In this document: in pieces, positions 1-41,334 of the stretch
How positions within the stretch are numbered: position 1 is the first letter of the stretch
How the letters are laid out: the number at the start of each line of letters is the position of its first letter
Assembly (NCBI GenBank): GCA_964349165.1
Contig: CAYGFL010000001.1
Span: 1-41,334, forward strand
Direction: 5' to 3'
From: an uncultured Candidatus Saccharibacteria bacterium
GTDB lineage: Bacteria; Patescibacteriota; Minisyncoccia; Phycocordibacterales; PALSA-1337
Length of the DNA stretch: 41,334 nt
Notes under the pieces: model-generated
Seen by the model: the letters and a program-made list of their open reading frames with translations, nothing else
Told to the model about the DNA's origin: nothing
Databases searched by the model: none
Made by a program: the position numbers and the translations under genes

Positions 1-160
1 CCGGAGAAGTTCCTATCGGGACTATTCCGTTTGCACAGTCATTGTCATCAGGACAACCCTCGCGCCCGATTCGTAAGCGCATCACTCGGCAGGCGCTTCT
101 CAGAAAATCTCGAGAAATCAAATGGCGTGGACCAAAAAAGTGAAAGGAGTCGAACCAATG

Positions 161-205
161 CCCGCACAGTCAGAGAAGATCTGGCACGATGCGGGTTTTC
201 TTTTT
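161..205 (+). terminator. Putative intrinsic terminator ending a stop-codon-free GC-rich segment at the window start
   Basis: Outer stem cccgca (161-166) / tgcggg (190-195) with inner stem caga/tctg, followed by TTTTCTTTTT (196-205). Confidence 0.4.
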
Positions 206-321
206 GTGCGCCCTCAAGGTCTTGGAATATGTAGTGTGACACATGGACTTGGATAGTGTTTGCATTTGAAAATACTTTTCCCGCTGTATATGGCGCAGAT
301 TTTAAAGGTAAATTTTCATAG

Positions 322-348
322 AAAAACCCCGAGGACGAGTCCCCGAGG
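322..348 (-). terminator. Intrinsic terminator downstream of rnc
   Basis: Minus-strand hairpin ccucgggga-cucg-uccucgggg (9 bp including 2 G:U, tetraloop) followed by UUUUU, about 18 nt after the rnc stop codon. Confidence 0.55.
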
Positions 349-365
349 TGTGTGATTGAATTTGG

Positions 366-1049
366 TTAGAATAAAGCCAAGGCTTTTCTAGCCGCGTCAG
401 TCTCAGCATCCTGCTTCGATGTTCCGGTACCTTGTGCAAGAAGTTCTGTGTTGAAATAGACTCCCAGAGTGTACCTTTTGTCATGGTCGGGACCTTCTTC
501 GGCAAGGACGAGATAGGATGGAGCAACTTTGTGTTTCTTTTGCATAACATCCTGCAGTCTGCATTTAGCAGAAAGGAATTCGATCGTTTCGAGCTTTCCT
601 TTGTATTCTGATAAGAGAACGCGATGGACGAATTCTTCGGCTATCGTATACCCACGATCAACATACAAAGCACCAAGTATGGCTTCAAAAGTATCTGCCA
701 GAATAACATCTCGTGCCCGAGACTTTATATCTTTCTTCTCACCTTTTGAAAGAAGCAAGAAAAGTTCGATACCGAGCTTGCGGGCAACCTTGGCCGCCAC
801 TTCGCCGCCCACGATAAGGCTGCGTTTGGCCGTTAATACTCCTTCATCGTCATCTGGGAATGTCGTGAATAAGTATTTGCTTACGATAAGTTCGAGGACC
901 GCGTCACCGAGATACTCGAGTCGTTCGTTGTGTTTAAGTCCGCATCCACAATGTTCGTTGATATACGAACGGTGGGTGAGAGCTTGGCTTAAAAGAGTCT
1001 TGTCCCTGAAGACAACACCGAGTCTATTTTCAAGAATTGAGGTAGCCAT
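366..1049 (-). CDS. rnc: Ribonuclease III
   Basis: 227 aa. RNase III signature LTHRSY...ERLEYLGDAVLELIVSKYLF. C-terminal dsRBD-like segment KRYTLGVYF...GTGTSKQDAETDAARKAL. Confidence 0.93.
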   Translation of the reverse strand: MATSILENRLGVVFRDKTLLSQALTHRSYINEHCGCGLKHNERLEYLGDAVLELIVSKYLFTTFPDDDEGVLTAKRSLIVGGEVAAKVARKLGIELFLLLSKGEKKDIKSRARDVILADTFEAILGALYVDRGYTIAEEFVHRVLLSEYKGKLETIEFLSAKCRLQDVMQKKHKVAPSYLVLAEEGPDHDKRYTLGVYFNTELLAQGTGTSKQDAETDAARKALALF

Positions 1050-1098
1050 ATCTGCACTTTTTCTACCATATCTGACCCCCCACTGTCAAAATTTATAG

Positions 1099-1127
1099 TT
1101 GACCTTCCTTGGTTCTTGCGGTATTCT
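1099..1127 (+). promoter_or_regulatory. Putative sigma-70 type promoter for the DEAH helicase gene
   Basis: TTGACC (1099-1104), 17-nt spacer, TATTCT (1122-1127), about 30 nt upstream of the ATG at 1158. Confidence 0.35.
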
Positions 1128-1157
1128 CTCAGTAGGTTTTTTTTGACCTTTGAATTT

Positions 1158-3287
1158 ATGAACGACCTACCAATACTAGGGGCGGAAGCCCAAATCATGG
1201 GGCTTTTGGCCTCACACTCTGTAATCATCGTATGTGGTGAACCAGGGTCAGGCAAAACAACCCAACTCCCTCTAATGCTGTACCGTCAAAAGTTGGCATT
1301 ACATGGGTATATTGGGATTACACAACCGCGAAGGCTTGCGGCCGTTTCGGTGGCCAAATACGTCGCGGGACAACTAGGGTGCGAAGTGGGTCATACGGTT
1401 GGATACAAAATTCGCTTCGACAGAAATGTTGGGGATGAAACGCGAATCCAATTTATGACCACAGGCATTCTCCTCCGGGAACTTGCGCGAGATCCGTTAC
1501 TTAAGCACTACAAGGTAATTATTGTTGACGAAGCCCATGAACAGCAGATTGAGATTGATTTACTTCTTGGACTTCTCCGCGAAGTTCTGAAGAAGCGTGC
1601 TGATCTCAAGTTGATTGTGGCTTCGGCGACGATGGATACTGACAAGTTCTCCACGTACTTCGGCAAGGCGCCGGTGGTGAATGTCGACGGTCGGACTTTT
1701 CCGATCGAGGTGGAATACCTACAAAAATCACCTGCGGGATATTACGAACTCCTCCAGCAGATCGCCACGAAGGTTCATCATGTTCATCACATGGGTCCTG
1801 AAGGTGACATTCTTATCTTCATGTCTTGCAAAGAGGACATTTACGATTTGATCGAGGAGATTGAAAAATTTCGTATCGACAACCTCCTTGTCCTGCCGCT
1901 TTATGGGGGTATCCAGCCTCAGGAGCAGGAGAAAATCTTTGCTCCGGCTGTGGGAATACGAAAGGTGATCGTGGCGACCAACATTGCCGAGACGTCGCTT
2001 ACCATTCCTGGTGTGACGTGCGTCATCGACAGCGGCCTTGTTAAAGAAAGTCGTTTCGATGTCGAAATTGGCATTGAAAGTTTGGAAGTAATTAAGCATT
2101 CTCAAGCTGGCTGTAATCAGCGGAAGGGAAGAGCTGGGCGCGTCGCGCCCGGCATTTGCTACCGGATGTACAGCGAGAAAGAATTTGCAAAGCGGCCGAA
2201 GTTTACTTCGCCGGAAATGCAGAGGAAAAATCTCGATCCTGTCGTGTTGTATATGGAGACACGGGGACTTCCGAATGTGAATACGTTTGATTTCATCAAC
2301 AAACCGAGCGACCGTGCAGTTAATGATGCGTACCAATCCCTCGGCATCCTGGGCGCTCTGAACGTGATGAATCGTCGTCCTACAATACTTGGTCATAAAA
2401 TGTCCGAGCTTCCACTTCAACCTTATCTAGCACGGCTCGTCTGTGAAAGTGTGGAATATGGTTGTGTGGTCAATATGACCATCATCGCATCCTTTTTGTC
2501 AGCACAAAACATTTTCCTCCGTCCGCGAGGACGCGAAGATGAAGCCGATATGCATCACGCCATCCTTTCCCACCCGGAATCCGATCCCCTCACATTTCTG
2601 AAGATCTGGAGTCTGTATATGGAAAAAGGATGTGACAGGGAATGGTGTAAGGAGTATTTTCTGGACTGGCGTGCACTTGAGGACGTTAAATCCATTGTTG
2701 AGCAGCTATCAGTCCTTCTTCAGAAGAAAAATATTCTGCTAACAAATAACGACAATCCAGCCGTCTTGATGCGCTGCATTGTGTCCGCCTGCACCTACAA
2801 TATTATGGAACGGGTCAAAAGCTCGAACCATTACTCGGGATTATTTAATGCGACGAAGAAGGTGGAAATTCATCCCAATTCTCCGCTCGCAAAGAAAAAG
2901 CCCCGGTTCCTCATCGCCTCGTTCGTGCTCGAAACCTCCCGCGTATATATACATCATTGTACGCAGGTGAAAATCGAATGGCTCCCGGTCATTCTGCCTC
3001 AGCTATTCAAGTGCGGGAAACCAGTTTTGACGTCGTATAAGATTGGCGACAATCATGCGATGGGGGAACAGGAAGTTCTGTATAAAGGGGAAGTGGTTGG
3101 CAAGCGGCCGGTCCGTATCGTGCTCGATGTTGCGAAGCAACTCAATGAAGAGCAAAAGGTTCTTGATTTCGAGAAAGGTACTACGGTAGCTCCGCAACCC
3201 GCGGAGAAGCCGGAACCTGTTCCTGATGTCGTGGATCTTGCAACCTTCGTGGCTAACGCCTGGGGCGCCAAAGTCATTCAAAAATAA
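1158..3287 (+). CDS. DEAH-box ATP-dependent (RNA) helicase, HrpA/HrpB-like
   Basis: Walker A GEPGSGKTTQLP, motif II DEAHE, SAT (IVASATMD), motif VI QRKGRAGR, long HA2/OB-like C-terminal part. The ATG at 1158 is preferred over the TTG at 1116 because the predicted promoter overlaps 1116. Confidence 0.85.
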   Translation: MNDLPILGAEAQIMGLLASHSVIIVCGEPGSGKTTQLPLMLYRQKLALHGYIGITQPRRLAAVSVAKYVAGQLGCEVGHTVGYKIRFDRNVGDETRIQFMTTGILLRELARDPLLKHYKVIIVDEAHEQQIEIDLLLGLLREVLKKRADLKLIVASATMDTDKFSTYFGKAPVVNVDGRTFPIEVEYLQKSPAGYYELLQQIATKVHHVHHMGPEGDILIFMSCKEDIYDLIEEIEKFRIDNLLVLPLYGGIQPQEQEKIFAPAVGIRKVIVATNIAETSLTIPGVTCVIDSGLVKESRFDVEIGIESLEVIKHSQAGCNQRKGRAGRVAPGICYRMYSEKEFAKRPKFTSPEMQRKNLDPVVLYMETRGLPNVNTFDFINKPSDRAVNDAYQSLGILGALNVMNRRPTILGHKMSELPLQPYLARLVCESVEYGCVVNMTIIASFLSAQNIFLRPRGREDEADMHHAILSHPESDPLTFLKIWSLYMEKGCDREWCKEYFLDWRALEDVKSIVEQLSVLLQKKNILLTNNDNPAVLMRCIVSACTYNIMERVKSSNHYSGLFNATKKVEIHPNSPLAKKKPRFLIASFVLETSRVYIHHCTQVKIEWLPVILPQLFKCGKPVLTSYKIGDNHAMGEQEVLYKGEVVGKRPVRIVLDVAKQLNEEQKVLDFEKGTTVAPQPAEKPEPVPDVVDLATFVANAWGAKVIQK

Positions 3288-3337
3288 TTGTTCCATTTTT
3301 TCGCAAGGGGGCTCTGCAGAGGGCCTCTTTTTTGCAT

Positions 3338-3373
3338 AAAAAAACCGGATGGCCACAAGGGCATTCCGGTTTT
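3338..3373. terminator. Bidirectional intrinsic terminator between convergent helicase and sigma genes
   Basis: aaaaaaaccgga-[15 nt]-tccggtttt: stem ccgga/tccgg flanked by an A-run and a T-run, lying between the stop at 3287 (+) and the stop at 3405 (-). Confidence 0.5.
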
Positions 3374-3404
3374 GAAGAATCTAAATTACAGGTAGCGGAA
3401 TCAA

Positions 3405-5345
3405 TTAAGTTTCCACACCTTCGATTTTTTCGCCTTCGGAGTTAATCCGATAGCACGCACGAATTTTTTCAATGTCAGCTTGAATCTCTTCCTTTTGTAA
3501 AAGGACGGACTCGACTCGATTGAACCCTTTCATGGCCATTGCTGGTTTCCGTAAGAGGATTTCACCAACATCAAACCACGATAGGCCACCATCAATTCGT
3601 AGAAGATACATGGCAACGTGCCGTGCCCACACTACCGATGCGTGGTTATGATCTCCTATGAGCAGGTCCGTCGCAAATCCGTAGGCATAGGCGACGGAAT
3701 TCAGGATCTTGTTTAGGAGTTCCAGATCAAGAGGCCTCAAATTTGATCTGGCGAATTCAGGCATTTGTTTTGGCGCCTTATCCAATTTGGTTTCTTCACC
3801 GACGAGATTCTCAAGTTCTCGAATGCGTTGGAGAAGCGTAGGAAGGGTATCGATGGTGAGATCGAAGCCGATCACGTGAAGATTTTGCCAGATCTTGGTA
3901 TTGATCTGACGAATCCGTTCGCGTGTTACGCCTACCGCTTCGCCAAGATCTTGCAATACGAGACCCTCTGGTCCAGTAAGTTCGTTGTAAGCAAGAAATG
4001 CCTGTTTGTCCCGGTCGGAAACATCAAGACCTCGAACGGCGGCGATGAGGACACGAACTTTCTCACTCTCATCATCCAGAATTTCCTGAGCTTCATGCAT
4101 GGAGGATGGGGAGAGGAAGGAATCGCTAGATAATGAGTTCAGGAGTGTTACGTCCTCTCCCTCGCTATTCGCGAATACGACATCCTCGAGAGACGTCGTT
4201 GGGATCTGAAGGCGTTTGAACACCCTTGTCACTTGTTCGACACTCTCGTCGCATTTGGCCGCAATTTCTTCGACGGTTGGTTCCCTGCGGAGCTCGTGAG
4301 CCAGTTCTGCGGCTGTTCCCATTACCTTGTATCGCAACTCCTGGATGTGAACCGGGAATCGAATCAAGTCGTTGTAGGCGATAGCCCGGCCCATGGCCTG
4401 ACGTATCCACCATGTGGCATAAGTGGAAAACTTATTCCCCTTACTCCACTCAAACTTTTCCGCAGCCCGCATGAGGCCAATATTACCCTCCTGAACCAGA
4501 TCATCAAATTCCATCCCCCGAACCCGGCTTTTTTCTCGACGGTGATATTTGGAGGCGATTTTGAGGACCAAGCGAAGGTTGTGAGCGATGAGCTTTTTGT
4601 AGGCCCTGGCATCGTTCTGGTCGATTAGCTTGGCAAGCTCGACTTCTTCTTCTCGGGAGAGAATACGATGCTGGCTCGCAGCCTGGTAGAAAGATCGGGA
4701 GTTGTCACCGGGTTTGGTGCCAGTGAATTCCTCCAATTCCTCCGAAAGCGATGGGTCGCCAACGGATTCATTTTCATCTTCCGCCTCAGGATCTTCTCCA
4801 TCGATTTCATCGATCTCGTCCTCGAGGTCGGCTTCGGGCAAAATTTCTTTCACCCTCGGTATTTCATTCAAGAAATCTTCAGTTTCCGAAAATTCATCAT
4901 TCTCGGTCTTCCTGAATCTTGATTGAAACATTATGGTGCTTGCCTCGCGTCTTTCGTCACGATTCATCGGAATATGCTTACCCTTGTTTGCCTTTGAAGG
5001 CTTGGGTACTGCGTCCGCTACATTTCCTTTTTCAGGAGGTTGAGTTTCGCCTGCATCTTCGACCTTGTGCACATGCGTATGCGTGTGCATATGATTTACA
5101 GTCAAGTTGATCTCGACCTTAACCCTGATGGTCGCCAGAATTTTTGCGAGTTTCTGGAACGATTTGGAAAACTTTGTCCTATCCTTCGAGAGCGAAGGAG
5201 GGAACAAGGCTGATATCTCCTGAGGAGTGATCGTGCCTCTTTTGGAGGCTTCGTGGAGAGCGAGTCGGGCTTCTGGCCTAAGTTCGCAATCCCTGATAAC
5301 TTCGTCGCTTAAAAACGGCGAGATTACCTCATCTGGTATGTTCAT
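3405..5345 (-). CDS. Primary-like sigma-70 factor (regions 1.1, 1.2, 2, 3, 4) with a C-terminal DnaA domain-IV-like extension
   Basis: 646 aa. Acidic linker [23 protein letters not shown]. Region 2: [12 protein letters not shown]...[16 protein letters not shown]...[18 protein letters not shown]. Region 3: [10 protein letters not shown]. Region 4.2: [22 protein letters not shown]. About 156 extra C-terminal aa follow. SD-like GAAGGA lies 6 nt upstream of the ATG. Confidence 0.85.
3450..3731 (-). other. DnaA C-terminal (domain IV, Bac_DnaA_C-like) helix-turn-helix domain encoded at the 3' end of the sigma gene
   Basis: [88 protein letters not shown] aligns by eye to E. coli DnaA [72 protein letters not shown]...IKEDF. 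The RDHTTV motif is not conserved. Confidence 0.6.
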
Positions 5346-5418
5346 AAGTATCCTTCGGGTAAATTGTGGGGGTCAAAATCCGAAAATACTATATAATATT
5401 AAATTTAAATAGTAAATA

Positions 5419-5447
5419 TTGACATCGCTGTAAAACATGACAATATA
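5419..5447 (+). promoter_or_regulatory. Putative promoter of helicase 1 in the AT-rich divergent intergenic region
   Basis: TTGACA (5419-5424), 17-nt spacer, AATATA/TATATC (5442-5449). Confidence 0.35.
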
Positions 5448-5477
5448 TCCTTAGATTTCGCAACTTTAAAACAAAAT

Positions 5478-7481
5478 ATGTACACTCTATACGATTACCA
5501 GGTCGAGTGCCTATCAGCGCTCGAAATGGCTCGCCTCGGGGGCGCAAAAGAGGCACTCATTGTGCTGGCGAGTGGTCTTGGAAAGACCATTGGTACAGCA
5601 TTTGACGTTACTCATTGGCTTCAGACACATGGTGGCAGGGTACTCTATCTTTGCCATCAAAATGAAATTCTCCATCAGTCACAAGGAAAATTTTCGGAGG
5701 TTCTACCTCCACAAACTTCCTACGGTTTCTATCATGGGTTTGAAAAAAGCTCTCAAAAAGTCGACTGCTTATTCGCTTCCTTCCAAACCATGGCCAGACG
5801 ACACGTGCTTTTTAAGCCTGATGAGTTTGACTATGTGGTGGTAGACGAAAGTCATAATTCGGAAGCAATTACCTACGGAAAAGTTCTCGATTATTTCAAA
5901 CCTAAATTCCTTTTGGGTCTCACTGCGACACCCGAACGGATAGACGGATTGGATATTCGAAAACGTTTTGGGCAGCCCGTGTATTATTTGCCTCTTGAGG
6001 AGGCTCTCGCCAGGAATCTTTTGACTCCGGTCGATTATCGCCTCATAAGCAATGAAATCACCTTCGAAAAGCTTAATGTGTTTAACAACCGCGAAGGGCT
6101 CAGCGTTGATGATATCGACGATGAACTCTTTGTTTGTAAGACTGATGTGGAAATTAATACAGCAATCGAAAAAGCCGCATCCGAACTTGCCGATCCTCGC
6201 ACGATGATCTTTGCAAATACCATAGCTCGGGCTGATGAGCTTGCTTTGAGTGTTCCTGGAAGTGTAGTGATACATTCCCAGGTTCGCAAGAAAGAACGCG
6301 ACGTACAGCTCGAACTATTTCGAACCGGACTCGTCAAAACCGCCATAGTAGTCGACTGTTTTAACGAAGGAGTCGATGTACCGGAAGCGAACTTGCTCGT
6401 TTTCCTTCGTTCTACCCTCTCCGCCCGAATCTTTTTCCAACAGTTGGGAAGGGGTCTACGGAAATGCGAAGGGAAAGATAAAGTCATTGTCCTCGATTTT
6501 GTCGGGAATTGCGACCGAATCCTCAAGGTGAAAGCCTTGTCCGATTTGGTTGAAAAGTCCCGCAAAAAGCTTGAAGAAAAGCTGGATAATATTCCACGGG
6601 TGACCTTCACTTTTGATAACAAGATTGGTGAAGTTATCGACCTTGTTAAGAAAGCAAAACCGCCGCGGATTGCCGATTGTCCAGAACTTGTCACTGAGTA
6701 CTCACCTCGCAACAGCCGTCCTGCCTCTGAAGCGTCTGTAAAGATGACTGGAAAGTTGTGGTGGAAATGTGCGAAATGTGGCTATGAGTACCTGCGAACA
6801 ATAAGGGAGAGGCATTTAGGGCATGGGTGCCAGAAATGCGCAGAGGCAGTCACCGAATATAACAACCTTGTGGTCATGTATCCTTACTTAACCCAAGAAT
6901 ATTCAAGCATAAATCCTGTTCCTGCTTCGCAAACCAGATGTGTGAGTAAGGAATTGGTTTTGTGGAGTTGTCGGGAATGTAAGTATGAGTGGAAGGGGAG
7001 ACCATATTCGCGGACGCAAAGGGGAGATAATTGTCCCCAATGTTCTCGACTAATTAGTTTCTATCGGGATAATTTTGCCTTCCATCACCCCGACCTTCTT
7101 GAAGAGTATTCTTACATCAATCGGATGGCGCCGGAGAAATTCAGTCGCCGCTCGAATGTCCTTCGATGGTGGATTTGTAAGACATGCAATTCGGGTTGGC
7201 AAGCTACAGCTCGCGCGCGAGCAGACGGCAAAGCCGGATGCCCAAATGGATGTTCCTCTGTTTCCGCAGAAAAACAGACCATCGTTCTCTCCGCTCCTCA
7301 TCTTGCTGGACAGTATTCAGCAAGTAATGCAAAGCCTATTGAGGCTATAACTCCAACTTCTGATGAAATAGTCAGATGGTTCTGCGAGGATTGCGGGAGA
7401 TATTGGAGAGCTTCAGCGCGACAGCGTATGAATGGTCTCCAGTGTCCACAGTGCCATCCCGTCGTACCAGCCGTACTTTAA
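5478..7481 (+). CDS. SF2 helicase (ResIII/DEAD-like core) with four C-terminal treble-clef zinc-ribbon repeats
   Basis: 667 aa. ASGLGKT (aa 31-37), VVDESH (121-126), LGLTATPER, VVDCFNEGVDVP (291-302), QQLGRGLR. C-terminal aa 401-660 hold 4 Cys4 units. Confidence 0.85.
   Translation: MYTLYDYQVECLSALEMARLGGAKEALIVLASGLGKTIGTAFDVTHWLQTHGGRVLYLCHQNEILHQSQGKFSEVLPPQTSYGFYHGFEKSSQKVDCLFASFQTMARRHVLFKPDEFDYVVVDESHNSEAITYGKVLDYFKPKFLLGLTATPERIDGLDIRKRFGQPVYYLPLEEALARNLLTPVDYRLISNEITFEKLNVFNNREGLSVDDIDDELFVCKTDVEINTAIEKAASELADPRTMIFANTIARADELALSVPGSVVIHSQVRKKERDVQLELFRTGLVKTAIVVDCFNEGVDVPEANLLVFLRSTLSARIFFQQLGRGLRKCEGKDKVIVLDFVGNCDRILKVKALSDLVEKSRKKLEEKLDNIPRVTFTFDNKIGEVIDLVKKAKPPRIADCPELVTEYSPRNSRPASEASVKMTGKLWWKCAKCGYEYLRTIRERHLGHGCQKCAEAVTEYNNLVVMYPYLTQEYSSINPVPASQTRCVSKELVLWSCRECKYEWKGRPYSRTQRGDNCPQCSRLISFYRDNFAFHHPDLLEEYSYINRMAPEKFSRRSNVLRWWICKTCNSGWQATARARADGKAGCPNGCSSVSAEKQTIVLSAPHLAGQYSASNAKPIEAITPTSDEIVRWFCEDCGRYWRASARQRMNGLQCPQCHPVVPAVL
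6678..7457 (+). repeat. Protein-level array of 4 zinc-ribbon units (DUF4379/PF14311-like) in helicase 1
   Basis: The four units are: LVTEYSPRNS...LWWKCAKCGYEY...GHGCQKCAE; LTQEYSSINP...VLWSCRECKYEW...GDNCPQCSR; LLEEYSYINR...LRWWICKTCNSGW...KAGCPNGCS; LAGQYSASNA...VRWFCEDCGRYW...GLQCPQCH. Confidence 0.7.
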
Positions 7482-7511
7482 TCATCGTGAGTGTCAATTT
7501 TCTACACAATT

Positions 7512-7544
7512 CCCGCGTTCTCACAAGGACGCGGGTTTTCTTTT
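7512..7544 (+). terminator. Intrinsic terminator between the two helicase paralogs
   Basis: cccgcgt-tctcacaagg-acgcggg (7-bp GC-rich stem) followed by TTTTCTTTT. Confidence 0.65.
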
Positions 7545-7614
7545 GACATAAGTATTGATTTATGCTAGAAGTAAGACAGATTTTTTCGGTGAACTTTAAC
7601 AAAAAGGAACCTCA

Positions 7615-9627
7615 GTGATAACCCCACATTGGTACCAATCGGATTGTCTTAGGGCTATCCGGAGGGCGCGAGAAAAGGGCGCGAAAGAAGCCTTAATTGT
7701 CATGGCGAGCGGTCTCGGTAAAACGGTGACTGTTGCTCATGATGTTCTCGAGTTCAGGAAGAAAAATCCTAAAGCTCGAGTCCTTTTCCTTTGTGACAAG
7801 ATGGAAACTCTCCGTCAGGTCCGTACCACGTTCGAAGTTGTGAATGGTTCAGACCAGACTTACAGCTTTTATCTTGGAAAGAAAAAGGACGCCAAACTTC
7901 CGCAATTTGTTTTTGCAATGCTTCAGACAATGAGGAATAATTGCAAAAAGTTTGCGCCGAATGAGTTCGATTACGTCGCTGTAGACGAAAGTCATCATGC
8001 ATGTGCCGAGACTTATCTCGATGTGGTTCAGTATTGGAAACCGAAGTTCCTTCTTGGGATGACGGCGACCCCTGACCGCACAGATGGACAGGATATTTGC
8101 AAAGTCTTTGGGCGACCAGTGTTCTACCTGCCGATCGAGGAAGCGCTTGCTCAGGATCTGCTTACGTCGGTCGATTATCACATCCTAACCGATGAGATTA
8201 AATTACCTACATCTTCCCAACTGCATCTGGGAAGGTTAAAGCTCAGAAAGCTTAACAAACAGATCTTTATGCCCAAGAGGGATGAAGAGATCACTCGAAT
8301 CATCTCGAGGTATATTCGAGAAGTGCAAAATCCTCGCATGATAGTTTTTTGCGAGTCGGTTGAGCACTCTAACAATATGGCAAAATTTATCCCAAACGCT
8401 TTGCCATATCACTCGAAAATCTCTGCAGAGGAACGAACTGTCCGTTTGGGAATGTTCCAAAGCGGTCTAATTCCAACTCTTCTTGTTGTAGATTGCTTTA
8501 ACGAGGGAGTCGATGTTCCGCCAGCAAACGTTCTTGTTTTCTTGCGGTCAACATCTTCTCCAATCATCTTTCTTCAGCAACTTGGACGCGGTCTGCGCAT
8601 ATGTGAAGGGAAAGAGAAAGTGCTCGTACTCGACTTTGTTGCCAATTGTGAACGGATCAAAACTGTTTACGATCTCTGGCAGGAAGTTAAGGTAAAACGA
8701 GAGCGATTTCTTACTCGTAAACCCAGAGCCGTTCGTCATCAAGGTGTTCGGTATCCAGGGAAACCTCGCGAGCCATTCGTTGTGGATGGCGGTCAGGCCA
8801 ATTTTCATGAGAAAGTCGTCAGACTCATGGATATTGTCCGTCGGATTACTGATGGCTATAGCAAGGAAGAGGCGCTCCAATCTCTCATGGATTTCGCAAG
8901 CAAACTCGGCAGGTCACCGACTCAGCTTGAGGTGCATCACAACAGTGATATGCCAAGCCTTAGTTTCTATAAAAAGAACTTCGGTACATTCAGCGAGACA
9001 CTTGTGGCGGCAGGGCTTATACCTAATCGCTTCGATGAAGTTTCCAAAGACGAACTCCTTGATCAGCTCAGGAAACTCACCGACGAGTTACAGCACGCCC
9101 CTTCGCAAGACGAGGTTGCTGCAGCTTCGACTGCTGGGAAGTGTTCTTCAGAACCAGTTTTTAGAAAGCATTTCGAGTCATTGAATAATGCTATCGAAAA
9201 AATTGGCCATATTCCAGACCGACGTGTCGGAATGAGTAAAGAGGAACTTTGCGAACAGTTACGCAAACTGCATAAAAAATTGGGTCGTATCCCTGGCGTC
9301 GAAGATTTGAAAGAATCTTCGGCAGCAAGGGAAACAGCCAGTTATACTGCTTTTCGTGTCCGATTCAAATCTTGGCAGCGTGCCTTAAAAGCCGCTGGTC
9401 TGATTGATAAGGCAGTGGAAACCAAGAACTATTCAGACACCGATCTGATCCAATCCCTACAGAAGGCAAAAAAACTGCTGGGTAAAACGCCGACTACTGT
9501 AGATATTGAAAAACTACGGAAGGCAGGCAAAATTTGCAGCGCAAGTGTAATCGTCTATTACCATCATTTCGACGGAGGTTGGGCCAATGTGCTCAAAGCC
9601 GCCGGAATTGAGGAAGACATTCACTAA
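7615..9627 (+). CDS. SF2 helicase paralog (ResIII/DEAD-like core) with four C-terminal homing-endonuclease-associated (HEAR-like) helical repeats
   Basis: 670 aa, GTG start. ASGLGKT (31-37), VAVDESH (121-127), LGMTATPDR, VVDCFNEGVDVP (291-302), QQLGRGLR, all colinear with helicase 1. C-terminal aa 415-664 hold 4 helical units. Confidence 0.85.
   Translation: MITPHWYQSDCLRAIRRAREKGAKEALIVMASGLGKTVTVAHDVLEFRKKNPKARVLFLCDKMETLRQVRTTFEVVNGSDQTYSFYLGKKKDAKLPQFVFAMLQTMRNNCKKFAPNEFDYVAVDESHHACAETYLDVVQYWKPKFLLGMTATPDRTDGQDICKVFGRPVFYLPIEEALAQDLLTSVDYHILTDEIKLPTSSQLHLGRLKLRKLNKQIFMPKRDEEITRIISRYIREVQNPRMIVFCESVEHSNNMAKFIPNALPYHSKISAEERTVRLGMFQSGLIPTLLVVDCFNEGVDVPPANVLVFLRSTSSPIIFLQQLGRGLRICEGKEKVLVLDFVANCERIKTVYDLWQEVKVKRERFLTRKPRAVRHQGVRYPGKPREPFVVDGGQANFHEKVVRLMDIVRRITDGYSKEEALQSLMDFASKLGRSPTQLEVHHNSDMPSLSFYKKNFGTFSETLVAAGLIPNRFDEVSKDELLDQLRKLTDELQHAPSQDEVAAASTAGKCSSEPVFRKHFESLNNAIEKIGHIPDRRVGMSKEELCEQLRKLHKKLGRIPGVEDLKESSAARETASYTAFRVRFKSWQRALKAAGLIDKAVETKNYSDTDLIQSLQKAKKLLGKTPTTVDIEKLRKAGKICSASVIVYYHHFDGGWANVLKAAGIEEDIH
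8857..9606 (+). repeat. Protein-level array of 4 HEAR-like (PF18780-like) repeats in helicase 2
   Basis: The four units are: SKEEALQSLMDFASKLGRSPT...FYKKNFGTFSETLVAAGL; SKDELLDQLRKLTDELQHAPS...FRKHFESLNNAIEKIGH; SKEELCEQLRKLHKKLGRIPG...FRVRFKSWQRALKAAGL; SDTDLIQSLQKAKKLLGKTPT...YYHHFDGGWANVLKAAGI. Confidence 0.65.
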
Positions 9628-9642
9628 CTGATCAAACTTCAC

Positions 9643-9676
9643 AGCCGATCTCATAAGGGTCGGCTTTTTCTTTTTA
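9643..9676. terminator. Intrinsic terminator after helicase 2 (may also serve the convergent methyltransferase gene)
   Basis: agccga-[11 nt]-tcggct followed by TTTTTCTTTTT. Confidence 0.55.
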
Positions 9677-9680
9677 GTAA

Positions 9681-10433
9681 CTATTTTTTACAGACAAAAA
9701 TAAAAGAGGCGGGCATTTTCTCAGCCTTTTCGATCGAATAATATTTTCCTGGGTCTTTAAAACCATGATTAAGGTTATTTGGTTTAGGTTCATGGTAACC
9801 AATAACCTCAAATCCAGCGTTTCGTAAAAGAGTAAACCATGTCGAAGTTTTTCTATATGCAATATATACTTGCGTCCCATCTTTTTTCCAATTCCTGATA
9901 AGTCTAGGTTTCTCATCATGGTATGAGTGTGAAATGACATACTTATCATTTTCATATCGTATATTGCTGAAGATACCATGATCCCAACTCCAGATGAATA
10001 ATCCCCCCGGCTTGAGATAAGAGTAAATATTTTTAAGTGTAGCCTCTGGATCATATGTCCAGCCGATTCCATAAATGGAAAATACAATATCAACAAATTC
10101 AATATCTAATTTTAACTCCATTTTTCCATTAATAAGTTTAACCTTACCACTTTCAATTAAATCCGTATTGAATCTGCTGGCTTCTGCAATTTGGACTTTG
10201 GACATATCAAGACCATACACCTTTTTTGCCCCGTGATTGATTAGGTATTTTATTGATCTTCCGCTCCCGCAACCTATTTCAAGTAATACCTTACCCTCTA
10301 TATTAGAGAGTAAATTAAGATCATTTCCTATACCAAAAGGTCCCCATGTGGGCAATGAACACGCTTCTACAAATTGATCGGCGACCATATCCCAAGTCCT
10401 CTCATTTTCTCTAATAATATTATCTACAGACAT
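9681..10433 (-). CDS. Class I SAM-dependent methyltransferase
   Basis: Motif I VLLEIGCGSGRS, then VYGLDMS, post-I/II motifs. The ATG at 10433 was chosen because the upstream part of the ORF overlaps tRNA-Lys. The gene is very AT-rich. Confidence 0.75.
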   Translation of the reverse strand: MSVDNIIRENERTWDMVADQFVEACSLPTWGPFGIGNDLNLLSNIEGKVLLEIGCGSGRSIKYLINHGAKKVYGLDMSKVQIAEASRFNTDLIESGKVKLINGKMELKLDIEFVDIVFSIYGIGWTYDPEATLKNIYSYLKPGGLFIWSWDHGIFSNIRYENDKYVISHSYHDEKPRLIRNWKKDGTQVYIAYRKTSTWFTLLRNAGFEVIGYHEPKPNNLNHGFKDPGKYYSIEKAEKMPASFIFVCKK

Positions 10434-10436
10434 TTG

Positions 10437-10509
10437 TGCGCCTAGTTGGAATCGAACCAACGACCCACTCCTTAAAAGGGAGATGCTCTACCAACTGAGC
10501 TATAGGCGC
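10437..10509 (-). tRNA. tRNA-Lys (anticodon UUU)
   Basis: GCGCCTATAGCTCAGTTGGTAGAGCATCTCCCTTTTAAGGAGTGGGTCGTTGGTTCGATTCCAACTAGGCGCA. Full cloverleaf, anticodon loop CTTTTAA, T-loop TTCGATT. Confidence 0.9.
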
Positions 10510-10559
10510 ATAAGGGGGACACTGCGCAAGACTATACCATAGTCTTGCAAAACTTCAAT

Positions 10560-10919
10560 TTATAACGGCATGTCAAAAGCCAGAATACCAGGACCGAGGA
10601 CAAGAAGGGAAAGGGAAATGATGAAGAGAATGAAGTAGTAGTTCACACCGTCTGTGAAGAAAGATTTCATCTGAACCTTCCTCAATAATTTACAGAAAAA
10701 AACCACAACAGCAAAGAGCGCTGCAATCTGTGTATATAGACCGATGACAAGGAGGATACCAGCTACACCATCTAGAATACCCATAACAGTCATTCTGGCA
10801 TGTGACCTGCTCCTCAATTTATCATATGACCAGAAGATGAGAATGGCTCCGAGAGTGACACGTAGTATGAATGGCGCTATTTGTTCGTAAGTTAATAATG
10901 AAGGAAAAAGTGAAAGCAT
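10560..10919 (-). CDS. DoxX-family small membrane protein
   Basis: 119 aa from MLSLFPSLLTYEQIAPFILRVTLGAILIFWSYDKL. Four hydrophobic segments. The upstream 72 codons of the ORF overlap the divergent trmH-like gene and are discounted. Confidence 0.5.
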   Translation of the reverse strand: MLSLFPSLLTYEQIAPFILRVTLGAILIFWSYDKLRSRSHARMTVMGILDGVAGILLVIGLYTQIAALFAVVVFFCKLLRKVQMKSFFTDGVNYYFILFIISLSLLVLGPGILAFDMPL

Positions 10920-10954
10920 GTTGATGTTTAATTTAACTGATATATAGTGTCTGT

Positions 10955-11440
10955 ATGATATCACAAACCAAAGAGATCTGTCTCGCACTACACAATATCC
11001 GTAGTGTATACAATGTAGGCGCCATATTCCGCACGGCGGATGCCGTCGGAGTATCGAAAATATATCTCTGTGGCTACACTGGAGCGCCTGTAGATAGGTT
11101 CGGTAGAGCGAGGAAGGATATAGCAAAAGTGGCACTAGGAGCAGAGAAGACTGTGAAATGGGAGTCTGTGAAAGACATAGAAGAACTAATTTTAAAACTT
11201 AAAAAAGAAAAATTTACAATTCTTGCGCTGGAACAAAGTGCAAATTCAGTAGATTATAAAAAAGTAAAACTCGGTAAAAAGAATTTATTGATAGTCGGCA
11301 ATGAAGTGGGAGGTATTGAGAAGAAAATTTTAAATATGTGCGATTCTATTTTAGAAATACCGATGAAAGGGGAGAAGGAGTCGCTGAACGTCTCTGTCGC
11401 CACAGGGGTTGCATTATTTGGGATTGGTGGTAATCTTTAG
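10955..11440 (+). CDS. SpoU/TrmH-family RNA 2'-O-methyltransferase
   Basis: LHNIRSVYNVGAIFRTADAVG...LLIVGNEVGGIEKKIL...ILEIPMKGEKESLNVSVATGVALF (SPOUT knot motifs). Confidence 0.85.
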   Translation: MISQTKEICLALHNIRSVYNVGAIFRTADAVGVSKIYLCGYTGAPVDRFGRARKDIAKVALGAEKTVKWESVKDIEELILKLKKEKFTILALEQSANSVDYKKVKLGKKNLLIVGNEVGGIEKKILNMCDSILEIPMKGEKESLNVSVATGVALFGIGGNL

Positions 11441-11519
11441 CAGGTTCGTGATTCGGGTTTTGCAAGAGCAGGGCGGCAGGTGATTACATACTCGTGTGAG
11501 TGTGTCCTGCCGTCCTTTT

Positions 11520-12392
11520 TTATTTATCTAATTTTTGATGTACAGGACAATAGTGAGTCCCTCTGCCCGCTACAACAATACGCGCGATATATCCTTTGCA
11601 CCCAGATTTTCGACACTTCTCGCCTCTCCTCTGATATGCCTGATGTTGCTCTTGGAACTTTCCTCTTTTGCCATGAATGTTTCTGTAGTCTGACATAGAA
11701 TCTCCACCAAAATCTATACCTTTTTTCAAAACTGTTTTTATATCTACAAAAAGTTGTTTTAATTTGGCTTCTGGTATTTTATTAACAATCATCTCTGGAT
11801 GTATACCTGCACGCCAGAGACTCTCGTCTGCATAAATATTACCAATACCAGCGATAATAGCTTGATCTGTGAGAGTGGGTTTTATCTTTTTATCTTTTTT
11901 AATAAAAATTCTTTCTTGGAACTTGTCGAAAGTAAATTTCTTCTCTAGAGGTTCTGGTCCGATATCCTTGAGATGTGTAGATACATGAAGGGAATCGGTC
12001 GGGATAAGAGTTACTTTTGCAAACTTTCGAGCGTCGCATAACTCTATATTTTTACCATTTGAGAGATGCAAAATGAGATGTATAAAGCGATTGTACGGAT
12101 CACTTTTATCATAATCTCCATATAGAATATGACCAGTCATCTTCATGTGTATCAGTATTGTGAGGTTATCCGATAGATGGATAAGAACATTTTTAGCCCT
12201 ACGACTAACATGGGTGATTATTTTACCTTTTACTATTTTTTTAAAATAGAGAAAATATTTGGGATCTTTGATATTATCAGAACCTTTGTAATATGGACTT
12301 TTGTAATCTGTCCATACATCTATAACTTTTAGATTTCTTGCGACACCGTCCAATCCACTAGCTGTGGTTTGGACTTCTGGCAATTCTGGCAT
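11520..12392 (-). CDS. mutM: Formamidopyrimidine-DNA glycosylase (Fpg/MutM)
   Basis: N-terminal MPELPEV catalytic motif, H2TH region, C-terminal zinc finger CRKSGCKG...THYCPVHQ. Confidence 0.9.
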   Translation of the reverse strand: MPELPEVQTTASGLDGVARNLKVIDVWTDYKSPYYKGSDNIKDPKYFLYFKKIVKGKIITHVSRRAKNVLIHLSDNLTILIHMKMTGHILYGDYDKSDPYNRFIHLILHLSNGKNIELCDARKFAKVTLIPTDSLHVSTHLKDIGPEPLEKKFTFDKFQERIFIKKDKKIKPTLTDQAIIAGIGNIYADESLWRAGIHPEMIVNKIPEAKLKQLFVDIKTVLKKGIDFGGDSMSDYRNIHGKRGKFQEQHQAYQRRGEKCRKSGCKGYIARIVVAGRGTHYCPVHQKLDK

Positions 12393-12420
12393 ACAATTCT
12401 TATATCACACTTTCTTTCTA

Positions 12421-13701
12421 ATGAAAAATATATTAATAGCAATTTTTGTCACAGCAGTCCTTTGCACATTCTGGTTCGCAGGAAGTTATCCCAAAGCCTT
12501 TTACTATATCGACCTTGCTTACCAAAACGTAGGAGCCATCGTCGACGACACTCTCGTATATCTACAAGGCACCATAGCTGCTGTACTACTACACAAGCCT
12601 GTGACTGTCGCAGAACTACAGACGAAATACAATGCGCCCACACAGAAGAAAGTTCGAGTTCTCATAATCCCAGGACATGAGCCGAACTATGGTGGCACGG
12701 CTTTCAATGGACTCAACGAAAGGGAAATGAATGTAGAGCTCGCGAATAACCTGGCGGAATTTCTGAAGAATAATGGACACTATGACGTCATGCTCGCTCG
12801 CGATAATAACAATTGGAATCCGGTATTGTCCGAATATTTTAGAGTCCAGTGGGATGAGATAGTAGCCTTTTTCAAAGATAATAAAGAAGAGACTTTGCAC
12901 CTTGTGAATACGGGAAAAGTTACTGCGCCTGTTGCAAAAGTTTTCCATAACAAAGCTCGTAGTGATGTGGCGCTACGTCTGTACGGAATAAATAAATGGG
13001 AAAATGAAAATGCAGTCGACATCGCTATACATGTCCATTTCAATGATTACCCTAGAAAAAATGCCTCTGAACCCGGCAAACATTCTGGCTTCTCTATGTA
13101 TGTGCCAGAGAAGCAATACGCAAACAGTGTGACGACGAAAGCTATCGCCGAAAAAGTCTTCGTAAGATTGTCGAAATATAATGCTGTCAGTGACTTGCCA
13201 CAGGAGGATGCGGGAATAATAGAGGAGCCGGATCTCATCGCTATCGGTGCCTTCAACACGACGAACTCTGCTAGTATGCTCATAGAATATGGATATATTT
13301 ATGAACCACAATTTCACAACGAGGAAGTTCGACATAGTACGTTGCGAGACTTGGCTTTCCAGACATATCTAGGACTTCAAGATTTCTTCGGCAGTGGCAA
13401 CGATGTCTCTTTCGCCTACGATACTCTCATGCTCCCACATCTCTGGACAGGTGAGCTTTCTACAAAAAAGGCGGATGCTCGTGACGTACTAGCTCTGCAA
13501 TCGGCACTGCTACTCGATGGGCTTTATCCTGGAAATGGTAAGACAAAAAATGAATGTCCACGAACAGGCAGAATAGGTCCATGTACACTCGGAGCTATAG
13601 GGGCGTTTCAAAATAAATATGGAATAAAAGGTGAAGAGGGAATCGTGGGTGAAAAAACTAGAAAGATTCTCAATGAGAAGTATTCTGTGAAGACGATCTG
13701 A
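12421..13701 (+). CDS. N-acetylmuramoyl-L-alanine amidase (Amidase_3-like) with C-terminal PG_binding_1 domain
   Basis: N-terminal TM MKNILIAIFVTAVL. VLIIPGHEPNYGG...ELANNL...DIAIHVHFN. C-terminal VLALQSALLLDGLYPG...GAIGAFQNKYGIKGEEGIVGEKT. Confidence 0.65.
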   Translation: MKNILIAIFVTAVLCTFWFAGSYPKAFYYIDLAYQNVGAIVDDTLVYLQGTIAAVLLHKPVTVAELQTKYNAPTQKKVRVLIIPGHEPNYGGTAFNGLNEREMNVELANNLAEFLKNNGHYDVMLARDNNNWNPVLSEYFRVQWDEIVAFFKDNKEETLHLVNTGKVTAPVAKVFHNKARSDVALRLYGINKWENENAVDIAIHVHFNDYPRKNASEPGKHSGFSMYVPEKQYANSVTTKAIAEKVFVRLSKYNAVSDLPQEDAGIIEEPDLIAIGAFNTTNSASMLIEYGYIYEPQFHNEEVRHSTLRDLAFQTYLGLQDFFGSGNDVSFAYDTLMLPHLWTGELSTKKADARDVLALQSALLLDGLYPGNGKTKNECPRTGRIGPCTLGAIGAFQNKYGIKGEEGIVGEKTRKILNEKYSVKTI

Positions 13702-14866
13702 TTTTCTCTAGCTCCTCTCTCGCTATACGTGCATCATCCCAAGGTGTCTTCGTTCCTCGTGGTCCCATGATGTAGGGGTCTGTACCTTTGCCTGTGATGA
13801 GGACAACATCACCTTTCTGTGCTTTAGACATAGCTTCTCGGATGGCTTCTCGACGATCCATTATTATCTTTGGAGTTTTATTGACGATACCTTCTCTCAC
13901 ATCCGCAACTATTTTATCTGGATTTTCATCATAGGGATCTTCATCTGAGAGGATTATCTCATCACAATATGTATCGGCGATCTTTCCCATTTCTTTTCTT
14001 TTCCATGTGTCGCGTCCACCACCAGTTCCACCTAACACACAGATTTTTTTAGATTTTTTAAAAACTTTGTAAAGCTTTTCTAGAGAGTCTGTAGTGTGAG
14101 CGTAATCTACGACCACATCGAAATCCTGACCACATTTTACAAACTGCACTCTTCCTCTAATTTCTTTTAAATTAAGCACTGCCCGATTGATGATGTTATC
14201 GTCAATACCCAAGGTTCTAGCCAGAGTTACAGCTCCCAATACGTTGTATTTATTGAACTCTCCCAATAGGGAAGTCTCGGGTACAGTATCGCCCATACCG
14301 AATGTTTGCTGTACATCTACAGGGATAGCAAGAAATCTTTTACTCTCTGCATCATCTCTGTTCACCACTATTATCCTCGGCTTCTTTTTCGATATTGAAA
14401 GTTGTCTCGCGATATCTACCTTAGCTTCAATATAATTTTCATATGAGCCATGAGACTCTATATGTTCTGGAGAAAGATTTGTAAATATGAGAGCGTCCAA
14501 GTCTATGAATTTATGACGATATTGCGCTGAGCCTTGTGATGTCATCTCCATTATTACAAAATCACATTTTGCATTCACCGCTTTCCATAAAAATCTTTGG
14601 ATAAAAAAACGACCAGGCATAGACATCTTGTAGAGATTGTCTCTGGACTCATCACCAATTTTGAAACGGATGGTATTCGAAACAGCAGTTTTGTAACCAG
14701 CTTTTTCTAGTATTGAGTTTAATATTTCTGTTGTAGAACTTTTTCCTTTTGTCCCTGTCACTGCGATAACTTTTATCTTTCGTGAAGGGAAGCGGTAAAA
14801 TATTGTAGAGCCCATAGCCCAGAGGTAATGATATGTTTTGTAGAGTTTTTCCATTTTATTTTCCAA
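13670..14866 (-). CDS. murE: Mur ligase family protein, MurE-like (UDP-MurNAc-dipeptide/tripeptide ligase), no N-terminal domain
   Basis: VTGTKGKSST, MEMTSQG, FTNLSPEHIESHG, DYAHTTDSLEKL, GGTGGGRDTWKR, SDEDPYDENP. The start could be 14866 or 14854. Confidence 0.75.
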   Translation of the reverse strand: MENKMEKLYKTYHYLWAMGSTIFYRFPSRKIKVIAVTGTKGKSSTTEILNSILEKAGYKTAVSNTIRFKIGDESRDNLYKMSMPGRFFIQRFLWKAVNAKCDFVIMEMTSQGSAQYRHKFIDLDALIFTNLSPEHIESHGSYENYIEAKVDIARQLSISKKKPRIIVVNRDDAESKRFLAIPVDVQQTFGMGDTVPETSLLGEFNKYNVLGAVTLARTLGIDDNIINRAVLNLKEIRGRVQFVKCGQDFDVVVDYAHTTDSLEKLYKVFKKSKKICVLGGTGGGRDTWKRKEMGKIADTYCDEIILSDEDPYDENPDKIVADVREGIVNKTPKIIMDRREAIREAMSKAQKGDVVLITGKGTDPYIMGPRGTKTPWDDARIAREELEKIRSSSQNTSH

Positions 14867-15431
14867 GTATTTTTAGTGCCTCTTTTATTTTGTCATTTGT
14901 CTTCGTGAGAGTTTTCGGAATTTTTTTCAGAACATCTCGTGCTTCTGTCGGACTGTATCCCAGAGACTTCAGAGCTTCGAGTACATCTGCATCATTTTTC
15001 ATAGTCTGCTCTTGTTCTGGAGAGTGAGTCGTAGAGATCACCTTATCTTTCAACTCCATAACTATTTTTTCTGCGACTTTCTTCCCAATACCTGAAACTT
15101 TCGTCAGGTGAGCAGTCTCTCCAGTCTGGATGGCTGTTTCTAGAGAATGAACAGAGGCGACATTCAATATTCCCATAGCTGTCTTCGGACCGATGCCAGA
15201 TATCGTGATGAGTAATTCGAAAAAGTTTAGTTCTGCAAGAGAAATGAATCCATAAAGATCCAGAGCATTCTCTCGTACTGCAAGATACGTCCAGAGAGTG
15301 ACCGGCCCCTTTTTATCCAGTTTGACGAATATGTCTGGAGAGACGAAAACCTTGTAGCCGACACCCTGCACATCGAGAACGATGAACTTGGAGTCAGTAT
15401 GGGCTATAGAACCTGTAAGTCTGGATATCAT
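14856..15431 (-). CDS. ruvA: Holliday junction branch migration complex subunit RuvA
   Basis: MISRLTGSIAH...VLDVQGVGYKVFVS, HhH motifs ISGIGPKTAMGIL and VSGIGKKVAEKIV, C-terminal domain III. Confidence 0.9.
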   Translation of the reverse strand: MISRLTGSIAHTDSKFIVLDVQGVGYKVFVSPDIFVKLDKKGPVTLWTYLAVRENALDLYGFISLAELNFFELLITISGIGPKTAMGILNVASVHSLETAIQTGETAHLTKVSGIGKKVAEKIVMELKDKVISTTHSPEQEQTMKNDADVLEALKSLGYSPTEARDVLKKIPKTLTKTNDKIKEALKILGK

Positions 15432-15495
15432 AGGCTAATCATATACGAAACCTTGTGTTTTTTAAAGGCATGTGTTAATTTACACCTACACACAT

Positions 15496-15765
15496 ATGCC
15501 GATAACATCATCTGCAAAGAAAGCTCTCCGAGCAGGAGAAAGAAAGAGAGTACACAATCTCCGCACAAAGTCGGCTATCGATATTCCTATTAAGGCTTTC
15601 AAAAAGCTCGTTTCAGACAAAAAAATAGCGGAGGCAAAGGCCTTGGTCTCATCTATTTACAAGGCTCTCGATAAGGGTGCAAAAAGAAAATATATAAAGG
15701 CAAATACAGCATCTCGCTACAAGTCTCGCATAATGGCAGCGTTGAAGAGGGTGGAGGGAAAGTAA
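15496..15765 (+). CDS. rpsT: 30S ribosomal protein S20
   Basis: MPITSSAKKALRAGERKRVHNLRTKS... basic 89-aa protein. The ATG at 15496 lies within the longer ORF. Confidence 0.85.
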   Translation: MPITSSAKKALRAGERKRVHNLRTKSAIDIPIKAFKKLVSDKKIAEAKALVSSIYKALDKGAKRKYIKANTASRYKSRIMAALKRVEGK

Positions 15766-15790
15766 AAAAACCGGGATGACCGGTTTTTTT
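15764..15790. terminator. Intrinsic terminator after rpsT
   Basis: aaaaaaaccgg-gatga-ccggttttttt. Confidence 0.6.
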
Positions 15791-15799
15791 CTTAATCTG

Positions 15800-15871
15800 T
15801 GCTCCTGGTAGGAATCGAACCTACATTTCTCCCTTCGCAGGGGAGTGTCCTATCCATTGAACGACAAGAGC
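15800..15871 (-). tRNA. tRNA-Arg (anticodon GCG)
   Basis: GCTCTTGTCGTTCAATGGATAGGACACTCCCCTGCGAAGGGAGAAATGTAGGTTCGATTCCTACCAGGAGCA. Anticodon stem CTCCC/GGGAG, loop CTGCGAA. Confidence 0.9.
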
Positions 15872-15906
15872 GTCTGTATGCCTTCGTACATTAGCATGAC
15901 GTGAGA

Positions 15907-16365
15907 CTAAAATCCAAGCCTTTCTAGTACCTGTTGAGAAAGAGGCTCGTGGTGTTCTGTCTCTGCTATGTACTTCAGAAGAATCTGGCGAACATCTTCT
16001 CGATCCACCCCTTCAATATTTATAGTGATGTATGGCATAAAAGTTTTCGTAGATTTCAAAAGTATCGTGCTGTGCTCTCTATGAACATCAATCCAAAAAG
16101 ATTCGATGGTTAGAAAAGGGTAGAGGGTATCGTTTATGACGACACCACGGTCATTTATTTCTACATGCACTATTCCTGGTGTTCGGGATGCGTGTATAAC
16201 CAAAGAAAAAACTCCAACTAGAATGAGAATACCAAAGATAACATTACCAAAAATAAAAGCTAAAGAAGATGCGGTCAGAGTAATGATACCGACAGCCCAG
16301 TACCAGTCATTATTTTTTTCTGTATGATGATGTTCAGGAGCGTCCCAAGATATGAGGGGTTGCAT
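15907..16365 (-). CDS. Hypothetical membrane protein (two TM helices plus a soluble C-terminal domain)
   Basis: 152 aa. WYWAVGIITLTASSLAFIFGNVIFGILILVGVFSLVI hydrophobic hairpin. No family recognised. Confidence 0.55.
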   Translation of the reverse strand: MQPLISWDAPEHHHTEKNNDWYWAVGIITLTASSLAFIFGNVIFGILILVGVFSLVIHASRTPGIVHVEINDRGVVINDTLYPFLTIESFWIDVHREHSTILLKSTKTFMPYITINIEGVDREDVRQILLKYIAETEHHEPLSQQVLERLGF

Positions 16366-16613
16366 GGGGATATTATAGCATGAACCTTTTCCAAGTTAAT
16401 GGGGAATTACTACTCGGTTGACTTAATTATACTTCAATGATTAGATGTACCCATCATGCTTCTAACTAACTCGAAATCCATCTGGTCAGGTTTTTCCAAC
16501 TACGCACCTATTTTTTCTACGGAAAGGGTGTAGTGACTTTTGTATAAGAGTCAAAGACTGCCCTTTCCGGGGTAGTTTTGTTTACACATTAACAATCAAA
16601 AGGAGAAGGAAAA

Positions 16614-17390
16614 ATGATACGGACAGAAAGTTATTCAATCAGAATGGAAAATTCACTCATGATCTTCGAGACTCTGGAGATAAGTCCTGTATTGATCTCT
16701 GTGCCTCATGACGGATTGCCATTCCAAGCATTTTCGGGATTTTTTGAAACTAGAAAAATTGGTTATCGAGGTAGAGATCTATATGTGTGGCCAGTGGCAA
16801 AAGATATTCTTGTCTCTGCTACTGTCAATGCAATACGGGGACTGATGCCTCGAACGCTTGTCGACTACAATCGTGCATGGCCAGAAGGTATCAATTATTA
16901 CCCACTCACACAAAAGGAGGTTCACACAGCTCTCGATGATGTTAGGTTGGTGCAAGAATACCAACACTATCACGCATCGATTGATCGCATCTTGGATAAA
17001 TCAATCAAGAAGTTTGGGAGAGGGAAGACGCTTCTCATTGATCTTCATGGCTTCAGCAAACAACCACCATACGCCCCAGAGGGGGGCTACGATCTGATTC
17101 TAGGTACGGGAAACCGCATCAGTATCCCTTATGGAAATATCGATGAAATCTTGGCTGAACACATGATCAGTCGAGGCTACAAGGTTTTTTTGCCAAGAGA
17201 CACCAGTGTCGGTCCAGTGGAAGATTACTACAGTGCTGACTTCACCACTCGGCACCACTCAGAAAAGCACAACATCAATGCAATTCAAATCGAGATCGCT
17301 TCACGCTTTCGCAAGCAAGGCGCTCGTGAGCTCGGACAAAAACTCTCTCGAGATTTTGCTGAGTTTATACGGGAAAATTATTTGAAATGA
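16614..17390 (+). CDS. N-formylglutamate amidohydrolase (FGase)-family zinc hydrolase, tentative
   Basis: VLISVPHDG, TLLIDLHGF, NAIQIEI motifs. Strong SD AAAGGAGAAGG 5 nt upstream of the ATG. Confidence 0.5.
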   Translation: MIRTESYSIRMENSLMIFETLEISPVLISVPHDGLPFQAFSGFFETRKIGYRGRDLYVWPVAKDILVSATVNAIRGLMPRTLVDYNRAWPEGINYYPLTQKEVHTALDDVRLVQEYQHYHASIDRILDKSIKKFGRGKTLLIDLHGFSKQPPYAPEGGYDLILGTGNRISIPYGNIDEILAEHMISRGYKVFLPRDTSVGPVEDYYSADFTTRHHSEKHNINAIQIEIASRFRKQGARELGQKLSRDFAEFIRENYLK

Positions 17391-17436
17391 TAAAATAGTT
17401 CCTTTTAGTTAAAAATAAATTGTCGTTAAATTTTCT

Positions 17437-17461
17437 AGGAGCCTGACCAGCTCCTTTTTTA
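17437..17461. terminator. Intrinsic terminator between convergent genes
   Basis: aggagc-ctgacc-agctcct followed by TTTTTT. Confidence 0.5.
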
Positions 17462-17468
17462 ATTCCAA

Positions 17469-18050
17469 CTATCTCACCACCTGCTCAATCAACTCTGGAA
17501 ATTCCTCGGTTCCCATGTCGCCCAGAGTGTAATGTCCATGACCGCTCAACTCGATAATTTTTCCACCTATTACATCATGTATTATTTTTAGACTTCTTAT
17601 TCCATCTGGATCCTCGTCGTTTGCAGTAAATAAAGTTATCTCACCAACCCTATCTTTTATAGACGGATCGATTGGATGTGTATAAAATAATCGTCGAGCT
17701 TCATCATCTTCATCAGGCACTGCCCAAGGTGCAACGAGAATAAATTTTGCCACTTTCTTTTTTGATTCCCCAAGCCATCGAAGTAGAAAAGTGGTGCCAC
17801 AACTGTGACCTATGAGAATAGTATCTTCATTGACTTCTTGCTTTTCAAATTCTGCTTTGAATTTTTCATAAGAAGGTGACCACGGATCTGGCATCAGAGG
17901 GGTGGTGGTTGGTATGCCGAGTTTGGTCAAAGTATCCTTGGTCCAAGGTATCCAGTGTTTGTCATAAGTACGAGTCGCAGGATTCATAGCCCTTTCGGCA
18001 TTTGAGGGACAGCCGTGGATTATTATGCAGTTTGAGTTTTTGTCGAGCAT
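17469..18050 (-). CDS. Alpha/beta serine hydrolase, RBBP9/YdeN-like
   Basis: IIIHGCPSN...HWIPW...ILIGHSCGTTFLLRWL...FILVAPW. Nucleophile elbow GHSCG. Confidence 0.65.
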   Translation of the reverse strand: MLDKNSNCIIIHGCPSNAERAMNPATRTYDKHWIPWTKDTLTKLGIPTTTPLMPDPWSPSYEKFKAEFEKQEVNEDTILIGHSCGTTFLLRWLGESKKKVAKFILVAPWAVPDEDDEARRLFYTHPIDPSIKDRVGEITLFTANDEDPDGIRSLKIIHDVIGGKIIELSGHGHYTLGDMGTEEFPELIEQVVR

Positions 18051-18104
18051 GTTTATTTATGTAAAAATTGATTTTAAATTTTGGCGGAGGACCGTTGGAC
18101 GCTG

Positions 18105-19013
18105 TTAAGGCTTGGTATGTAACAATGTCGCAATAAATGGAGATCCTGTGTCTAAGAGGGTAAAGGAACAGCCAGTTTTCTCTAATTCATCTATTAATGT
18201 TTCCTTGGTGTACCGAAGCGACTGGAATACAAGGAGTTTATCGTACTTTTTAATTCCAAGTGCGTCGAGCTCGGTGTTTGTGGTAAGTAGAGAGGTCCAG
18301 ACTTTTACGTCATCTGTCGCCTCGCGAGGGGTGAGATCCTTATCGGGATCGAGACCGATTAATTTTAATTTTTCATCTGCCATATGAACTGCATCAATCG
18401 CATAGGCTTGTTGTAGCTCAACCATGTTTGTACGGTCTCTCATGTGGGCATTTATAAAAACAAATCCGTTTTCGCCAGCAATATCTCGGAGTAGTTTTAT
18501 AATATCTTGCGGAGCATAATTTGAAAATGTTAGGCCAAGGCTTACAAAACGGGGAAGGGTGCTTTTCCCAAGCTTCTCAGCAAGTTCTTCGAAGGATGAT
18601 TGGATCGTTCGAACTGTAATTCCTTGCTGGGTAGCGTGCGTCTCAGCAAGTTCAAGATAGTCAGTATTAATGTCGATGGGAATGTAGGTAAATTTTTTCC
18701 CCTGCGCAGCAAGCTCATCAAAAAGGAATTGTTCCTTGTGTTCGGTACCTGGTCCGAGATCAATAAATTCAAAATTAGTAGGTAATTGAGTTGCCACATC
18801 TTTGGCGATCGAAAAAAGATATTCTCTCTCGGGTTTGGTGACGATTGTGTAGTATGGAGAATCGGTATTTTGGAGAGTTGCGTAATGGTCTACTTCAGAG
18901 GGAAGATAGAGTAAAAGAGAGTCACTGTAATCCCAATTTCCATCACTTATTTTTTTAATTGACTCAAATGCTCTCCTCTTAAACCATTCTTTGTTGTATG
19001 TTGCTTCAGGCAT
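18105..19013 (-). CDS. EgtD-like (Methyltransf_33) SAM-dependent methyltransferase, tentative
   Basis: FEFIDLGPGTEHKEQFLFDEL...YIPIDINTDYL...LGLTFSNY...LRYTKETLIDELEKTG. The only ATG downstream of the tRNA overlap is at 19013. Confidence 0.5.
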   Translation of the reverse strand: MPEATYNKEWFKRRAFESIKKISDGNWDYSDSLLLYLPSEVDHYATLQNTDSPYYTIVTKPEREYLFSIAKDVATQLPTNFEFIDLGPGTEHKEQFLFDELAAQGKKFTYIPIDINTDYLELAETHATQQGITVRTIQSSFEELAEKLGKSTLPRFVSLGLTFSNYAPQDIIKLLRDIAGENGFVFINAHMRDRTNMVELQQAYAIDAVHMADEKLKLIGLDPDKDLTPREATDDVKVWTSLLTTNTELDALGIKKYDKLLVFQSLRYTKETLIDELEKTGCSFTLLDTGSPFIATLLHTKP

Positions 19014-19018
19014 TTTTT

Positions 19019-19108
19019 TGGCGGATGGGGTGAGATTCGAACTCACGGCCCCCTTACGAGGGCGACGGTTTTCAAGACCGTTGCCTTAAACCACTCAGCC
19101 ACCCATCC
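19019..19108 (-). tRNA. tRNA-Ser (anticodon UGA), CCA encoded
   Basis: GGATGGGTGGCTGAGTGGTTTAAGGCAACGGTCTTGAAAACCGTCGCCCTCGTAAGGGGGCCGTGAGTTCGAATCTCACCCCATCCGCCA. Long variable arm. Confidence 0.9.
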
Positions 19109-19166
19109 TTGTGTTGAGATAATCTCACATTTTGCTTACATTTTCAACTTAGAGTACACTTTCCTC

Positions 19167-19544
19167 ATGAGACTTCTAGGAATTGACTACGGATCAAAGA
19201 GGGTAGGTATTGCTTTATCAGATGAAGCAGGACAGTTTGCCATACCCCTCGTTGTGCTGAATACACGAGAGAACCTGCTAGAGGAAATAGTAGATATTGC
19301 AAAGGAGAACAAAGTAATCAGTATAATAATAGGAGAATCAAAAAACTACAAAGGTGAACCAAATACTATAATGTCCGAAAGTATAAATCTCAAAAAAGAC
19401 CTAGAAACTAAAGGTTTCAAAGTTCATTTCGAACCAGAATTCATGACGAGCGCTCATGCCGAGAAATTGCAAGGAAAACATGATATGCTCGATGCATCAG
19501 CCGCCGCACTTATTTTACAAAGCTATTTAGATAAGAAAAAATAA
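19167..19544 (+). CDS. ruvX: Putative pre-16S rRNA nuclease / Holliday junction resolvase-like YqgF (RuvX)
   Basis: MRLLGIDYGSKRVGIALSD..., 125 aa. Confidence 0.85.
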   Translation: MRLLGIDYGSKRVGIALSDEAGQFAIPLVVLNTRENLLEEIVDIAKENKVISIIIGESKNYKGEPNTIMSESINLKKDLETKGFKVHFEPEFMTSAHAEKLQGKHDMLDASAAALILQSYLDKKK

Positions 19545-19545
19545 T

Positions 19546-19875
19546 ATGATAACAATCGAAGATTTTTCCAAAGTAGAAATCCGAGCAGGCAAGATACTAT
19601 CTGCAGAAAAAATTCCTGATACAGATAAGTTGCTCAAGCTCATGGTGGACCTCGCTGAACCTACACCGAGGCAGATCGTATCTGGTATTTCTCTGTATTT
19701 TCCTGATCCTGCTGTTCTCGTCGGAAAAACTGCAATGTTTGTAACAAATCTCGAGCCGAGGATGATAAAAGGGTACGAGAGCAACGGCATGCTCTTCGCG
19801 GTATCTACACCTGAAGGTAAATTCTCACTTCTCGAACCGAACCCAGATATACCACCTGGTACAAAAGCAAAATAA
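19546..19875 (+). CDS. tRNA-binding domain protein (CsaA/EMAP-II-like OB fold)
   Basis: FSKVEIRAGKILSAEKIPDTDKLLKLMVDL...QIVSGI...LEPRMIKGYESNGML. Confidence 0.8.
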   Translation: MITIEDFSKVEIRAGKILSAEKIPDTDKLLKLMVDLAEPTPRQIVSGISLYFPDPAVLVGKTAMFVTNLEPRMIKGYESNGMLFAVSTPEGKFSLLEPNPDIPPGTKAK

Positions 19876-19878
19876 AAT

Positions 19879-20511
19879 ATGACGCTCGTAGATATAATAA
19901 AAATATTACTCGATCCTCAAGAAGTAGTCGTAATCCTAGGACTTGTCGGTGTTATCGCAATTATTTTTGCAGAGACAGGACTCTTCTTCGGATTCTTTTT
20001 ACCTGGAGACTCACTACTTTTCACAGCAGGATTCCTGGCGTCACAGGATCTACTTCCACTTTTTCCACTTCTCGTAGGCACACTCATCGCGGCGATAGTG
20101 GGGGATAGTATAGGGTATTGGTTCGGGAAAAAGACTGGTCCAGCTATTTTCTCTCGAGAGGATTCATTTTTTTTTAGAAAAAAACATGTAGAAAGCGCAC
20201 GCGTCTTCTATGAAAAACACGGAAAGATGACTATTATACTTGCACGCTTCATACCTGTTATACGAACCTTTGCGCCGATAGTGGCAGGAGTCGCTAGTAT
20301 GAACTATCGAGTGTTCATTTCTTACAATATTATAGGTGGTTTCATCTGGACTATCGGACTGACGCTCACAGGATACTTCCTAGGACGAAGTATTCCAAGT
20401 GCAGACGCGTACCTTTTACCTATAGTATTACTCATAACTCTAGTCTCATTCATGCCGGGAATTGTACACATATTACGTGAAAGGAAAAATCGCAAAAATA
20501 TAGTACAATAG
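19879..20511 (+). CDS. DedA-family membrane protein
   Basis: GLFFGFFLPGDSLLFTAGFLA...GYWFGKKTG...HGKMTIILARFIPVIRTFAPIVAG. Confidence 0.85.
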   Translation: MTLVDIIKILLDPQEVVVILGLVGVIAIIFAETGLFFGFFLPGDSLLFTAGFLASQDLLPLFPLLVGTLIAAIVGDSIGYWFGKKTGPAIFSREDSFFFRKKHVESARVFYEKHGKMTIILARFIPVIRTFAPIVAGVASMNYRVFISYNIIGGFIWTIGLTLTGYFLGRSIPSADAYLLPIVLLITLVSFMPGIVHILRERKNRKNIVQ

Positions 20512-20536
20512 AGGACATAAGGTCACAAAAAGCGTT

Positions 20537-21541
20537 ATGTTCGCCCAAAAGTTTTTTACATTATTTCCTCCACCAGCTTTTTTAAATATTCCGTACGCCG
20601 GACTAGATATTTCTGATGACGCAGTGCGTTGTGTCGCACTCTCGAAAACCTCACATGGTATGGTGGTTCACCGTTTCGGTATGAAGCCTTTATCTAACGG
20701 AATAATGGAGGGTGGTGAGATAAAAGATCCGAAGGCTTTGTCGGAAACCATCACCGAACTTGTAAGAGAGCTAGGTGTGCATGTGGTGAAGGCTTCTCTA
20801 CCAGAAGAAAAGATGTACCTTTTCAAAACTACTGTGCCGAGCACAGATCAAAAGGAGATGCGTCAGAATATTGAGTTTAAACTTGAGGAAAATGTGCCAC
20901 TATCTAGAGCAGAATCCATTTTTTTCTTTGACCCTATTCCATCTATCTCGACCAATCTCGCTACACAAACAGGGACCACCGAAGACTTGGTAAGTGTATC
21001 CGTAGCTCCACGTAGCCTGGTGCTCTCATATTTAGAAACTATAAAATCTGCTGGCGTGACTGTGTTGTCTTTCGAGATGCAGGCGAAAGCTATCGCTCGA
21101 GCGCTGATCCCTACAGGTTCTAGAGATACAGAGATGATCGTGCATATTATGGATAATAAAACTGGTATATATATAGTCTGTGGTGGAGTAGTATGCTTCA
21201 CTTCCACCATTCCTTCTGGTTACAAGATGGCACTCGATGAAAAGAGCTCGCAAGTCGTGATAGATGAATTGAAAAAGAGTATTCGACAGGTCGAGAGCTA
21301 TTGGGTAGAGCATGGAAATGGTACAGCCGTCACAGGGGTCGTCTTTTCTGGACAAGGAGCAACGACAAATGGTCTCGTCTCCCAATGTTCCGCGAGTTTG
21401 TCTGGAACAGGTGACAACAAGATACGTTTCGATATCGGCAATGTCTGGCAGAACGCCTTTTCTTCTGACAGATACATTCCGCCGATTTCGTATGATGATT
21501 CACACGGATATGTGACTGCTGTAGGTCTAGCTCTACGATAA
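20537..21541 (+). CDS. pilM: Type IV pilus assembly protein PilM-like (actin-like ATPase fold)
   Basis: 334 aa. GLDISDDAVRCVAL N-terminus, gene order with two downstream bitopic proteins. Confidence 0.6.
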   Translation: MFAQKFFTLFPPPAFLNIPYAGLDISDDAVRCVALSKTSHGMVVHRFGMKPLSNGIMEGGEIKDPKALSETITELVRELGVHVVKASLPEEKMYLFKTTVPSTDQKEMRQNIEFKLEENVPLSRAESIFFFDPIPSISTNLATQTGTTEDLVSVSVAPRSLVLSYLETIKSAGVTVLSFEMQAKAIARALIPTGSRDTEMIVHIMDNKTGIYIVCGGVVCFTSTIPSGYKMALDEKSSQVVIDELKKSIRQVESYWVEHGNGTAVTGVVFSGQGATTNGLVSQCSASLSGTGDNKIRFDIGNVWQNAFSSDRYIPPISYDDSHGYVTAVGLALR

Positions 21542-21556
21542 ATATCAAAAGATAAA

Positions 21557-22114
21557 ATGATTCACTACACACTTTTACCAAGAGAAGAAATGAAGGAATT
21601 GCGCAAGGAATATCGCATCCGCCTTTTTATAATCACATCCTTCTTCTTCTCTATAGTTTTCATGTTCGGTATCATCGCTCTAATACCCTCGTATGTTTCG
21701 ACTCAACTTCAAGAAAAAGAATCCGTTGGTAGAAAAGAAGAACTTCAAAAAAACAGAAAGGCAAGTGGAGCAGACGAGATCGAGAAGGATCTCCTACAGA
21801 GTCAGGCTATTGCGAGCAGGATCGTCGCTCACGAAGACTCGACTACACACTCGAACATTATACAGAGCATAATCTCGTATCGATCGAGACAGATAACACT
21901 CTTGTCTTTCGAAGTCGCGAGGGCCACCGGTACCAGCACTCCCTGGACTGTGATAATCCAGGGCAAATCTGCCAGTCGAGAAGCACTTCTGGAGTTCAAA
22001 AAGGGACTAGAGAATAGCGCGCTCTTTTCACAAGTAGAACTGCCTCTATCAGATCTTGCGAAGAGCAAGAATATAGGCTTCAGTATAAGAGTAGTATTGC
22101 GCCAAAACAAATAA
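21557..22114 (+). CDS. pilN: PilN-like bitopic membrane protein
   Basis: 185 aa, single N-terminal TM (LFIITSFFFSIVFMFGIIALIP), position after pilM. Confidence 0.45.
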   Translation: MIHYTLLPREEMKELRKEYRIRLFIITSFFFSIVFMFGIIALIPSYVSTQLQEKESVGRKEELQKNRKASGADEIEKDLLQSQAIASRIVAHEDSTTHSNIIQSIISYRSRQITLLSFEVARATGTSTPWTVIIQGKSASREALLEFKKGLENSALFSQVELPLSDLAKSKNIGFSIRVVLRQNK

Positions 22115-22118
22115 TCAT

Positions 22119-22649
22119 ATGTATACCAACCACCGACATTATATACTCATAATCTTCGCAATCATCACTCTCGCTGTGTCTGTATTCGGATTTGTATTTC
22201 TTCGCGACCTCATATATTCGCGAGCCGTGACATCTGCTAAGATCGCTAGGGAAGTTAGCCAGATAGATGAACAGAATAAGCATGAGAGTGACATCACCAG
22301 CATATACGATAAATCATCCGAGCAGAGGAGGCTTCTCGATAGTTTCATCGTTCCGAAAGAGAAGATCGTAGACCTCATCGAATCTATAGAGAAGATAGGT
22401 GTGGATACATCTACAGATCTCGAGCTGTCTAGTATCACTAACCAAGAGTCGAAGGATGACAAGACGAGCCAATTCCAAGCGCACGTCGATGTAAAAGGGA
22501 CATGGACAAATATCATGCGCTCTCTCATACTCATAGAAGGATTGCCATATAGTGTGTCGATAAATAATACTCGACTCATAAAGTCTGGAGATTCCAAATC
22601 AAGCCAATGGGAGTTGTCTCTAGACTTGAGAGTCCTAACTGGAAAATAA
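22119..22649 (+). CDS. pilO: PilO-like bitopic membrane protein
   Basis: 176 aa, N-terminal TM (ILIIFAIITLAVSVFGFVFL) followed by a coiled-coil segment, position in the pil cluster. Confidence 0.4.
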   Translation: MYTNHRHYILIIFAIITLAVSVFGFVFLRDLIYSRAVTSAKIAREVSQIDEQNKHESDITSIYDKSSEQRRLLDSFIVPKEKIVDLIESIEKIGVDTSTDLELSSITNQESKDDKTSQFQAHVDVKGTWTNIMRSLILIEGLPYSVSINNTRLIKSGDSKSSQWELSLDLRVLTGK

Positions 22650-22660
22650 TATATACAAAT

Positions 22661-22951
22661 ATGCAGACGATAAAAATAATTAAAGAGATCGGACGCAACC
22701 CACATATTGATTGGGTATTTGTACTTTTCATAAGTCTGATTATTTTCGTCACACTTGGTTTTTTTAGCGTCACCCTTTACAAAGACGTAACTAACGGTAG
22801 TATTCAGGTTGGTGAAGTGCCTTCCAGCACTTCATTTAAAAAGATCAATGAAAAGACGATCACAGACGTTATAGAGAAGTTCTCTGATAAAGAGGAGTTG
22901 AGTCGAGAAGCGAGAAGGGGATATAGTGGTGAGACAGACCCTTCGATATAG
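22661..22951 (+). CDS. Small bitopic membrane protein, last gene of the pil cluster
   Basis: 96 aa from the ATG at 22661. TM WVFVLFISLIIFVTLGFFSVTL. Confidence 0.4.
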   Translation: MQTIKIIKEIGRNPHIDWVFVLFISLIIFVTLGFFSVTLYKDVTNGSIQVGEVPSSTSFKKINEKTITDVIEKFSDKEELSREARRGYSGETDPSI

Positions 22952-22985
22952 TATTCGTTGTAAGTTGAGTTAAGTCTTAGAAAAT

Positions 22986-23057
22986 GCCCTCGTAGTTCAA
23001 TGGATAGAACTGCGGACTTCTAAGCCGTCGATGTTGGTTCGATTCCAACCGAGGGCA
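22986..23057 (+). tRNA. tRNA-Arg (anticodon UCU)
   Basis: GCCCTCGTAGTTCAATGGATAGAACTGCGGACTTCTAAGCCGTCGATGTTGGTTCGATTCCAACCGAGGGCA. Loop CTTCTAA. One A31/G39 mismatch in the anticodon stem. Confidence 0.8.
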
Positions 23058-23062
23058 CAAAT

Positions 23063-23386
23063 ATGAGTAATCTAAATCTAAAAAATAATCCCACACTTGC
23101 TGATTTTCAGAACTATGTTGCAGAAATGGTAAAGGAACGTGGCTTTGATAAAGAAACAGTGCCGGAAATGTTTATGCTCTTTCTTGAAGAGTGTGGCGAG
23201 CTGGCGAAAGCGGTTCGAAAGACTCAGAATATACAGACTGATAAAAATTCGGAGAAGTTTAAGCTCGAAGGAGAGGCTGCCGATGTATTCATTTATCTTT
23301 TAGATATTTGTAATCACCTGGGTGTGGATTTGGAAAAGGCTTTTCGAGACAAAGAGGAAATCAACAAGAAGAGGTCTTGGGAATAA
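23063..23386 (+). CDS. MazG-like nucleotide pyrophosphohydrolase
   Basis: TLADFQNYVAEMVKERGF...LFLEECGELAKAVRK...EAADVFIYLLDICNHLGVDLEKAF. Confidence 0.8.
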   Translation: MSNLNLKNNPTLADFQNYVAEMVKERGFDKETVPEMFMLFLEECGELAKAVRKTQNIQTDKNSEKFKLEGEAADVFIYLLDICNHLGVDLEKAFRDKEEINKKRSWE

Positions 23387-23401
23387 CTGCTACTGCTCGA
23401 T

Positions 23402-24067
23402 TTACCTAATTATTAATTCCTTTAATCTCTCAATCCATCCTAAGATAGTAAGTTTAAGTTTTGTATCGCACACACAGATATCTAATGTCCCGAATGGGAG
23501 AGTCCTTCTCTTCTGCAGACTTGCCGAACTCGGCTTAGTATAAGTTTTATAGAATTGCTTCCTTGGTATGCCGGTAATATCCGACCAATATTTCTCTGTT
23601 TTTTCTATGTCCGCATGGGAGAAAGTATGAATGTGTCCGCGAAATTTATTTTCTGGGACCAGACATATTTCTCTTAAAAATCTCATCATTATTTGAATAA
23701 TTGACGGGTCACTATTTGCTATTGAAACTACTCCCTGACTCTTCTTCGCCCCTTCGCCTATATACAGAGCAATTCCTATGAGTTTTAATTCCTGTATTGA
23801 AATACCAGTGAAATCTTTCTTCGCATTATCCATCACCACCTTTCTTTTTGCACCTTCATTTGCAAGACGACTAGCCCTCCTTCTCTCTACTGATTCCACA
23901 CTCCTTCCTCTTTGTGATAATTTCCCCAGTTGCCTTTTTGTAAGTACAATATCCCGTACCCAGACACTTACGCTTGCCTTCGAAAAATTTAAAGCCTCAA
24001 CGATTTGATTAATCGAATATCCTTTTTTACGTAAAGCTCGAGCACGCTCTTTCTCAGCAAGTTTCAT
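23402..24067 (-). CDS. HTH plus LAGLIDADG-like (homing-endonuclease-like) protein, free-standing
   Basis: N-terminal resolvase-type HTH ARALRKKGYSINQIVEALNFSKASVSVW. Then LKLIGIALYIGEGAKK...VSIANSDPSIIQIMMRFLREI, resembling a single LAGLIDADG (GEG variant) core. Confidence 0.5.
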   Translation of the reverse strand: MKLAEKERARALRKKGYSINQIVEALNFSKASVSVWVRDIVLTKRQLGKLSQRGRSVESVERRRASRLANEGAKRKVVMDNAKKDFTGISIQELKLIGIALYIGEGAKKSQGVVSIANSDPSIIQIMMRFLREICLVPENKFRGHIHTFSHADIEKTEKYWSDITGIPRKQFYKTYTKPSSASLQKRRTLPFGTLDICVCDTKLKLTILGWIERLKELIIR

Positions 24068-24120
24068 TAGTAGAGTATATCATATATAATATATTCTATA
24101 TAGGTCTAGTAATTTTTACC

Positions 24121-24149
24121 TTGAGTTTTAGTATCCATTGGTGTATAAA
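24121..24149 (+). promoter_or_regulatory. Putative promoter of the tRNA-Val / rluA-like / rplS / tRNA-Leu / tRNA-His unit
   Basis: TTGAGT (24121-24126), 17-nt spacer, TATAAA (24144-24149), 10 nt before tRNA position 1. Confidence 0.45.
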
Positions 24150-24159
24150 TACCCTGTAT

Positions 24160-24232
24160 GCGCCCTTAGCTCAGTTGGTAGAGCAGCCGCTTTACACGCG
24201 AATGGTCGGGGGTTCGAGTCCCTCAGGGCGCA
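24160..24232 (+). tRNA. tRNA-Val (anticodon UAC)
   Basis: GCGCCCTTAGCTCAGTTGGTAGAGCAGCCGCTTTACACGCGAATGGTCGGGGGTTCGAGTCCCTCAGGGCGCA. Good acceptor, D and T arms. The anticodon stem has only 3 Watson-Crick pairs (27:43 and 28:42 mismatched). Confidence 0.7.
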
Positions 24233-24234
24233 CA

Positions 24235-25005
24235 ATGGATGTTTCTATGAAAATCCCTATTCTCTACGAAGATAAAGATATCCTCGCGGTCGACAAACCT
24301 GCAGGTTTGGTCGTGCATCCAGACGGTAAGACGAAAGAGCCAGCACTCACAGACTGGATATTAGAAAATTATCCAAAGACGAAAAATGTCGGTGAAGTCA
24401 TCGAAACAAAAGAAAATGGGACAATACAGAGACCCGGAATAGTTCATCGTCTCGACAGAGGAACTTCTGGCGTGCTTCTCATTGCAAAAACAAAGAAGGG
24501 TCACGAAACTCTCAAAGAACAATTTCAAAACCAGCTTATCAAAAAAAAGTATTACGCGTTTGTGCATGGAGATATGAAAGAGACATACGGGATCATCGAT
24601 AAGCCGATAGGGAAGAGTCCGCGAGACTTCCGTAGATGGTCCGCAGGACGTGGAGCGAGAGGAGAGATGAGGCCAGCAGAGACATGGTGGACACTGTTGT
24701 GTTACGAACGAGGGGTTGGTGGAGGATATTCTTTTGTAGAGATAGAACCGAAGACCGGTCGCACTCACCAGATCCGTGTCCATTTCAAGGCTGTACAGCA
24801 CCCTGTAGCTTGCGATGAACTATATGCGAGAGATAAGGGTTGCGAGTTGGGATTAGAGAGAACTGCTCTGCACGCTTCATCTATAACATTTACGAATTGC
24901 CTTGGCAAAAAAGTGACAGTGAAGTCTCCATTGCCGAAAGACTTTATAAAAGCGTTGAAAGACCTCCATATGACAGAAGTTGCTAAAAAGAAGGGCGTAT
25001 GTTAG
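24235..25005 (+). CDS. RluA-family pseudouridine synthase (no S4 domain)
   Basis: ILYEDKDILAVDKPAGLVVHP, HRLDRGTSGVLLIAKT, GRTHQIRVH. Start at 24235 or 24247. The upstream ORF portion is the tRNA-Val gene. Confidence 0.85.
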   Translation: MDVSMKIPILYEDKDILAVDKPAGLVVHPDGKTKEPALTDWILENYPKTKNVGEVIETKENGTIQRPGIVHRLDRGTSGVLLIAKTKKGHETLKEQFQNQLIKKKYYAFVHGDMKETYGIIDKPIGKSPRDFRRWSAGRGARGEMRPAETWWTLLCYERGVGGGYSFVEIEPKTGRTHQIRVHFKAVQHPVACDELYARDKGCELGLERTALHASSITFTNCLGKKVTVKSPLPKDFIKALKDLHMTEVAKKKGVC

Positions 25006-25031
25006 ATTTGTTCCACTAAATAGTAAACAGC

Positions 25032-25466
25032 ATGGCAACGAATAAAGACATTTTAACAGCAGTAAATGTAGATGAACGCAAGGCACTAAGCCTCCGTTCT
25101 GGTGATACTGTGCGCGTATGGCAGAAGATAAAGGAAAAAGATAAGACAAGACTACAAGCCTTCGAAGGACTCGTCCTTTCTCGTAAACACGGCACAGAAG
25201 CCGGCGCCACTTTCACAGTACGAAAAGTGATGGACGGTGTAGGAGTTGAAAAAATCTTTCCAATATATTCTCCAGTTATAGATAAGATAGAGGTATTGCG
25301 ACGTTCGAAAGTGCGAAGAGCGAAACTCTACTTCGTGCGAGAAAAAGCAGCAAAAGAAATCCGACGTCAGATGAGACGAATGCTAGTTCTAGAACCAGGG
25401 ATGAATACGGATACGAAGATTGCAGCAGCGGTGTCCGAAGAAAAGAAAGAAGAGGTGGTAGCCTAG
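25032..25466 (+). CDS. rplS: 50S ribosomal protein L19 with a C-terminal extension
   Basis: [33 protein letters not shown]...[41 protein letters not shown]. Confidence 0.9.
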
Positions 25467-25482
25467 TGTATAATTGGAACAT

Positions 25483-25567
25483 GCTCGGGTGGCGAAACTG
25501 GCTAGACGCACTACCTTGAGGTGGTAGCGGCCGCAAGGCTATGGAGGTTCGAGTCCTCTCCCGAGCA
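25483..25567 (+). tRNA. tRNA-Leu (anticodon GAG)
   Basis: GCTCGGGTGGCGAAACTGGCTAGACGCACTACCTTGAGGTGGTAGCGGCCGCAAGGCTATGGAGGTTCGAGTCCTCTCCCGAGCA. Long variable arm. Confidence 0.9.
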
Positions 25568-25640
25568 CAAGATTTTTCGTATCATCTACCACCCTCGTCA
25601 GGTGTGGAGAATTGTGATATAAATTGAGGGTAAGTTATAT

Positions 25641-25712
25641 GGTGCCTATAGCTTAGTGGTAAAGCTCCGACCTGTGGCGTCGGCTACGAGAGTTCAATTC
25701 TCTCTAGGCACC
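25641..25712 (+). tRNA. tRNA-His (anticodon GUG) with encoded G-1
   Basis: G-GTGCCTATAGCTTAGTGGTAAAGCTCCGACCTGTGGCGTCGGCTACGAGAGTTCAATTCTCTCTAGGCACC. G-1 lies opposite C73. Confidence 0.9.
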
Positions 25713-25861
25713 CATTTTAAGATTTCTCAAAAACAGCTTTTATTGTACACACTTGGTGTACAGGGTTTAGTAATTGTAAAGTTTCACTAGAAAACTTTAC
25801 ATTCGGATAATGATGTATTAGTATCTTCCATAGAGTTTTAACCTCAACCCCCTTGAAAACA

Positions 25862-26227
25862 ATGAACGTTCTTCAGATAATGGATCCTATTATAACCCAA
25901 CAGATAATGTTGAGGATGTACCTTAACATGAGTCCAAAGGAATATAAAAAAGCTTTGGAATCGGTTATTGCCAATGGAAGGAAATTTACAAAAATCGATG
26001 ACTCAACCCTCTCGAATTCTTTGAGTGAGGATGATTGCACAAGCTATGCTGATTTCACGAGAACATTTCTCAGAAACTTCCGTGAGCTTGAAAGATTACC
26101 TCCTACACAAGATGAATCAGCAATCGTATGCTCTCAGGTTATCGCATGGTGGCGGGTTCTCAGCACATTTCGCACCTTGCACGAACGACCCTCCCCAAAG
26201 AAGAAGATTCCTAAGAAGTCCATTTAG
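25862..26227 (+). CDS. Hypothetical protein (orphan, no recognisable motif)
   Basis: ORF of 121-124 aa (ATG 25862 or TTG 25853) followed by a good terminator. Basic C-terminus PSPKKKIPKKSI. Confidence 0.4.
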   Translation: MNVLQIMDPIITQQIMLRMYLNMSPKEYKKALESVIANGRKFTKIDDSTLSNSLSEDDCTSYADFTRTFLRNFRELERLPPTQDESAIVCSQVIAWWRVLSTFRTLHERPSPKKKIPKKSI

Positions 26228-26248
26228 TCTTCCCTCGCCAAACAGACG

Positions 26249-26286
26249 ACCACGCCAAAGTTAAGGTGTGGTTGTTTTTTCTTTTA
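26249..26286 (+). terminator. Intrinsic terminator after the orphan ORF
   Basis: accacgcc-aaagttaa-ggtgtggt (8 bp, one G:U) followed by TGTTTTTTCTTTT. Confidence 0.6.
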
Positions 26287-26342
26287 AAAACAGTTCTAAC
26301 ATCCTCTACGGCCTCACCCCAAAAAGTGATATAATAAAAAAT

Positions 26343-26663
26343 ATGATAAAAACAACGACAAATTCAATTGAAGGAAAAAGAATAACAGAATATTTAGGTA
26401 TTGTAAGTTCTGATGTAATAATTGGTGCAAACATCTTTAGTGATATATTTGCAAACATAAGAGACATTGTAGGTGGACGTTCTGCTACTTACGAGAAAAA
26501 GTTTTCTGAAGGTAAGGCTATAGCTATAAGTGAATTGGAAGCTGAAGCTGTCAAACTCGGAGGTAACGCTATATTAGGTGTTGATTTTGATTACGAAACA
26601 GTAGGAGCTAGAGGATCTATGCTGATGATCACTGTTTCTGGTACAGCGGTGAAGTTGGAGTAA
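26343..26663 (+). CDS. YbjQ/UPF0145-family protein
   Basis: GKRITEYLGIVSSDVIIGANIFSDIFANIRDIVGGRSATYEKKF...AISELEAEAVKLGGNAILGVDFDYE...MITVSGTAVKL. ATG at 26343. Confidence 0.8.
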   Translation: MIKTTTNSIEGKRITEYLGIVSSDVIIGANIFSDIFANIRDIVGGRSATYEKKFSEGKAIAISELEAEAVKLGGNAILGVDFDYETVGARGSMLMITVSGTAVKLE

Positions 26664-26705
26664 AAAATAACTCTGCTGAAGCTAGATATGTTATGATTAC
26701 ACTGT

Positions 26706-29033
26706 ATGATTTTTCCTTACAAGCTCGTCGCTTTCGACCTCGATGGCACACTCACGAAAAGTAAACAGCCTATCACCGAGGAGACAGCCTCGCTTCTTAC
26801 AGAATTGTCGCGTTATGTGAAGATAGTCATCATATCTGGTGGATCTTTCGTAAGATTTCAAGAACAACTTCTCAGATCTCTAGAGCCATCTGTGAATATT
26901 ATCTTGCTTCCCACAGAGGGTAGTGAGAGATTCGAATATGATATGGAAAAAAGAGAATGGAAAATGACTGGGCACGAAACTTTTCCAGATAAATTGAAAA
27001 AAGAAGTCGTGCATGCTCTAAATGAAATAATCGAATCCGCAGGCTACGACATACCCAGAGAACATTATGGAGAATATATCGAAGATCGAGATACCGAGAT
27101 TGCCTTCGCTGCTCTCGGTCAAGATGCGCCACTAGAAAAAAAAGAAGCTTGGGATCCTACTCGCGAAAAGAGAATGAAAATAAAAGAAGCTCTCGAGGCT
27201 AAGGTAAAAGGGATCATGGTAGCTGTAGCAGGCACAACATCCCTCGATATTCTTCCTGCAGGATTCGATAAGGCAAAAGGATTACATCTACTCTCGGAGA
27301 AGCTCGGCATCGCAAAAGAGGATATTGTTTTTATCGGAGATGCTATCGTGCCTGGAGGCAATGATTATTCGGTTTTCAAATCAGGTATAAAAAGCATCGT
27401 GGTTCGAGATCCAGAAGACACACAGAACACTATATCTTCTTTTTTATCCCAAACCCGTTCTGAAAATTTAAATTTTCCACAAAATCCGATAGCGTATTTC
27501 TGTGCAGAATACGCTTTCGACGGCAACGTCTCCATGTACGCAGGCGGACTTGGAATATTGGCAGGAGACTATGTGCTAGAAGCGGCATTGAAAAATCTAC
27601 CATTTGTAGCTATAGGACTGAAGTATGGTGAGTCTGTACCAGATGGTTTCTCTATATTGAATGGTGTATATGTAACTATCCCTTTACAAAAAAGGAAAAT
27701 ATCAGCGCAAGTCTGGCATAAAGCCTTTTCATCCAATGTCCACGTCTTTCTTTTAGACACGAATATTACAGACAACCCAGAAGATGATATGAAAATTACT
27801 CATCATCTCTACGATCCGGATTTCCACACACGCATATATCAACAGATGGTACTAGGAATAGGCGGTATACGTCTCCTCTCAAAATTAAATATTTCTCCGA
27901 AAATATATCATCTAAACGAGGGTCACACCGCCTTCGCCGGAATAGCGATAATCGCCGAGCGAAAAGAGGATTTGGATAAAGTAGTGATCACGAAGCACAC
28001 AGTTCTCTCTGAAGCTGGTATATTGATCCCTCATGAAGATTTCAATAATATTGTCGATTCGTATGCGAAAGAGACAGGACTCTCTGTGAAGGACGTATTC
28101 GAGAGAGGAAAATTCGAATTGAATACAGAGCAATTCTCGACTACAAAATTGATCATTAGTTGCGCTACAAGGAAGAATGCAGTCAGTCGTCTGCACGCAG
28201 TTTTCGAAAAACAAAAACACCCACACAGCAATCTCATATCTATTACAAACGGGGTACATCGACCACGATGGCAAGACAAAGAGTTACTACATCGTTCGAA
28301 GAATATGTCTGACGCCGAGTTGTGGAAGATAAAGAGAAGGTTGAGAATCGAACTCATAGAATATGTGAGAAGTGTATCGGGCAAATCATTTAATCCAGAC
28401 GTATGCACACTAGTCTGGGCTAGACGCTTCGCCGCGTACAAGAGACCGAATCTACTATTCTCCGATATGAGGAGGTTGACGGAGATAATCTCGAATCCCA
28501 GCAGGCCGATACAGTGTATCATCTCTGGTAAGGCTCATCCTGGAGATGCAGAAGGCAACGCTATTGTGCAGAAGATCATCGCTTTCTCTAATACCAGAGA
28601 AGCGCAGGGTAGGATAGTGTATCTTCCAGATTATTCTGTAAAAAGTGCAGAGAAGCTTGTACGTGGGGCAGATATCTGGCTGAATACCCCAGAGTTAGGT
28701 AAGGAAGCTTGTGGCACTAGCGGTATGAAAGCCTGCCTCAACGGAGCACTGCAATGCACGATAAGAGATGGTTGGGTAGATGAAGTCTCGTGGGAAGGCA
28801 GAGGTTGGATATTACCAGGAGATGTGCCGACTGAAGCCACCGCACAAGTGCTCTATGATCTACTAGCAGAAGAGATCTCACCATGTTTCTACGAAGACTC
28901 TCCAGATGGTGTCACAGAGCTTCCTCACAAATGGATAGCCAGAATGCGCTCCACTATGGAGATTGTCGAGAAGGATTTCACCGCAGAGAGAATGTTGCGA
29001 GATTATAATGAAAAGTTGTATCTGCTTTCATAA
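26706..29033 (+). CDS. glgP: Fusion protein: eukaryotic-type phosphomannomutase (HAD-IIB, PMM-like) domain plus alpha-glucan phosphorylase (GT35)
   Basis: aa 1-247: VAFDLDGTLTKSKQPIT...IISGGSF...FIGDAIVPGGNDYSVF...RDPEDT, colinear with human PMM2 by eye. aa 260-775: AYFCAEYAF...YAGGLGILAGDY...NEGHTAF...GKEACGTSGMKACLNG (PLP-lysine motif). Confidence 0.8.
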   Translation: MIFPYKLVAFDLDGTLTKSKQPITEETASLLTELSRYVKIVIISGGSFVRFQEQLLRSLEPSVNIILLPTEGSERFEYDMEKREWKMTGHETFPDKLKKEVVHALNEIIESAGYDIPREHYGEYIEDRDTEIAFAALGQDAPLEKKEAWDPTREKRMKIKEALEAKVKGIMVAVAGTTSLDILPAGFDKAKGLHLLSEKLGIAKEDIVFIGDAIVPGGNDYSVFKSGIKSIVVRDPEDTQNTISSFLSQTRSENLNFPQNPIAYFCAEYAFDGNVSMYAGGLGILAGDYVLEAALKNLPFVAIGLKYGESVPDGFSILNGVYVTIPLQKRKISAQVWHKAFSSNVHVFLLDTNITDNPEDDMKITHHLYDPDFHTRIYQQMVLGIGGIRLLSKLNISPKIYHLNEGHTAFAGIAIIAERKEDLDKVVITKHTVLSEAGILIPHEDFNNIVDSYAKETGLSVKDVFERGKFELNTEQFSTTKLIISCATRKNAVSRLHAVFEKQKHPHSNLISITNGVHRPRWQDKELLHRSKNMSDAELWKIKRRLRIELIEYVRSVSGKSFNPDVCTLVWARRFAAYKRPNLLFSDMRRLTEIISNPSRPIQCIISGKAHPGDAEGNAIVQKIIAFSNTREAQGRIVYLPDYSVKSAEKLVRGADIWLNTPELGKEACGTSGMKACLNGALQCTIRDGWVDEVSWEGRGWILPGDVPTEATAQVLYDLLAEEISPCFYEDSPDGVTELPHKWIARMRSTMEIVEKDFTAERMLRDYNEKLYLLS

Positions 29034-29063
29034 GTAGGTGAAATTTGCTACACTTGTAGCCAT

Positions 29064-30599
29064 ATGGCCATTTTTCCAAAGACCCTCACTAGCCTGCGTA
29101 GTAAGAAAAATCTCAAGATTCTCTTTGTCGGTAGCGAGGCAAACCCCTTCGTCAGAGTAGGGGGGCTGGCTTCTGTCATGTATTCTCTACCGAAAGCTCT
29201 ATGTGAGTTGGGACACGACGCCAGAGTCATGATACCTAGATATCTATCGATCGACGATACAGCATTTCACCTCAAGATGGAGTATAAAGACCTCAAAGTT
29301 CCTACTGGCAATACTACAGATGAAGGTGCAGAATATTTCGAATGCAATGTGAAGCGATGTGATCCAGATGAGTCCAACGCCGCGGTAATTACATACTTCC
29401 TCGAAAATATGGAGTTCTACGAACAGCGCGCCAATGTCTACGGCTATGCAGATGATCCTATACGTTTCGGACTACTTAGTCGTGGCGCACTAGAGTTCAT
29501 CCGCCAATCTGGACAATGGGTACCAGACGTCATCGTCTCTCTCGATTGGCAGACAGGATTGATTTCCAATTTTATAAAGACTGTATACAGAGATGACCCC
29601 GTAATCTCGAAGATCGCTAGTGTATTCTCCATCCACAATCTTTTCTATCAATCAACTTTTGATCATCATTTCGTATCTGAGATGGACTTCGACGATGGAC
29701 AATCAGCTATTCCTGGACTGAATAATCCAAGATTGGCGAAATTAAACATGATGCGCAGAGGGATAATGTACGCAGATGCCATCAATACCGTCTCCCCGAA
29801 TTATGCTAGGGAAATAATGACGAAAGAATACGGCGAGATGCTCGACGATCTACTGCGTGAACGCCGAGCAGTGCTCTCTGGAATATTGAATGGTATTGAT
29901 TATGAAGTATTCAATCCACAAACAGATTCATACATTACTTCTCAGTATGACGTGAAGACACTCGCGAGACGCAGTAAGAATAAAAGAGTATTGCAAGAAC
30001 GGTTCGGACTCGAAGTCAATGAAGATGCCTTCATTATCGCGAGTGTTGGTCGACTCAGCAAACAGAAAGGTTTGGATCTGCTCTTCAACATCACACATTT
30101 GTTACTACAAGAATTGCCGGTGCAATTCGTAGTCGTCGGAGAAGGGGAGTCAGAAATTATGAATTTTTTCCAGGATGTAGAGAAGAATAATAAAGGGAAG
30201 GTTGGAGCTCATCTCAAGTATGACCCTGTTCTGCCACATCTAGTCTTCGCTGGAGCAGATGTTGTGATAGTGCCATCGCGCTTCGAACCCTGTGGTCTAG
30301 TACAGATGGAAGCCATGCGCATGGGTTGTGTGCCTATAGTGCGCAAGACTGGTGGTCTCGCCGATAGTGTCGAAGACTACAATCCAGACAAACAGACGGG
30401 CACTGGTTTCGTATTTGAAAAGTTCGATTCATCATCCCTACTCATCGCTATCATACGTGCCTTCGAAAATTTCCGAGATAAGGACAAATGGTCAGCTCTA
30501 CAGAAGCGGACAATGCAAAAAGATTTTTCTTGGAAAAACTCGGCGAAAAAATATACAGAACTTTTCGCTCGGGCGATAGAGCTACGCAACAATATATAA
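29064..30599 (+). CDS. glgA: Glycogen/starch synthase (GT5)
   Basis: KILFVGSEANPFVRVGGLASVMYSLPKAL...DWQTGL...VPSRFEPCGLVQMEAMRMGCVPIVRKTGGLADSV. Confidence 0.9.
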   Translation: MAIFPKTLTSLRSKKNLKILFVGSEANPFVRVGGLASVMYSLPKALCELGHDARVMIPRYLSIDDTAFHLKMEYKDLKVPTGNTTDEGAEYFECNVKRCDPDESNAAVITYFLENMEFYEQRANVYGYADDPIRFGLLSRGALEFIRQSGQWVPDVIVSLDWQTGLISNFIKTVYRDDPVISKIASVFSIHNLFYQSTFDHHFVSEMDFDDGQSAIPGLNNPRLAKLNMMRRGIMYADAINTVSPNYAREIMTKEYGEMLDDLLRERRAVLSGILNGIDYEVFNPQTDSYITSQYDVKTLARRSKNKRVLQERFGLEVNEDAFIIASVGRLSKQKGLDLLFNITHLLLQELPVQFVVVGEGESEIMNFFQDVEKNNKGKVGAHLKYDPVLPHLVFAGADVVIVPSRFEPCGLVQMEAMRMGCVPIVRKTGGLADSVEDYNPDKQTGTGFVFEKFDSSSLLIAIIRAFENFRDKDKWSALQKRTMQKDFSWKNSAKKYTELFARAIELRNNI

Positions 30600-30602
30600 A
30601 TT

Positions 30603-32096
30603 ATGAAATGGGGCAATTTCCTACATATCTATCAGCCGGCAGACCAGCAGAGAGATATACTCGAAGCGATCGTTGTCCAATGTTATAGACCGCTCATCTC
30701 ACATATCGCAGAGACTCCGAATATCAAAGTCACTTTCAATATCACAGGAGCACTCCTAGAACTTTTCGATAAATACGGCTACCGAGATCTCATCGATATG
30801 CTACGTACGGCAGGAGAAGAAGGGAAGATCGAGTTCACTGGATCTGCCAAATACCATGGTTTCTTGCCTCTTTTAGATGAGGAAGATATACGTCGCCAGA
30901 TCGAGATAAATAATGAAACACTGATTCACTATCTAGGAAAAGACTGTAAACCAAAAGGATTTTTTCCTCCTGAGATGGGCTATGATCCGAAGATATTACC
31001 AATAGTCGAATCTCTAGGTTTCGAATGGATTATTCTAGACGAAATAGCTCTCAATGGGGAACCTGGTTCTGTGGACTACACGAAGATATATAAAATAAAA
31101 GATTCAAATTTAAAAGTTTTTTTTCGAGAGAGACGCTTGAGCAATCTCATAATGAGCGCGGTTGTGAGATCGCCAGAGACTCTTCGTGAGGCGATGAAAG
31201 ATGAATTGCAGAGTCCTAGATACATAGTTACCGCGATGGATGGGGAAACATTCGGTCATCATAGACCAGGATTGGAGAAATTACTTTTTAATATTTTTGA
31301 GACGAAAGATTTCAATCTTGTCACGATTTCTGAACTTTTGAAAGATTATAAAAATGAAGAGGAGATATCACCGATCATGTCTACATGGGCAAGTAGCAGA
31401 GAAGATATCGAAAAGGGAATACAGTTCCTCTCTTGGAAAGATCCGGAAAACTCTATTCACACTTGGCAGTGGGAGTTGTTCCATCTAGCACGCACGAATG
31501 TAGAAAGTCTGGATACAGGAAGTCCTGTGTATGAGGAGATAAAACACAGGATGGATGTGGGTACAGCGAGCGACCACTTCTGGTGGGCATCTGCGAAGCC
31601 TTGGTGGAGTCTCGAGATGATAGAAGATGGAGCATACAGGCTTCTCGACACCATACGCGCGATTCCCAAGGTTTCTCCAGAGATAATTATCAAAGCTCGC
31701 GATCTATATGAAAAAATTATTTCAACCGCTTTCAACTGGCAACGCACAGGACGTATACGTTCAATGATGATGGAACAGAGATCTATTTTACGCATTCCAT
31801 TTAAAGATCGCACGATAGGGAAAGGGGGCGCAGAGGAAGGGGTCTACCATGCCTTCATGGATATGATGAAACGATTGGAAAAAGAGGCAATCGAACGTCG
31901 TGAATATGAGAAAGCCATACTCTGGAGAGATGCTATGTATAAATTGGAAAACAAGCTCGATATCTACGATACGATAAATGCAATAGATCTAGTACGTATA
32001 GAAATACCAAACAAAGAAGTAGAGGAGATAATAGAAAAATATAAAGAAAAATATCGTTCAATACGAGGCGGACAACCAGAGCAGAGGGGGAGTTAG
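30603..32096 (+). CDS. Glycoside hydrolase family 57 protein with a C-terminal UVR (UvrB/UvrC-motif)-like helix
   Basis: NFLHIYQP (HQP-type motif), FFPPEMGY (nucleophile Glu region), TAMDGETFGHH (acid/base Asp region). C-terminal ERREYEKAILWRDAMYKLENKL. Confidence 0.75.
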   Translation: MKWGNFLHIYQPADQQRDILEAIVVQCYRPLISHIAETPNIKVTFNITGALLELFDKYGYRDLIDMLRTAGEEGKIEFTGSAKYHGFLPLLDEEDIRRQIEINNETLIHYLGKDCKPKGFFPPEMGYDPKILPIVESLGFEWIILDEIALNGEPGSVDYTKIYKIKDSNLKVFFRERRLSNLIMSAVVRSPETLREAMKDELQSPRYIVTAMDGETFGHHRPGLEKLLFNIFETKDFNLVTISELLKDYKNEEEISPIMSTWASSREDIEKGIQFLSWKDPENSIHTWQWELFHLARTNVESLDTGSPVYEEIKHRMDVGTASDHFWWASAKPWWSLEMIEDGAYRLLDTIRAIPKVSPEIIIKARDLYEKIISTAFNWQRTGRIRSMMMEQRSILRIPFKDRTIGKGGAEEGVYHAFMDMMKRLEKEAIERREYEKAILWRDAMYKLENKLDIYDTINAIDLVRIEIPNKEVEEIIEKYKEKYRSIRGGQPEQRGS

Positions 32097-32101
32097 ACAA
32101 C

Positions 32102-32127
32102 AAAAAACCGCTTCAGCGGATTTTTGT
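32102..32127. terminator. Weak bidirectional terminator-like hairpin after the GH57 gene
   Basis: aaaaaaccgc-ttca-gcggatttttg. Only a 4-bp GC stem, flanked by an A-run and a T-run. Confidence 0.35.
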
Positions 32128-32216
32128 TGAATATACCTGATGGTCGTTTCTCCTCCCTCGACAATGCTGGTATTATATTCCAATTATATGTCAAAGTCAA
32201 CAAACATTCATTCCTG

Positions 32217-32284
32217 TGGAGGTGAGGGGAGTCGAACCCCCATACCCATCTTGTCGAAGGAGGATATCCGACCTTGGCACCCCC
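32217..32284 (-). ncRNA. tRNA-like RNA resembling a tmRNA tRNA-like domain (TLD): acceptor stem with G3:U70, T-arm, no anticodon loop
   Basis: GGGGGTGCCAAGGTCGGATATCCTCCTTCGACAAGATGGGTATGGGGGTTCGACTCCCCTCACCTCCA. Acceptor GGGGGTG/CACCTCC, A73, T-arm GGGGG-TTCGACT-CCCCT. The 10-nt single-stranded D-region includes GG. The central hairpin ATATCC..CTT-CGAC-AAG..GGGTAT is capped by a tetraloop. Confidence 0.45.
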
Positions 32285-32311
32285 ACAGGTAAAAATGTTC
32301 GTTCAAGATGG

Positions 32312-32317
32312 ATTATA
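32312..32317 (-). promoter_or_regulatory. Consensus -10 hexamer (TATAAT on the minus strand) upstream of the tRNA-like RNA
   Basis: Minus strand reads ttaTATAATc, 27 nt upstream of G1 of the tRNA-like element. Confidence 0.3.
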
Positions 32318-32327
32318 TAAAAACGAA

Positions 32328-32371
32328 ATGAAGAAACGATGAAGAAGTTATGAAGAATCGATGAAGATTCG
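32328..32371. repeat. Four tandem 11-bp direct repeats ATGAAGAAnnn
   Basis: ATGAAGAAACG (32328), ATGAAGAAGTT (32339), ATGAAGAATCG (32350), ATGAAGATTCG (32361). Exact 11-bp phasing, non-coding position. Confidence 0.85.
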
Positions 32372-32426
32372 GTAAAAATGTAGTTATGCAATACAAAAAC
32401 CTATTATCACAAGAGCACTTTGTATG

Positions 32427-32990
32427 TTAGAAGAAAGATTTTTTCTCTATCTTAGCTTCAGGTACCTTCTTGTAATTCGGATTTTTGACTAGAGTAGGTT
32501 CACCATTACTATCAACCACATAGTACGCAGCTCCATGCAGTTTTCTAAATGGCTCATAGTCTGCATGCCCAGGCATGCTCACAGGATCTGCATCAGAGAA
32601 GTTCACAGGACTATCATCAGAAGTTACTAGCCAAGTTTTACCAGTGTTAATTGCTAGATGACCAGTATTTTTAGGTATATGTACGCTATCACCCGCCTTA
32701 ACTTTTATAGCTTCAAAACTTACTATTTCATCATCAGAAGATCCTCGTTCTTGAAGAATAATAATACCTTCACCATGCAATATGTTATAAGTCTCCTCTA
32801 GATCACCCACATGGTAGTGTCCGTAGGTTTTAATATATTCTCCTCCAATAGTTCCAGATTCCCATACTGTGATATTACTTTTGTCACTTCCACCACGGAT
32901 CATGTGATAGTGGATGTCAGGTCCACTAGCATCTGGATTCATCAGTACTTCTTTCATCTTCTCGTGAGTCCTCTCTGCATATGGTTTCAT
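32427..32990 (-). CDS. Cupin-type (archaeal-type) glucose-6-phosphate isomerase
   Basis: 187 aa. TYGHYHVGDLEETYNILHGEGIIILQ...VHIPKNTGHLAINTG, matching the cPGI TxGHxH...E metal-site pattern. Confidence 0.7.
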   Translation of the reverse strand: MKPYAERTHEKMKEVLMNPDASGPDIHYHMIRGGSDKSNITVWESGTIGGEYIKTYGHYHVGDLEETYNILHGEGIIILQERGSSDDEIVSFEAIKVKAGDSVHIPKNTGHLAINTGKTWLVTSDDSPVNFSDADPVSMPGHADYEPFRKLHGAAYYVVDSNGEPTLVKNPNYKKVPEAKIEKKSFF

Positions 32991-33018
32991 AATGCTATAA
33001 TAGTAGCATATTATTGAG

Positions 33019-33597
33019 ATGAAAAAGTTAATAAAAAAGAGACAGAAGAAAAATGGTTACGCTCTCCTCTACGATGTCATCATCATTGCCCTAGGCATTG
33101 CGATCGCGATTGTTCTGTCTAAAGCGGGGATAATAGATATGGCAGTTTCTAATCTCCGAGACTACTCCATCATCGCCAGTTTCGTAGCTGGTATCTTCTT
33201 CACGTCTACATTTACCATTGCCCCGGCTTCTGTCGCCATTATCCATCTAGCACAGAGTATCCCATTACCCATACTCGCATTCTGGGGATCACTCGGAGCT
33301 GTTTGTGGAGATCTGATTCTATTCTTTTTTATTCGTGACAGATTTGCAGTAGACTTAATGAATACCTTCAAGTCTTCTACCAGGAAACATTTCTTCCACT
33401 CCTTCCACTTTGGTTTTCTGAAATGGCTCTCACCCATAATAGGCGCGCTCATTATCGCCTCGCCACTACCAGATGAACTCGGACTATCACTTCTAGGTTT
33501 CTCAAAGATGAAAATAGCTGTACTGATCCCGATATCTCTCGCTATGAACTATCTTGGAATATATATCATCGTAGGATTTGCCAATCTCATTTCATAA
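33019..33597 (+). CDS. Hypothetical polytopic membrane protein
   Basis: 192 aa, about 5 hydrophobic segments, basic N-terminus MKKLIKKRQKK. No firm family assignment. Confidence 0.5.
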   Translation: MKKLIKKRQKKNGYALLYDVIIIALGIAIAIVLSKAGIIDMAVSNLRDYSIIASFVAGIFFTSTFTIAPASVAIIHLAQSIPLPILAFWGSLGAVCGDLILFFFIRDRFAVDLMNTFKSSTRKHFFHSFHFGFLKWLSPIIGALIIASPLPDELGLSLLGFSKMKIAVLIPISLAMNYLGIYIIVGFANLIS

Positions 33598-33612
33598 ACA
33601 TATAATGGAGGA

Positions 33613-34281
33613 ATGGAAACAACATCAAACACAAAGAGATTTTTCATGTGGGGAGGCTTCGTTGTAGTAGTAGGACTTATTATCTGGGGTCTAATAGCCG
33701 CTGAACAGAAGGCAAAAAGGGAGGAATCTGCACTAGTTCTGCCAGATCAGATAGTAGCAACAGATCATACGAAAGGCAGTGAGAATGCTCCGGTAACACT
33801 AGTAGAATATGGTGATTTTCAATGTCCTGCATGTGCTACATATTATCCAATAGTTGAAAGGGTTATAGCAGAAGAAGGCGGAGATAAAGTGCGTTTTGTC
33901 TTCAGACACTTCCCACTAGCTCAACATGCGAATGCAATGCCTGCAGGTATGGCATCAGAAGCGGCCGGGGCTCAAGGAAAGTTCTGGGAGATGTACAGCA
34001 TACTCTATGAAAAGCAAAGAGATTGGGAGAATGCAAAAGATTCAAAGATAATTTTCACTAAATATGCAGAGGATCTTGGATTGGATATGGTAAAGTTCGC
34101 AGAGGATTTCGAATCTCAGTATCTGAAGGACAGAATTAACAATGATTACAAAGGAGGAGCGAAAGGAGGTGTAAACTCGACACCAACATTCTTCGTGAAT
34201 GGTAAGAAGATAGATAGTCCAGCAAATTATGATGCATTTAAAAAAATTATTGACGACGCCATTCCAAAGATCAGTCTCTAA
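33613..34281 (+). CDS. DsbA-family thiol:disulfide oxidoreductase (membrane-anchored)
   Basis: N-terminal TM. YGDFQCPACATYYP CxxC motif. FRHFPL, FWEMYSILYEKQ, VNSTPTFFVNG. Confidence 0.85.
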   Translation: METTSNTKRFFMWGGFVVVVGLIIWGLIAAEQKAKREESALVLPDQIVATDHTKGSENAPVTLVEYGDFQCPACATYYPIVERVIAEEGGDKVRFVFRHFPLAQHANAMPAGMASEAAGAQGKFWEMYSILYEKQRDWENAKDSKIIFTKYAEDLGLDMVKFAEDFESQYLKDRINNDYKGGAKGGVNSTPTFFVNGKKIDSPANYDAFKKIIDDAIPKISL

Positions 34282-34696
34282 GGGACTCATAGTACTACTT
34301 TTTGTCGTAGCTATTATTGGCTTTGTCGATGCGAGCTATCTCACAGTAGAACATTATGCAAACAAGATTCCACCATGCTCTACAGATGGCTGTGAGACCG
34401 TTCTCACTAGTGAATACTCAAAAGTCTTCGGAGTGCCTGTTGCTCTAGGGGGTGCTGTGTATTATCTAGCTATAATTGCGCTACTCATGGTGTATCTAGA
34501 TACAAAAAAAGAAGTATTTCTAAGGGGAGCACTACTATTCACAACTGTAGGATTTATTTCTTCTCTATATTTCCTCATTCTTCAAGCATTCGTCATAAAA
34601 GCATATTGTCAGTATTGTCTGGTCTCTGCTCTGACTTCCACTATCCTCTTTGTGACTTCATTGGTGATTTTTAAAAAATATAAAAATCTAATATGA
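34229..34696 (+). CDS. Vitamin K epoxide reductase (VKOR)-family membrane protein
   Basis: CSTDGCETVLTSEYSKVFGVPVALGGAVYY (loop Cys pair plus Ser) and CQYC in the last TM. The start is uncertain: as drawn it overlaps dsbA by 53 nt. Confidence 0.8.
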   Translation: MMHLKKLLTTPFQRSVSKGLIVLLFVVAIIGFVDASYLTVEHYANKIPPCSTDGCETVLTSEYSKVFGVPVALGGAVYYLAIIALLMVYLDTKKEVFLRGALLFTTVGFISSLYFLILQAFVIKAYCQYCLVSALTSTILFVTSLVIFKKYKNLI

Positions 34697-35568
34697 GTCA
34701 ATCCAGTATTTTAATTACGAAACCATCAGAAGATTACGAACTTCTAGACTCTGGAGAAGGGGAGAAGCTTGAGCGTTTCGGTAATGTTGTTCTGTCGCGT
34801 CCAGATCCGCAGGCGCTGTGGCGTAAACATCTCTCTTTAGATGAGTGGAAAAAAGCTGATGCTGTATTTTCGCGTGATGGACAGAATGGTTCTTGGAATA
34901 TGAAAGAAGGAACTCCAGAAAAATGGAATATCGAATTCGGTGGGTTGAAATTTACTATCAAACCAACAGCGTTTAAACATACAGGCATATTCCCTGAACA
35001 ATTTGTGAATTGGGAGTGGTTGAAAAGGGTATTGCAGAATAATGATAAAAAAGATATAGAAATTCTTAACCTTTTCGGCTATACAGGTGGCGCGTCACTC
35101 ATATGTGCACAGGCAGGAGCGAAAGTGGTACACGTAGATAGTTCAAATTCAGCAATTAATTGGGCAAAGGAGAATGCTGAGATATCTGGTTTGGCTGGTA
35201 AGCCGATACGCTGGATACTAGATGATGCAAGGGTATTTGTAGAAAGGGAAATAAAGAGAGGGAGGAAATACGATGGAATAATAATGGATCCTCCCGCTTT
35301 TGGTCATGGGACGAAGAAGGAACTCTGGAAAATAGAAGAAGATCTTCTTTCCCTAGTGGAAAATTCTATGAAAATACTTAGCGATACTCCATTATTCTTT
35401 TTAATAAACGGATATTCTGCTGGATATTCTGCAGTGGGTTACAGAAATATGTTATTAATTCTTGAAAAGAAGTTCGGGGGAAAGGTGGAAATAGGGGAGT
35501 TGGTAATAGAGGAGAGTGGATCTGATAGATTGTTACCTGCTGGTATTTTCGCAAGGTGGGAGAAGTAG
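34693..35568 (+). CDS. Class I SAM-dependent (rRNA) methyltransferase, RlmI/RlmK-like (PF10672-like)
   Basis: LLDSGEGEKLERFG...RPDPQALW...ILNLFGYTGGASLICAQAGAKVVHVDSS...IIMDPPAFG. ATGA overlap with the VKOR stop codon. Confidence 0.65.
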   Translation: MSQSSILITKPSEDYELLDSGEGEKLERFGNVVLSRPDPQALWRKHLSLDEWKKADAVFSRDGQNGSWNMKEGTPEKWNIEFGGLKFTIKPTAFKHTGIFPEQFVNWEWLKRVLQNNDKKDIEILNLFGYTGGASLICAQAGAKVVHVDSSNSAINWAKENAEISGLAGKPIRWILDDARVFVEREIKRGRKYDGIIMDPPAFGHGTKKELWKIEEDLLSLVENSMKILSDTPLFFLINGYSAGYSAVGYRNMLLILEKKFGGKVEIGELVIEESGSDRLLPAGIFARWEK

Positions 35569-35636
35569 GTGTGTACAACTCACTTATATATGTAGTGTAT
35601 AATTCACCTAGAATTATTATACTTAATATTTTTATT

Positions 35637-36419
35637 ATGAAACATAATGTGACTGTTATAGCATTACTTTTAGTTATAGGCTTTACTATTCCCACTATCG
35701 TACAAGAGATCGGTAACCTGGGTATAGAATCTAACACTGATCTTATTGCGTCAGTGATTCCTGTTGATCAATCTGCCGCAATACATCTGGTATCGTACAC
35801 AGGTTTTTTCTCGACTGCACACACATGTAAAGCTGGGCAAGATGAGTGTGTACCCATGTCGCGAACCGAGAATGATAGATATAATTTCGATACTCGAAGC
35901 GGCGTTACTACCGATAGCTATACTTCCACAACTATCTATAAAGACTCCACATGTACAATGACCGCTGGATATTCCTCTGGTGCGACTATAGATCCATACA
36001 AATACACTCAAAAGTGTACTCAAAATGGTAAGACAACAGAATCTTCTGGAACCGCTCCTGGTTGGCCAGCCCTGTTTAACCCAGAACAACACATTGGTTC
36101 TTATAAATACGAATCTGAAGGGGTCTCGATAAATATAAATGAGAATGCCTCTAGTATGTTAAGTTATGATACCAGAAAGTTCTATCCCAATCGGCCAGTA
36201 TATATCAAAATTCCAGTAGAAGCATACTCATTGATTCCTGGAGCTGGAGCTATATCATGTGGAAGCATTTCTATTGCAGGTATCAAGGCAGATTCCAACT
36301 GTATAGTGACGATCACGGTTCAATCTGGAGTAGCGGGAGGTAGCATGAATGTGACCCCCAGTGTGATGTCAACCAATTATTTTGGATATTTCCTAAGCAC
36401 TCCATCCATACATCAGTAA
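35637..36419 (+). CDS. Hypothetical secreted/anchored Cys- and Ser/Thr-rich protein
   Basis: 260 aa from the ATG at 35637. Signal-anchor VTVIALLLVIGFTIPTIV. 8 Cys. T/S-rich stretches (GVTTDSYTSTTIY). Confidence 0.5.
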   Translation: MKHNVTVIALLLVIGFTIPTIVQEIGNLGIESNTDLIASVIPVDQSAAIHLVSYTGFFSTAHTCKAGQDECVPMSRTENDRYNFDTRSGVTTDSYTSTTIYKDSTCTMTAGYSSGATIDPYKYTQKCTQNGKTTESSGTAPGWPALFNPEQHIGSYKYESEGVSININENASSMLSYDTRKFYPNRPVYIKIPVEAYSLIPGAGAISCGSISIAGIKADSNCIVTITVQSGVAGGSMNVTPSVMSTNYFGYFLSTPSIHQ

Positions 36420-36457
36420 GATGATCAGTAAAATATAGAGTGTAGAACGAGATGATG

Positions 36458-36463
36458 TATAAT
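36458..36463 (+). promoter_or_regulatory. Consensus -10 hexamer 7 nt upstream of the PMT start codon (leaderless-type arrangement)
   Basis: TATAAT (36458-36463), then attcagg, then ATG (36471). Confidence 0.4.
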
Positions 36464-36470
36464 ATTCAGG

Positions 36471-37787
36471 ATGAAAACACTATTTCTACTTGCAACGATT
36501 AGCATCATCACCCACATCCCGTTTTTCGGTCAACCTTCTGCTGTAGTATTCGATGAGGTATACATGGGTAGTTTCGTCAGTAGCTATGAGAGTGGTAAAT
36601 ATTATTTCGATATTCATCCTCCTTTTGCAAAACTCGTCACGAAGTTCTTCGGTGATATAGTCGGAGTGCCATATAACGTAGATTTTGGGACAATAGGGAA
36701 TGCCTTACCATCAGACATAATCATCCTACGCCTTTTGCCACTTATCGCTGGTATTCTATTGCCTCTAGTTATATATGGTATATGTAGAAAATTAAATTTT
36801 TCTAAATTATTATCTTTCACGGCTGGAGCTCTATTATGTCTAGAAAACTCTCTCGTCATCCAATCTAGATTCATACTTTTCGACAGTTGGCTGTTACTCT
36901 GTGGTTTCTCTGCTGTTTTGCTTTATCTTTTTTATATTAAGAATGAATCAAAGAAATCTTTACTCGTTCTATCTGCCCTACTTGCATCCTGCGCTTTCAG
37001 TATTAAATGGACAGGATTAGCTTTTCCCTTACTTATCATGATCGCAGAGTTAGTAAGGACTAGATATATAGTCAAAGTTCTGAAGTTCTTTGCAGTATAC
37101 GCTATCATCGGTCTCGCTTTCTATATGAGCATCTTTGCAATACATTTTGCATATCTCACACATTCTGGACCGGGAGACCCTTTTATGACCGATAGATTTC
37201 AGAAAACTCTAATCGGCAGTCAATATGAAAATAGTGATTTGGTGCCGAAGGGATTTTTTGGAAAGTTTATAGAATTAAATGTAGAAATGTATGAGGCGAA
37301 TAAGACTCTCACTGCCACGCATTCATACTCTAGTCCTTGGTATTCGTGGCCTCTGATGACTAGATCTGTATTTTATTGGCAAGGAGTACAAACCGAAGAA
37401 GGAAGTTCATATATATACTTGCTAGGTAACCCTCTTATATACTTGCTTGGCACTCTATCTATATTATTACTAGCTTGGCAGGCGTTGATCAAAAAAGATC
37501 GCAACAAGGTTTTGCTATTTATCCTCACCGGATTTCTAGTTAATTTTCTACCTTTTATGTTTATTGGTAGGGTGATGTTCCTCTATCATTATGAAGCGGC
37601 ACTCATTTTTAGTATTATAGCTTTGTGCTATGTCATACAACACCATATACATCACAAGGTAATTACTATTTATATTTTCCTTATGTTAAGTCTTACTCTG
37701 TTCATATTCTTTAGTCCGCTCACATACGGCAGAAATCTGACAGATGGTGAGTTATCGGCTAGAATGTGGTTAAAAGGATGGAGATAG
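36471..37787 (+). CDS. GT39 protein O-mannosyltransferase (PMT-family, polyprenol-phosphate-sugar dependent)
   Basis: VVFDEVYMGSFVSSYESGKYYFDIHPPFAKL (PMT loop-1 DE motif and HPP motif), multiple TMs, SSPWYSWPLM. Confidence 0.85.
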   Translation: MKTLFLLATISIITHIPFFGQPSAVVFDEVYMGSFVSSYESGKYYFDIHPPFAKLVTKFFGDIVGVPYNVDFGTIGNALPSDIIILRLLPLIAGILLPLVIYGICRKLNFSKLLSFTAGALLCLENSLVIQSRFILFDSWLLLCGFSAVLLYLFYIKNESKKSLLVLSALLASCAFSIKWTGLAFPLLIMIAELVRTRYIVKVLKFFAVYAIIGLAFYMSIFAIHFAYLTHSGPGDPFMTDRFQKTLIGSQYENSDLVPKGFFGKFIELNVEMYEANKTLTATHSYSSPWYSWPLMTRSVFYWQGVQTEEGSSYIYLLGNPLIYLLGTLSILLLAWQALIKKDRNKVLLFILTGFLVNFLPFMFIGRVMFLYHYEAALIFSIIALCYVIQHHIHHKVITIYIFLMLSLTLFIFFSPLTYGRNLTDGELSARMWLKGWR

Positions 37788-37789
37788 CT

Positions 37790-38470
37790 ATGAAGCCACA
37801 ACTTTCAATCATCATTCCAGCATACAATGAAGCTCTGCGCATAGGAGAGACTCTGATTGCTATTACTAACTATATAAAAGATATTACTTACGAAATAATC
37901 GTAGTGGACGATGGTTCAACAGACAATACCATAAAAGTTTTGGAAAAGTACGATGTGAAGATACTTAAAAATGAGCAGAATATGGGAAAAGGGTACTCGG
38001 TCAAGAGAGGAATGCTCGAGGCAAGAGGGGATTATAGACTTTTCATGGACGCAGATCACTCGGTGAAGATAGATAATCTCGAAAGGTTCATGGGATATAT
38101 GAAAAATTGTGCGGATATTGTCATAGCTTCTATAGAAGTGCCTGGAGCTACTATACAAGATGATAATCATGGGTATCGTAGGATATTCGGCAGATTGGCA
38201 AAATGGCTAATAAGAAAGGTAGCCACTCCTGGTATATATGACACCCAGAGGGGATTCAAACTCTTCACGGCAAAATCCGCAAACATCATATTTCCATTAC
38301 AGAGGATATATAGATGGGGATTTGATATAGATATTTTGTCTATCGCACAGAAAAATGGATTAAATATAAAAGAAGTGCCTGTGGAATGGGTAAATAGTAA
38401 AGCATCCTCGGTTACTCTATCATCTTATTTTTTTACTCTCTATGAGTTGGTGAAAATTAAGTGGGGATAA
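37790..38470 (+). CDS. GT2 polyprenol/dolichol-phosphate hexose synthase (Dpm1/Alg5/Ppm1-like)
   Basis: LSIIIPAYNEA...IIVVDDGSTDNT...GKGYSVKRGM...FMDADHS...QRGFKLF. The ATG lies 3 nt after the PMT stop. Confidence 0.8.
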   Translation: MKPQLSIIIPAYNEALRIGETLIAITNYIKDITYEIIVVDDGSTDNTIKVLEKYDVKILKNEQNMGKGYSVKRGMLEARGDYRLFMDADHSVKIDNLERFMGYMKNCADIVIASIEVPGATIQDDNHGYRRIFGRLAKWLIRKVATPGIYDTQRGFKLFTAKSANIIFPLQRIYRWGFDIDILSIAQKNGLNIKEVPVEWVNSKASSVTLSSYFFTLYELVKIKWG

Positions 38471-38541
38471 CCACTCTACCCCCCCCTGTAAAAATGTTAC
38501 TATATTAGGTAGTTACTTTATTTACTTATTAAATTTATATA

Positions 38542-40965
38542 ATGAAAAAACTTATTGTTGGGTTTGCGGTTGCTTTATCTCTAGTTGTTTTGCCACAGGT
38601 GGTGGGGGCACAGGCTACCACAACTCCTGCTATTTCTGTCACCAATCAGAGTTCCTCAGTTTCCATAATCGATAATGGTACCCAACAACCCAATAAAGCA
38701 GTTTTGACTTTTAACTTTACCACTAGTAATACCGGAAGCCGTGATATATTTATTTCAAAAAATGCCAGTATAGCTCTAGCTACCAGCACAGAAGGCATTT
38801 CAGCTAGTCTAACTTCGTCTCTGACCACTGTACAACCATCATCTCAAGTAGGAGACACATTTAGTGTTTGGATTATTACTCCAGGGTCATCAAGAACATT
38901 CTCATATACAGGTATAATGGGACCACCGATATTCAGTGGTCTTTATAGGACTGCAATTACAAAAATTTATTATTCAGATAGTTCATCAGATCTACGCAAG
39001 TTTAATGTTGATGGTGACAGTCCAGGGTTAACACGATTAACTTCTCCTGCTGTTAATTTAGAGGGCTCTAATCCTACCCCGGTTACTATTATCACTGTCT
39101 CCTCCCCCAACGGCTCCGAAAAATGGATCCAGACAACTACCCAAGACATAAAATGGTCTACATCAAATATTCCTGTGGGACATCCGATAAGTATTGAGGC
39201 TAAAGGTTATGGAACATTCTCTGTTATAGGTGAAAGTGGCTTGAGACAGACTGTGACAGAAAAAGATTTTACGATAGGAACATTTGCAAATCAGCAGAAT
39301 GGAGGAACTATAAAATATCGCGTCAATCTACCATTAGGAACATATAAACTAGTAGCAAAAGCTAGTGTAAATGGAGTGAATGTGAACGATATGAGCGACA
39401 ACACATTTACTGTTATGACTTCTGTTTCTCCTTCGCCGACAATAGTGCCACAACCGACAAATGCGACGAGTACGGCGACTAATTTATGCTACACATTCAC
39501 TCAATATTTTGGATTAGGTAGTACAGGACGAGATGTTGTAGCTCTACAGAAGCTTCTAACAAGTAAAGGATTCTTAAGACTTCCTTCTGGAGTAGAGCAA
39601 GCATATTTCGGAACAACCACAAAAATGGCTGTAATTTCATATCAGACCAGTGTGGGACTACCAGCGACAGGATATGTCGGACCGATTACTGTTCCAAGAC
39701 TTAATGCAGAATGCTCTAACCCCTCCAGAAACTATCCTTCTATTTCAAATGTTATTATTGCTTTTGGAAAGAATCCAACGACTGAAATAACAAAGGGAAA
39801 GGACTATGTAATTAGTTGGAATGAATCGTTTGTAAAAGAATCTGTAAATGTTTACCTCAAGAGACTTATTGGAAATGTGTGGACCACAGAAATCACCATC
39901 GCTACAGTCAACCCTGTCGGCACTGGAGAAAAGGGACAGTCAGTCGTCTGGAGCGTACCAACAGACTTAAAGGTGTTTGATACTAGGTATAAAATATATG
40001 TAGAAACTATTGGTGCAGGTGGTCAACCACCAGAAATCAGATTTGTAACCGCAACCACCACGCCACCAAGCATTCCTTTCATCTCATTATTCTCTCCAAC
40101 TCCAGGTCAAAAATTCACACCAGGTTCAGTTGTTCCTATACGCTGGACAAGTAATTTATCCGGAGGAGTATCTGTAGATGTGATGACCGCAGATGAAACT
40201 AGAACTCTAATATCCACTTCTCTAATCGGTAATCCAGGAACATATAACTTCACACTTCCATCAACTACTTCATATGGTTTATATATAGCAAGAGTGCGAG
40301 GTATTGGAGGGCTAGTGTCTGCAGTCTCATTTACTGTAGGGCCACTTCCAATTATAGAGAATGTCGCTTGCCCCTCAGGCTACACCTGTACCGCAGGTAA
40401 CACAGCTCCATCTTGTCCATCAGGATACAATTGTGTCACCCAGACATATAACTGTCCTAAAGGATACACCTGTATGACATCTACCAAGATAGTAAACCCT
40501 GAACCATCATACTCTCCATCACCTAGTACCTACACCACCCCTAGTGTCTCTCCTTCACCTACACAATCTACCACCGCAACCCCATCACCGACTACATCTT
40601 CTACACCAACTCCATCGACTTCTGTAGCCCCAGCATCTGTTACTCTCACTTCAAACAAGACAACCAATGAAGCGGGAAAAGCCGTAGTGTTGACTTGGTC
40701 ATCAAGTAATACTGTGAGCTGTTCTAGTAACTGGAGTTCCAATATAGGCACATCTGGTACCGCTACTCTGTATCCAACAGCTTCTATAACATACAGTCTA
40801 ACTTGTAAAGATTCAGCACAGACTTCGACTACCAAGACTGTGTACGTGCAAGTTCAATCTGCACCAGCATCATCATCTTCACCACGAGCTAGCGCGACAT
40901 ACGGCACCAACTTTCTAGCCAACGTCTTCTACTCAATAGGGGATCTATTGGATGCGGTGTTCTAA
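38542..40965 (+). CDS. Large secreted surface protein: signal peptide, Ig-like modules, PG_binding_1 domain, CPxGYxC repeats, S/T/P-rich linker
   Basis: 807 aa. MKKLIVGFAVALSLVVLPQVVGAQA. GRDVVALQKLLTSKGF...VISYQTSVGLPATGYVGPIT. CPSGYTC/CPSGYNC/CPKGYTC. SPSPSTYTTPSVSPSPTQSTTATPSPTTSSTPTPSTS. Confidence 0.8.
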   Translation: MKKLIVGFAVALSLVVLPQVVGAQATTTPAISVTNQSSSVSIIDNGTQQPNKAVLTFNFTTSNTGSRDIFISKNASIALATSTEGISASLTSSLTTVQPSSQVGDTFSVWIITPGSSRTFSYTGIMGPPIFSGLYRTAITKIYYSDSSSDLRKFNVDGDSPGLTRLTSPAVNLEGSNPTPVTIITVSSPNGSEKWIQTTTQDIKWSTSNIPVGHPISIEAKGYGTFSVIGESGLRQTVTEKDFTIGTFANQQNGGTIKYRVNLPLGTYKLVAKASVNGVNVNDMSDNTFTVMTSVSPSPTIVPQPTNATSTATNLCYTFTQYFGLGSTGRDVVALQKLLTSKGFLRLPSGVEQAYFGTTTKMAVISYQTSVGLPATGYVGPITVPRLNAECSNPSRNYPSISNVIIAFGKNPTTEITKGKDYVISWNESFVKESVNVYLKRLIGNVWTTEITIATVNPVGTGEKGQSVVWSVPTDLKVFDTRYKIYVETIGAGGQPPEIRFVTATTTPPSIPFISLFSPTPGQKFTPGSVVPIRWTSNLSGGVSVDVMTADETRTLISTSLIGNPGTYNFTLPSTTSYGLYIARVRGIGGLVSAVSFTVGPLPIIENVACPSGYTCTAGNTAPSCPSGYNCVTQTYNCPKGYTCMTSTKIVNPEPSYSPSPSTYTTPSVSPSPTQSTTATPSPTTSSTPTPSTSVAPASVTLTSNKTTNEAGKAVVLTWSSSNTVSCSSNWSSNIGTSGTATLYPTASITYSLTCKDSAQTSTTKTVYVQVQSAPASSSSPRASATYGTNFLANVFYSIGDLLDAVF

Positions 40966-40971
40966 TTAAAT

Positions 40972-41000
40972 TTGACTTTATTTATCTAGCTTGCTAGTAT
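40972..41000 (+). promoter_or_regulatory. Putative promoter upstream of tuf
   Basis: TTGACT (40972-40977), 17-nt spacer, TAGTAT (40995-41000). Confidence 0.4.
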
Positions 41001-41134
41001 AGCTATTACGCAGTTTTCTTGCGTTGGTGTTTAGTTATTATCCACACTTTATTTATTAACATAATTTATCTTTGGTTTTGCGAGATATGAACTCTTCACG
41101 CTCGTATCTAGCGAAGTCAAAGCACTAAAATCAT

Positions 41135-41334
41135 ATGGCAGCAGAATTTAATCGTTCAAAACCGCATGTTAACGTAGGTACTATCGGTCACGTCGACCAT
41201 GGTAAGACTACTCTTACCACATCTATCCTCGCTGTGCAGGCAAAAGATGGTCTTGCTCAAATCAAGGCTTATTCTGATATTGCAAAAGGAGGAACTGTTC
41301 GAGACGCAACAAAAGTCGTTACTATTTCTCTTGC
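41135..41334 (+). CDS. tuf: Elongation factor Tu, 5' partial (runs off the window)
   Basis: [28 protein letters not shown]... G1 motif GHVDHGKT. Confidence 0.9.

What the first reader, a model, noticed from the sequence alone, without database searches (positions are those of the whole stretch)
3405..5345. Primary-like sigma-70 factor fused to a DnaA domain-IV-like DNA-binding domain
The ORF has all hallmarks of a group-1 sigma: a region 1.1-like N-terminus, an acidic linker, region 1.2, [24 protein letters not shown] and VTRERIRQI. Instead of ending after region 4.2 it continues for about 156 aa.

Residues encoded by 3450..3731 align by eye with the DnaA C-terminal HTH. The shared pattern is DLL...V.AR..AMYL.R......L..+G......-helix-...I..DIEKI. 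The DnaA-box-contacting RDHTTV motif is replaced by RKPAMAM.

A housekeeping-type sigma with a second, independent sequence-reading domain would add a third promoter-recognition element, or tether holoenzyme to DnaA-box-like sites. A perfect TTATCCACA occurs at 41046-41054 in the tuf leader and could serve as a first test site. The N-terminal part also contains an unusual HMHTHTHVH tract. I do not know of a described sigma/DnaA-C fusion.
Basis: partly seen in the sequence, partly recalled or inferred. Interest (0 to 1): 0.7.

Follow-up and report, generated by a model that had tools for sequence, protein, structure and literature searches.

The report
Sigma factor fused to DnaA-type domain
A bacterium of the ultra-small Patescibacteria group encodes a transcription-initiation (sigma) factor with a genuine, strongly conserved copy of the DNA-binding domain of the replication initiator DnaA fused to its end; it belongs to a sizeable, apparently undescribed protein family, but this copy has lost the residues that read DnaA boxes.

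Summary
ORF 3405..5345(-) encodes a 646-aa sigma-70 factor with regions 1.2-4.2, followed by a conserved linker helix and a 93-aa module.

The module is a DnaA domain IV homolog:
- Pfam PF08299 scores 30.7 bits, just under the 31.5 cutoff.
- A profile of the family's modules hits only DnaA chains in the PDB (E down to 5e-15).
- The AlphaFold tail model superposes on DnaA-DBD structures (TM 0.91, rmsd 1.2 A).

It is not an artefact. The same ORF is in three assemblies, an 80 %-identical ortholog is collinear, and module dN/dS is 0.05.

It is not unique. At least 46 clusters, with named members from Patescibacteria, carry a sigma core plus 1-4 such modules. I found no paper describing them.

The functional reading is only partly supported. 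All DnaA-box-contacting residues are replaced (R399N, P423F, D433K, H434P, T435A, H439K) and the basic loop is gone. DnaA boxes are not enriched. The single TTATCCACA is at 41038-41046 in the tuf 5'-UTR.

My best guess is an extra contact just upstream of -35, with a target that is not a DnaA box. A protein-binding role (as in HdaB) is a serious rival. Whether this is the housekeeping sigma is unresolved.

The parts
3405..5345 (-). Complete ORF, 646 aa: sigma-70 family factor with a C-terminal DnaA-domain-IV-like module
   Evidence: An identical protein (P0001) is present in ENA and Logan assemblies.
5388..5416 (-). Likely promoter of the sigma gene: TTTACT - 17 nt - TATAGT. It sits back to back with a TTGACA -35 hexamer for the divergent helicase gene.
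   Evidence: Consensus scan, 9 of 12 matches. The sequence is conserved in the ortholog locus L003 and recognisable in L006. Promoter function is inferred, not shown.
5097..5345 (-). N-terminal helical domain (residues 1-83), region 1.1-like
   Evidence: AF2 pLDDT 93-97. Conserved across the subfamily (alignment A3). hhalign to the N-termini of ordinary sigmas gives probability 44 %, E=2e-4, so the assignment is weak.
5067..5093 (-). HMHTHTHVH tract (residues 85-93), alternating histidines
   Evidence: H85, H87, H89 and H91 are invariant in five subfamily members. P0138 has HQHVHTHI. AF2 confidence is low here. Function unknown; metal binding is a guess.
4701..5066 (-). Acidic, disordered spacer (residues 94-215; residues 84-215 have net charge -22)
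   Evidence: It is the fastest-evolving part of the protein (67 % aa identity to the ortholog).
4371..4700 (-). Sigma regions 1.2 and 2 (residues 216-325), including YATWWIRQ
   Evidence: Pfam Sigma70_r1_2 and Sigma70_r2. Foldseek matches SigA and SigmaS chains.
4134..4352 (-). Sigma region 3 (residues 332-404), including IRFPVHIQE
   Evidence: Pfam Sigma70_r3, E=6.5e-8.
3870..4109 (-). Sigma region 4 (residues 413-492), including VTRERIRQI
   Evidence: Pfam Sigma70_r4. AF2 helices 413-438, 444-453, 464-471 and 475-492.
3726..3869 (-). Family-specific linker (residues 493-540). It has a conserved helix (AF2 helix 500-515, within the [20 protein letters not shown] segment at residues 499-518, nt 3792-3851), followed by a disordered stretch of about 25 aa.
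   Evidence: G493, V515 and G516 are invariant in alignment A1. AF2 pLDDT is 91-96 for the helix. dN/dS is 0.15.
3447..3725 (-). DnaA-domain-IV-fold HTH module (residues 541-633). The basic-loop equivalent is GDHNHAS (nt 3636-3656). The recognition-helix start is RKPAMAM (nt 3531-3551).
   Evidence: fold and homology; contact residues replaced; dN/dS 0.054.
3328..3372 (-). Intrinsic terminator of the sigma gene (hairpin followed by U7)
   Evidence: RNA fold -14.7 kcal/mol, z=-2.9. Conserved in L003.
5478..7481 (+). Divergently transcribed SF2 helicase (ResIII + Helicase_C + 4 DUF4379 zinc-ribbon repeats). It is the conserved partner gene of the sigma gene.
   Evidence: Pfam. The same divergent pairing is seen in 6 of 7 family loci.
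7615..9627 (+). Second SF2 helicase (ResIII + Helicase_C + 4 HNH_repeat modules), conserved next to the first
   Evidence: Pfam. Synteny in the window/L001, L004/L005 and L008. In L003 the corresponding gene is cut at the contig end and carries no Pfam call.
1116..3287 (+). HrpA-like DEAH/HA2/OB helicase, convergent with the sigma gene
   Evidence: TIGR01967, 576 bits against a cutoff of 723. Nearby in the window/L001, L002, L003, L006 and L008. A rare protein, P0158, fuses such a helicase to an alpha-CTD, a sigma core and two DnaA_C modules.

Best explanation
The gene encodes a functional sigma-70-family initiation factor of a Patescibacteria (CPR) bacterium. The core (regions 1.2-4.2) keeps the residues that read canonical -10 and -35 hexamers. 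It is extended by a conserved linker helix, a flexible stretch of about 25 residues, and one helix-turn-helix module with the DnaA domain IV fold. It is the minimal member of a previously undescribed family in which sigma region 4 is followed by one to four such modules, sometimes together with a second region 4.

Proposed mechanism: region 4.2 sits on the -35 hexamer as usual. The tethered module makes an additional contact just upstream of -35, in the zone normally used by alpha-CTDs or class I activators, so that it acts as a built-in accessory promoter reader.

In this particular protein the DnaA-box-specifying residues and the basic loop have been replaced. The target therefore cannot be a DnaA box. 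It is either a different or less specific DNA feature read by the remodelled recognition helix (K601, K607, N610, R611), or no longer DNA at all.

Shown: the architecture, the fold, the homology, purifying selection, the existence of the family, and the loss of the DnaA-box contacts. Inferred: DNA binding, its position relative to -35, and any effect on transcription.
For: Architecture and homology:
- Pfam and NCBIfam hits.
- A profile of the family's modules hits only DnaA chains in the PDB.
- The AF2 tail model has pLDDT 92-97 over the module and superposes on DNA-bound DnaA-DBD structures: 3pvp TM 0.91 / 1.2 A, 1j1v TM 0.85 / 1.4 A.

Real and selected:
- The identical ORF occurs in ENA and Logan assemblies.
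- The ortholog in a third sample is collinear with no indels.
- dN/dS is 0.054 for the module against 0.095 for the sigma core.
- The gene has its own terminator straight after the stop codon.

Family:
- An exhaustive HMMER search found 46 representatives (of 50 %-identity clusters) with a sigma core followed by one or more modules among the top 150 hits.
- P0003, P0004 and P0006 exceed the Pfam cutoff for PF08299 at 157, 109 and 56 bits.

Support for a DNA-reading role at family level:
- 28 of 46 proximal modules keep the Arg-399 equivalent, 19 keep [DN]H[TS][TS], and 16 keep both.
- Several members add a second sigma region 4, another DNA-reading HTH.
- One member also carries an RNAP alpha-CTD.

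Support for ordinary promoter reading by the core:
- [16 protein letters not shown] and PVHxxE are conserved.
- Sigma-70-type hexamers lie upstream of the sigma gene and of tuf.
Against: No DNA-binding data exist for any member.

In the window protein the basic loop SKRRSRS has become GDHNHAS, and R399, P423, D433, H434, T435 and H439 are all replaced. The module's net charge is about 0 to -1, against +2 to +4 for the three DnaA reference domains (E. coli, B. subtilis, A. aeolicus) and -5 to +7 for the other sigma-fused proximal modules. This pattern resembles HdaB, a domain-IV-like protein that lacks Arg-399 and works through protein contacts (PMC7049699).

No shared element upstream of -35 emerged from about 20 upstream regions or from 3.4 kb of intergenic DNA, although power was very low.

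Even in L004, whose sigma keeps the DHTT signature, the 22-kb locus holds no DnaA-box-like site with up to one mismatch (0 found vs 3 +/- 1.5 expected).

Inter-domain geometry is not predicted with confidence (pTM 0.39).
Confidence: 0.45

Rival explanations
1. The module no longer binds DNA. It has been repurposed as a protein-interaction or regulatory domain. It might recruit a partner such as DnaA, an Hda-like protein or one of the syntenic helicases to the holoenzyme, or it might fold back on region 4 as an autoinhibitory or anti-sigma-like element.
For: All DnaA-box contact residues and the basic loop are lost, and the net charge is about 0 to -1. HdaB is a precedent: it is domain-IV-like, lacks Arg-399 and binds HdaA (PMC7049699). 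Synteny with SF2 helicases is tight and conserved in 6 of 7 loci. A rare protein fuses a helicase to such a sigma (P0158). Strong purifying selection fits this reading as well as it fits DNA binding.
Against: The HTH geometry is intact and superposes on DNA-bound DnaA-DBD at 1.2 A. The recognition helix still carries K601, K607, N610 and R611, and the near-universal Arg-407 equivalent is kept. Sister members keep canonical DNA-reading residues, so a DNA-related ancestral role is likely. No partner has been identified, and the Leu-422 equivalent that matters for the Hda contact is Trp here.
Confidence: 0.3
2. One reading: the module recognises DnaA-box-like 9-mers (TTATCCACA). It thereby adds a DnaA-box promoter element or tethers the holoenzyme to DnaA-box clusters or oriC, coupling transcription to replication initiation.
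For: The domain is homologous to DnaA domain IV. Sixteen of 46 sigma-fused proximal modules in other genomes keep both the Arg-399 equivalent and the DHTT-type signature, so the model may apply to those members. One perfect TTATCCACA is present in the window.
Against: For this protein, R399N, P423F, D433K, H434P, T435A and H439K remove every base-specific contact known from the E. coli DnaA-DNA structure (residue roles from established knowledge of PDB 1J1V). Boxes with up to one mismatch number 14 against 11 +/- 3.6 expected. The single perfect box lies in the tuf 5'-UTR, downstream of the promoter. L004, whose sigma keeps DHTT, has none in 22 kb.
Confidence: 0.07
3. The protein is not the housekeeping sigma. 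It is an alternative sigma with a small dedicated regulon, for example the adjacent helicase genes, and an ordinary RpoD exists elsewhere in the genome. This concerns its role, not the function of the tail, so it is compatible with either reading of the module.
For: The core fails every NCBIfam RpoD equivalog cutoff: 185 vs 572 bits and 171 vs 354 bits. It is about 40 % identical to ordinary primary sigmas, which share about 63 % with each other, and those include CPR examples (WWE3, Kerfeldbacteria). The position equivalent to E. coli T440 in region 2.4 is variable in the family (G here) but invariant T in the ordinary set. The gene is locked in a divergent pair with a helicase gene.
Against: It has a region 1.1-like N-domain and an acidic spacer typical of group 1 sigmas. 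The -35 and extended -10 reading residues are conserved. JGI's pipeline labels one member a primary sigma. Patescibacteria genomes are small and evolve fast. No second sigma gene lies in the 41-kb window.
Confidence: 0.4
4. The ORF is an artefactual fusion of two genes caused by an assembly or frameshift error, or it is the sigma component of an MZA-type anti-phage system.
For: The best NCBIfam and PADLOC hit by score is MzaA, and helicase genes flank the sigma gene.
Against: The same ORF is present in three independent assemblies and in a collinear ortholog under purifying selection, and in 46 or more family clusters. The MzaA hits cover only the generic sigma core (186 bits vs a cutoff of 800). 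No other Mza component or nuclease domain was found. The surrounding genes are housekeeping: RNase III, RuvA, Fpg, a Mur ligase, tRNAs and tuf.
Confidence: 0.02

Closest known systems
Group 1/2 sigma-70 factors (RpoD/SigA, RpoS)
   Same: Regions 1.2, 2, 3 and 4 are all present, as are the conserved motifs YATWWIRQ, PVHxxE and TRERIRQ. There is an acidic N-terminal spacer and a region 1.1-like domain. The AF2 core matches SigA and SigmaS chains from initiation complexes.
   Different: About 156 extra residues follow region 4.2: a conserved helix and a DnaA-IV module. The core is much more divergent (about 40 % identity) and falls below every NCBIfam RpoD and RpoS cutoff. A His tract is inserted after the N-domain.
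DnaA domain IV (Bac_DnaA_C, PF08299; PDB 1J1V, 3PVP)
   Same: The same fold (TM 0.85-0.91, rmsd 1.2-1.4 A) and detectable sequence homology. The Arg-407 equivalent and the hydrophobic core are conserved.
   Different: There are no DnaA domains I-III. The basic loop and all DnaA-box-reading residues are replaced, and the module's net charge is about neutral. The module is fused to a sigma factor instead of an AAA+ initiator.
HdaB of Alphaproteobacteria (PMC7049699)
   Same: A DnaA-domain-IV-like module outside DnaA that lacks Arg-399. It shows that this fold can act through protein contacts rather than DnaA-box binding.
   Different: HdaB is a small stand-alone protein that targets HdaA/RIDA in Alphaproteobacteria. 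Here the module is covalently attached to a sigma factor in Patescibacteria, the Leu-422 equivalent is Trp, and no Hda partner is known.
Sigma factors with C-terminal extensions (for example ECF41/ECF42-type ECF sigmas and SigI-type factors; from my own knowledge, not tested here)
   Same: The general principle: an extra domain follows or replaces region 4 and modulates sigma activity or promoter recognition.
   Different: Those are group 4 or SigI-type factors, and their extensions (SnoaL-like, TPR, SigI-C) are not DnaA-type HTH modules. The present protein is a full-length factor with regions 1.2-4, and its extension is a recognised dsDNA-binding fold.
RNAP alpha-CTD / UP-element recognition and class I activators (functional analogy only)
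   Same: A flexibly tethered small DNA-binding domain able to contact DNA just upstream of -35. One family member (P0158) literally carries an alpha-CTD ahead of the sigma core.
   Different: The fold is different and the domain is attached to a different subunit. There is no evidence yet that the module binds upstream DNA.

Membership tests
Sigma-70 family | Regions 2 and 4 (and region 3 for groups 1-3) detected above curated thresholds | tested here: met
   PF04542 scores 69.4 bits (cutoff 24), PF04539 33.0 (25.3) and PF04545 25.2 (24.1).
Primary (group 1) sigma, RpoD/SigA | Score above the RpoD equivalog cutoffs | tested here: not met
   PRK09210 scores 185 against 572, TIGR02393 171 against 354 and PRK05658 157 against 555.
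Primary (group 1) sigma, RpoD/SigA | Region 1.1 present | tested here: inconclusive
   No PF03979 hit, even at E<=10. hhalign of the N-domain against ordinary sigma N-termini gives probability 44 %, E=2e-4, at the right position. AF2 predicts a confident small helical domain.
Primary (group 1) sigma, RpoD/SigA | The essential, principal sigma of the genome (sole factor of RpoD type) | not testable with these tools
   Only 41 kb of an 84.5-kb contig is visible. Two scans of the genome collection did not recover the lineage.
DnaA domain IV (Bac_DnaA_C, PF08299) | Score above the Pfam gathering threshold | tested here: inconclusive
   The window protein scores 28.1 bits (tail alone 30.7) against 31.5, just below threshold. 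Homologous modules in family members score 56-157 bits, and the window module aligns to all of them.
DnaA domain IV (Bac_DnaA_C, PF08299) | Domain IV fold (helical bundle with HTH) | tested here: met
   Foldseek gives 3pvp_A TM 0.91 / rmsd 1.2 A and 1j1v_A TM 0.85 / 1.4 A; the top 12 hits are all DnaA. Caveat: the AF2 alignment contained canonical-type modules.
DnaA domain IV (Bac_DnaA_C, PF08299) | DnaA-box-reading residues (Arg-399 in the basic loop; Pro-423, Asp-433, His-434, Thr-435, His-439) | tested here: not met
   The equivalents are N, F, K, P, A and K, and the basic loop SKRRSRS has become GDHNHAS.
DnaA domain IV (Bac_DnaA_C, PF08299) | Binds double-stranded DNA | not testable with these tools
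   Requires EMSA, DAP-seq or a structure of the complex.
DnaA replication initiator | AAA+ domain III (PF00308) and N-terminal domain I | tested here: not met
   No PF00308 or PF11638 hit in the protein. True DnaA proteins recovered in the same search have both.
MzaA (sigma of the MZA anti-phage system) | Full-length match above cutoff, plus neighbouring Mza partner genes | tested here: not met
   NF041931 scores 186 against 800 and covers the sigma core only. PADLOC gives MzaA 116 bits over the core only and no Mza partners among the neighbours.
HdaB | Small stand-alone domain-IV-like protein with Leu-422 kept and Arg-399 lost, acting on HdaA | tested here: not met
   The module is fused rather than stand-alone, and the Leu-422 equivalent is Trp. 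Arg-399 is lost, as in HdaB (PMC7049699). The resemblance is functional only.

The most novel reading that the evidence does not exclude
In a clade of Patescibacteria the principal sigma factor carries DnaA-domain-IV readers, so that promoter selection is hard-wired to DnaA-box-like or derived upstream elements, or to oriC. Transcription initiation and the replication initiator's DNA code would then be physically coupled. More broadly, DnaA domain IV would have been exapted in this phylum as a modular DNA-reading unit. It is found as single tails on sigma factors, as stand-alone one- or two-module proteins, and as tandem arrays of up to about 11 modules.
Probability: 0.15. Interest if true: 0.85.

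Novelty: new variant of a known kind. Interest (0 to 1): 0.6.

Why it matters
Sigma factors are thought to read promoters through regions 2, 3 and 4 alone. Extra upstream contacts are supplied by the alpha subunit or by separate activators. Here a family of sigmas has one or more additional HTH modules, taken from the replication initiator, welded behind region 4. That would be a new promoter-recognition architecture in a phylum with tiny genomes and few transcription factors, where almost nothing is known experimentally about transcription.

Two tests follow directly. First, do the members with canonical modules read DnaA-box-like elements upstream of -35? Second, what does the remodelled module in this window bind?

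The work also shows that DnaA domain IV is used far outside DnaA in Patescibacteria, in arrays and in stand-alone proteins, which matters for annotating 'DnaA-like' genes in these genomes.

Tried and rejected
1. Assembly or frameshift artefact. Rejected: three assemblies, a collinear ortholog, dN/dS, a terminator after the stop codon, and a large family.

2. DnaA-box targeting by this protein. Rejected on contact residues, on lack of enrichment and on the site's position in the tuf 5'-UTR.

3. Defence-system (MZA) sigma. Rejected.

4. Search for a third promoter element. Crude -35/-10 calls in 20 upstream regions and word enrichment in 3.4 kb of intergenic DNA gave only generic AT-rich words. 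The window has too little power, so this is not evidence of absence.

5. Locating the lineage in named genomes. Two genome-contig scans failed: the N-terminal alignment A3 confirmed no relative, and P0138 returned only an unrelated Eubacteriales sigma. I therefore could not count sigma genes per genome.

6. The search for homologous proteins with alignment A2 returned no hits, although HMMER found 667 hits below 1e-10 with the same profile. I treat this as a limitation of the tool, not as data.

7. A single-sequence phmmer of the tail against the PDB found nothing. Only the family profile reached DnaA.

8. Neighbour-joining tree of the sigma cores: the first attempt timed out, and I replaced it with identity statistics and clustering. 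The fusion cores did not separate cleanly from ordinary sigmas on average linkage, so monophyly of the fusion family is not established.

Full report
OBSERVATION

Pfam places Sigma70_r2 at residues 252-323, r3 at 336-399 and r4 at 454-489, with a weak r1_2 at 223-245. It also reports Bac_DnaA_C (PF08299) at 545-610. That hit scores 28.1 bits in the whole protein and 30.7 bits (E=3e-7) in the last 161 aa alone, against a gathering score of 31.5. NCBIfam's DnaA equivalog TIGR00362 matches the tail at E=4e-10, over model positions 308-434 of 437. The protein runs 156 residues past region 4.2. Nucleotides 3450..3731 encode residues about 539-632, which is the module. One detail is wrong: the perfect TTATCCACA lies at 41038-41046, not 41046-41054.

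IS THE TAIL REALLY A DnaA DOMAIN IV?

A single-sequence search of the PDB with the tail found nothing. The window protein has homologs whose modules are unambiguous: P0003 scores 157 bits for PF08299 (4 modules), P0004 109 bits (3 modules) and P0006 56.5 bits. The window tail aligns to each of those modules. A profile of eleven family modules, with the window's as first sequence, hits six distinct PDB sequences. All six are DnaA (E 5e-15 to 2e-9), and the matches cover essentially the whole of domain IV.

AlphaFold2 folds residues 541-633 as a helical bundle. pLDDT is 93-98 in the full-length model and 92-97 in a tail-only model. In Foldseek the tail model's top 12 PDB hits are all DnaA. One caveat applies: the AF2 alignment contained canonical-type modules, which may help the model towards this fold.

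IS THE FUSION REAL?

The identical protein is called on an 84.5-kb ENA contig and on an independent Logan assembly. An 80 %-identical ortholog (P0002) from a third sample is exactly collinear, 646 aa with no indels. Nei-Gojobori dN/dS between the two genes is 0.054 for the module, 0.148 for the linker and 0.095 for the sigma core; only the last 13 residues are unconstrained. The stop codon is followed by a hairpin and a U7 tract (-14.7 kcal/mol, z=-2.9). The convergent helicase gene has its own terminator. The tail is thus the true, selected C-terminus of a separately terminated gene.

A FAMILY, NOT A ONE-OFF

I ran an exhaustive HMMER search of 1.84 billion representatives with a profile spanning region 4.2, the linker and the module. 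It gave 18,116 hits at E<=1e-3 and 667 at E<=1e-10. I scanned the best 150, plus P0001-P0007, with local HMMs for the sigma core and for the module. Forty-six representatives of 50 %-identity clusters have a sigma core followed by one to four modules, and several of these also carry a second sigma region 4.

The window protein is the minimal form: core, conserved linker helix, one module.

The same search recovered four other kinds of protein:
- true DnaA proteins;
- many small proteins made of one or two stand-alone modules;
- proteins with 8-11 tandem modules, one of them with an IS200-type transposase domain;
- one protein (P0158) that fuses a DEAH/HA2 helicase, an RNAP alpha-CTD, a sigma core and two modules.

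Two members carry NCBI names, and both are 'sigma-70 family RNA polymerase sigma factor [Patescibacteria group bacterium]'. Named relatives of the neighbouring HrpA-like helicase come from Minisyncoccia, Parcubacteria, Doudnabacteria and Patescibacteria. The window itself is ordinary chromosome: RNase III, RuvA, Fpg, a Mur ligase, PilM, glycogen genes, seven tRNAs and tuf. Six full-text literature searches found no description of a sigma/DnaA-domain-IV fusion.

WHAT THE MODULE CAN AND CANNOT DO

I mapped the modules onto E. coli DnaA numbering through the 1J1V alignment. The residues K397, R398, R399, R401, R407, Q408, L422, P423, R432, D433, H434, T435, T436, H439, R442 and K443 correspond in the window protein to D, H, N, A, R, H, W, F, gap, K, P, A, M, K, N and R.

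From established knowledge of the 1J1V complex, Arg-399 makes the minor-groove contact, and Pro-423, Asp-433, His-434, Thr-435 and His-439 make the base-specific major-groove contacts. Every one of these is replaced. The basic loop SKRRSRS has become GDHNHAS, and the module's net charge is about 0 to -1. Recognition of a DnaA box by this protein is therefore very unlikely.

The sequence data agree. Boxes with up to one mismatch number 14 against 11 +/- 3.6 expected. The one perfect box is about what chance predicts. It also lies about 40 nt downstream of a good TTGACT-17-TAGTAT promoter, in the tuf 5'-UTR, which is not where a region-4-tethered domain would reach.

At the family level the picture differs. 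Of the 46 proximal modules, 28 keep the Arg-399 equivalent, 19 keep a [DN]H[TS][TS] signature and 16 keep both. P0138, a 644-aa single-module member, reads GGRDHTT. The ancestral fusion probably carried a working DnaA-type reader, and the window's lineage has remodelled it.

Even so, the 22-kb locus around P0138 contains no E. coli-type box with up to one mismatch (0 found vs 3 +/- 1.5 expected). DnaA-box reading is thus unproven even for the canonical members.

THE SIGMA CORE

The motifs that read -35 (VTRERIRQ) and the extended -10 (PVHxxE), and the aromatic melting residues (YATWWIRQ), are present. The AF2 core matches SigA and SigmaS chains from initiation complexes. Canonical-looking promoters precede the sigma gene (TTTACT-17-TATAGT at 5416-5388, conserved in the ortholog) and tuf.

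The core is nevertheless not a typical RpoD:
- It fails all NCBIfam RpoD and RpoS cutoffs.
- It is about 40 % identical to ordinary primary sigmas, which share about 63 % among themselves; that ordinary set includes CPR examples.
- The family's cores are only about 36 % identical to each other.
- The residue equivalent to E. coli T440 in region 2.4 is Gly here and varies across the family.
- The conserved N-terminal domain resembles region 1.1 only weakly (hhalign probability 44 %, E=2e-4).

I could not determine whether the genome has another sigma.

GENOMIC CONTEXT

In six of seven family loci the sigma gene is divergently paired with an SF2 helicase carrying DUF4379 zinc-ribbon repeats. A second SF2 helicase with HNH_repeat modules lies beyond the first in three loci (the window/L001, L004/L005 and L008). 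RNase III and an HrpA-like DEAH helicase lie downstream in most loci. The most distant locus examined (L010) lacks this arrangement. PADLOC and NCBIfam see only generic motor-domain similarity in the helicases and no Mza partners, so a defence-island reading is not supported.

MECHANISM

The best-supported reading is as follows. The protein is a functional sigma whose core reads ordinary hexamers. Its tethered HTH, attached through a conserved helix and a flexible stretch of about 25 aa, adds a contact near or upstream of -35, in the manner of a built-in alpha-CTD or class I activator. In this protein the target is not a DnaA box.

I put about 0.95 on the architecture, homology and selection claims, and about 0.45 on the upstream-DNA-contact mechanism.

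The main rival (about 0.3) is that the remodelled module now mediates a protein contact or autoregulation. The precedent is HdaB, a domain-IV-like protein that lacks Arg-399 and binds HdaA (PMC7049699). Separately, I put about 0.4 on the protein being an alternative rather than the housekeeping sigma.

VERDICT

The fusion is real, selected and structurally confirmed. It represents an apparently undescribed family of sigma factors in Patescibacteria. I class it as a new variant of a known kind, with interest 0.6. The specific DnaA-box idea is not supported for this copy.

Noticed in passing
window 5067-5093 (-), residues 85-93; also P0002-P0005 and P0138: An alternating-histidine tract (HMHTHTHVH) directly follows the N-terminal domain. 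Four His positions are invariant across the subfamily, and a similar HQHVHTHI occurs in the more distant P0138. AF2 does not structure it. It may be a metal-binding switch next to the region 1.1-like domain.
   Followed up: partly
window 5478-7481 (+) and 7615-9627 (+); L003, L004, L005, L006, L008, L009: The conserved neighbours are paralogous SF2 helicases whose C-termini carry arrays of small repeats: four DUF4379 zinc ribbons in one and four HNH_repeat modules in the other. The DUF4379 helicase is the divergent partner of the sigma gene in 6 of 7 loci; the HNH_repeat helicase lies beyond it in the window, L004/L005 and L008. This suggests a functional unit of sigma and helicases sharing a bidirectional promoter region.
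   Followed up: partly
P0158 (1383 aa, Logan contig of 8.6 kb): A single polypeptide combines a DEAH/HA2 helicase, an RNA_pol_A_CTD, sigma regions 2-4 and two DnaA_C modules. No other helicase-sigma fusion appears among the top 120 homologs of the window's HrpA-like helicase, so it is rare and could be an assembly artefact.
   Followed up: partly
P0125 (1680 aa), P0127-P0129 (about 890 aa), P0139, P0212 and others: DnaA-domain-IV modules occur outside DnaA and outside sigma factors. There are tandem arrays of 8-11 modules, one of them with an N-terminal IS200-type Y1 transposase domain. There are also many 100-260-aa proteins made of one or two modules. Their biology is unknown.
   Followed up: partly
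P0003, P0005, P0006, P0007, P0121, P0122, P0126, P0137: Many longer family members carry a second sigma region 4 (for example LTRERVRQI) after the DnaA-type modules, that is, a duplicated -35-type reader at the C-terminus.
   Followed up: no
window 40972-41046 (+): The tuf gene (ATG at 41136) has a near-consensus promoter, TTGACT-17-TAGTAT, at about 40972-41000. The only perfect TTATCCACA in the window lies in the 5'-UTR at 41038-41046.
   Followed up: yes
window 1-9000 compared with 9000-41334: The block holding RNase III, the HrpA-like helicase, the sigma gene and the two SF2 helicases has a higher G+C content (0.44-0.50) than the rest of the window (mostly 0.37-0.44).
   Followed up: no
L004 984-5522: The DNA polymerase III alpha gene near the P0138 sigma locus contains an intein with a LAGLIDADG endonuclease domain (Pfam list).
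   Followed up: no
L010 6756-7814 (-): In the most distant family locus examined, the divergent neighbour of the sigma-DnaA_C gene is not a helicase. It is a 352-aa protein with Sigma70_r4 and a faint HARE-HTH hit.
   Followed up: no
window 3300-3372: Two convergent intrinsic terminators sit back to back between the HrpA-like helicase gene and the sigma gene, one on each strand.
   Followed up: yes

What the first reader, a model, noticed from the sequence alone, without database searches (positions are those of the whole stretch)
5478..9627. Tandem paralogous SF2 helicases whose colinear cores carry two different four-unit C-terminal repeat arrays
Two same-strand neighbouring genes encode ResIII/DEAD-type cores that align residue for residue over about 350 aa. 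Shared motifs are ASGLGKT at aa 31-37 in both, DESH, TATP, VVDCFNEGVDVP at aa 291-302 in both, and QQLGRGLR. Identity is roughly 40-50% by eye.

After a basic linker the proteins become unrelated. Helicase 1 ends in four ~55-aa Cys4 treble-clef zinc-ribbon units with the pattern L-x-x-EYS-x-x-N ... WW-x-C-x-x-CG-x-x-W ... G-x-x-CP-x-C, which matches my memory of DUF4379. Helicase 2 ends in four ~55-aa helical units with the pattern SKEEL-x-x-x-LRKL-x-x-x-LGR-x-P ... F-x-x-x-F-x-SW-x-x-AL-x-AAGL, which matches the homing-endonuclease-associated repeat. Both repeat types are otherwise linked to HNH/homing endonucleases and are presumed nucleic-acid-binding modules.

Each gene has its own terminator and promoter region (terminator at 7512-7544). 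The pair sits divergent to a sigma factor that itself carries an extra DNA-binding domain. One translocase scaffold with two interchangeable 4x recognition arrays suggests a targeting or surveillance module (defence, anti-MGE or MGE-derived), which I cannot match to any described system.
Basis: partly seen in the sequence, partly recalled or inferred. Interest (0 to 1): 0.75.

Follow-up and report, generated by a model that had tools for sequence, protein, structure and literature searches.

The report
Sigma-linked helicase pair with swappable tails
Two neighbouring genes in a Patescibacteria (CPR) genome encode nuclease-free relatives of a restriction-enzyme motor, each ending in a different four-unit array of small binding modules, and across related genomes they are consistently next to, or fused with, a sigma factor, which points to an undescribed ATP-driven helper of transcription rather than a defence system.

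Summary
ORF A (5478-7481) and ORF B (7615-9627) share an SF2 ATPase core (48% identity over 378 aa). A ends in 4 DUF4379 zinc ribbons and B in 4 HNH_repeat helical units.

The core belongs to the SauUSI (type IV restriction) ATPase family. In Patescibacteria the same core also carries a third, unrelated tail (INT_rpt) and a hybrid tail.

A sigma-70 gene, with DnaA-domain-IV-like unit(s) in 9 of the 10, lies divergently upstream of the A-type helicase in 10/10 related loci. A second helicase follows in 8/11. An HrpA-like helicase and RNase III recur nearby. At least eight proteins, each in a separate cluster of a library clustered at 50% identity, fuse sigma, helicase and array in one chain, some with DnaA_C or RNase III.

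Flanking genes are mostly housekeeping, and no nuclease or known defence system is present. The best reading is sigma/RNA-polymerase-coupled nucleic-acid translocases. A defence role is not excluded, because some relatives sit on mobile elements. The function is untested and I found no publication on it.

The parts
5478..7481 (+). Helicase A: SF2 ATPase core (aa 1-~345) + basic linker + 4 DUF4379 zinc-ribbon units
   Evidence: ORF; Pfam ResIII, Helicase_C and DUF4379 x4; ATPase motifs and Cys ligands invariant in 25 homologues
6678..7463 (+). Array A: four Cys4 zinc-ribbon units (nt 6678-6848, 6879-7052, 7086-7259, 7293-7463)
   Evidence: Unit mapping. AlphaFold model with mean pLDDT 88.3. Foldseek matches only DUF4379 proteins of kinetoplastid mitoribosomes, best 6yxx_E2 at 1.3e-11. 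Unit order is conserved between orthologues.
7512..7545 (+). Intrinsic-terminator-like hairpin plus T-tract after helicase A
   Evidence: 10-bp stem with 7 GC pairs; dG -17.5 kcal/mol, z -4.7, 0 of 200 shuffles fold as well
7615..9627 (+). Helicase B: paralogous SF2 ATPase core + basic linker + 4 HNH_repeat helical units
   Evidence: ORF; Pfam ResIII, Helicase_C and HNH_repeat x4; 48% identical to A over 378 aa
8857..9612 (+). Array B: four four-helix HNH_repeat units (nt 8857-9024, 9040-9216, 9232-9408, 9430-9612)
   Evidence: Unit mapping. AlphaFold model with mean pLDDT 89.9, four units of four helices. No significant PDB match. Three uncharacterised phage proteins match in BFVD. Unit order is conserved.
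9643..9675 (+). Intrinsic-terminator-like hairpin plus T-tract after helicase B
   Evidence: dG -13.2 kcal/mol, z -5.7
5419..5446 (+). Promoter-like element for helicase A: TTGACA (5419-5424), TG (5438-5439), CAATAT (5441-5446)
   Evidence: The -35 box and the TG of an extended -10 align in the intergenic regions of 8/8 related loci; sequence read
7543..7571 (+). Promoter-like element for helicase B: TTGACA (7543-7548), TG (7563-7564), TAGAAG (7566-7571)
   Evidence: Read directly from the sequence. It has the same layout as the conserved element upstream of A. It was not tested across loci.
3405..5345 (-). Divergent sigma-70 factor (regions 1.2, 2, 3, 4) with a C-terminal DnaA-domain-IV-like HTH; the invariant neighbour of A-type helicases
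   Evidence: Pfam; adjacency in 10/10 loci; orthologues carry 1-4 DnaA_C units; fused to helicases in other genomes
1116..3287 (+). Short HrpA-like DEAH helicase; a looser member of the neighbourhood
   Evidence: NCBIfam HrpA 1.2e-172, below cutoff; recurs within 10 kb upstream in 6 loci
366..1049 (-). RNase III (catalytic domain + dsRBD); a looser member of the neighbourhood
   Evidence: Pfam; also next to the cluster in L007; fused to sigma-helicase proteins P0351 and P0352

Best explanation
The two genes encode paralogous, nuclease-free ATP-driven nucleic-acid translocases. They belong to a Patescibacteria-specific branch of the SauUSI-type (type IV restriction) SF2 ATPase family.

Shown:
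- Both have complete and conserved ATPase motifs.
- Both lack any nuclease domain.
- At the position where SauUSI has its target-recognition domain, each carries an ordered array of four small modules: Cys4 zinc ribbons in A and four-helix units in B. Unit identity is position-specific across orthologues.
- Each gene has its own promoter-like element and its own terminator.
- The A-type gene is always divergently adjacent to a sigma-70 factor. That factor carries DnaA-domain-IV-like HTH unit(s) in 9 of the 10 loci.
- In other Patescibacteria the sigma, the helicase with its array, DnaA_C and RNase III are fused into single proteins, in two different domain orders.

Inferred:
- The arrays bind extended nucleic-acid sites.
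- The motor translocates on duplex DNA.
- The proteins work physically with the sigma-containing RNA polymerase. Each array anchors or targets one motor, and ATP hydrolysis then remodels promoter DNA, polymerase-DNA complexes or nascent RNA structures. DNA is not cut.
- Two paralogues with unrelated arrays would give two target specificities for the same motor.
For: Architecture:
- Pfam domain calls for both proteins.
- The cores match SauUSI (7clg_A) residues 221-563 at E 1.8e-50 and 3.8e-49. One search confirms that 7CLG is SauUSI, with a PLD nuclease at 1-191, an ATPase, a helical coupler and a recognition domain.
- Non-Patescibacteria relatives are PLDc_2 + helicase, often with DUF3427. 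The repeat-tailed cores separate from them in 50/50 bootstraps.
- Walker A, DExH, motif III and motif VI are invariant in 25 homologues, as are the zinc ligands.
- Both array models are confident, with mean pLDDT 88-90.
- Unit order is conserved: 46-64% identity on the diagonal against 24-39% off it.
- Tails and linkers are basic.
- Tandem DUF4379-like modules in phage homing endonucleases are interpreted as modular DNA-binding domains (PMC12350094).

Link to sigma and transcription:
- A divergent sigma lies upstream of the A-type helicase in 10/10 loci with upstream DNA, at 40-87% helicase identity, while the outer flanks differ from locus to locus.
- Contig-length matches tie 5 sigma-DnaA_C proteins to helicase contigs.
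- A conserved extended -10 promoter lies in the shared intergenic region.
- Fusion proteins P0210, P0355, P0381, P0395, P0398 and P0429 (sigma + helicase +/- array), P0352 (+ RNase III) and P0351 (helicase + array + sigma + RNase III) are each separate representatives of a library clustered at 50% identity.
- P0210 is one uninterrupted ORF under table 11.
- Several fusions were seen in two or more sources or on contigs of 97-730 kb. One is in NCBI nr.
- The fusion locus L005 shares a 60%-identical methyltransferase with the window.

Context:
- Neighbours are housekeeping genes in most loci.
- There is no system-level PADLOC match.
Against: - No experiment exists on any member. Binding of the arrays to nucleic acid, translocation and contact with RNA polymerase are all inferred.
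- Adjacency could partly reflect inherited synteny within one lineage.
- Two more distant sigma-DnaA_C genes have no helicase neighbour. More distant A-type helicases (36-38% identity) occur without a sigma.
- The fusions retrieved involve HNH_repeat- or INT_rpt-type helicases, not the DUF4379 type. The query biased the search towards those.
- Only P0210 was checked at the DNA level.
- Some family members lie in mobile or defence-like contexts (L089; L170 and L171).
- The only solved DUF4379 proteins are ribosome-associated, so the ligand could be RNA.
- It is not known whether this sigma is the organism's primary sigma.
Confidence: 0.55

Rival explanations
1. Defence or anti-mobile-element module. 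The arrays sense foreign DNA. The motors then act like SauUSI or type I enzymes, either with an unlinked nuclease or by stripping or blocking invader replication.
For: - The core is most similar to type IV and type I restriction ATPases (PADLOC mREase_IV 6e-52).
- All three tail families are otherwise associated with homing endonucleases or integrases (PHROG HNH endonuclease hits).
- A tandem pair of HNH_repeat helicases sits between an integrase with a Panacea antitoxin and a C5 methylase in L089.
- CBASS genes or integrases lie near the cluster in L171 and L170.
- The sigma scores as well against the MzaA defence sigma model as against RpoD, though far below the cutoff.
Against: - Neither protein has a nuclease or other effector domain, and none lies in the conserved cluster.
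- No PADLOC system is matched.
- Flanks are housekeeping genes in most loci.
- Orthologous order and unit-by-unit conservation across 40-87% identity look vertically inherited.
- Fusion to a complete sigma factor and to RNase III is hard to reconcile with a restriction-like role.
- No DUF4379-type helicase was found in 2.9 million viral contigs.
Confidence: 0.17
2. RNA or ribonucleoprotein remodelling. The proteins act on RNA, for example in rRNA or transcript processing, together with RNase III and the HrpA-like helicase. The sigma link would reflect co-transcriptional processing.
For: - RNase III and an HrpA-like DEAH helicase recur in the neighbourhood.
- RNase III is fused to sigma-helicase proteins P0351 and P0352.
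- The only solved DUF4379 proteins are mitoribosomal components or assembly factors.
Against: - The closest characterised relatives of the core (SauUSI, HsdR, RadD, XPB) are DNA-dependent enzymes.
- DEAD-box RNA helicases match only weakly, at E 1e-6 or worse.
- HNH_repeat, INT_rpt and DnaA_C are found in DNA-enzyme contexts.
Confidence: 0.15
3. Two independent DNA-repair or recombination helicases (RadD-like) whose adjacency to each other and to the sigma is inherited gene order without functional coupling.
For: - The NCBIfam RadD model is the top hit for A (2.3e-33) and the second hit for B.
- Each gene has its own promoter-like element and terminator.
- The second helicase is missing in 3 of 11 loci.
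- The sigma occurs without a helicase in L173 and L174.
Against: - RadD scores are 115 and 92 bits against a cutoff of 720.
- The sigma-A pair is retained in 10/10 loci while the outer flanks differ in every locus.
- Gene fusions have arisen in two different domain orders, which argues for functional coupling.
Confidence: 0.1

Closest known systems
SauUSI (Staphylococcus aureus type IV restriction enzyme, PDB 7CLG)
   Same: It has a homologous SF2 translocase ATPase (E about 1e-50 over SauUSI residues 221-563). The layout is also shared: ATPase, then a linker or coupler, then a C-terminal recognition module. In SauUSI, target recognition by that module activates ATP-driven dsDNA translocation (PMC7913695; abstract of bioRxiv 10.1101/2025.10.16.682607).
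   Different: There is no N-terminal PLD nuclease and no DUF3427/SRA-like reader. The genomic context is a sigma factor rather than a defence locus. SauUSI dimerises through the nuclease domain that is missing here.
XPB/Ssl2 of TFIIH (archaeal/eukaryotic)
   Same: It is an SF2 dsDNA translocase. The cores here match XPB/Rad25 at E 1e-12 to 1e-14 in the PDB and at 1e-9 to 1e-11 in NCBIfam. From established knowledge, XPB works with the initiation machinery to open promoter DNA. That is the nearest functional analogy for a translocase tied to a sigma factor.
   Different: Scores are far below the XPB family cutoff (41 against 610 bits). The damage-recognition and thumb domains were not detected. 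Bacterial sigma-70 initiation is normally ATP-independent. The analogy is untested.
RadD (E. coli SF2 repair helicase)
   Same: It has a ResIII/Helicase_C core followed by zinc-binding and C-terminal accessory regions. The RadD model is the top NCBIfam hit for A, and the PDB entry 6jde matches at 1.9e-23.
   Different: Scores are 115 and 92 bits against a cutoff of 720. RadD has no tandem DUF4379 or HNH_repeat arrays and no reported link to a sigma factor.
RNA-polymerase-associated ATPases RapA/HepA and HelD (from established knowledge)
   Same: These are bacterial ATPases that act on RNA polymerase-DNA complexes to recycle or release them. The cores here give weak SWI2_SNF2 Pfam matches.
   Different: They bind core polymerase and are not encoded with or fused to sigma. 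They belong to different helicase subfamilies and have no repeat arrays. They were not tested here.
Modular DNA-binding arrays of homing endonucleases (NUMOD-type; DUF4379/CapR-like units in phage group II intron endonucleases)
   Same: They are tandem ~55-60-aa modules of the same Pfam families attached to a catalytic core and thought to read extended DNA sites (PMC12350094; PHROG HNH endonuclease hits).
   Different: Here the modules are attached to an ATPase motor and not to a nuclease. The genes show no sign of being mobile in this window.
MzaA sigma of the MZA anti-phage system
   Same: The neighbouring sigma hits the MzaA models (PADLOC 3.6e-34; NCBIfam 186 bits).
   Different: The cutoff is 800 bits, and the RpoD and RpoS models score the same. 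No other Mza component is present.

Membership tests
SF2 helicase/translocase (ResIII + Helicase_C) | Both RecA-like domains with Walker A, DExH, motif III and motif VI | tested here: met
   Pfam scores are above cutoffs for both proteins. GLGKT, DESH, TATP and QQLGRGLR are present and invariant in 25 homologues.
SauUSI-type type IV restriction enzyme | Homologous SF2 ATPase domain | tested here: met
   7clg_A at E 1.8e-50 and 3.8e-49; PADLOC mREase_IV at 6e-52 and 1e-50, covering profile positions ~221-563 only
SauUSI-type type IV restriction enzyme | N-terminal PLD-family nuclease domain (HxK motif) | tested here: not met
   Both proteins start directly with the helicase (motif I at aa 31-37) and have no PLDc hit. 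Non-Patescibacteria relatives do have PLDc_2.
SauUSI-type type IV restriction enzyme | C-terminal DUF3427/SRA-like modified-cytosine reader | tested here: not met
   No DUF3427 hit; the C-termini are DUF4379 x4 and HNH_repeat x4
RadD (NF053632) | Score at or above the equivalog cutoff | tested here: not met
   115.3 and 92.1 bits against a cutoff of 720
Type I restriction R subunit (HsdR) | Model cutoff reached, and HsdM/HsdS partner genes nearby | tested here: not met
   90-113 bits against cutoffs of 550-729. There are no methylase or specificity genes in the cluster.
XPB (NF045503) | Score at or above the equivalog cutoff | tested here: not met
   41 and 37 bits against a cutoff of 610
DUF4379 (PF14311) treble-clef zinc ribbon | Profile match above cutoff, four Cys ligands per unit, matching fold | tested here: met
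   136.9 bits against 24.5, in 4 units. The Cys ligands are conserved. The model matches solved DUF4379 proteins at 1.3e-11. Zinc binding itself was not tested.
HNH_repeat (PF18780) | Profile match above cutoff in tandem copies | tested here: met
   161.9 bits against 26, in 4 units; confident four-helix units
Homing endonuclease | Nuclease domain (HNH, GIY-YIG, LAGLIDADG, Vsr-like) | tested here: not met
   No nuclease family hit in either protein
Known anti-phage systems (PADLOC 2.0) | Full-length match to a system component, plus partner genes | tested here: not met
   Only core-domain matches were found. Neighbours gave no hits except a partial methyltransferase-domain match to mad2.
MzaA sigma (NF041931), for the neighbouring gene | Score at or above the equivalog cutoff | tested here: not met
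   186 bits against a cutoff of 800, equal to the RpoD model's score
Sigma-coupled helicase module (proposed here) | Physical interaction of helicase with sigma or RNA polymerase | not testable with these tools
   Only genomic adjacency (10/10 loci) and gene fusions are available

The most novel reading that the evidence does not exclude
Patescibacteria have an ATP-dependent step in sigma-70 transcription. A SauUSI/XPB-like duplex-DNA translocase is tethered to the sigma factor, either by fusion or as a partner. It is positioned by its four-unit array and by the sigma's DnaA-like HTH units. It pumps or unwinds promoter DNA, or clears stalled complexes, and in some lineages it is coupled directly to RNase III processing of the transcript. 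This would be a bacterial counterpart of the TFIIH XPB mechanism.
Probability: 0.12. Interest if true: 0.9.

Novelty: new variant of a known kind. Interest (0 to 1): 0.66.

Why it matters
Bacterial sigma-70 initiation is the textbook case of ATP-independent promoter opening. A family of SF2 translocases that is consistently encoded beside a sigma factor, and repeatedly fused to one, would be an unexpected addition to the bacterial transcription machinery. The sigma itself carries arrays of DnaA-type HTH units, and some fusions include RNase III.

These organisms have very small genomes, so conserved genes are unlikely to be idle.

The family is also a clear natural example of one motor being retargeted by swapping unrelated tandem binding modules (zinc ribbons, HNH_repeat, INT_rpt). 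Those modules may be usable as programmable nucleic-acid readers. Finally, it shows how a restriction-enzyme motor can be stripped of its nuclease and put to other use.

Tried and rejected
1. DnaA boxes. TTATCCACA with up to 1 mismatch is not enriched in the window (14 matches against 11 expected) and is absent from the cluster's intergenic regions.
2. Homology between tail families. hhalign of unit profiles gave 26% probability for HNH_repeat against INT_rpt and below 1% for either against DUF4379. They are treated as unrelated.
3. Fold of the HNH_repeat array. Foldseek against the PDB gave nothing significant (best E 0.48; weak hits to sigma, TetR and DsrC HTH-like proteins). BFVD gave only three uncharacterised phage proteins.
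4. Clean tail-specific clades in the core tree. They were not found. The best DUF4379 clade has F1 0.68 and 6/50 bootstrap support.
5. Recent genomic island. The window's cluster is 5 GC points richer than its flanks. Across 11 loci the cluster stays at 0.43-0.55 GC and equals its flanks in GC-richer genomes. No tRNA genes lie near the cluster in the other loci. The result is ambiguous.
6. Metagenome scans. The scan with P0210 found no relatives. The scan with the fusion alignment was swamped by ordinary sigma factors, because the pattern chosen was the universal region-2 motif.
7. PDB sequence search with the window sigma's C-terminus gave no hit.
8. Literature searches on the repeat families, on sigma-helicase fusions and on Patescibacteria sigma, helicase and RNase III found nothing relevant.
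9. GenBank phages. No record covers more than the core of B.

Full report
**1. Observation**

The two ORFs are real and lie at the stated coordinates: A = 5478..7481 (667 aa) and B = 7615..9627 (670 aa), both on the + strand. Pfam gives ResIII + Helicase_C in both. A has DUF4379 (2.6e-40, four stretches) and B has HNH_repeat (4.3e-48, four stretches). The cores are 48% identical over 378 aa (E 3e-109), and all similarity ends near residue 375.

I mapped the units to aa 401-457, 468-525, 537-594 and 606-662 in A, and to aa 415-470, 476-534, 540-598 and 606-666 in B. Within an array the units are only 26-36% identical, so these are old repeats. Unit 3 of A has CPNGC as its second zinc knuckle. 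The linkers are basic, with pI 9.6 and 10.6, and the tails have pI 9.0 and 8.6.

A strong hairpin plus T-tract follows each stop codon: 7512-7535 (dG -17.5, z -4.7) and 9643-9665 (dG -13.2, z -5.7). Each gene is preceded by TTGACA, then 16-17 nt containing TG, then an A/T-rich hexamer. For gene A this extended -10 promoter layout is conserved in 8/8 related loci.

**2. What the core is**

The best solved relative of both cores is 7clg_A (E about 1e-50, residues 221-563). That entry is SauUSI: a PLD nuclease (1-191), a linker, an SF2 translocase ATPase, a helical coupler and a target-recognition domain (PMC7913695). PADLOC's type IV restriction model matches over the same segment only. RadD, type I HsdR and XPB models also match, but far below their cutoffs.

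A scan of species-representative genomes shows that outside Patescibacteria the core sits in proteins of 750-1600 aa with N-terminal extensions. The six I scanned are PLDc_2 + helicase, some with DUF3427 or HIT. The repeat-tailed Patescibacteria cores separate from these in 50/50 bootstraps.

A and B are therefore nuclease-free relatives of a restriction-enzyme motor, with the arrays in the position of the recognition domain. The ATPase motifs and the zinc ligands are invariant in 25 homologues.

**3. The arrays**

Both tails fold confidently.
- Tail B has mean pLDDT 89.9 and forms four units of four helices. It has no significant PDB match and matches only three uncharacterised phage proteins in BFVD.
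- Tail A has mean pLDDT 88.3. It matches only the DUF4379 proteins of kinetoplastid mitoribosomes (6yxx_E2 at 1.3e-11, plus mS66 and mt-SAF33).

Four is the commonest unit number in both families, with a range of 1-9. Each unit in the window is closest to the unit at the same position in orthologues: 46-64% against 24-39% for other positions. The arrays are therefore ordered sets and not homogenised repeats.

The same core clade also carries a third tail, INT_rpt, and one protein (P0075) has both DUF4379 and INT_rpt units. The three unit types are not detectably related to one another, and the tail types are interspersed in the core tree.

The literature treats tandem DUF4379-like units in phage homing endonucleases as modular DNA-binding domains (PMC12350094). 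HNH_repeat has no known structure (PMC8078820).

**4. Context**

The window's neighbours are RNase III (366-1049, minus strand), an HrpA-like DEAH helicase (1116-3287), the sigma (3405-5345, minus strand), A, B, a methyltransferase, tRNA-Lys, SpoU, Fpg, an amidase, a Mur ligase and RuvA.

I examined eleven loci whose A-type helicase is 40-87% identical to A. They are the window, L001, L004, L006, L007, L009, L010 and L169-L172.
- A sigma-70 gene lies divergently upstream in all 10 loci that include the upstream DNA.
- A second helicase follows in 8 loci. It is the HNH_repeat type in 4 and the INT_rpt type in 4.
- The second helicase is absent in 3 loci. In one of them (L170), an integrase, Rep and Zot element lies in its place.
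- An HrpA-like gene lies within 10 kb upstream in 6 loci. RNase III is adjacent in 2.
- The outer flanks differ in every locus and are mostly housekeeping genes, including aminoacyl-tRNA synthetases, DnaE, TopA, RNase R, S16 and PurD.

The sigma-DnaA_C architecture is rare in the protein database: 8 hits among thousands of ordinary ~380-aa RpoD proteins. Five of those hits share contig lengths with helicase contigs. Its orthologues carry 1-4 DnaA_C units. The sigma diverges faster than the helicases.

The association is not symmetric. Two more distant sigma-DnaA_C genes lack a helicase neighbour. More distant A-type helicases occur alone.

**5. Fusions**

P0210 (1010 aa) has a complete sigma core. 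Its residues 14-283 align with the window sigma's residues 206-488 (E 1e-19). This sigma core is joined to a helicase and HNH_repeats. In L005 it is one uninterrupted ORF under table 11. That locus also shares a 60%-identical methyltransferase with the window.

An exhaustive search with P0210, followed by Pfam scans, found further fusions. Each is a separate representative in a library clustered at 50% identity.

| Protein | Domain order |
|---|---|
| P0355 | sigma r1.2-r4 + helicase + 4 HNH_repeat |
| P0381 | sigma + helicase + INT_rpt |
| P0395 | sigma + weak DnaA_C + helicase + INT_rpt |
| P0398, P0429 | sigma + helicase |
| P0352 | sigma + helicase + INT_rpt + RNase III + dsRBD |
| P0351 | helicase + HNH_repeat + sigma + RNase III + dsRBD (a different order) |

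The junctions read as normal protein, and the RNase III signature ERLEFLGD is intact. Several fusions occur in two or more sources or on contigs of 97-730 kb, and one is in NCBI nr.

The fused parts are exactly the parts that are neighbours in the window. This is the strongest evidence that the helicases work with the sigma.

**6. Interpretation**

Shown: conserved ATPase motors without a nuclease; ordered four-unit arrays; separate transcription units; a conserved link to the sigma by adjacency and by fusion.

Inferred: the arrays bind nucleic acid; the motor translocates on duplex DNA, as its closest characterised relatives do; and the proteins act with sigma-containing RNA polymerase to remodel promoter DNA, polymerase-DNA complexes or nascent RNA. 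Confidence in this reading is about 0.55.

Rivals:
- Defence (0.17). In favour are the restriction-type core, the endonuclease- and integrase-associated tails, and relatives in mobile or defence-like contexts (L089, L170, L171). Against it are the absence of any effector, the absence of any system match, and the sigma and RNase III fusions.
- RNA or RNP remodelling (0.15). In favour are the RNase III and HrpA links and the fact that DUF4379 is solved only in ribosomes.
- Unlinked repair helicases (0.10).

**7. Comparison and novelty**

The proteins are not members of the SauUSI, RadD, HsdR or XPB families, because defining features were tested and not met. They are members of the generic SF2, DUF4379 and HNH_repeat families. 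NCBI names their homologues only as zinc-ribbon domain-containing protein or DEAD/DEAH box helicase family protein. I found no paper on the architecture, on the sigma-DnaA_C factor or on sigma-helicase fusions.

I rate this a new variant of a known kind: a nuclease-free SauUSI-family motor with swappable arrays, set in an undescribed sigma-linked gene module. The boldest reading that the evidence does not exclude is an ATP-dependent, XPB-like step in bacterial transcription (probability about 0.12).

**8. Limits**

- There is no experimental evidence for any member.
- Only one fusion was checked at the DNA level.
- It is unknown whether this sigma is the primary sigma.
- The organism is identified only as Patescibacteria, from the names given to homologues.

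Noticed in passing
window 3405-5345 (-); P0233, P0234, P0237: The sigma-70 factor carries a C-terminal DnaA-domain-IV-like HTH. The match is below the Pfam cutoff in the window (28.1 bits against 31.5), but orthologues score 59-157 bits and carry up to four tandem DnaA_C units. The architecture is rare (8 hits) and diverges faster than the neighbouring helicases.
   Followed up: partly
window 366-1049 (-) and 1116-3287 (+); L007, L009, L010, L170, L171: RNase III and a short (~720-760 aa) HrpA-like DEAH helicase recur next to the sigma-helicase cluster. RNase III + dsRBD is fused to the C-terminus of sigma-helicase proteins P0351 and P0352.
   Followed up: partly
window 5419-5446; alignment A4 of 8 loci: A conserved extended -10 sigma-70-type promoter (TTGACA/TTTACA, about 14 nt, TG, then an A/T-rich -10) lies upstream of the A-type helicase in all 8 aligned loci.
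   Followed up: yes
window 1-9627 versus 9628-41334: There is a GC step: RNase III, HrpA, sigma, A and B are at 0.46-0.49 GC and the rest of the window is at 0.41. Across 11 loci the cluster is 2-7 points richer than its flanks in AT-rich genomes and equal to them in genomes of ~0.51 GC. The cause is unresolved (composition constraint or transfer).
   Followed up: partly
window 9681-10430 (-); L005 5068-5820: The class I SAM methyltransferase downstream of B is 60% identical to the one ~1.2 kb downstream of the sigma-helicase fusion gene in L005. It gives a partial PADLOC match to mad2 (57.8 bits, methyltransferase domain only). The long ORF call 9681-10460 overlaps tRNA-Lys (10436-10509), so the true start is probably further downstream.
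   Followed up: partly
L089 (IMG/VR contig) 1744-13406: A mobile-element-like stretch contains a tyrosine integrase, a SocA/Panacea antitoxin, two tandem HNH_repeat helicases (4 and 6 units) and a C5 cytosine methylase. Some repeat-tailed helicases therefore travel on mobile DNA.
   Followed up: partly
L170 11070-17047; L171 1-739 and 15476-18605; L173 8621-12022: In L170 an integrase, NYN, RadC, Rep and Zot element sits directly after the A-type helicase, where the second helicase normally lies. CBASS genes (CD-NTase with Cap15 or SAVED) lie within a few kb of the cluster in L171 and near the sigma in L173. No tRNA genes are nearby.
   Followed up: no
P0075 (740 aa): A hybrid tail: two DUF4379 units followed by an INT_rpt unit on one helicase. 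This is direct evidence that modules are shuffled between arrays.
   Followed up: no
L001 14314-18852 (-): The DnaE gene immediately downstream of the helicase pair in this 680-kb contig contains an intein with a LAGLIDADG homing endonuclease.
   Followed up: no
L006 2350-3279: A 309-aa ORF with no Pfam or PADLOC match is inserted between the DUF4379-type and INT_rpt-type helicases in this locus only.
   Followed up: partly

Follow-up and report, generated by a model that had tools for sequence, protein, structure and literature searches.

Four protein-coding genes in the window considered here (the whole analysed stretch of 41,334 nt) begin only a few nucleotides past the 3′ end of a tRNA gene on the same strand, which raises the question of how their messages obtain a translatable 5′ end. 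The host is a Parcubacteria (CPR) bacterium with a tiny, 523-kb genome, among the smallest within its genus, and its 95%-complete assembly contains 29 tRNA genes.

tRNA genes directly in front of start codons

In this analysis, tRNA ends were placed by ARAGORN and Rfam, downstream ORFs were identified by Pfam, and genes were called with our own ORF heuristic, without a trained gene finder. The four junctions listed in a previous, sequence-only reading of this DNA were all recovered by ARAGORN, Rfam and direct reading of the junction sequences. Genome-wide, six of the 29 tRNAs abut a real gene, four in the window and two on contig C14, and all six genes open with ATG, 0–5 nt past the tRNA gene.

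Two of the window's junctions lie on the minus strand. The tRNA-Lys(UUU) gene (10437..10509) has no encoded CCA and ends with its discriminator A at 10437; the 3-nt spacer CAA (10434..10436) leads to the ATG at 10433 of a class-I SAM methyltransferase gene (9681..10433; 250 aa; Pfam), whose N-terminus matches that of its orthologue in genome G007, with a start at most two residues away. The tRNA-Ser(UGA) gene (19019..19108) has its discriminator G at 19022 and an encoded CCA (19021-19019). It is followed by AAAAA (19014..19018), which places the ATG at 19013 of a Methyltransf_33 (EgtD-type) methyltransferase gene (18105..19013; 302 aa; Pfam) 5 nt past the CCA and 8 nt past the discriminator. 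The latter start had been called robust, and rightly so: the first ~50 codons hold no other in-frame start, and the Pfam domain runs from residue 54 on. No homologue of this accessory gene was found in 40 relatives.

On the plus strand, tRNA-Arg(UCU) (22986..23057), without encoded CCA and with its discriminator at 23057, is separated by CAAAT (23058..23062; 5 nt) from the ATG at 23063 of a MazG-like NTP pyrophosphohydrolase gene (23063..23386; 107 aa; Pfam MazG). The same confidence in this start is borne out by a 93%-identical orthologue in genome G032, which opens with the same MSNLNLK. The tRNA-Val(UAC) gene (24160..24232), also without encoded CCA and with its discriminator at 24232, is followed by the 2-nt spacer CA (24233..24234) and the first ATG (24235) of an RluA-family pseudouridine synthase gene (rluA, 24235..25005; Pfam PseudoU_synth_2). 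Since RluA orthologues begin at MKI.ILYED, which corresponds to the second ATG (24247), the leader would measure either 2 or 14 nt. On contig C14, the last base of the CCA encoded in tRNA-Tyr doubles as the first base of the start codon of a class-IV aminotransferase gene (CCATG), and tRNA-Leu(CAA) is followed by CAAT and the ATG of miaA, with the MiaA P-loop at residues 10–17. For every abutted tRNA, tRNA-Lys(UUU) included, the assembly contains no second gene with the same anticodon, so that the 3′ end of this tRNA must be matured.

Promoter-like sites lie directly 5′ of the tRNAs according to a consensus scan, and a general −10 peak is seen upstream of tRNAs. On the minus strand, a site inferred as TTGAAG-16-TATAGT (10531..10558), with TG before the second hexamer, lies ~21 nt 5′ of tRNA-Lys, and a putative TTGAAA-17-GATTAT (19119..19147), likewise with TG, lies 10 nt 5′ of tRNA-Ser. 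On the plus strand, tRNA-Arg(UCU) has a putative TTGAGT-18-TATAGT (22898..22927) within the terminal part of the last pilus-cluster ORF and a second TATAGT at 22946-22951. The −10-like hexamer TATAAA (24144..24149) lies 10 nt 5′ of tRNA-Val, and two relatives (L010 and L011) retain its motif GTATAAAT in the corresponding position. In correction of the earlier reading, the tRNAs have promoter-like sites of their own, which make the proposed embedding in operons unnecessary. Terminator hairpins are found directly 3′ of stand-alone tRNAs, such as tRNA-Arg(GCG) on the minus strand (15800-15871, ARAGORN), which is followed by a hairpin and T-run (flank AAAAAAACCGGTCATCCCGGTTTTTTT; whole unit 15764..15871). 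In contrast, no such hairpins stand behind the abutted tRNAs.

Leaderless-type promoters and their interchange with tRNAs

Upstream of ~490 long ORFs of this genome, SD-like tetramers show no peak. For TANNNT hexamers there is a sharp maximum at −12, 6 nt 5′ of the ATG, where 81 genes have one and the background is ~15–20. Five other genomes of the order likewise lack SD enrichment and have the −10 hexamer peak. Leaderless mRNAs are therefore the default here. In seven genomes of the same genus, the 16S rRNA terminates in ...GGATTATTTCAA in place of GGATCACCTCCTTA, and thus lacks the anti-SD; the one of G034, from another family, has GGAATTCTTCC. As the organism's own 16S gene is missing from the assembly, we infer the absence of the anti-SD from these congeners. 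Anti-SD loss has been described in a Parcubacteria subgroup (Tsurumaki et al. 2022, PMC9297842).

An abutting tRNA and a leaderless-type promoter appear interchangeable in front of orthologues when their upstream sequences are compared. The MazG gene is tRNA-abutted here, while its G032 counterpart stands behind TAGAAT, 6 nt and ATG; similarly, the G007 orthologue of the class-I methyltransferase gene is preceded by TAAAAT and 7 nt. The aminotransferase gene of the CCATG junction starts with GTG in G034, behind tRNA-Gly(GCC) and CCT; in another four genomes it is preceded by a −10 hexamer at position −12. The same holds for core genes. The rluA gene (39 of 41 genomes) is tRNA-abutted in 5 of 30 loci, one other family included; in other loci it stands behind a −10 hexamer at position −12 to −14. 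Upstream of miaA (41 of 41 genomes), tRNA-Leu(CAA) lies at 1–4 nt in 10 of 30 related loci, which belong to families f1, f3 and f4, and at 10–16 nt in four; the remaining loci show TACAGT or TACATT, 7 nt and ATG.

The frequency of the junctions, previously described as striking, is not exceptional: in this genome, spacings of ≤5 nt occur in 6 of 21 tRNA→CDS pairs and in 107 of 333 CDS→CDS pairs, so that compaction alone accounts for it. The genome-wide check of spacings nevertheless revealed a distribution of different shape. The tRNA→CDS gaps run 2, 2, 3, 4, 5 and 8 nt, with none thereafter below 25 nt. Among 0–50-nt gaps pooled from six genomes, those of 9–24 nt make up 16% after tRNAs versus 35% between CDSs (chi-square p = 0.02, a rough figure, as the pooled genomes are kin). 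Intermediate spacers of 13, 13, 16, 18 and 22 nt occur in relatives, and a near-terminal AUG is thus no absolute rule.

The tRNA as a possible excisable leader

We consider it probable (roughly 0.65) that a promoter 5′ of each tRNA gives rise to a tRNA–mRNA co-transcript, from which tRNA 3′ maturation frees a near-leaderless mRNA. Most likely, tRNA excision makes the translatable message end, much as in mitochondria. The tRNA and the abutting protein gene would then form one transcription unit, with the promoter directly 5′ of the tRNA and the tRNA itself as a 5′ leader that can be cut out. RNase P would cut the tRNA 5′ end, an endonuclease other than canonical RNase Z would cut at or within ~2 nt of the 3′ end, and the CCA-adding enzyme would finish the tRNA; genes for RNase P RNA, rnpA and the CCA-adding enzyme were found in the genome. 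The downstream fragment would be the mRNA, with its AUG 0–5 nt from a 5′-monophosphate end. Ribosomes would load it via the 5′-end-dependent (leaderless) route, given a lineage without SD/anti-SD pairing whose mRNAs normally start at AUG. Over their first 40 nt, the six mRNAs (mean about −2.5 kcal/mol, versus −4.9 for internal windows) have as little structure as promoter-type leaderless genes.

The enzymology speaks against this mechanism in part. For canonical RNase Z, the enzyme named in the sequence-only reading, neither this 95%-complete genome nor 61 genomes from 61 families of the order yielded a hit above the family threshold. The idea that mRNAs with 2–5-nt leaders are read as leaderless fares better and has indirect support, as it fits the lineage default and the orthologue interchange, but it loses the enzyme assigned to it. 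RNase E/G and RNase Y were likewise looked for and not found, which leaves the 3′ cut with no assigned enzyme. Should tRNA 3′ ends arise by exonucleolytic trimming from a cut within the mRNA, the message would be destroyed rather than created. In addition, RNase J, with its 5′–3′ exonuclease activity, is encoded in the genome, and a 5′-monophosphate end is its substrate.

Alternatively, the precursor, unprocessed or processed at its 5′ end, could be translated by internal SD-independent initiation at an A-rich, unstructured start (Kozak-like or S1-assisted, as in Bacteroidota), with tRNA 3′ maturation as a competing fate of the transcript instead of an enabling step. The spacers are indeed rich in A/C and free of G (CAA, AAAAA, CAAAT, CA, CAAT), the coding starts are unstructured, operon-internal genes of this genome must likewise start without SD, and relatives have intermediate spacers of 10–22 nt. 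SD-independent initiation in A-rich contexts is described for Flavobacterium (PMC6847099). We nevertheless regard internal initiation as unlikely, because 9–24-nt spacers are depleted after tRNAs and not after CDSs, and single-copy tRNAs need release in any case. Moreover, the 30S subunit must hold the mRNA single-stranded around the start in its mRNA channel, and the stable 7-bp acceptor stem ends 1–6 nt from the AUG, within the stretch held. Another, rather improbable view is that the junctions arose neutrally as deletions compacted the genome, the genes being accessory or weakly expressed, their layout unselected and their expression incidental. It draws on the small genome, on the equal share of tight junctions after CDSs and on the non-significant excess of tRNA abutment over relatives (6/29 versus 8/102; Fisher p = 0.08). 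The four window junctions are, furthermore, species-specific (relatives have 25–65-nt spacers or lack the gene), and the MazG-like and EgtD-like genes are patchily distributed. However, the tRNA-Leu(CAA)–miaA abutment is kept across three families, miaA and rluA are core genes, and the bimodal spacer distribution argues for constraint. Compaction would also explain the origin of the layout and not gene expression, and is compatible with processing of a co-transcript.

A promoter inside the tRNA gene could start transcription at the ATG and yield a classical leaderless transcript with no need of tRNA processing; leaderless promoters are the norm in this genome, and in the relative L268 the short gap behind tRNA-Leu holds TAAAAT, followed by 6 nt and the ATG of miaA. 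At the six junctions, though, positions −14 to −7 are G+C-rich acceptor stem (CTAGGC, CCGCCA, GAGGGC, TCAGGG, CGGCGC, CTTCGG), none of which fits TANNNT, making such promoters very improbable. Practically negligible is the proposal that acceptor-stem purines serve unprocessed transcripts as a Shine-Dalgarno element, for which GAGGG of tRNA-Arg, 7 nt 5′ of the MazG ATG, had been cited: it is refuted by the anti-SD loss in the congeners together with the missing SD enrichment here and in the five other genomes, and the purines are base-paired within the stem. The abutment might also be an integration scar of mobile elements that brought genes to tRNA 3′ ends. Of 41 genomes, this one alone has the EgtD-like gene; the MazG-like gene shares 93% identity with a copy from another family, as against ~50% for the neighbouring rluA; and an HTH/LAGLIDADG-like ORF adjoins MazG. 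Yet no duplicate of the six tRNA 3′ ends was detected on their contigs (18–25 nt, 1–2 mismatches allowed), Pfam scans of the neighbouring ORFs tested gave no integrase, and the core genes miaA and rluA share the layout, so that we give this origin hardly any credence.

Relation to known systems

In the literature, we found no published description of such tRNA-abutted starts in bacteria. The closest parallel is the tRNA punctuation model of animal mtDNA, reportedly put forward by Ojala, Montoya and Attardi in 1981, a work cited in PMC4633059. In both cases tRNA genes abut protein genes in a reduced genome, SD and anti-SD are lacking, and excision would set mRNA 5′ ends with a leader of zero to a few nucleotides. 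Unlike in mitochondria, a tRNA leads only 6 of ~500 genes in this bacterium, every tRNA seems to be served by a separate promoter and not to form part of a genome-length polycistron, tRNAs do not set the 3′ ends of mRNAs, no RNase Z/ELAC2-type enzyme was found, and processing is putative. Co-transcription of tRNA and mRNA is known from the E. coli thrU-tyrU-glyT-thrT-tufB operon, in which a protein gene downstream of tRNAs is transcribed from the tRNA promoter; there, tufB has a long spacer that includes an SD of its own, is translated canonically and needs no processing for its start codon to be accessible. Endonucleases that make mRNA ends or leaderless status post-transcriptionally act at plant mitochondrial t-elements, which are non-decoding tRNA mimics, and in the form of E. 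coli MazF, a stress toxin whose cleavage generates leaderless mRNAs with 5′-OH ends. The tRNAs considered here are sole functional genes and not mimics, and the proposed end is a 5′-monophosphate; PMC3848588 includes a discussion of MazF.

Promoter-derived leaderless mRNAs of Actinobacteria and Deinococcus (e.g., PMC4633059, PMC4007540, PMC3848588) share SD-independent, 5′-end-dependent initiation at a terminal AUG, and in this bacterium, too, a −10 hexamer ~6–7 nt 5′ of the start codon is the default throughout the genome. The six genes differ in lacking this element, and a 5′-P from processing would replace the 5′-PPP of initiation. Propionibacterium acnes, as studied by Lin et al. (2013, PMC3848588), is likewise rich in leaderless mRNAs and without tRNase Z; the majority of its tRNA genes are transcribed singly, and the study reports no tRNA-abutted start codons. 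Its unusual tRNA 3′ processing, by an endonuclease that cuts within or a few nucleotides past the tRNA 3′ end, sets a precedent for the 3′ cut postulated in the present case.

Layout of the tRNA junctions and their spacing

ARAGORN places seven tRNA genes in the window, six of which were confirmed with identical ends by the Rfam tRNA model. On the minus strand, the discriminator A of tRNA-Lys(UUU) at 10437 is followed by CAA and the ATG of a class-I methyltransferase gene at 10433, and tRNA-Ser(UGA), with its discriminator G at 19022 and an encoded CCA running to 19019, is separated by AAAAA from the ATG of an EgtD-type gene at 19013. tRNA-Arg(UCU) ends at 23057 and is linked by CAAAT to the ATG of a MazG-like gene at 23063; tRNA-Val(UAC) ends at 24232, and a CA dinucleotide precedes the ATG of a gene for an RluA-family pseudouridine synthase at 24235. 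Direct reading of the sequence, combined with the ARAGORN and Rfam ends, bears out all four junction coordinates of the sequence-only reading, and its four downstream ORFs proved to be genuine genes (class-I methyltransferase, Methyltransf_33 of the EgtD type, MazG-like, and RluA-family pseudouridine synthase). The two starts it had called robust also stand: the EgtD-like gene has no other in-frame start within its first ~50 codons, the Pfam match starting at residue 54, and the 93%-identical MazG-like orthologue in G032, a genome of another family, opens with the same MSNLNLK. The N-terminus of the methyltransferase orthologue in the related genome G007 lies within two residues of the start found here. 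RluA orthologues open at MKI.ILYED, corresponding to the second ATG here (24247), so that the rluA leader is either 2 or 14 nt long.

Two further junctions are located on contig C14 of the same assembly (523 kb in 30 contigs, rated 95% complete, with the window as contig 1). In the first, tRNA-Tyr leads a class-IV aminotransferase gene, and the encoded CCA and the ATG have an A in common (CCATG). In the second, tRNA-Leu(CAA) is followed by a CAAT spacer and the ATG of miaA, whose product carries the P-loop GPTATGKS at residues 10–17. Genome-wide, 6 of 29 tRNA genes thus abut a real gene, and the tRNA-led genes are six among ~500 ORFs (~1% of genes), the gene calls (~490 long ORFs) coming from a simple ORF heuristic. 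A 90-aa ORF that starts 10 nt past a tRNA-Ile(UAU) on contig C7 looks non-coding or spurious, and the pair was left out of this count.

As the ORFs are real, chance ATGs are not at issue; what matters is the spacing. The frequency of tight junctions, previously described as striking, is not raised: 6 of 21 tRNA–CDS pairs in this genome compare with 32% of same-strand CDS–CDS pairs at ≤5 nt. The distribution does differ in shape from that of CDS–CDS gaps. Counted from the discriminator, the gaps in this genome are 2, 2, 3, 4, 5, and 8 nt, the next being 25 nt, and spacers from 25 nt upward typically contain a −10 hexamer 6–8 nt ahead of the ATG. In six pooled genomes (this one, G019, G041, G034, G025, and G040, which are related, sampled, and not independent), gaps of 9–24 nt make up 16% of the 0–50-nt gaps after tRNAs versus 35% between CDSs, with p = 0.02 as a rough value given their kinship. 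Abutment was found for 8 of 102 tRNAs in the relatives versus 6 of 29 here, which is not significantly higher (p = 0.08). Non-CPR control loci, found via the RluA alignment, comprised only 14 tRNAs, too few for use.

Initiation signals and promoters around the tRNAs

SD-like tetramers show no peak upstream of the ~490 long ORFs of this genome. TANNNT hexamers, which resemble −10 elements, show a sharp peak at −12 (6 nt ahead of the ATG), with 81 genes versus a background of 15–20; such a profile is characteristic of leaderless mRNAs beginning at the AUG. Two congeners and three other families of the order, each represented by partial genomes, showed the same combination of a missing SD and a −12 hexamer. 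The 3′ end of the 16S rRNA reads ...GCTGCTCGTGGATTATTTCAA in place of ...GGATCACCTCCTTA in 7/7 same-genus genomes (the 16S gene of this organism lies outside the assembly) and GGAATTCTTCC in G034, from another family, in agreement with Tsurumaki et al. 2022, who reported the absence of the anti-SD motif in a subgroup of Parcubacteria (PMC9297842). Judging from the congeners' 16S rRNA, SD/anti-SD pairing is therefore not available in this lineage.

These data bear on two alternative explanations for the expression of the abutted genes. The proposal that purines of the acceptor stem serve as an SD is refuted by the lack of an SD peak in this and five other genomes together with the anti-SD missing from all seven congeners, and it was rejected; the purine-rich pairing with the 16S 3′ end typical of canonical SD-led initiation was not found. 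A promoter inside the tRNA gene is unlikely and was likewise rejected on the junction sequences, since the stretch from −14 to −7 is G+C-rich acceptor stem without TANNNT at all six junctions. The hexamer of promoter-derived leaderless genes is thus present genome-wide as the −12 peak and absent at these six sites. Over their first 40 nt, the six putative tRNA-led mRNAs have as little structure as promoter-type leaderless genes do.

Promoter-like sites occur just upstream of tRNA-Lys, tRNA-Ser, and tRNA-Arg, −10-like hexamers lie 8–10 nt ahead of tRNA-Val and tRNA-Leu(CAA), and a TANNNT peak is found at −16 to −14 upstream of tRNAs in general (n = 128). Embedding of the tRNAs in operons, as the sequence-only reading had it, is therefore not required. 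Stand-alone tRNAs (tRNA-Arg(GCG) in the window, tRNA-Phe) have a hairpin and T-run terminator directly 3′; none was found directly 3′ of the abutted tRNAs, and the tRNA–ATG spacers contain neither terminator nor promoter. At 25466–25483, the −10-like TGTATAAT overlaps the rplS stop codon 8 nt ahead of tRNA-Leu(GAG), which may thus have its own promoter rather than depend on read-through from rplS.

Orthologues of the tRNA-led genes in relatives

Across relatives, one and the same gene stands behind either an abutting tRNA or a leaderless-type promoter, that is, a −10 hexamer ~6–7 nt ahead of the ATG. The MazG-like gene of G032 is preceded by TAGAAT, 6 nt, and ATG, and the methyltransferase gene of G007 by TAAAAT, 7 nt, and ATG, 65 nt past the same tRNA-Lys. 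The aminotransferase gene lies 10 nt past tRNA-Tyr in the related genome G022 and starts with GTG behind tRNA-Gly(GCC) and CCT in G034; in four other genomes it is preceded by a −10 hexamer at −12. rluA is abutted in 5 of 30 loci, one of them from another family, with the spacers CA, CAG, CAG, CCA, and T; other loci have a −10 hexamer, or else tRNA-Val on the opposite strand together with a conserved leader. In seven congener loci with such a divergent tRNA-Val (L005, L007, L008, L012, L014, L015, and L017), a conserved stretch of ~35 nt, TTAGATTATCGTATATTG..ATTATCAAG, precedes the rluA start; it could represent a leadered promoter or have a regulatory role. No homologue of the EgtD-like gene was found among 40 relatives.

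The strongest comparative case is provided by miaA. Of 30 loci, 10 (families f1, f3, and f4 of the order) have tRNA-Leu(CAA) at a distance of 1–4 nt upstream of the gene, most commonly in the form GGCA-CA-ATG, and four more (f1, f6, f8, and f17) have it at 10–16 nt; six of the other loci show TACAGT or TACATT, 7 nt, and ATG. The recurrence of the layout in independent assemblies rules out an assembly artefact. MiaA acts on tRNAs reading UNN codons, tRNA-Leu(CAA) included, so that the unit pairs a tRNA with its modifying enzyme. Compact and conserved, tRNA-Leu(CAA)-CA-AUG-miaA also offers a test substrate for studying unculturable organisms in vitro.

The MazG-like gene (23063–23386) shares 93% protein and 82% DNA identity with locus L112 of G032 (contig C8, 1501–1824), although that genome belongs to another family and the adjoining rluA is only ~50% identical between the two. 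Among 24 congeners searched, no close homologue was found, apart from one weak match (E = 1e-4). As the gene also occupies the tRNA-Arg/tRNA-Val interval in either genome, this pattern suggests recent lateral transfer into the interval. Antisense between the two tRNA-led units lies a 221-aa ORF (23402–24067, minus strand) with a weak resolvase-type HTH match and no counterpart in the G032 locus.

tRNA 3′ ends and the putative excision of tRNA leaders

The genome encodes RNase P RNA (109.6 bits, above the cut-off), rnpA, and a CCA-adding enzyme. The assumption that RNase Z processes the 3′ ends is not borne out, as TIGR02651 gave no match above the cut-off in this genome or in 61 genomes from 61 families of the order; its weak matches here are RNase J (594 aa) and a 449-aa β-CASP protein. 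Neither RNase Y nor RNase E/G was detected in this genome. Two 212-aa UPF0173 MBL hydrolases, encoded on contigs C5 and C12, are candidates for an RNA-processing role. The former (13579–14217, minus strand; PDB relative TM_1162) follows tRNA-Ser(GGA) (14233–14320) after 25 nt and has an apparent leaderless promoter upstream (TGCTAATAT); the latter is its paralogue. In P. acnes, which is rich in leaderless mRNAs and has no tRNase Z, endonucleolytic cuts within or just past tRNA 3′ ends were ascribed to an unidentified enzyme (PMC3848588). In the six genomes, C directly follows the discriminator in 124 of 131 tRNA genes (in the window at 10436, 23058, and 24233, for example); among the 131, full CCA is encoded in 36, CA after the discriminator in 73, and CAA in 41. 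This near-invariant C74 may be a determinant of 3′ processing or of RNase P in an order with no detectable RNase Z.

The best-supported model, to which we assign a probability of about 0.65, is a promoter–tRNA–AUG co-transcript with putative excision of the tRNA. Promoter, tRNA, 0–5 nt, and AUG would form one unit of transcription; excision would leave a 5′-monophosphorylated mRNA with a near-terminal AUG, and this near-leaderless mRNA would be read by the lineage's default 5′-end-dependent initiation. The assembly contains no second gene for the anticodon of any of the abutted tRNAs, whose 3′ ends must therefore undergo maturation; should this step be endonucleolytic, the near-leaderless mRNA arises automatically. 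The main rival, SD-independent internal initiation on the unprocessed precursor, appears unlikely, given that the acceptor stem directly adjoins the AUG and that spacer lengths show a trough at 9–24 nt. Neutral genome compaction explains how the junctions arose and why they are as frequent as they are; it does not account for the expression of the abutted genes and is quite improbable as the full explanation. An integration scar left at the tRNA 3′ end by a tRNA-targeted genomic island is also unlikely and was set aside, as no direct repeat of the six tRNA 3′ ends on their contigs and no integrase among the neighbouring ORFs tested were found.

A broader version of the co-transcript model is put forward only tentatively: in this Parcubacteria order without anti-SD and RNase Z, tRNAs may serve as excisable 5′ leaders, an endonuclease cutting beside C74 to free both the tRNA and a near-leaderless mRNA. 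Candidates for this activity are the 449-aa β-CASP protein, RNase J, or a UPF0173 MBL hydrolase. On the excisable-leader reading, tRNA-Leu(CAA)-miaA would couple the synthesis of a tRNA to that of its modifying enzyme.

By analogy, the tRNA-led units would act like a combination of mitochondrial tRNA punctuation and bacterial leaderless translation. As in mitochondria, the tRNA gene adjoins a same-strand start codon at 0 to a few nt, and RNase P for the 5′ cut is present. In contrast, no RNase Z/ELAC-type enzyme was found here, tRNAs lead only ~1% of genes rather than most, and a separate promoter seems to serve each unit; for these reasons the units are not a member of the mitochondrial system. 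A full-text literature search found no description of tRNA-abutted leaderless-type bacterial genes, which does not by itself prove their absence. Hansen and Moran 2012 contains nothing on tRNA–CDS overlap (PMC3439896); where Shell 2015 and Romero 2014 touch on tRNA punctuation or leaderless mRNAs, the context is a different one.

If the model is true, bacteria with their own cells would have converged on the mitochondrial solution of making a translatable mRNA end by tRNA excision, and this solution would operate on a ribosome lacking the anti-SD. The annotation of starts, promoters, and operons in CPR genomes would change, and start predictors that expect an SD or bar starts beside tRNAs would fail there. 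A tRNA 3′ endonuclease would be missing from the picture in a whole order without RNase Z, with C74 as a possible determinant.

Some tRNA genes show unusual decoding features of their own. Contig C7 contains a tRNA-Ile whose UAU anticodon is encoded in the genome (23728–23802) and a tRNA called as Ser with the anticodon ACU (28992–29081). In G034, ARAGORN calls a tRNA with the anticodon UUA (‘tRNA-Stop’) at 271791–271863 of contig C1 (plus strand), which could be a suppressor-type or misread tRNA; it is followed by TA and the ATG of a 161-aa ORF.

Follow-up and report, generated by a model that had tools for sequence, protein, structure and literature searches.

Trans-translation is the main ribosome-rescue route of bacteria. 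Among antisense regulators, the RNAs of type I toxin-antitoxin loci (istR-1/tisB, orzO/zorO) and the type VIII RNA-RNA pairs are adjacent, separately transcribed and partially complementary to their partners. Their genes have a promoter and a terminator of their own, the 12-35 nt that are antisense to the partner lie at the 5' end of the RNA, and their distribution is patchy and cassette-like.

The kind of tmRNA that is reduced to its tRNA-like domain (TLD) is already described, including in passing in Patescibacteria, and the role of tmRNAs without coding sequence (CDS) has so far rested on few sequences. The tmRNA database paper of 2025 holds nine “Standard, no CDS” sequences, found in Patescibacteria (three, including 9FT-COMBO-53-11 sp001772805), in Nasuia and, at ~65 bp, in the plastids of Mallomonadaceae (PMC11915505). 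According to its supplementary table, “Standard NoCDS” concerns 3 of the 6,765 genomes of Patescibacteria and standard tmRNA 5,252 of them (PMC11915505). Compared by their description, these entries resemble the element reported here, being short or CDS-less, in standard order and partly from the same phylum; the paper gives them one sentence and reports neither a partner RNA nor insertion behavior (PMC11915505). Mitochondrial tmRNAs of jakobids and oomycetes (RF02544) also keep a tRNA-like domain without a tag frame and are thought to function together with SmpB but, unlike the element, they are usually circularly permuted, organellar and vertically inherited (PMC1370551, PMC3849159). The tmRNA of E. 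coli is strongly inhibited by a molecule consisting of the TLD alone, “perhaps acting by titrating SmpB” (PMC4131195, citing Mao 2009; PMC11915505), and for such molecules SmpB binding and the inhibition or replacement of trans-translation are known from the E. coli experiments only (PMC4131195, PMC11915505).

Here we describe a chromosomal element of a Patescibacterium which belongs to the tmRNA lineage as a form without CDS, reduced to the TLD, and is of the same kind as the mini-tmRNA of mycobacteriophage DS6A, whose gene we located at JN698994 28478-28557. Both have the acceptor in standard order, a D-loop analogue, a single hairpin and a T-arm, and neither has a tag frame. The phage-borne DS6A gene differs in its length (80 nt), its GGUCGAC-type motif and the absence of a downstream antisense partner, whereas the element carries GGUCGG, a leader-trailer helix and an antisense RNA gene. 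With canonical ssrA (RF00023) the element shares an acceptor with G3:U70, A73, the T-arm, a D-loop analogue containing GG and a helix at the P2 position; in contrast to it, it measures 68 nt instead of ~350 and has no pseudoknots, resume codon, tag ORF or stop codon. The initial annotation of this DNA had cited jakobid mitochondria as the source of tmRNAs without mRNA-like domain, which is correct for the kind, but too narrow, as phage DS6A, plastids and the three Patescibacteria entries (PMC11915505) belong to it as well. The new features are the antisense RNA gene beside the element and the absence of the whole ~330-bp unit from the same sites in the closest relatives. The antisense partner gene, the leader-trailer helix and the cassette behavior are not described in the literature searched, in which no description of a tmRNA-like/antisense RNA pair was found either.

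Location and structure of the element

The window, i.e., the whole stretch of 41,334 nucleotides that was analyzed, contains on its minus strand (32284..32217) a 68-nt tRNA-like gene made, in sequence, of an acceptor, a D-loop analogue, a single hairpin and a T-arm. Its parts and surroundings, all on the minus strand, are as follows.

32328..32366, four CTTCAT repeats with an exact 11-bp period, upstream of P1 (sequence)
32312..32317, P1 -10 box TATAAT, 27 nt upstream of G1, the same distance as in the homologue L249 (sequence)
32285..32299, 5' leader, pairs with the 3' trailer and lengthens the acceptor helix
32284-32278, acceptor 5' strand GGGGGTG (sequence)
32277-32268, D-region CCAAGGTCGG (sequence)
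32267-32242, hairpin ATATCC/TC/CTT/CGAC/AAG/AT/GGGTAT (sequence)
32241-32225, T-arm GGGGG-TTCGACT-CCCCT (sequence)
32224-32218, acceptor 3' strand CACCTCC (sequence)
32217, A73 (sequence)
32203..32216, 3' trailer, starts with CA like the sequence after the genome's tRNAs and pairs with the leader

As RNA, the element reads GGGGGUG-CCAAGGUCGG-[AUAUCC UC CUU CGAC AAG AU GGGUAU]-GGGGG UUCGACU CCCCU-CACCUCC-A. The acceptor has 7 bp, among which G1:C72, G2:C71, G3:U70 and G4:C69, followed by A73, and the D-region consists of 10 unpaired nucleotides in which GG occurs twice. The hairpin occupies the position of the anticodon arm of a tRNA, with a loop of 4 nt on a 3-bp stem. The element has no anticodon arm, no ORF inside the hairpin and no space for a tag frame or pseudoknots. 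The initial annotation had recognized these components (acceptor with G3:U70, A73, T-arm, D-region with GG, hairpin closed by CGAC), and each of them was recovered at the position it had been given. It had also noted that CCA is not encoded; this holds, the discriminator being directly followed by CA, and is normal in the window, since 6 of its 7 tRNAs do not encode CCA either and all six are followed by CA in the same way.

The unconstrained minimum free energy of the element was -28.0 kcal/mol (z -0.79), in a structure where the D-region pairs with the T-arm and which is not tRNA-like, as compared with -24.2 kcal/mol when the tRNA-like fold was imposed. An inverted-repeat search revealed that leader and trailer extend the acceptor into a helix with arms at 32203-32224 and 32278-32299 (22 nt, 82% complementary). 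The extension by flanking bases (ccugu/acagg) proposed in the initial annotation is therefore real, but the 12 bp assigned to it fell short of the actual length. A73 is paired inside this 22-nt helix, which could be an obstacle to RNase P. The TATAAT box reported 27 nt upstream was found again at 32317-32312; P1 has no good -35 box and its site is missing from the promoter-scan list. The CTTCAT repeats upstream of it probably represent phased DNA, T-rich or curved, or an array of binding sites, and L249 carries phased T-tracts at the equivalent position.

Assignment to the TLD-only tmRNAs

ARAGORN called seven tRNAs in the window, no tmRNA and nothing at the element, and Rfam at the gathering threshold gave six tRNAs in the window and no match at the element. 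When positions 31900-32700 were searched in sensitive mode, the Rfam tmRNA model RF00023 matched with 29.4 bits (E 5.8e-10 for this 801-nt search), the best score of the tRNA clan; the mitochondrial tmRNA model RF02544 scored lower in the clan competition. This score lies below the RF00023 gathering score of 47, and so does that of the DS6A gene (43.2 bits), which Rfam aligned in the same way, with its middle deleted. The match was global, running from model position 1 to 374 with 326 internal positions replaced by 25 nt, in agreement with the earlier remark that there is no room for a tag frame. Indeed, the mRNA-like domain of RF00023 (resume codon, tag ORF, stop codon) is missing from the element, which has no sequence for pseudoknots PK1-PK4 and helix 5. 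A permuted two-piece tmRNA (RF04321) was also considered and rejected: it scored 17.4 bits (E 0.28), the candidate 5' strand GGAGGAG had a mismatch and gave A3:U70, and the acceptor strand of L249 had no equivalent complement.

Viral sequences provided a larger set for comparison. In an IMG/VR pattern scan for short acceptor/T-arm pairs, whose figures hold among the matches listed, many matches were 55-79-nt genes which combine GGNUUCGA(C/U) with a single hairpin, a linker of the GAC type and a T-arm and in which CCA is often encoded. Among the matches listed, 24 distinct viral mini elements aligned well, with compensatory changes in two pairs of the acceptor stem, all four of the hairpin and three of the T-arm. 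The covariance model R1 was built from these 24 elements alone and gave the following scores.

DS6A mini-tmRNA, 49.4 bits
L252, 43.4 bits
window element, 40.9 bits (E 2.7e-6 in 213 kb)
L249, 40.0 bits
true tRNAs of the window, at most 18.2 bits

In structural terms, these scores place the element among the TLD-only tmRNAs, apart from the tRNAs. A TLD-only tmRNA-type gene is a very probable assignment, in line with the original proposal of a tmRNA tRNA-like domain without an mRNA-like domain, which the covariance models and the comparison with DS6A both support. The other outcome foreseen for this check, an ordinary tRNA, was not obtained, RF00023 being the best of the clan at 29.4 bits (with no match at the gathering threshold). 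Viral TLD-only genes, like the element, escape both ARAGORN and Rfam at the gathering score, i.e., standard tools miss them.

The D-loop analogue is GGUCGG in the element and in L249; the UUCGA motif, which is nearly invariant in tmRNA and in the 24 viral mini elements (conservation of at least 90% in the latter), is absent there from the element. Because of GGUCGG without this motif, binding of SmpB by the element is uncertain. A scan of genome contigs with a loose acceptor/T-arm pattern was dominated, among the matches listed, by class II tRNAs (Ser, Tyr and Leu, with GGAGGGG acceptors) and contained at least three loci resembling mini-TLDs (L013, L048, L106).

A homologue in another Patescibacterium

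A metagenome scan with the pattern restricted to GGTCGG returned ten loci, and one of them, L249 (Ga0302320_10003106, 3521-3588), is a true homologue of 68 nt. Its first 17 nt, its 3' acceptor strand and A73 are identical to those of the element, and the flanks cctgt...cagg are shared. Its hairpin has changed in sequence and kept its shape (6 bp, small internal loop, 3 bp, tetraloop). In the gapless alignment of the two, 93% of the cells pair, compared with 50-65% with slid partners, and six pairs display compensatory changes, of which four belong to the hairpin and the other two to the leader-trailer helix. The conservation and covariation check suggested in the initial annotation hence came out in favor of a maintained structure; because only one close homologue was found, this covariation rests on two sequences. 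TATAAT stands exactly 27 nt 5' of G1 in both, and leader-trailer pairing in L249 extends the acceptor helix to 28 nt with 82% complementarity (22 nt and 82% in the window).

L249 comes from another Patescibacterium, in which its neighbors encode RNase HII, a NUDIX protein, an HD hydrolase, L32, NusB, RNase III and SMC. No synteny was found between the two loci, and the RNase III protein of the L249 genome is only ~52% identical.

A predicted antisense RNA gene downstream of the element

About 50 nt downstream of the element, a strong promoter and a terminator flank a predicted RNA of ~64 nt.

32172..32200, minus strand, P2 promoter TTGACT-17 nt-TATAAT, 11 of 12 consensus positions (promoter scan)
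32102..32165, minus strand, predicted ~64-nt small RNA “anti-TLD” (ends predicted)
32098..32129, both strands, bidirectional terminator hairpin with 15-nt arms, 93% complementary and 2 nt apart, flanked by A and T runs

The terminator, which is missing from the terminator-scan list, closes the small RNA on the minus strand and the GH57 operon on the opposite one. The core of the small RNA, TTGTCGAGGGAGGA (32164-32151), is complementary to positions 21-34 of the element, a match reached by 0 of 100 shuffles, and more generally the 5' ~30-45 nt of the small RNA are antisense to the 5' half of the element. In the window the corresponding inverted repeat joins 32142-32173 with 32242-32273 (32 nt, 75% complementary); it spans 27 nt with 85% in L249 and 35 nt with 83% in L247, located on a high-GC, phage-like contig. 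L249 has the same layout of promoter, RNA and terminator, and there TATCCTCGCCAG pairs with CTGGCGAGGATG, following the different sequence of its hairpin. The predicted duplexes were stronger than those of 300 shuffles in nearly all cases.

Window, -45.8 kcal/mol, shuffle mean -28.6 (sd 4.1), at least as good in 1 of 300
L249, -55.4 kcal/mol, shuffle mean -35.1 (sd 5.2), at least as good in 1 of 300
L247, -67.3 kcal/mol, shuffle mean -52.0 (sd 5.8), at least as good in 3 of 300

Both flanks of 183 distinct elements were screened for complementarity, and a z of at least 4 was reached in 6 of 179 downstream tests versus 0 of 177 upstream. The six downstream loci are L247, L249, the window, L198, L186 and L125. 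In the window, L249, L247 and L186, the start of the antisense segment coincides with the predicted +1 of a promoter, and a terminator closes the RNA; -10 boxes like that of P2 precede the segment in L249, L247 and L186. L186 comes from IMG/VR, and on its contig the -10 box is followed by the antisense segment and then by the terminator. An antisense partner was also sought downstream of the DS6A mini-tmRNA, where none was found, and most viral mini elements of the screen of 183 have none, so that antisense pairing is not general to the class.

The single mismatch in the 14-nt core of the window is a U·G pair when the transcribed strand is considered and would be A·C for the opposite one, which weakly favors pairing as RNA over a repeat acting at the DNA level. 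No Rfam family was found for the downstream RNA, even at E values up to 10. A detached mRNA-like piece was considered for it as well; since no ORF, resume codon or stop codon is common to the window and L249, it is not read as such. A neighboring gene, a promoter and terminator of its own and significant complementarity to the partner RNA, which characterize antisense regulators, are all present here. The likeness to type I toxin-antitoxin loci is one of layout: the target there is a toxin mRNA, whereas here it is a tRNA-like non-coding RNA.

Genome context and insertion

The element lies in a 330-bp gap between the convergent genes of a GH57 protein (ending at 32096) and of GPI, whose end at 32427, given in the initial annotation, was verified. 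It comes first in a protein-free cassette of ~330 bp with two RNA genes, and the convergent genes on either side of this cassette are metabolic genes of a Patescibacteria chromosome. The genes of the window are cellular and include a phosphorylase/HAD fusion, glycogen synthase, GH57, a cupin-type GPI, DsbA, VKOR and ribosomal protein L19. Beyond the window, the contig continues with tuf and then the S10 and spc ribosomal operons, and the homologues of GH57 are named Paceibacterota, Zambryskibacteria or Patescibacteria. A phage origin of the window was rejected, as phage records gave no match and the gene content (glycogen metabolism, DsbA/VKOR, tuf with ribosomal operons) is that of a cell.

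The element is absent at this site from the relatives compared, whose GH57 is 77-81% identical. In L004 and P0028 the GH57 and GPI genes are two bases apart or overlap, and in L002 and L003 two other genes separate them. Because these relatives do not have the element, conservation of the locus is not usable as evidence. The same is seen around L249: in relatives with an HD protein 86-88% identical, the HD stop codon runs directly into the rpmF promoter, while L249 has ~340 extra bases at this HD-rpmF junction, and R1 run without filters on the loci of these relatives gave no match. No target duplication and no terminal repeats were seen at the cassette edges. Judged from these sequence comparisons, the ~330-bp cassette is an insertion and not an old locus. 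No canonical ssrA or smpB was found in the ~51 kb of genome read (the window and 10 kb of contig), and there was no SmpB domain among the 18 window ORFs scanned.

Discussion

The reading that we favor, by a modest degree, is that the element would be an acquired tmRNA mimic able to bind SmpB and AlaRS and kept in check by its antisense RNA. Its precursor would be trimmed in the fashion of tRNAs, with RNase P cutting at G1, 3' trimming and addition of CCA. The product may then be recognized and alanylated by AlaRS through G3:U70 and A73, and recognized by SmpB. Because it has neither resume codon nor stop codon, the element cannot complete trans-translation and would therefore chiefly compete for SmpB and stalled ribosomes or divert them as a decoy; alternatively, it might at best add one alanine. 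By analogy, a role as SmpB/AlaRS decoy, one of those put forward in the initial annotation, fits the published data on the TLD-only molecule; the tag-independent rescue factor, also put forward there, may apply as well. By pairing with the hairpin, the D-loop analogue and the 5' strand of the acceptor, the antisense RNA would open the tRNA-like fold and probably make the element a target of RNase III, for which a gene is located at 366-1049; the cassette would thereby possess its own off-switch.

Other explanations of the element itself were weighed against this one. A decoding tRNA of unusual form, without D-arm and with alanine identity, is scarcely credible: the related 66-68-nt elements L252, L247 and L186 do show the pattern CU-NNN-(A/C)A, reminiscent of anticodon loops, in loops of 7 nt, but the hairpin of the element and of L249 is a 4-nt loop on a 3-bp stem without anticodon-loop signature, and neither ARAGORN nor the Rfam tRNA model made a call at the element. 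The element could instead be the only tmRNA of the organism, having lost its tag part and rescuing ribosomes with a single alanine and no tag, as proposed for jakobid mitochondria, with the antisense RNA tuning its level. No canonical tmRNA was found in the window or 10 kb beyond, the three Patescibacteria entries are “Standard NoCDS” and one group “may lack tag reading frames” (PMC11915505), and the promoter context with phased repeats upstream resembles that of stable RNAs. This is nevertheless unlikely, given that only ~51 kb of the genome were read, that standard tmRNA occurs in 78% of Patescibacteria assemblies, that viral contigs carry similar cassettes and that in two lineages the closest relatives do not carry the unit at the corresponding site, which is not how an essential housekeeping gene behaves.

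Two further explanations deny a function to the RNA or to its pairing. A dead remnant, i.e., an internally deleted copy of ssrA or a mobile-element leftover with no present function, would agree with the Rfam score under gathering, the non-canonical D-loop analogue and the patchy distribution. It is quite improbable, as L249, from a genome so diverged in its RNase III (~52% identical), keeps the length, the ends, the flanks and, through four compensatory pairs, the hairpin, while the -10 box stays at 27 nt in both copies and the complementarity of the partner RNA tracks the hairpin sequence. Moreover, the relatives have no ssrA at the site from which decay could start. The decayed ssrA put forward in the initial annotation is accordingly disfavored, because the unit, an insertion, carries promoters of its own and has a homologue of conserved structure elsewhere. 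It is highly improbable that the inverted repeat acts as DNA, forming the arms of a small mobile element or the inversion site of a recombinase, with RNA pairing only incidental. The unit does behave like an insertion and the arms reach 27-35 nt, yet they are imperfect (75-85%) and interrupted by internal loops, the core mismatch gives U·G for the transcribed strand but would give A·C for the opposite one, neither the window nor L249 has a recombinase or transposase adjoining the unit, there is no sign of a target-site duplication, and promoter and terminator are placed exactly around the second arm. A DNA inversion switch in particular was rejected on the imperfect arms, the G·U on the transcribed strand and the lack of a nearby recombinase.

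Building on the favored reading of an antisense-controlled mimic, the ~330-bp unit might be a protein-free mobile RNA-RNA module, in which the tag-less mimic would soak up SmpB, with or without alanylation, and poison or divert trans-translation, the antisense RNA serving as antidote or timer. Such a module could be an addiction, defense or host-takeover device of phages and ultra-small bacteria. We consider this doubtful at present; if true, it would be the first RNA-RNA module targeting ribosome rescue.

The locus provides an example in Patescibacteria whose antisense partner is built in and whose promoter and terminator signals are clear, features that make direct experiments feasible. Besides, many distinct TLD-only genes are present on viral contigs among the matches listed, and interference of phages with ribosome rescue may hence be far commoner than DS6A, the only published case, suggests.

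TLD-only genes on viral contigs

Genes consisting of a tRNA-like domain (TLD) only, i.e., mini-tmRNA genes of 55–79 nt, were common on IMG/VR viral contigs (loci L125-L244 and L263-L367). These loci were gathered by four pattern scans of IMG/VR, two of which gave at least 120 rows each, and include the following examples:

L192, 2015-2078, viral mini-tmRNA
L127, 842-904, viral mini-tmRNA
L170, 4019-4081, viral mini-tmRNA

Most of them did not lie in tRNA clusters, and a few adjoined tRNA genes (L132, L154, and L183). When the first 100 viral loci were searched with R1, the covariance model built from 24 viral mini elements only, 84 matches were obtained at E ≤0.001, whereas the tmRNA database totals are 79 phage tmRNAs and 9 CDS-less forms (PMC11915505).

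TLD-like genes in bacterial genomes and metagenomes

Ordinary bacterial genome contigs likewise carry mini-TLD-like genes:

L048, 1587-1664, Spirochaetaceae MAG, R1 score 44.5 bits
L106, 5098-5165, bacterial genome contig, R1 score 36.3 bits
L013, 2105-2180, Nocardioides taihuensis, R1 score 21.5 bits

Besides, a 76-nt variant (GGGGGUGGAUUGGGUCGGG...) was found repeatedly, on five metagenome contigs (L245, L246, L250, L251, and L253), in all of which it is preceded by the same 12 nt (gtgcctccgatg). This variant scored about 42 bits with R1, and no antisense partner was found at its five loci.

Sequence features around the element

Within the hairpin of the window element (32217-32284, minus strand), CCUCCUU (32256-32264, minus strand) is identical to the anti-Shine-Dalgarno core of 16S rRNA, and the predicted antisense RNA carries GGGAGGAG (32151-32160, minus strand). 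In L249, the homologue of the element on another Patescibacterium contig, this anti-Shine-Dalgarno-like match is retained in part only, as UCCUCG/CGAGGA. In its 3′ part (UCAACAAAAAU, 32120-32130), the antisense RNA shows a further complementarity, over 11 nt (91%), to 32197-32207, where the trailer of the element ends and the −35 region lies; no such second complementarity is seen in L249. Immediately upstream of the −10 box of the element, CTTCAT occurs four times with an exact 11-bp spacing (32328-32366, minus strand), and phased T-tracts occupy the matching position in L249. The array may represent curved DNA, an UP-like element or an array of binding sites.

tRNA and other genes of the contig

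Seven tRNA genes are scattered between 10436 and 25713 of the 41-kb window. Six of the seven lack an encoded CCA, and in all six CA directly follows the discriminator base. Two of the seven, tRNA-Arg (22986-23058) and tRNA-Val (24160-24233), flank a gene for a 221-aa protein (23402-24067, minus strand) whose sole domain is a resolvase-type helix-turn-helix (HTH_7, HTH_23), and which may be a mobile-element remnant. About 8 kb past the window end, a 302-aa gene (L261, 20233-21141) without match in a Pfam search lies in the spc operon between rplE (L5) and rpsH (S8), a place usually occupied by rpsN (S14). Two homologues (P0093 and P0094) of the GH57 gene at 30603-32096, with 70% identity to it, are labeled “ribosome-associated translation inhibitor RaiA” by JGI, which looks like an annotation error.

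D-arm-less genes with anticodon-like loops

Five tRNA-like genes of 66–70 nt have no D-arm and carry 7-nt anticodon-like loops:

L206, 7755-7823, loop CUA
L224, 5691-5759, loop UUA, tRNA-Stop according to ARAGORN
L247, 912-978, loop GUC
L252, 27-94, loop UAU
L186, 12931-12996, loop CCU

The G3:U70 alanine identity is present in all five. These genes may encode suppressor or miscoding tRNAs that insert alanine, or may be variants of the TLD.
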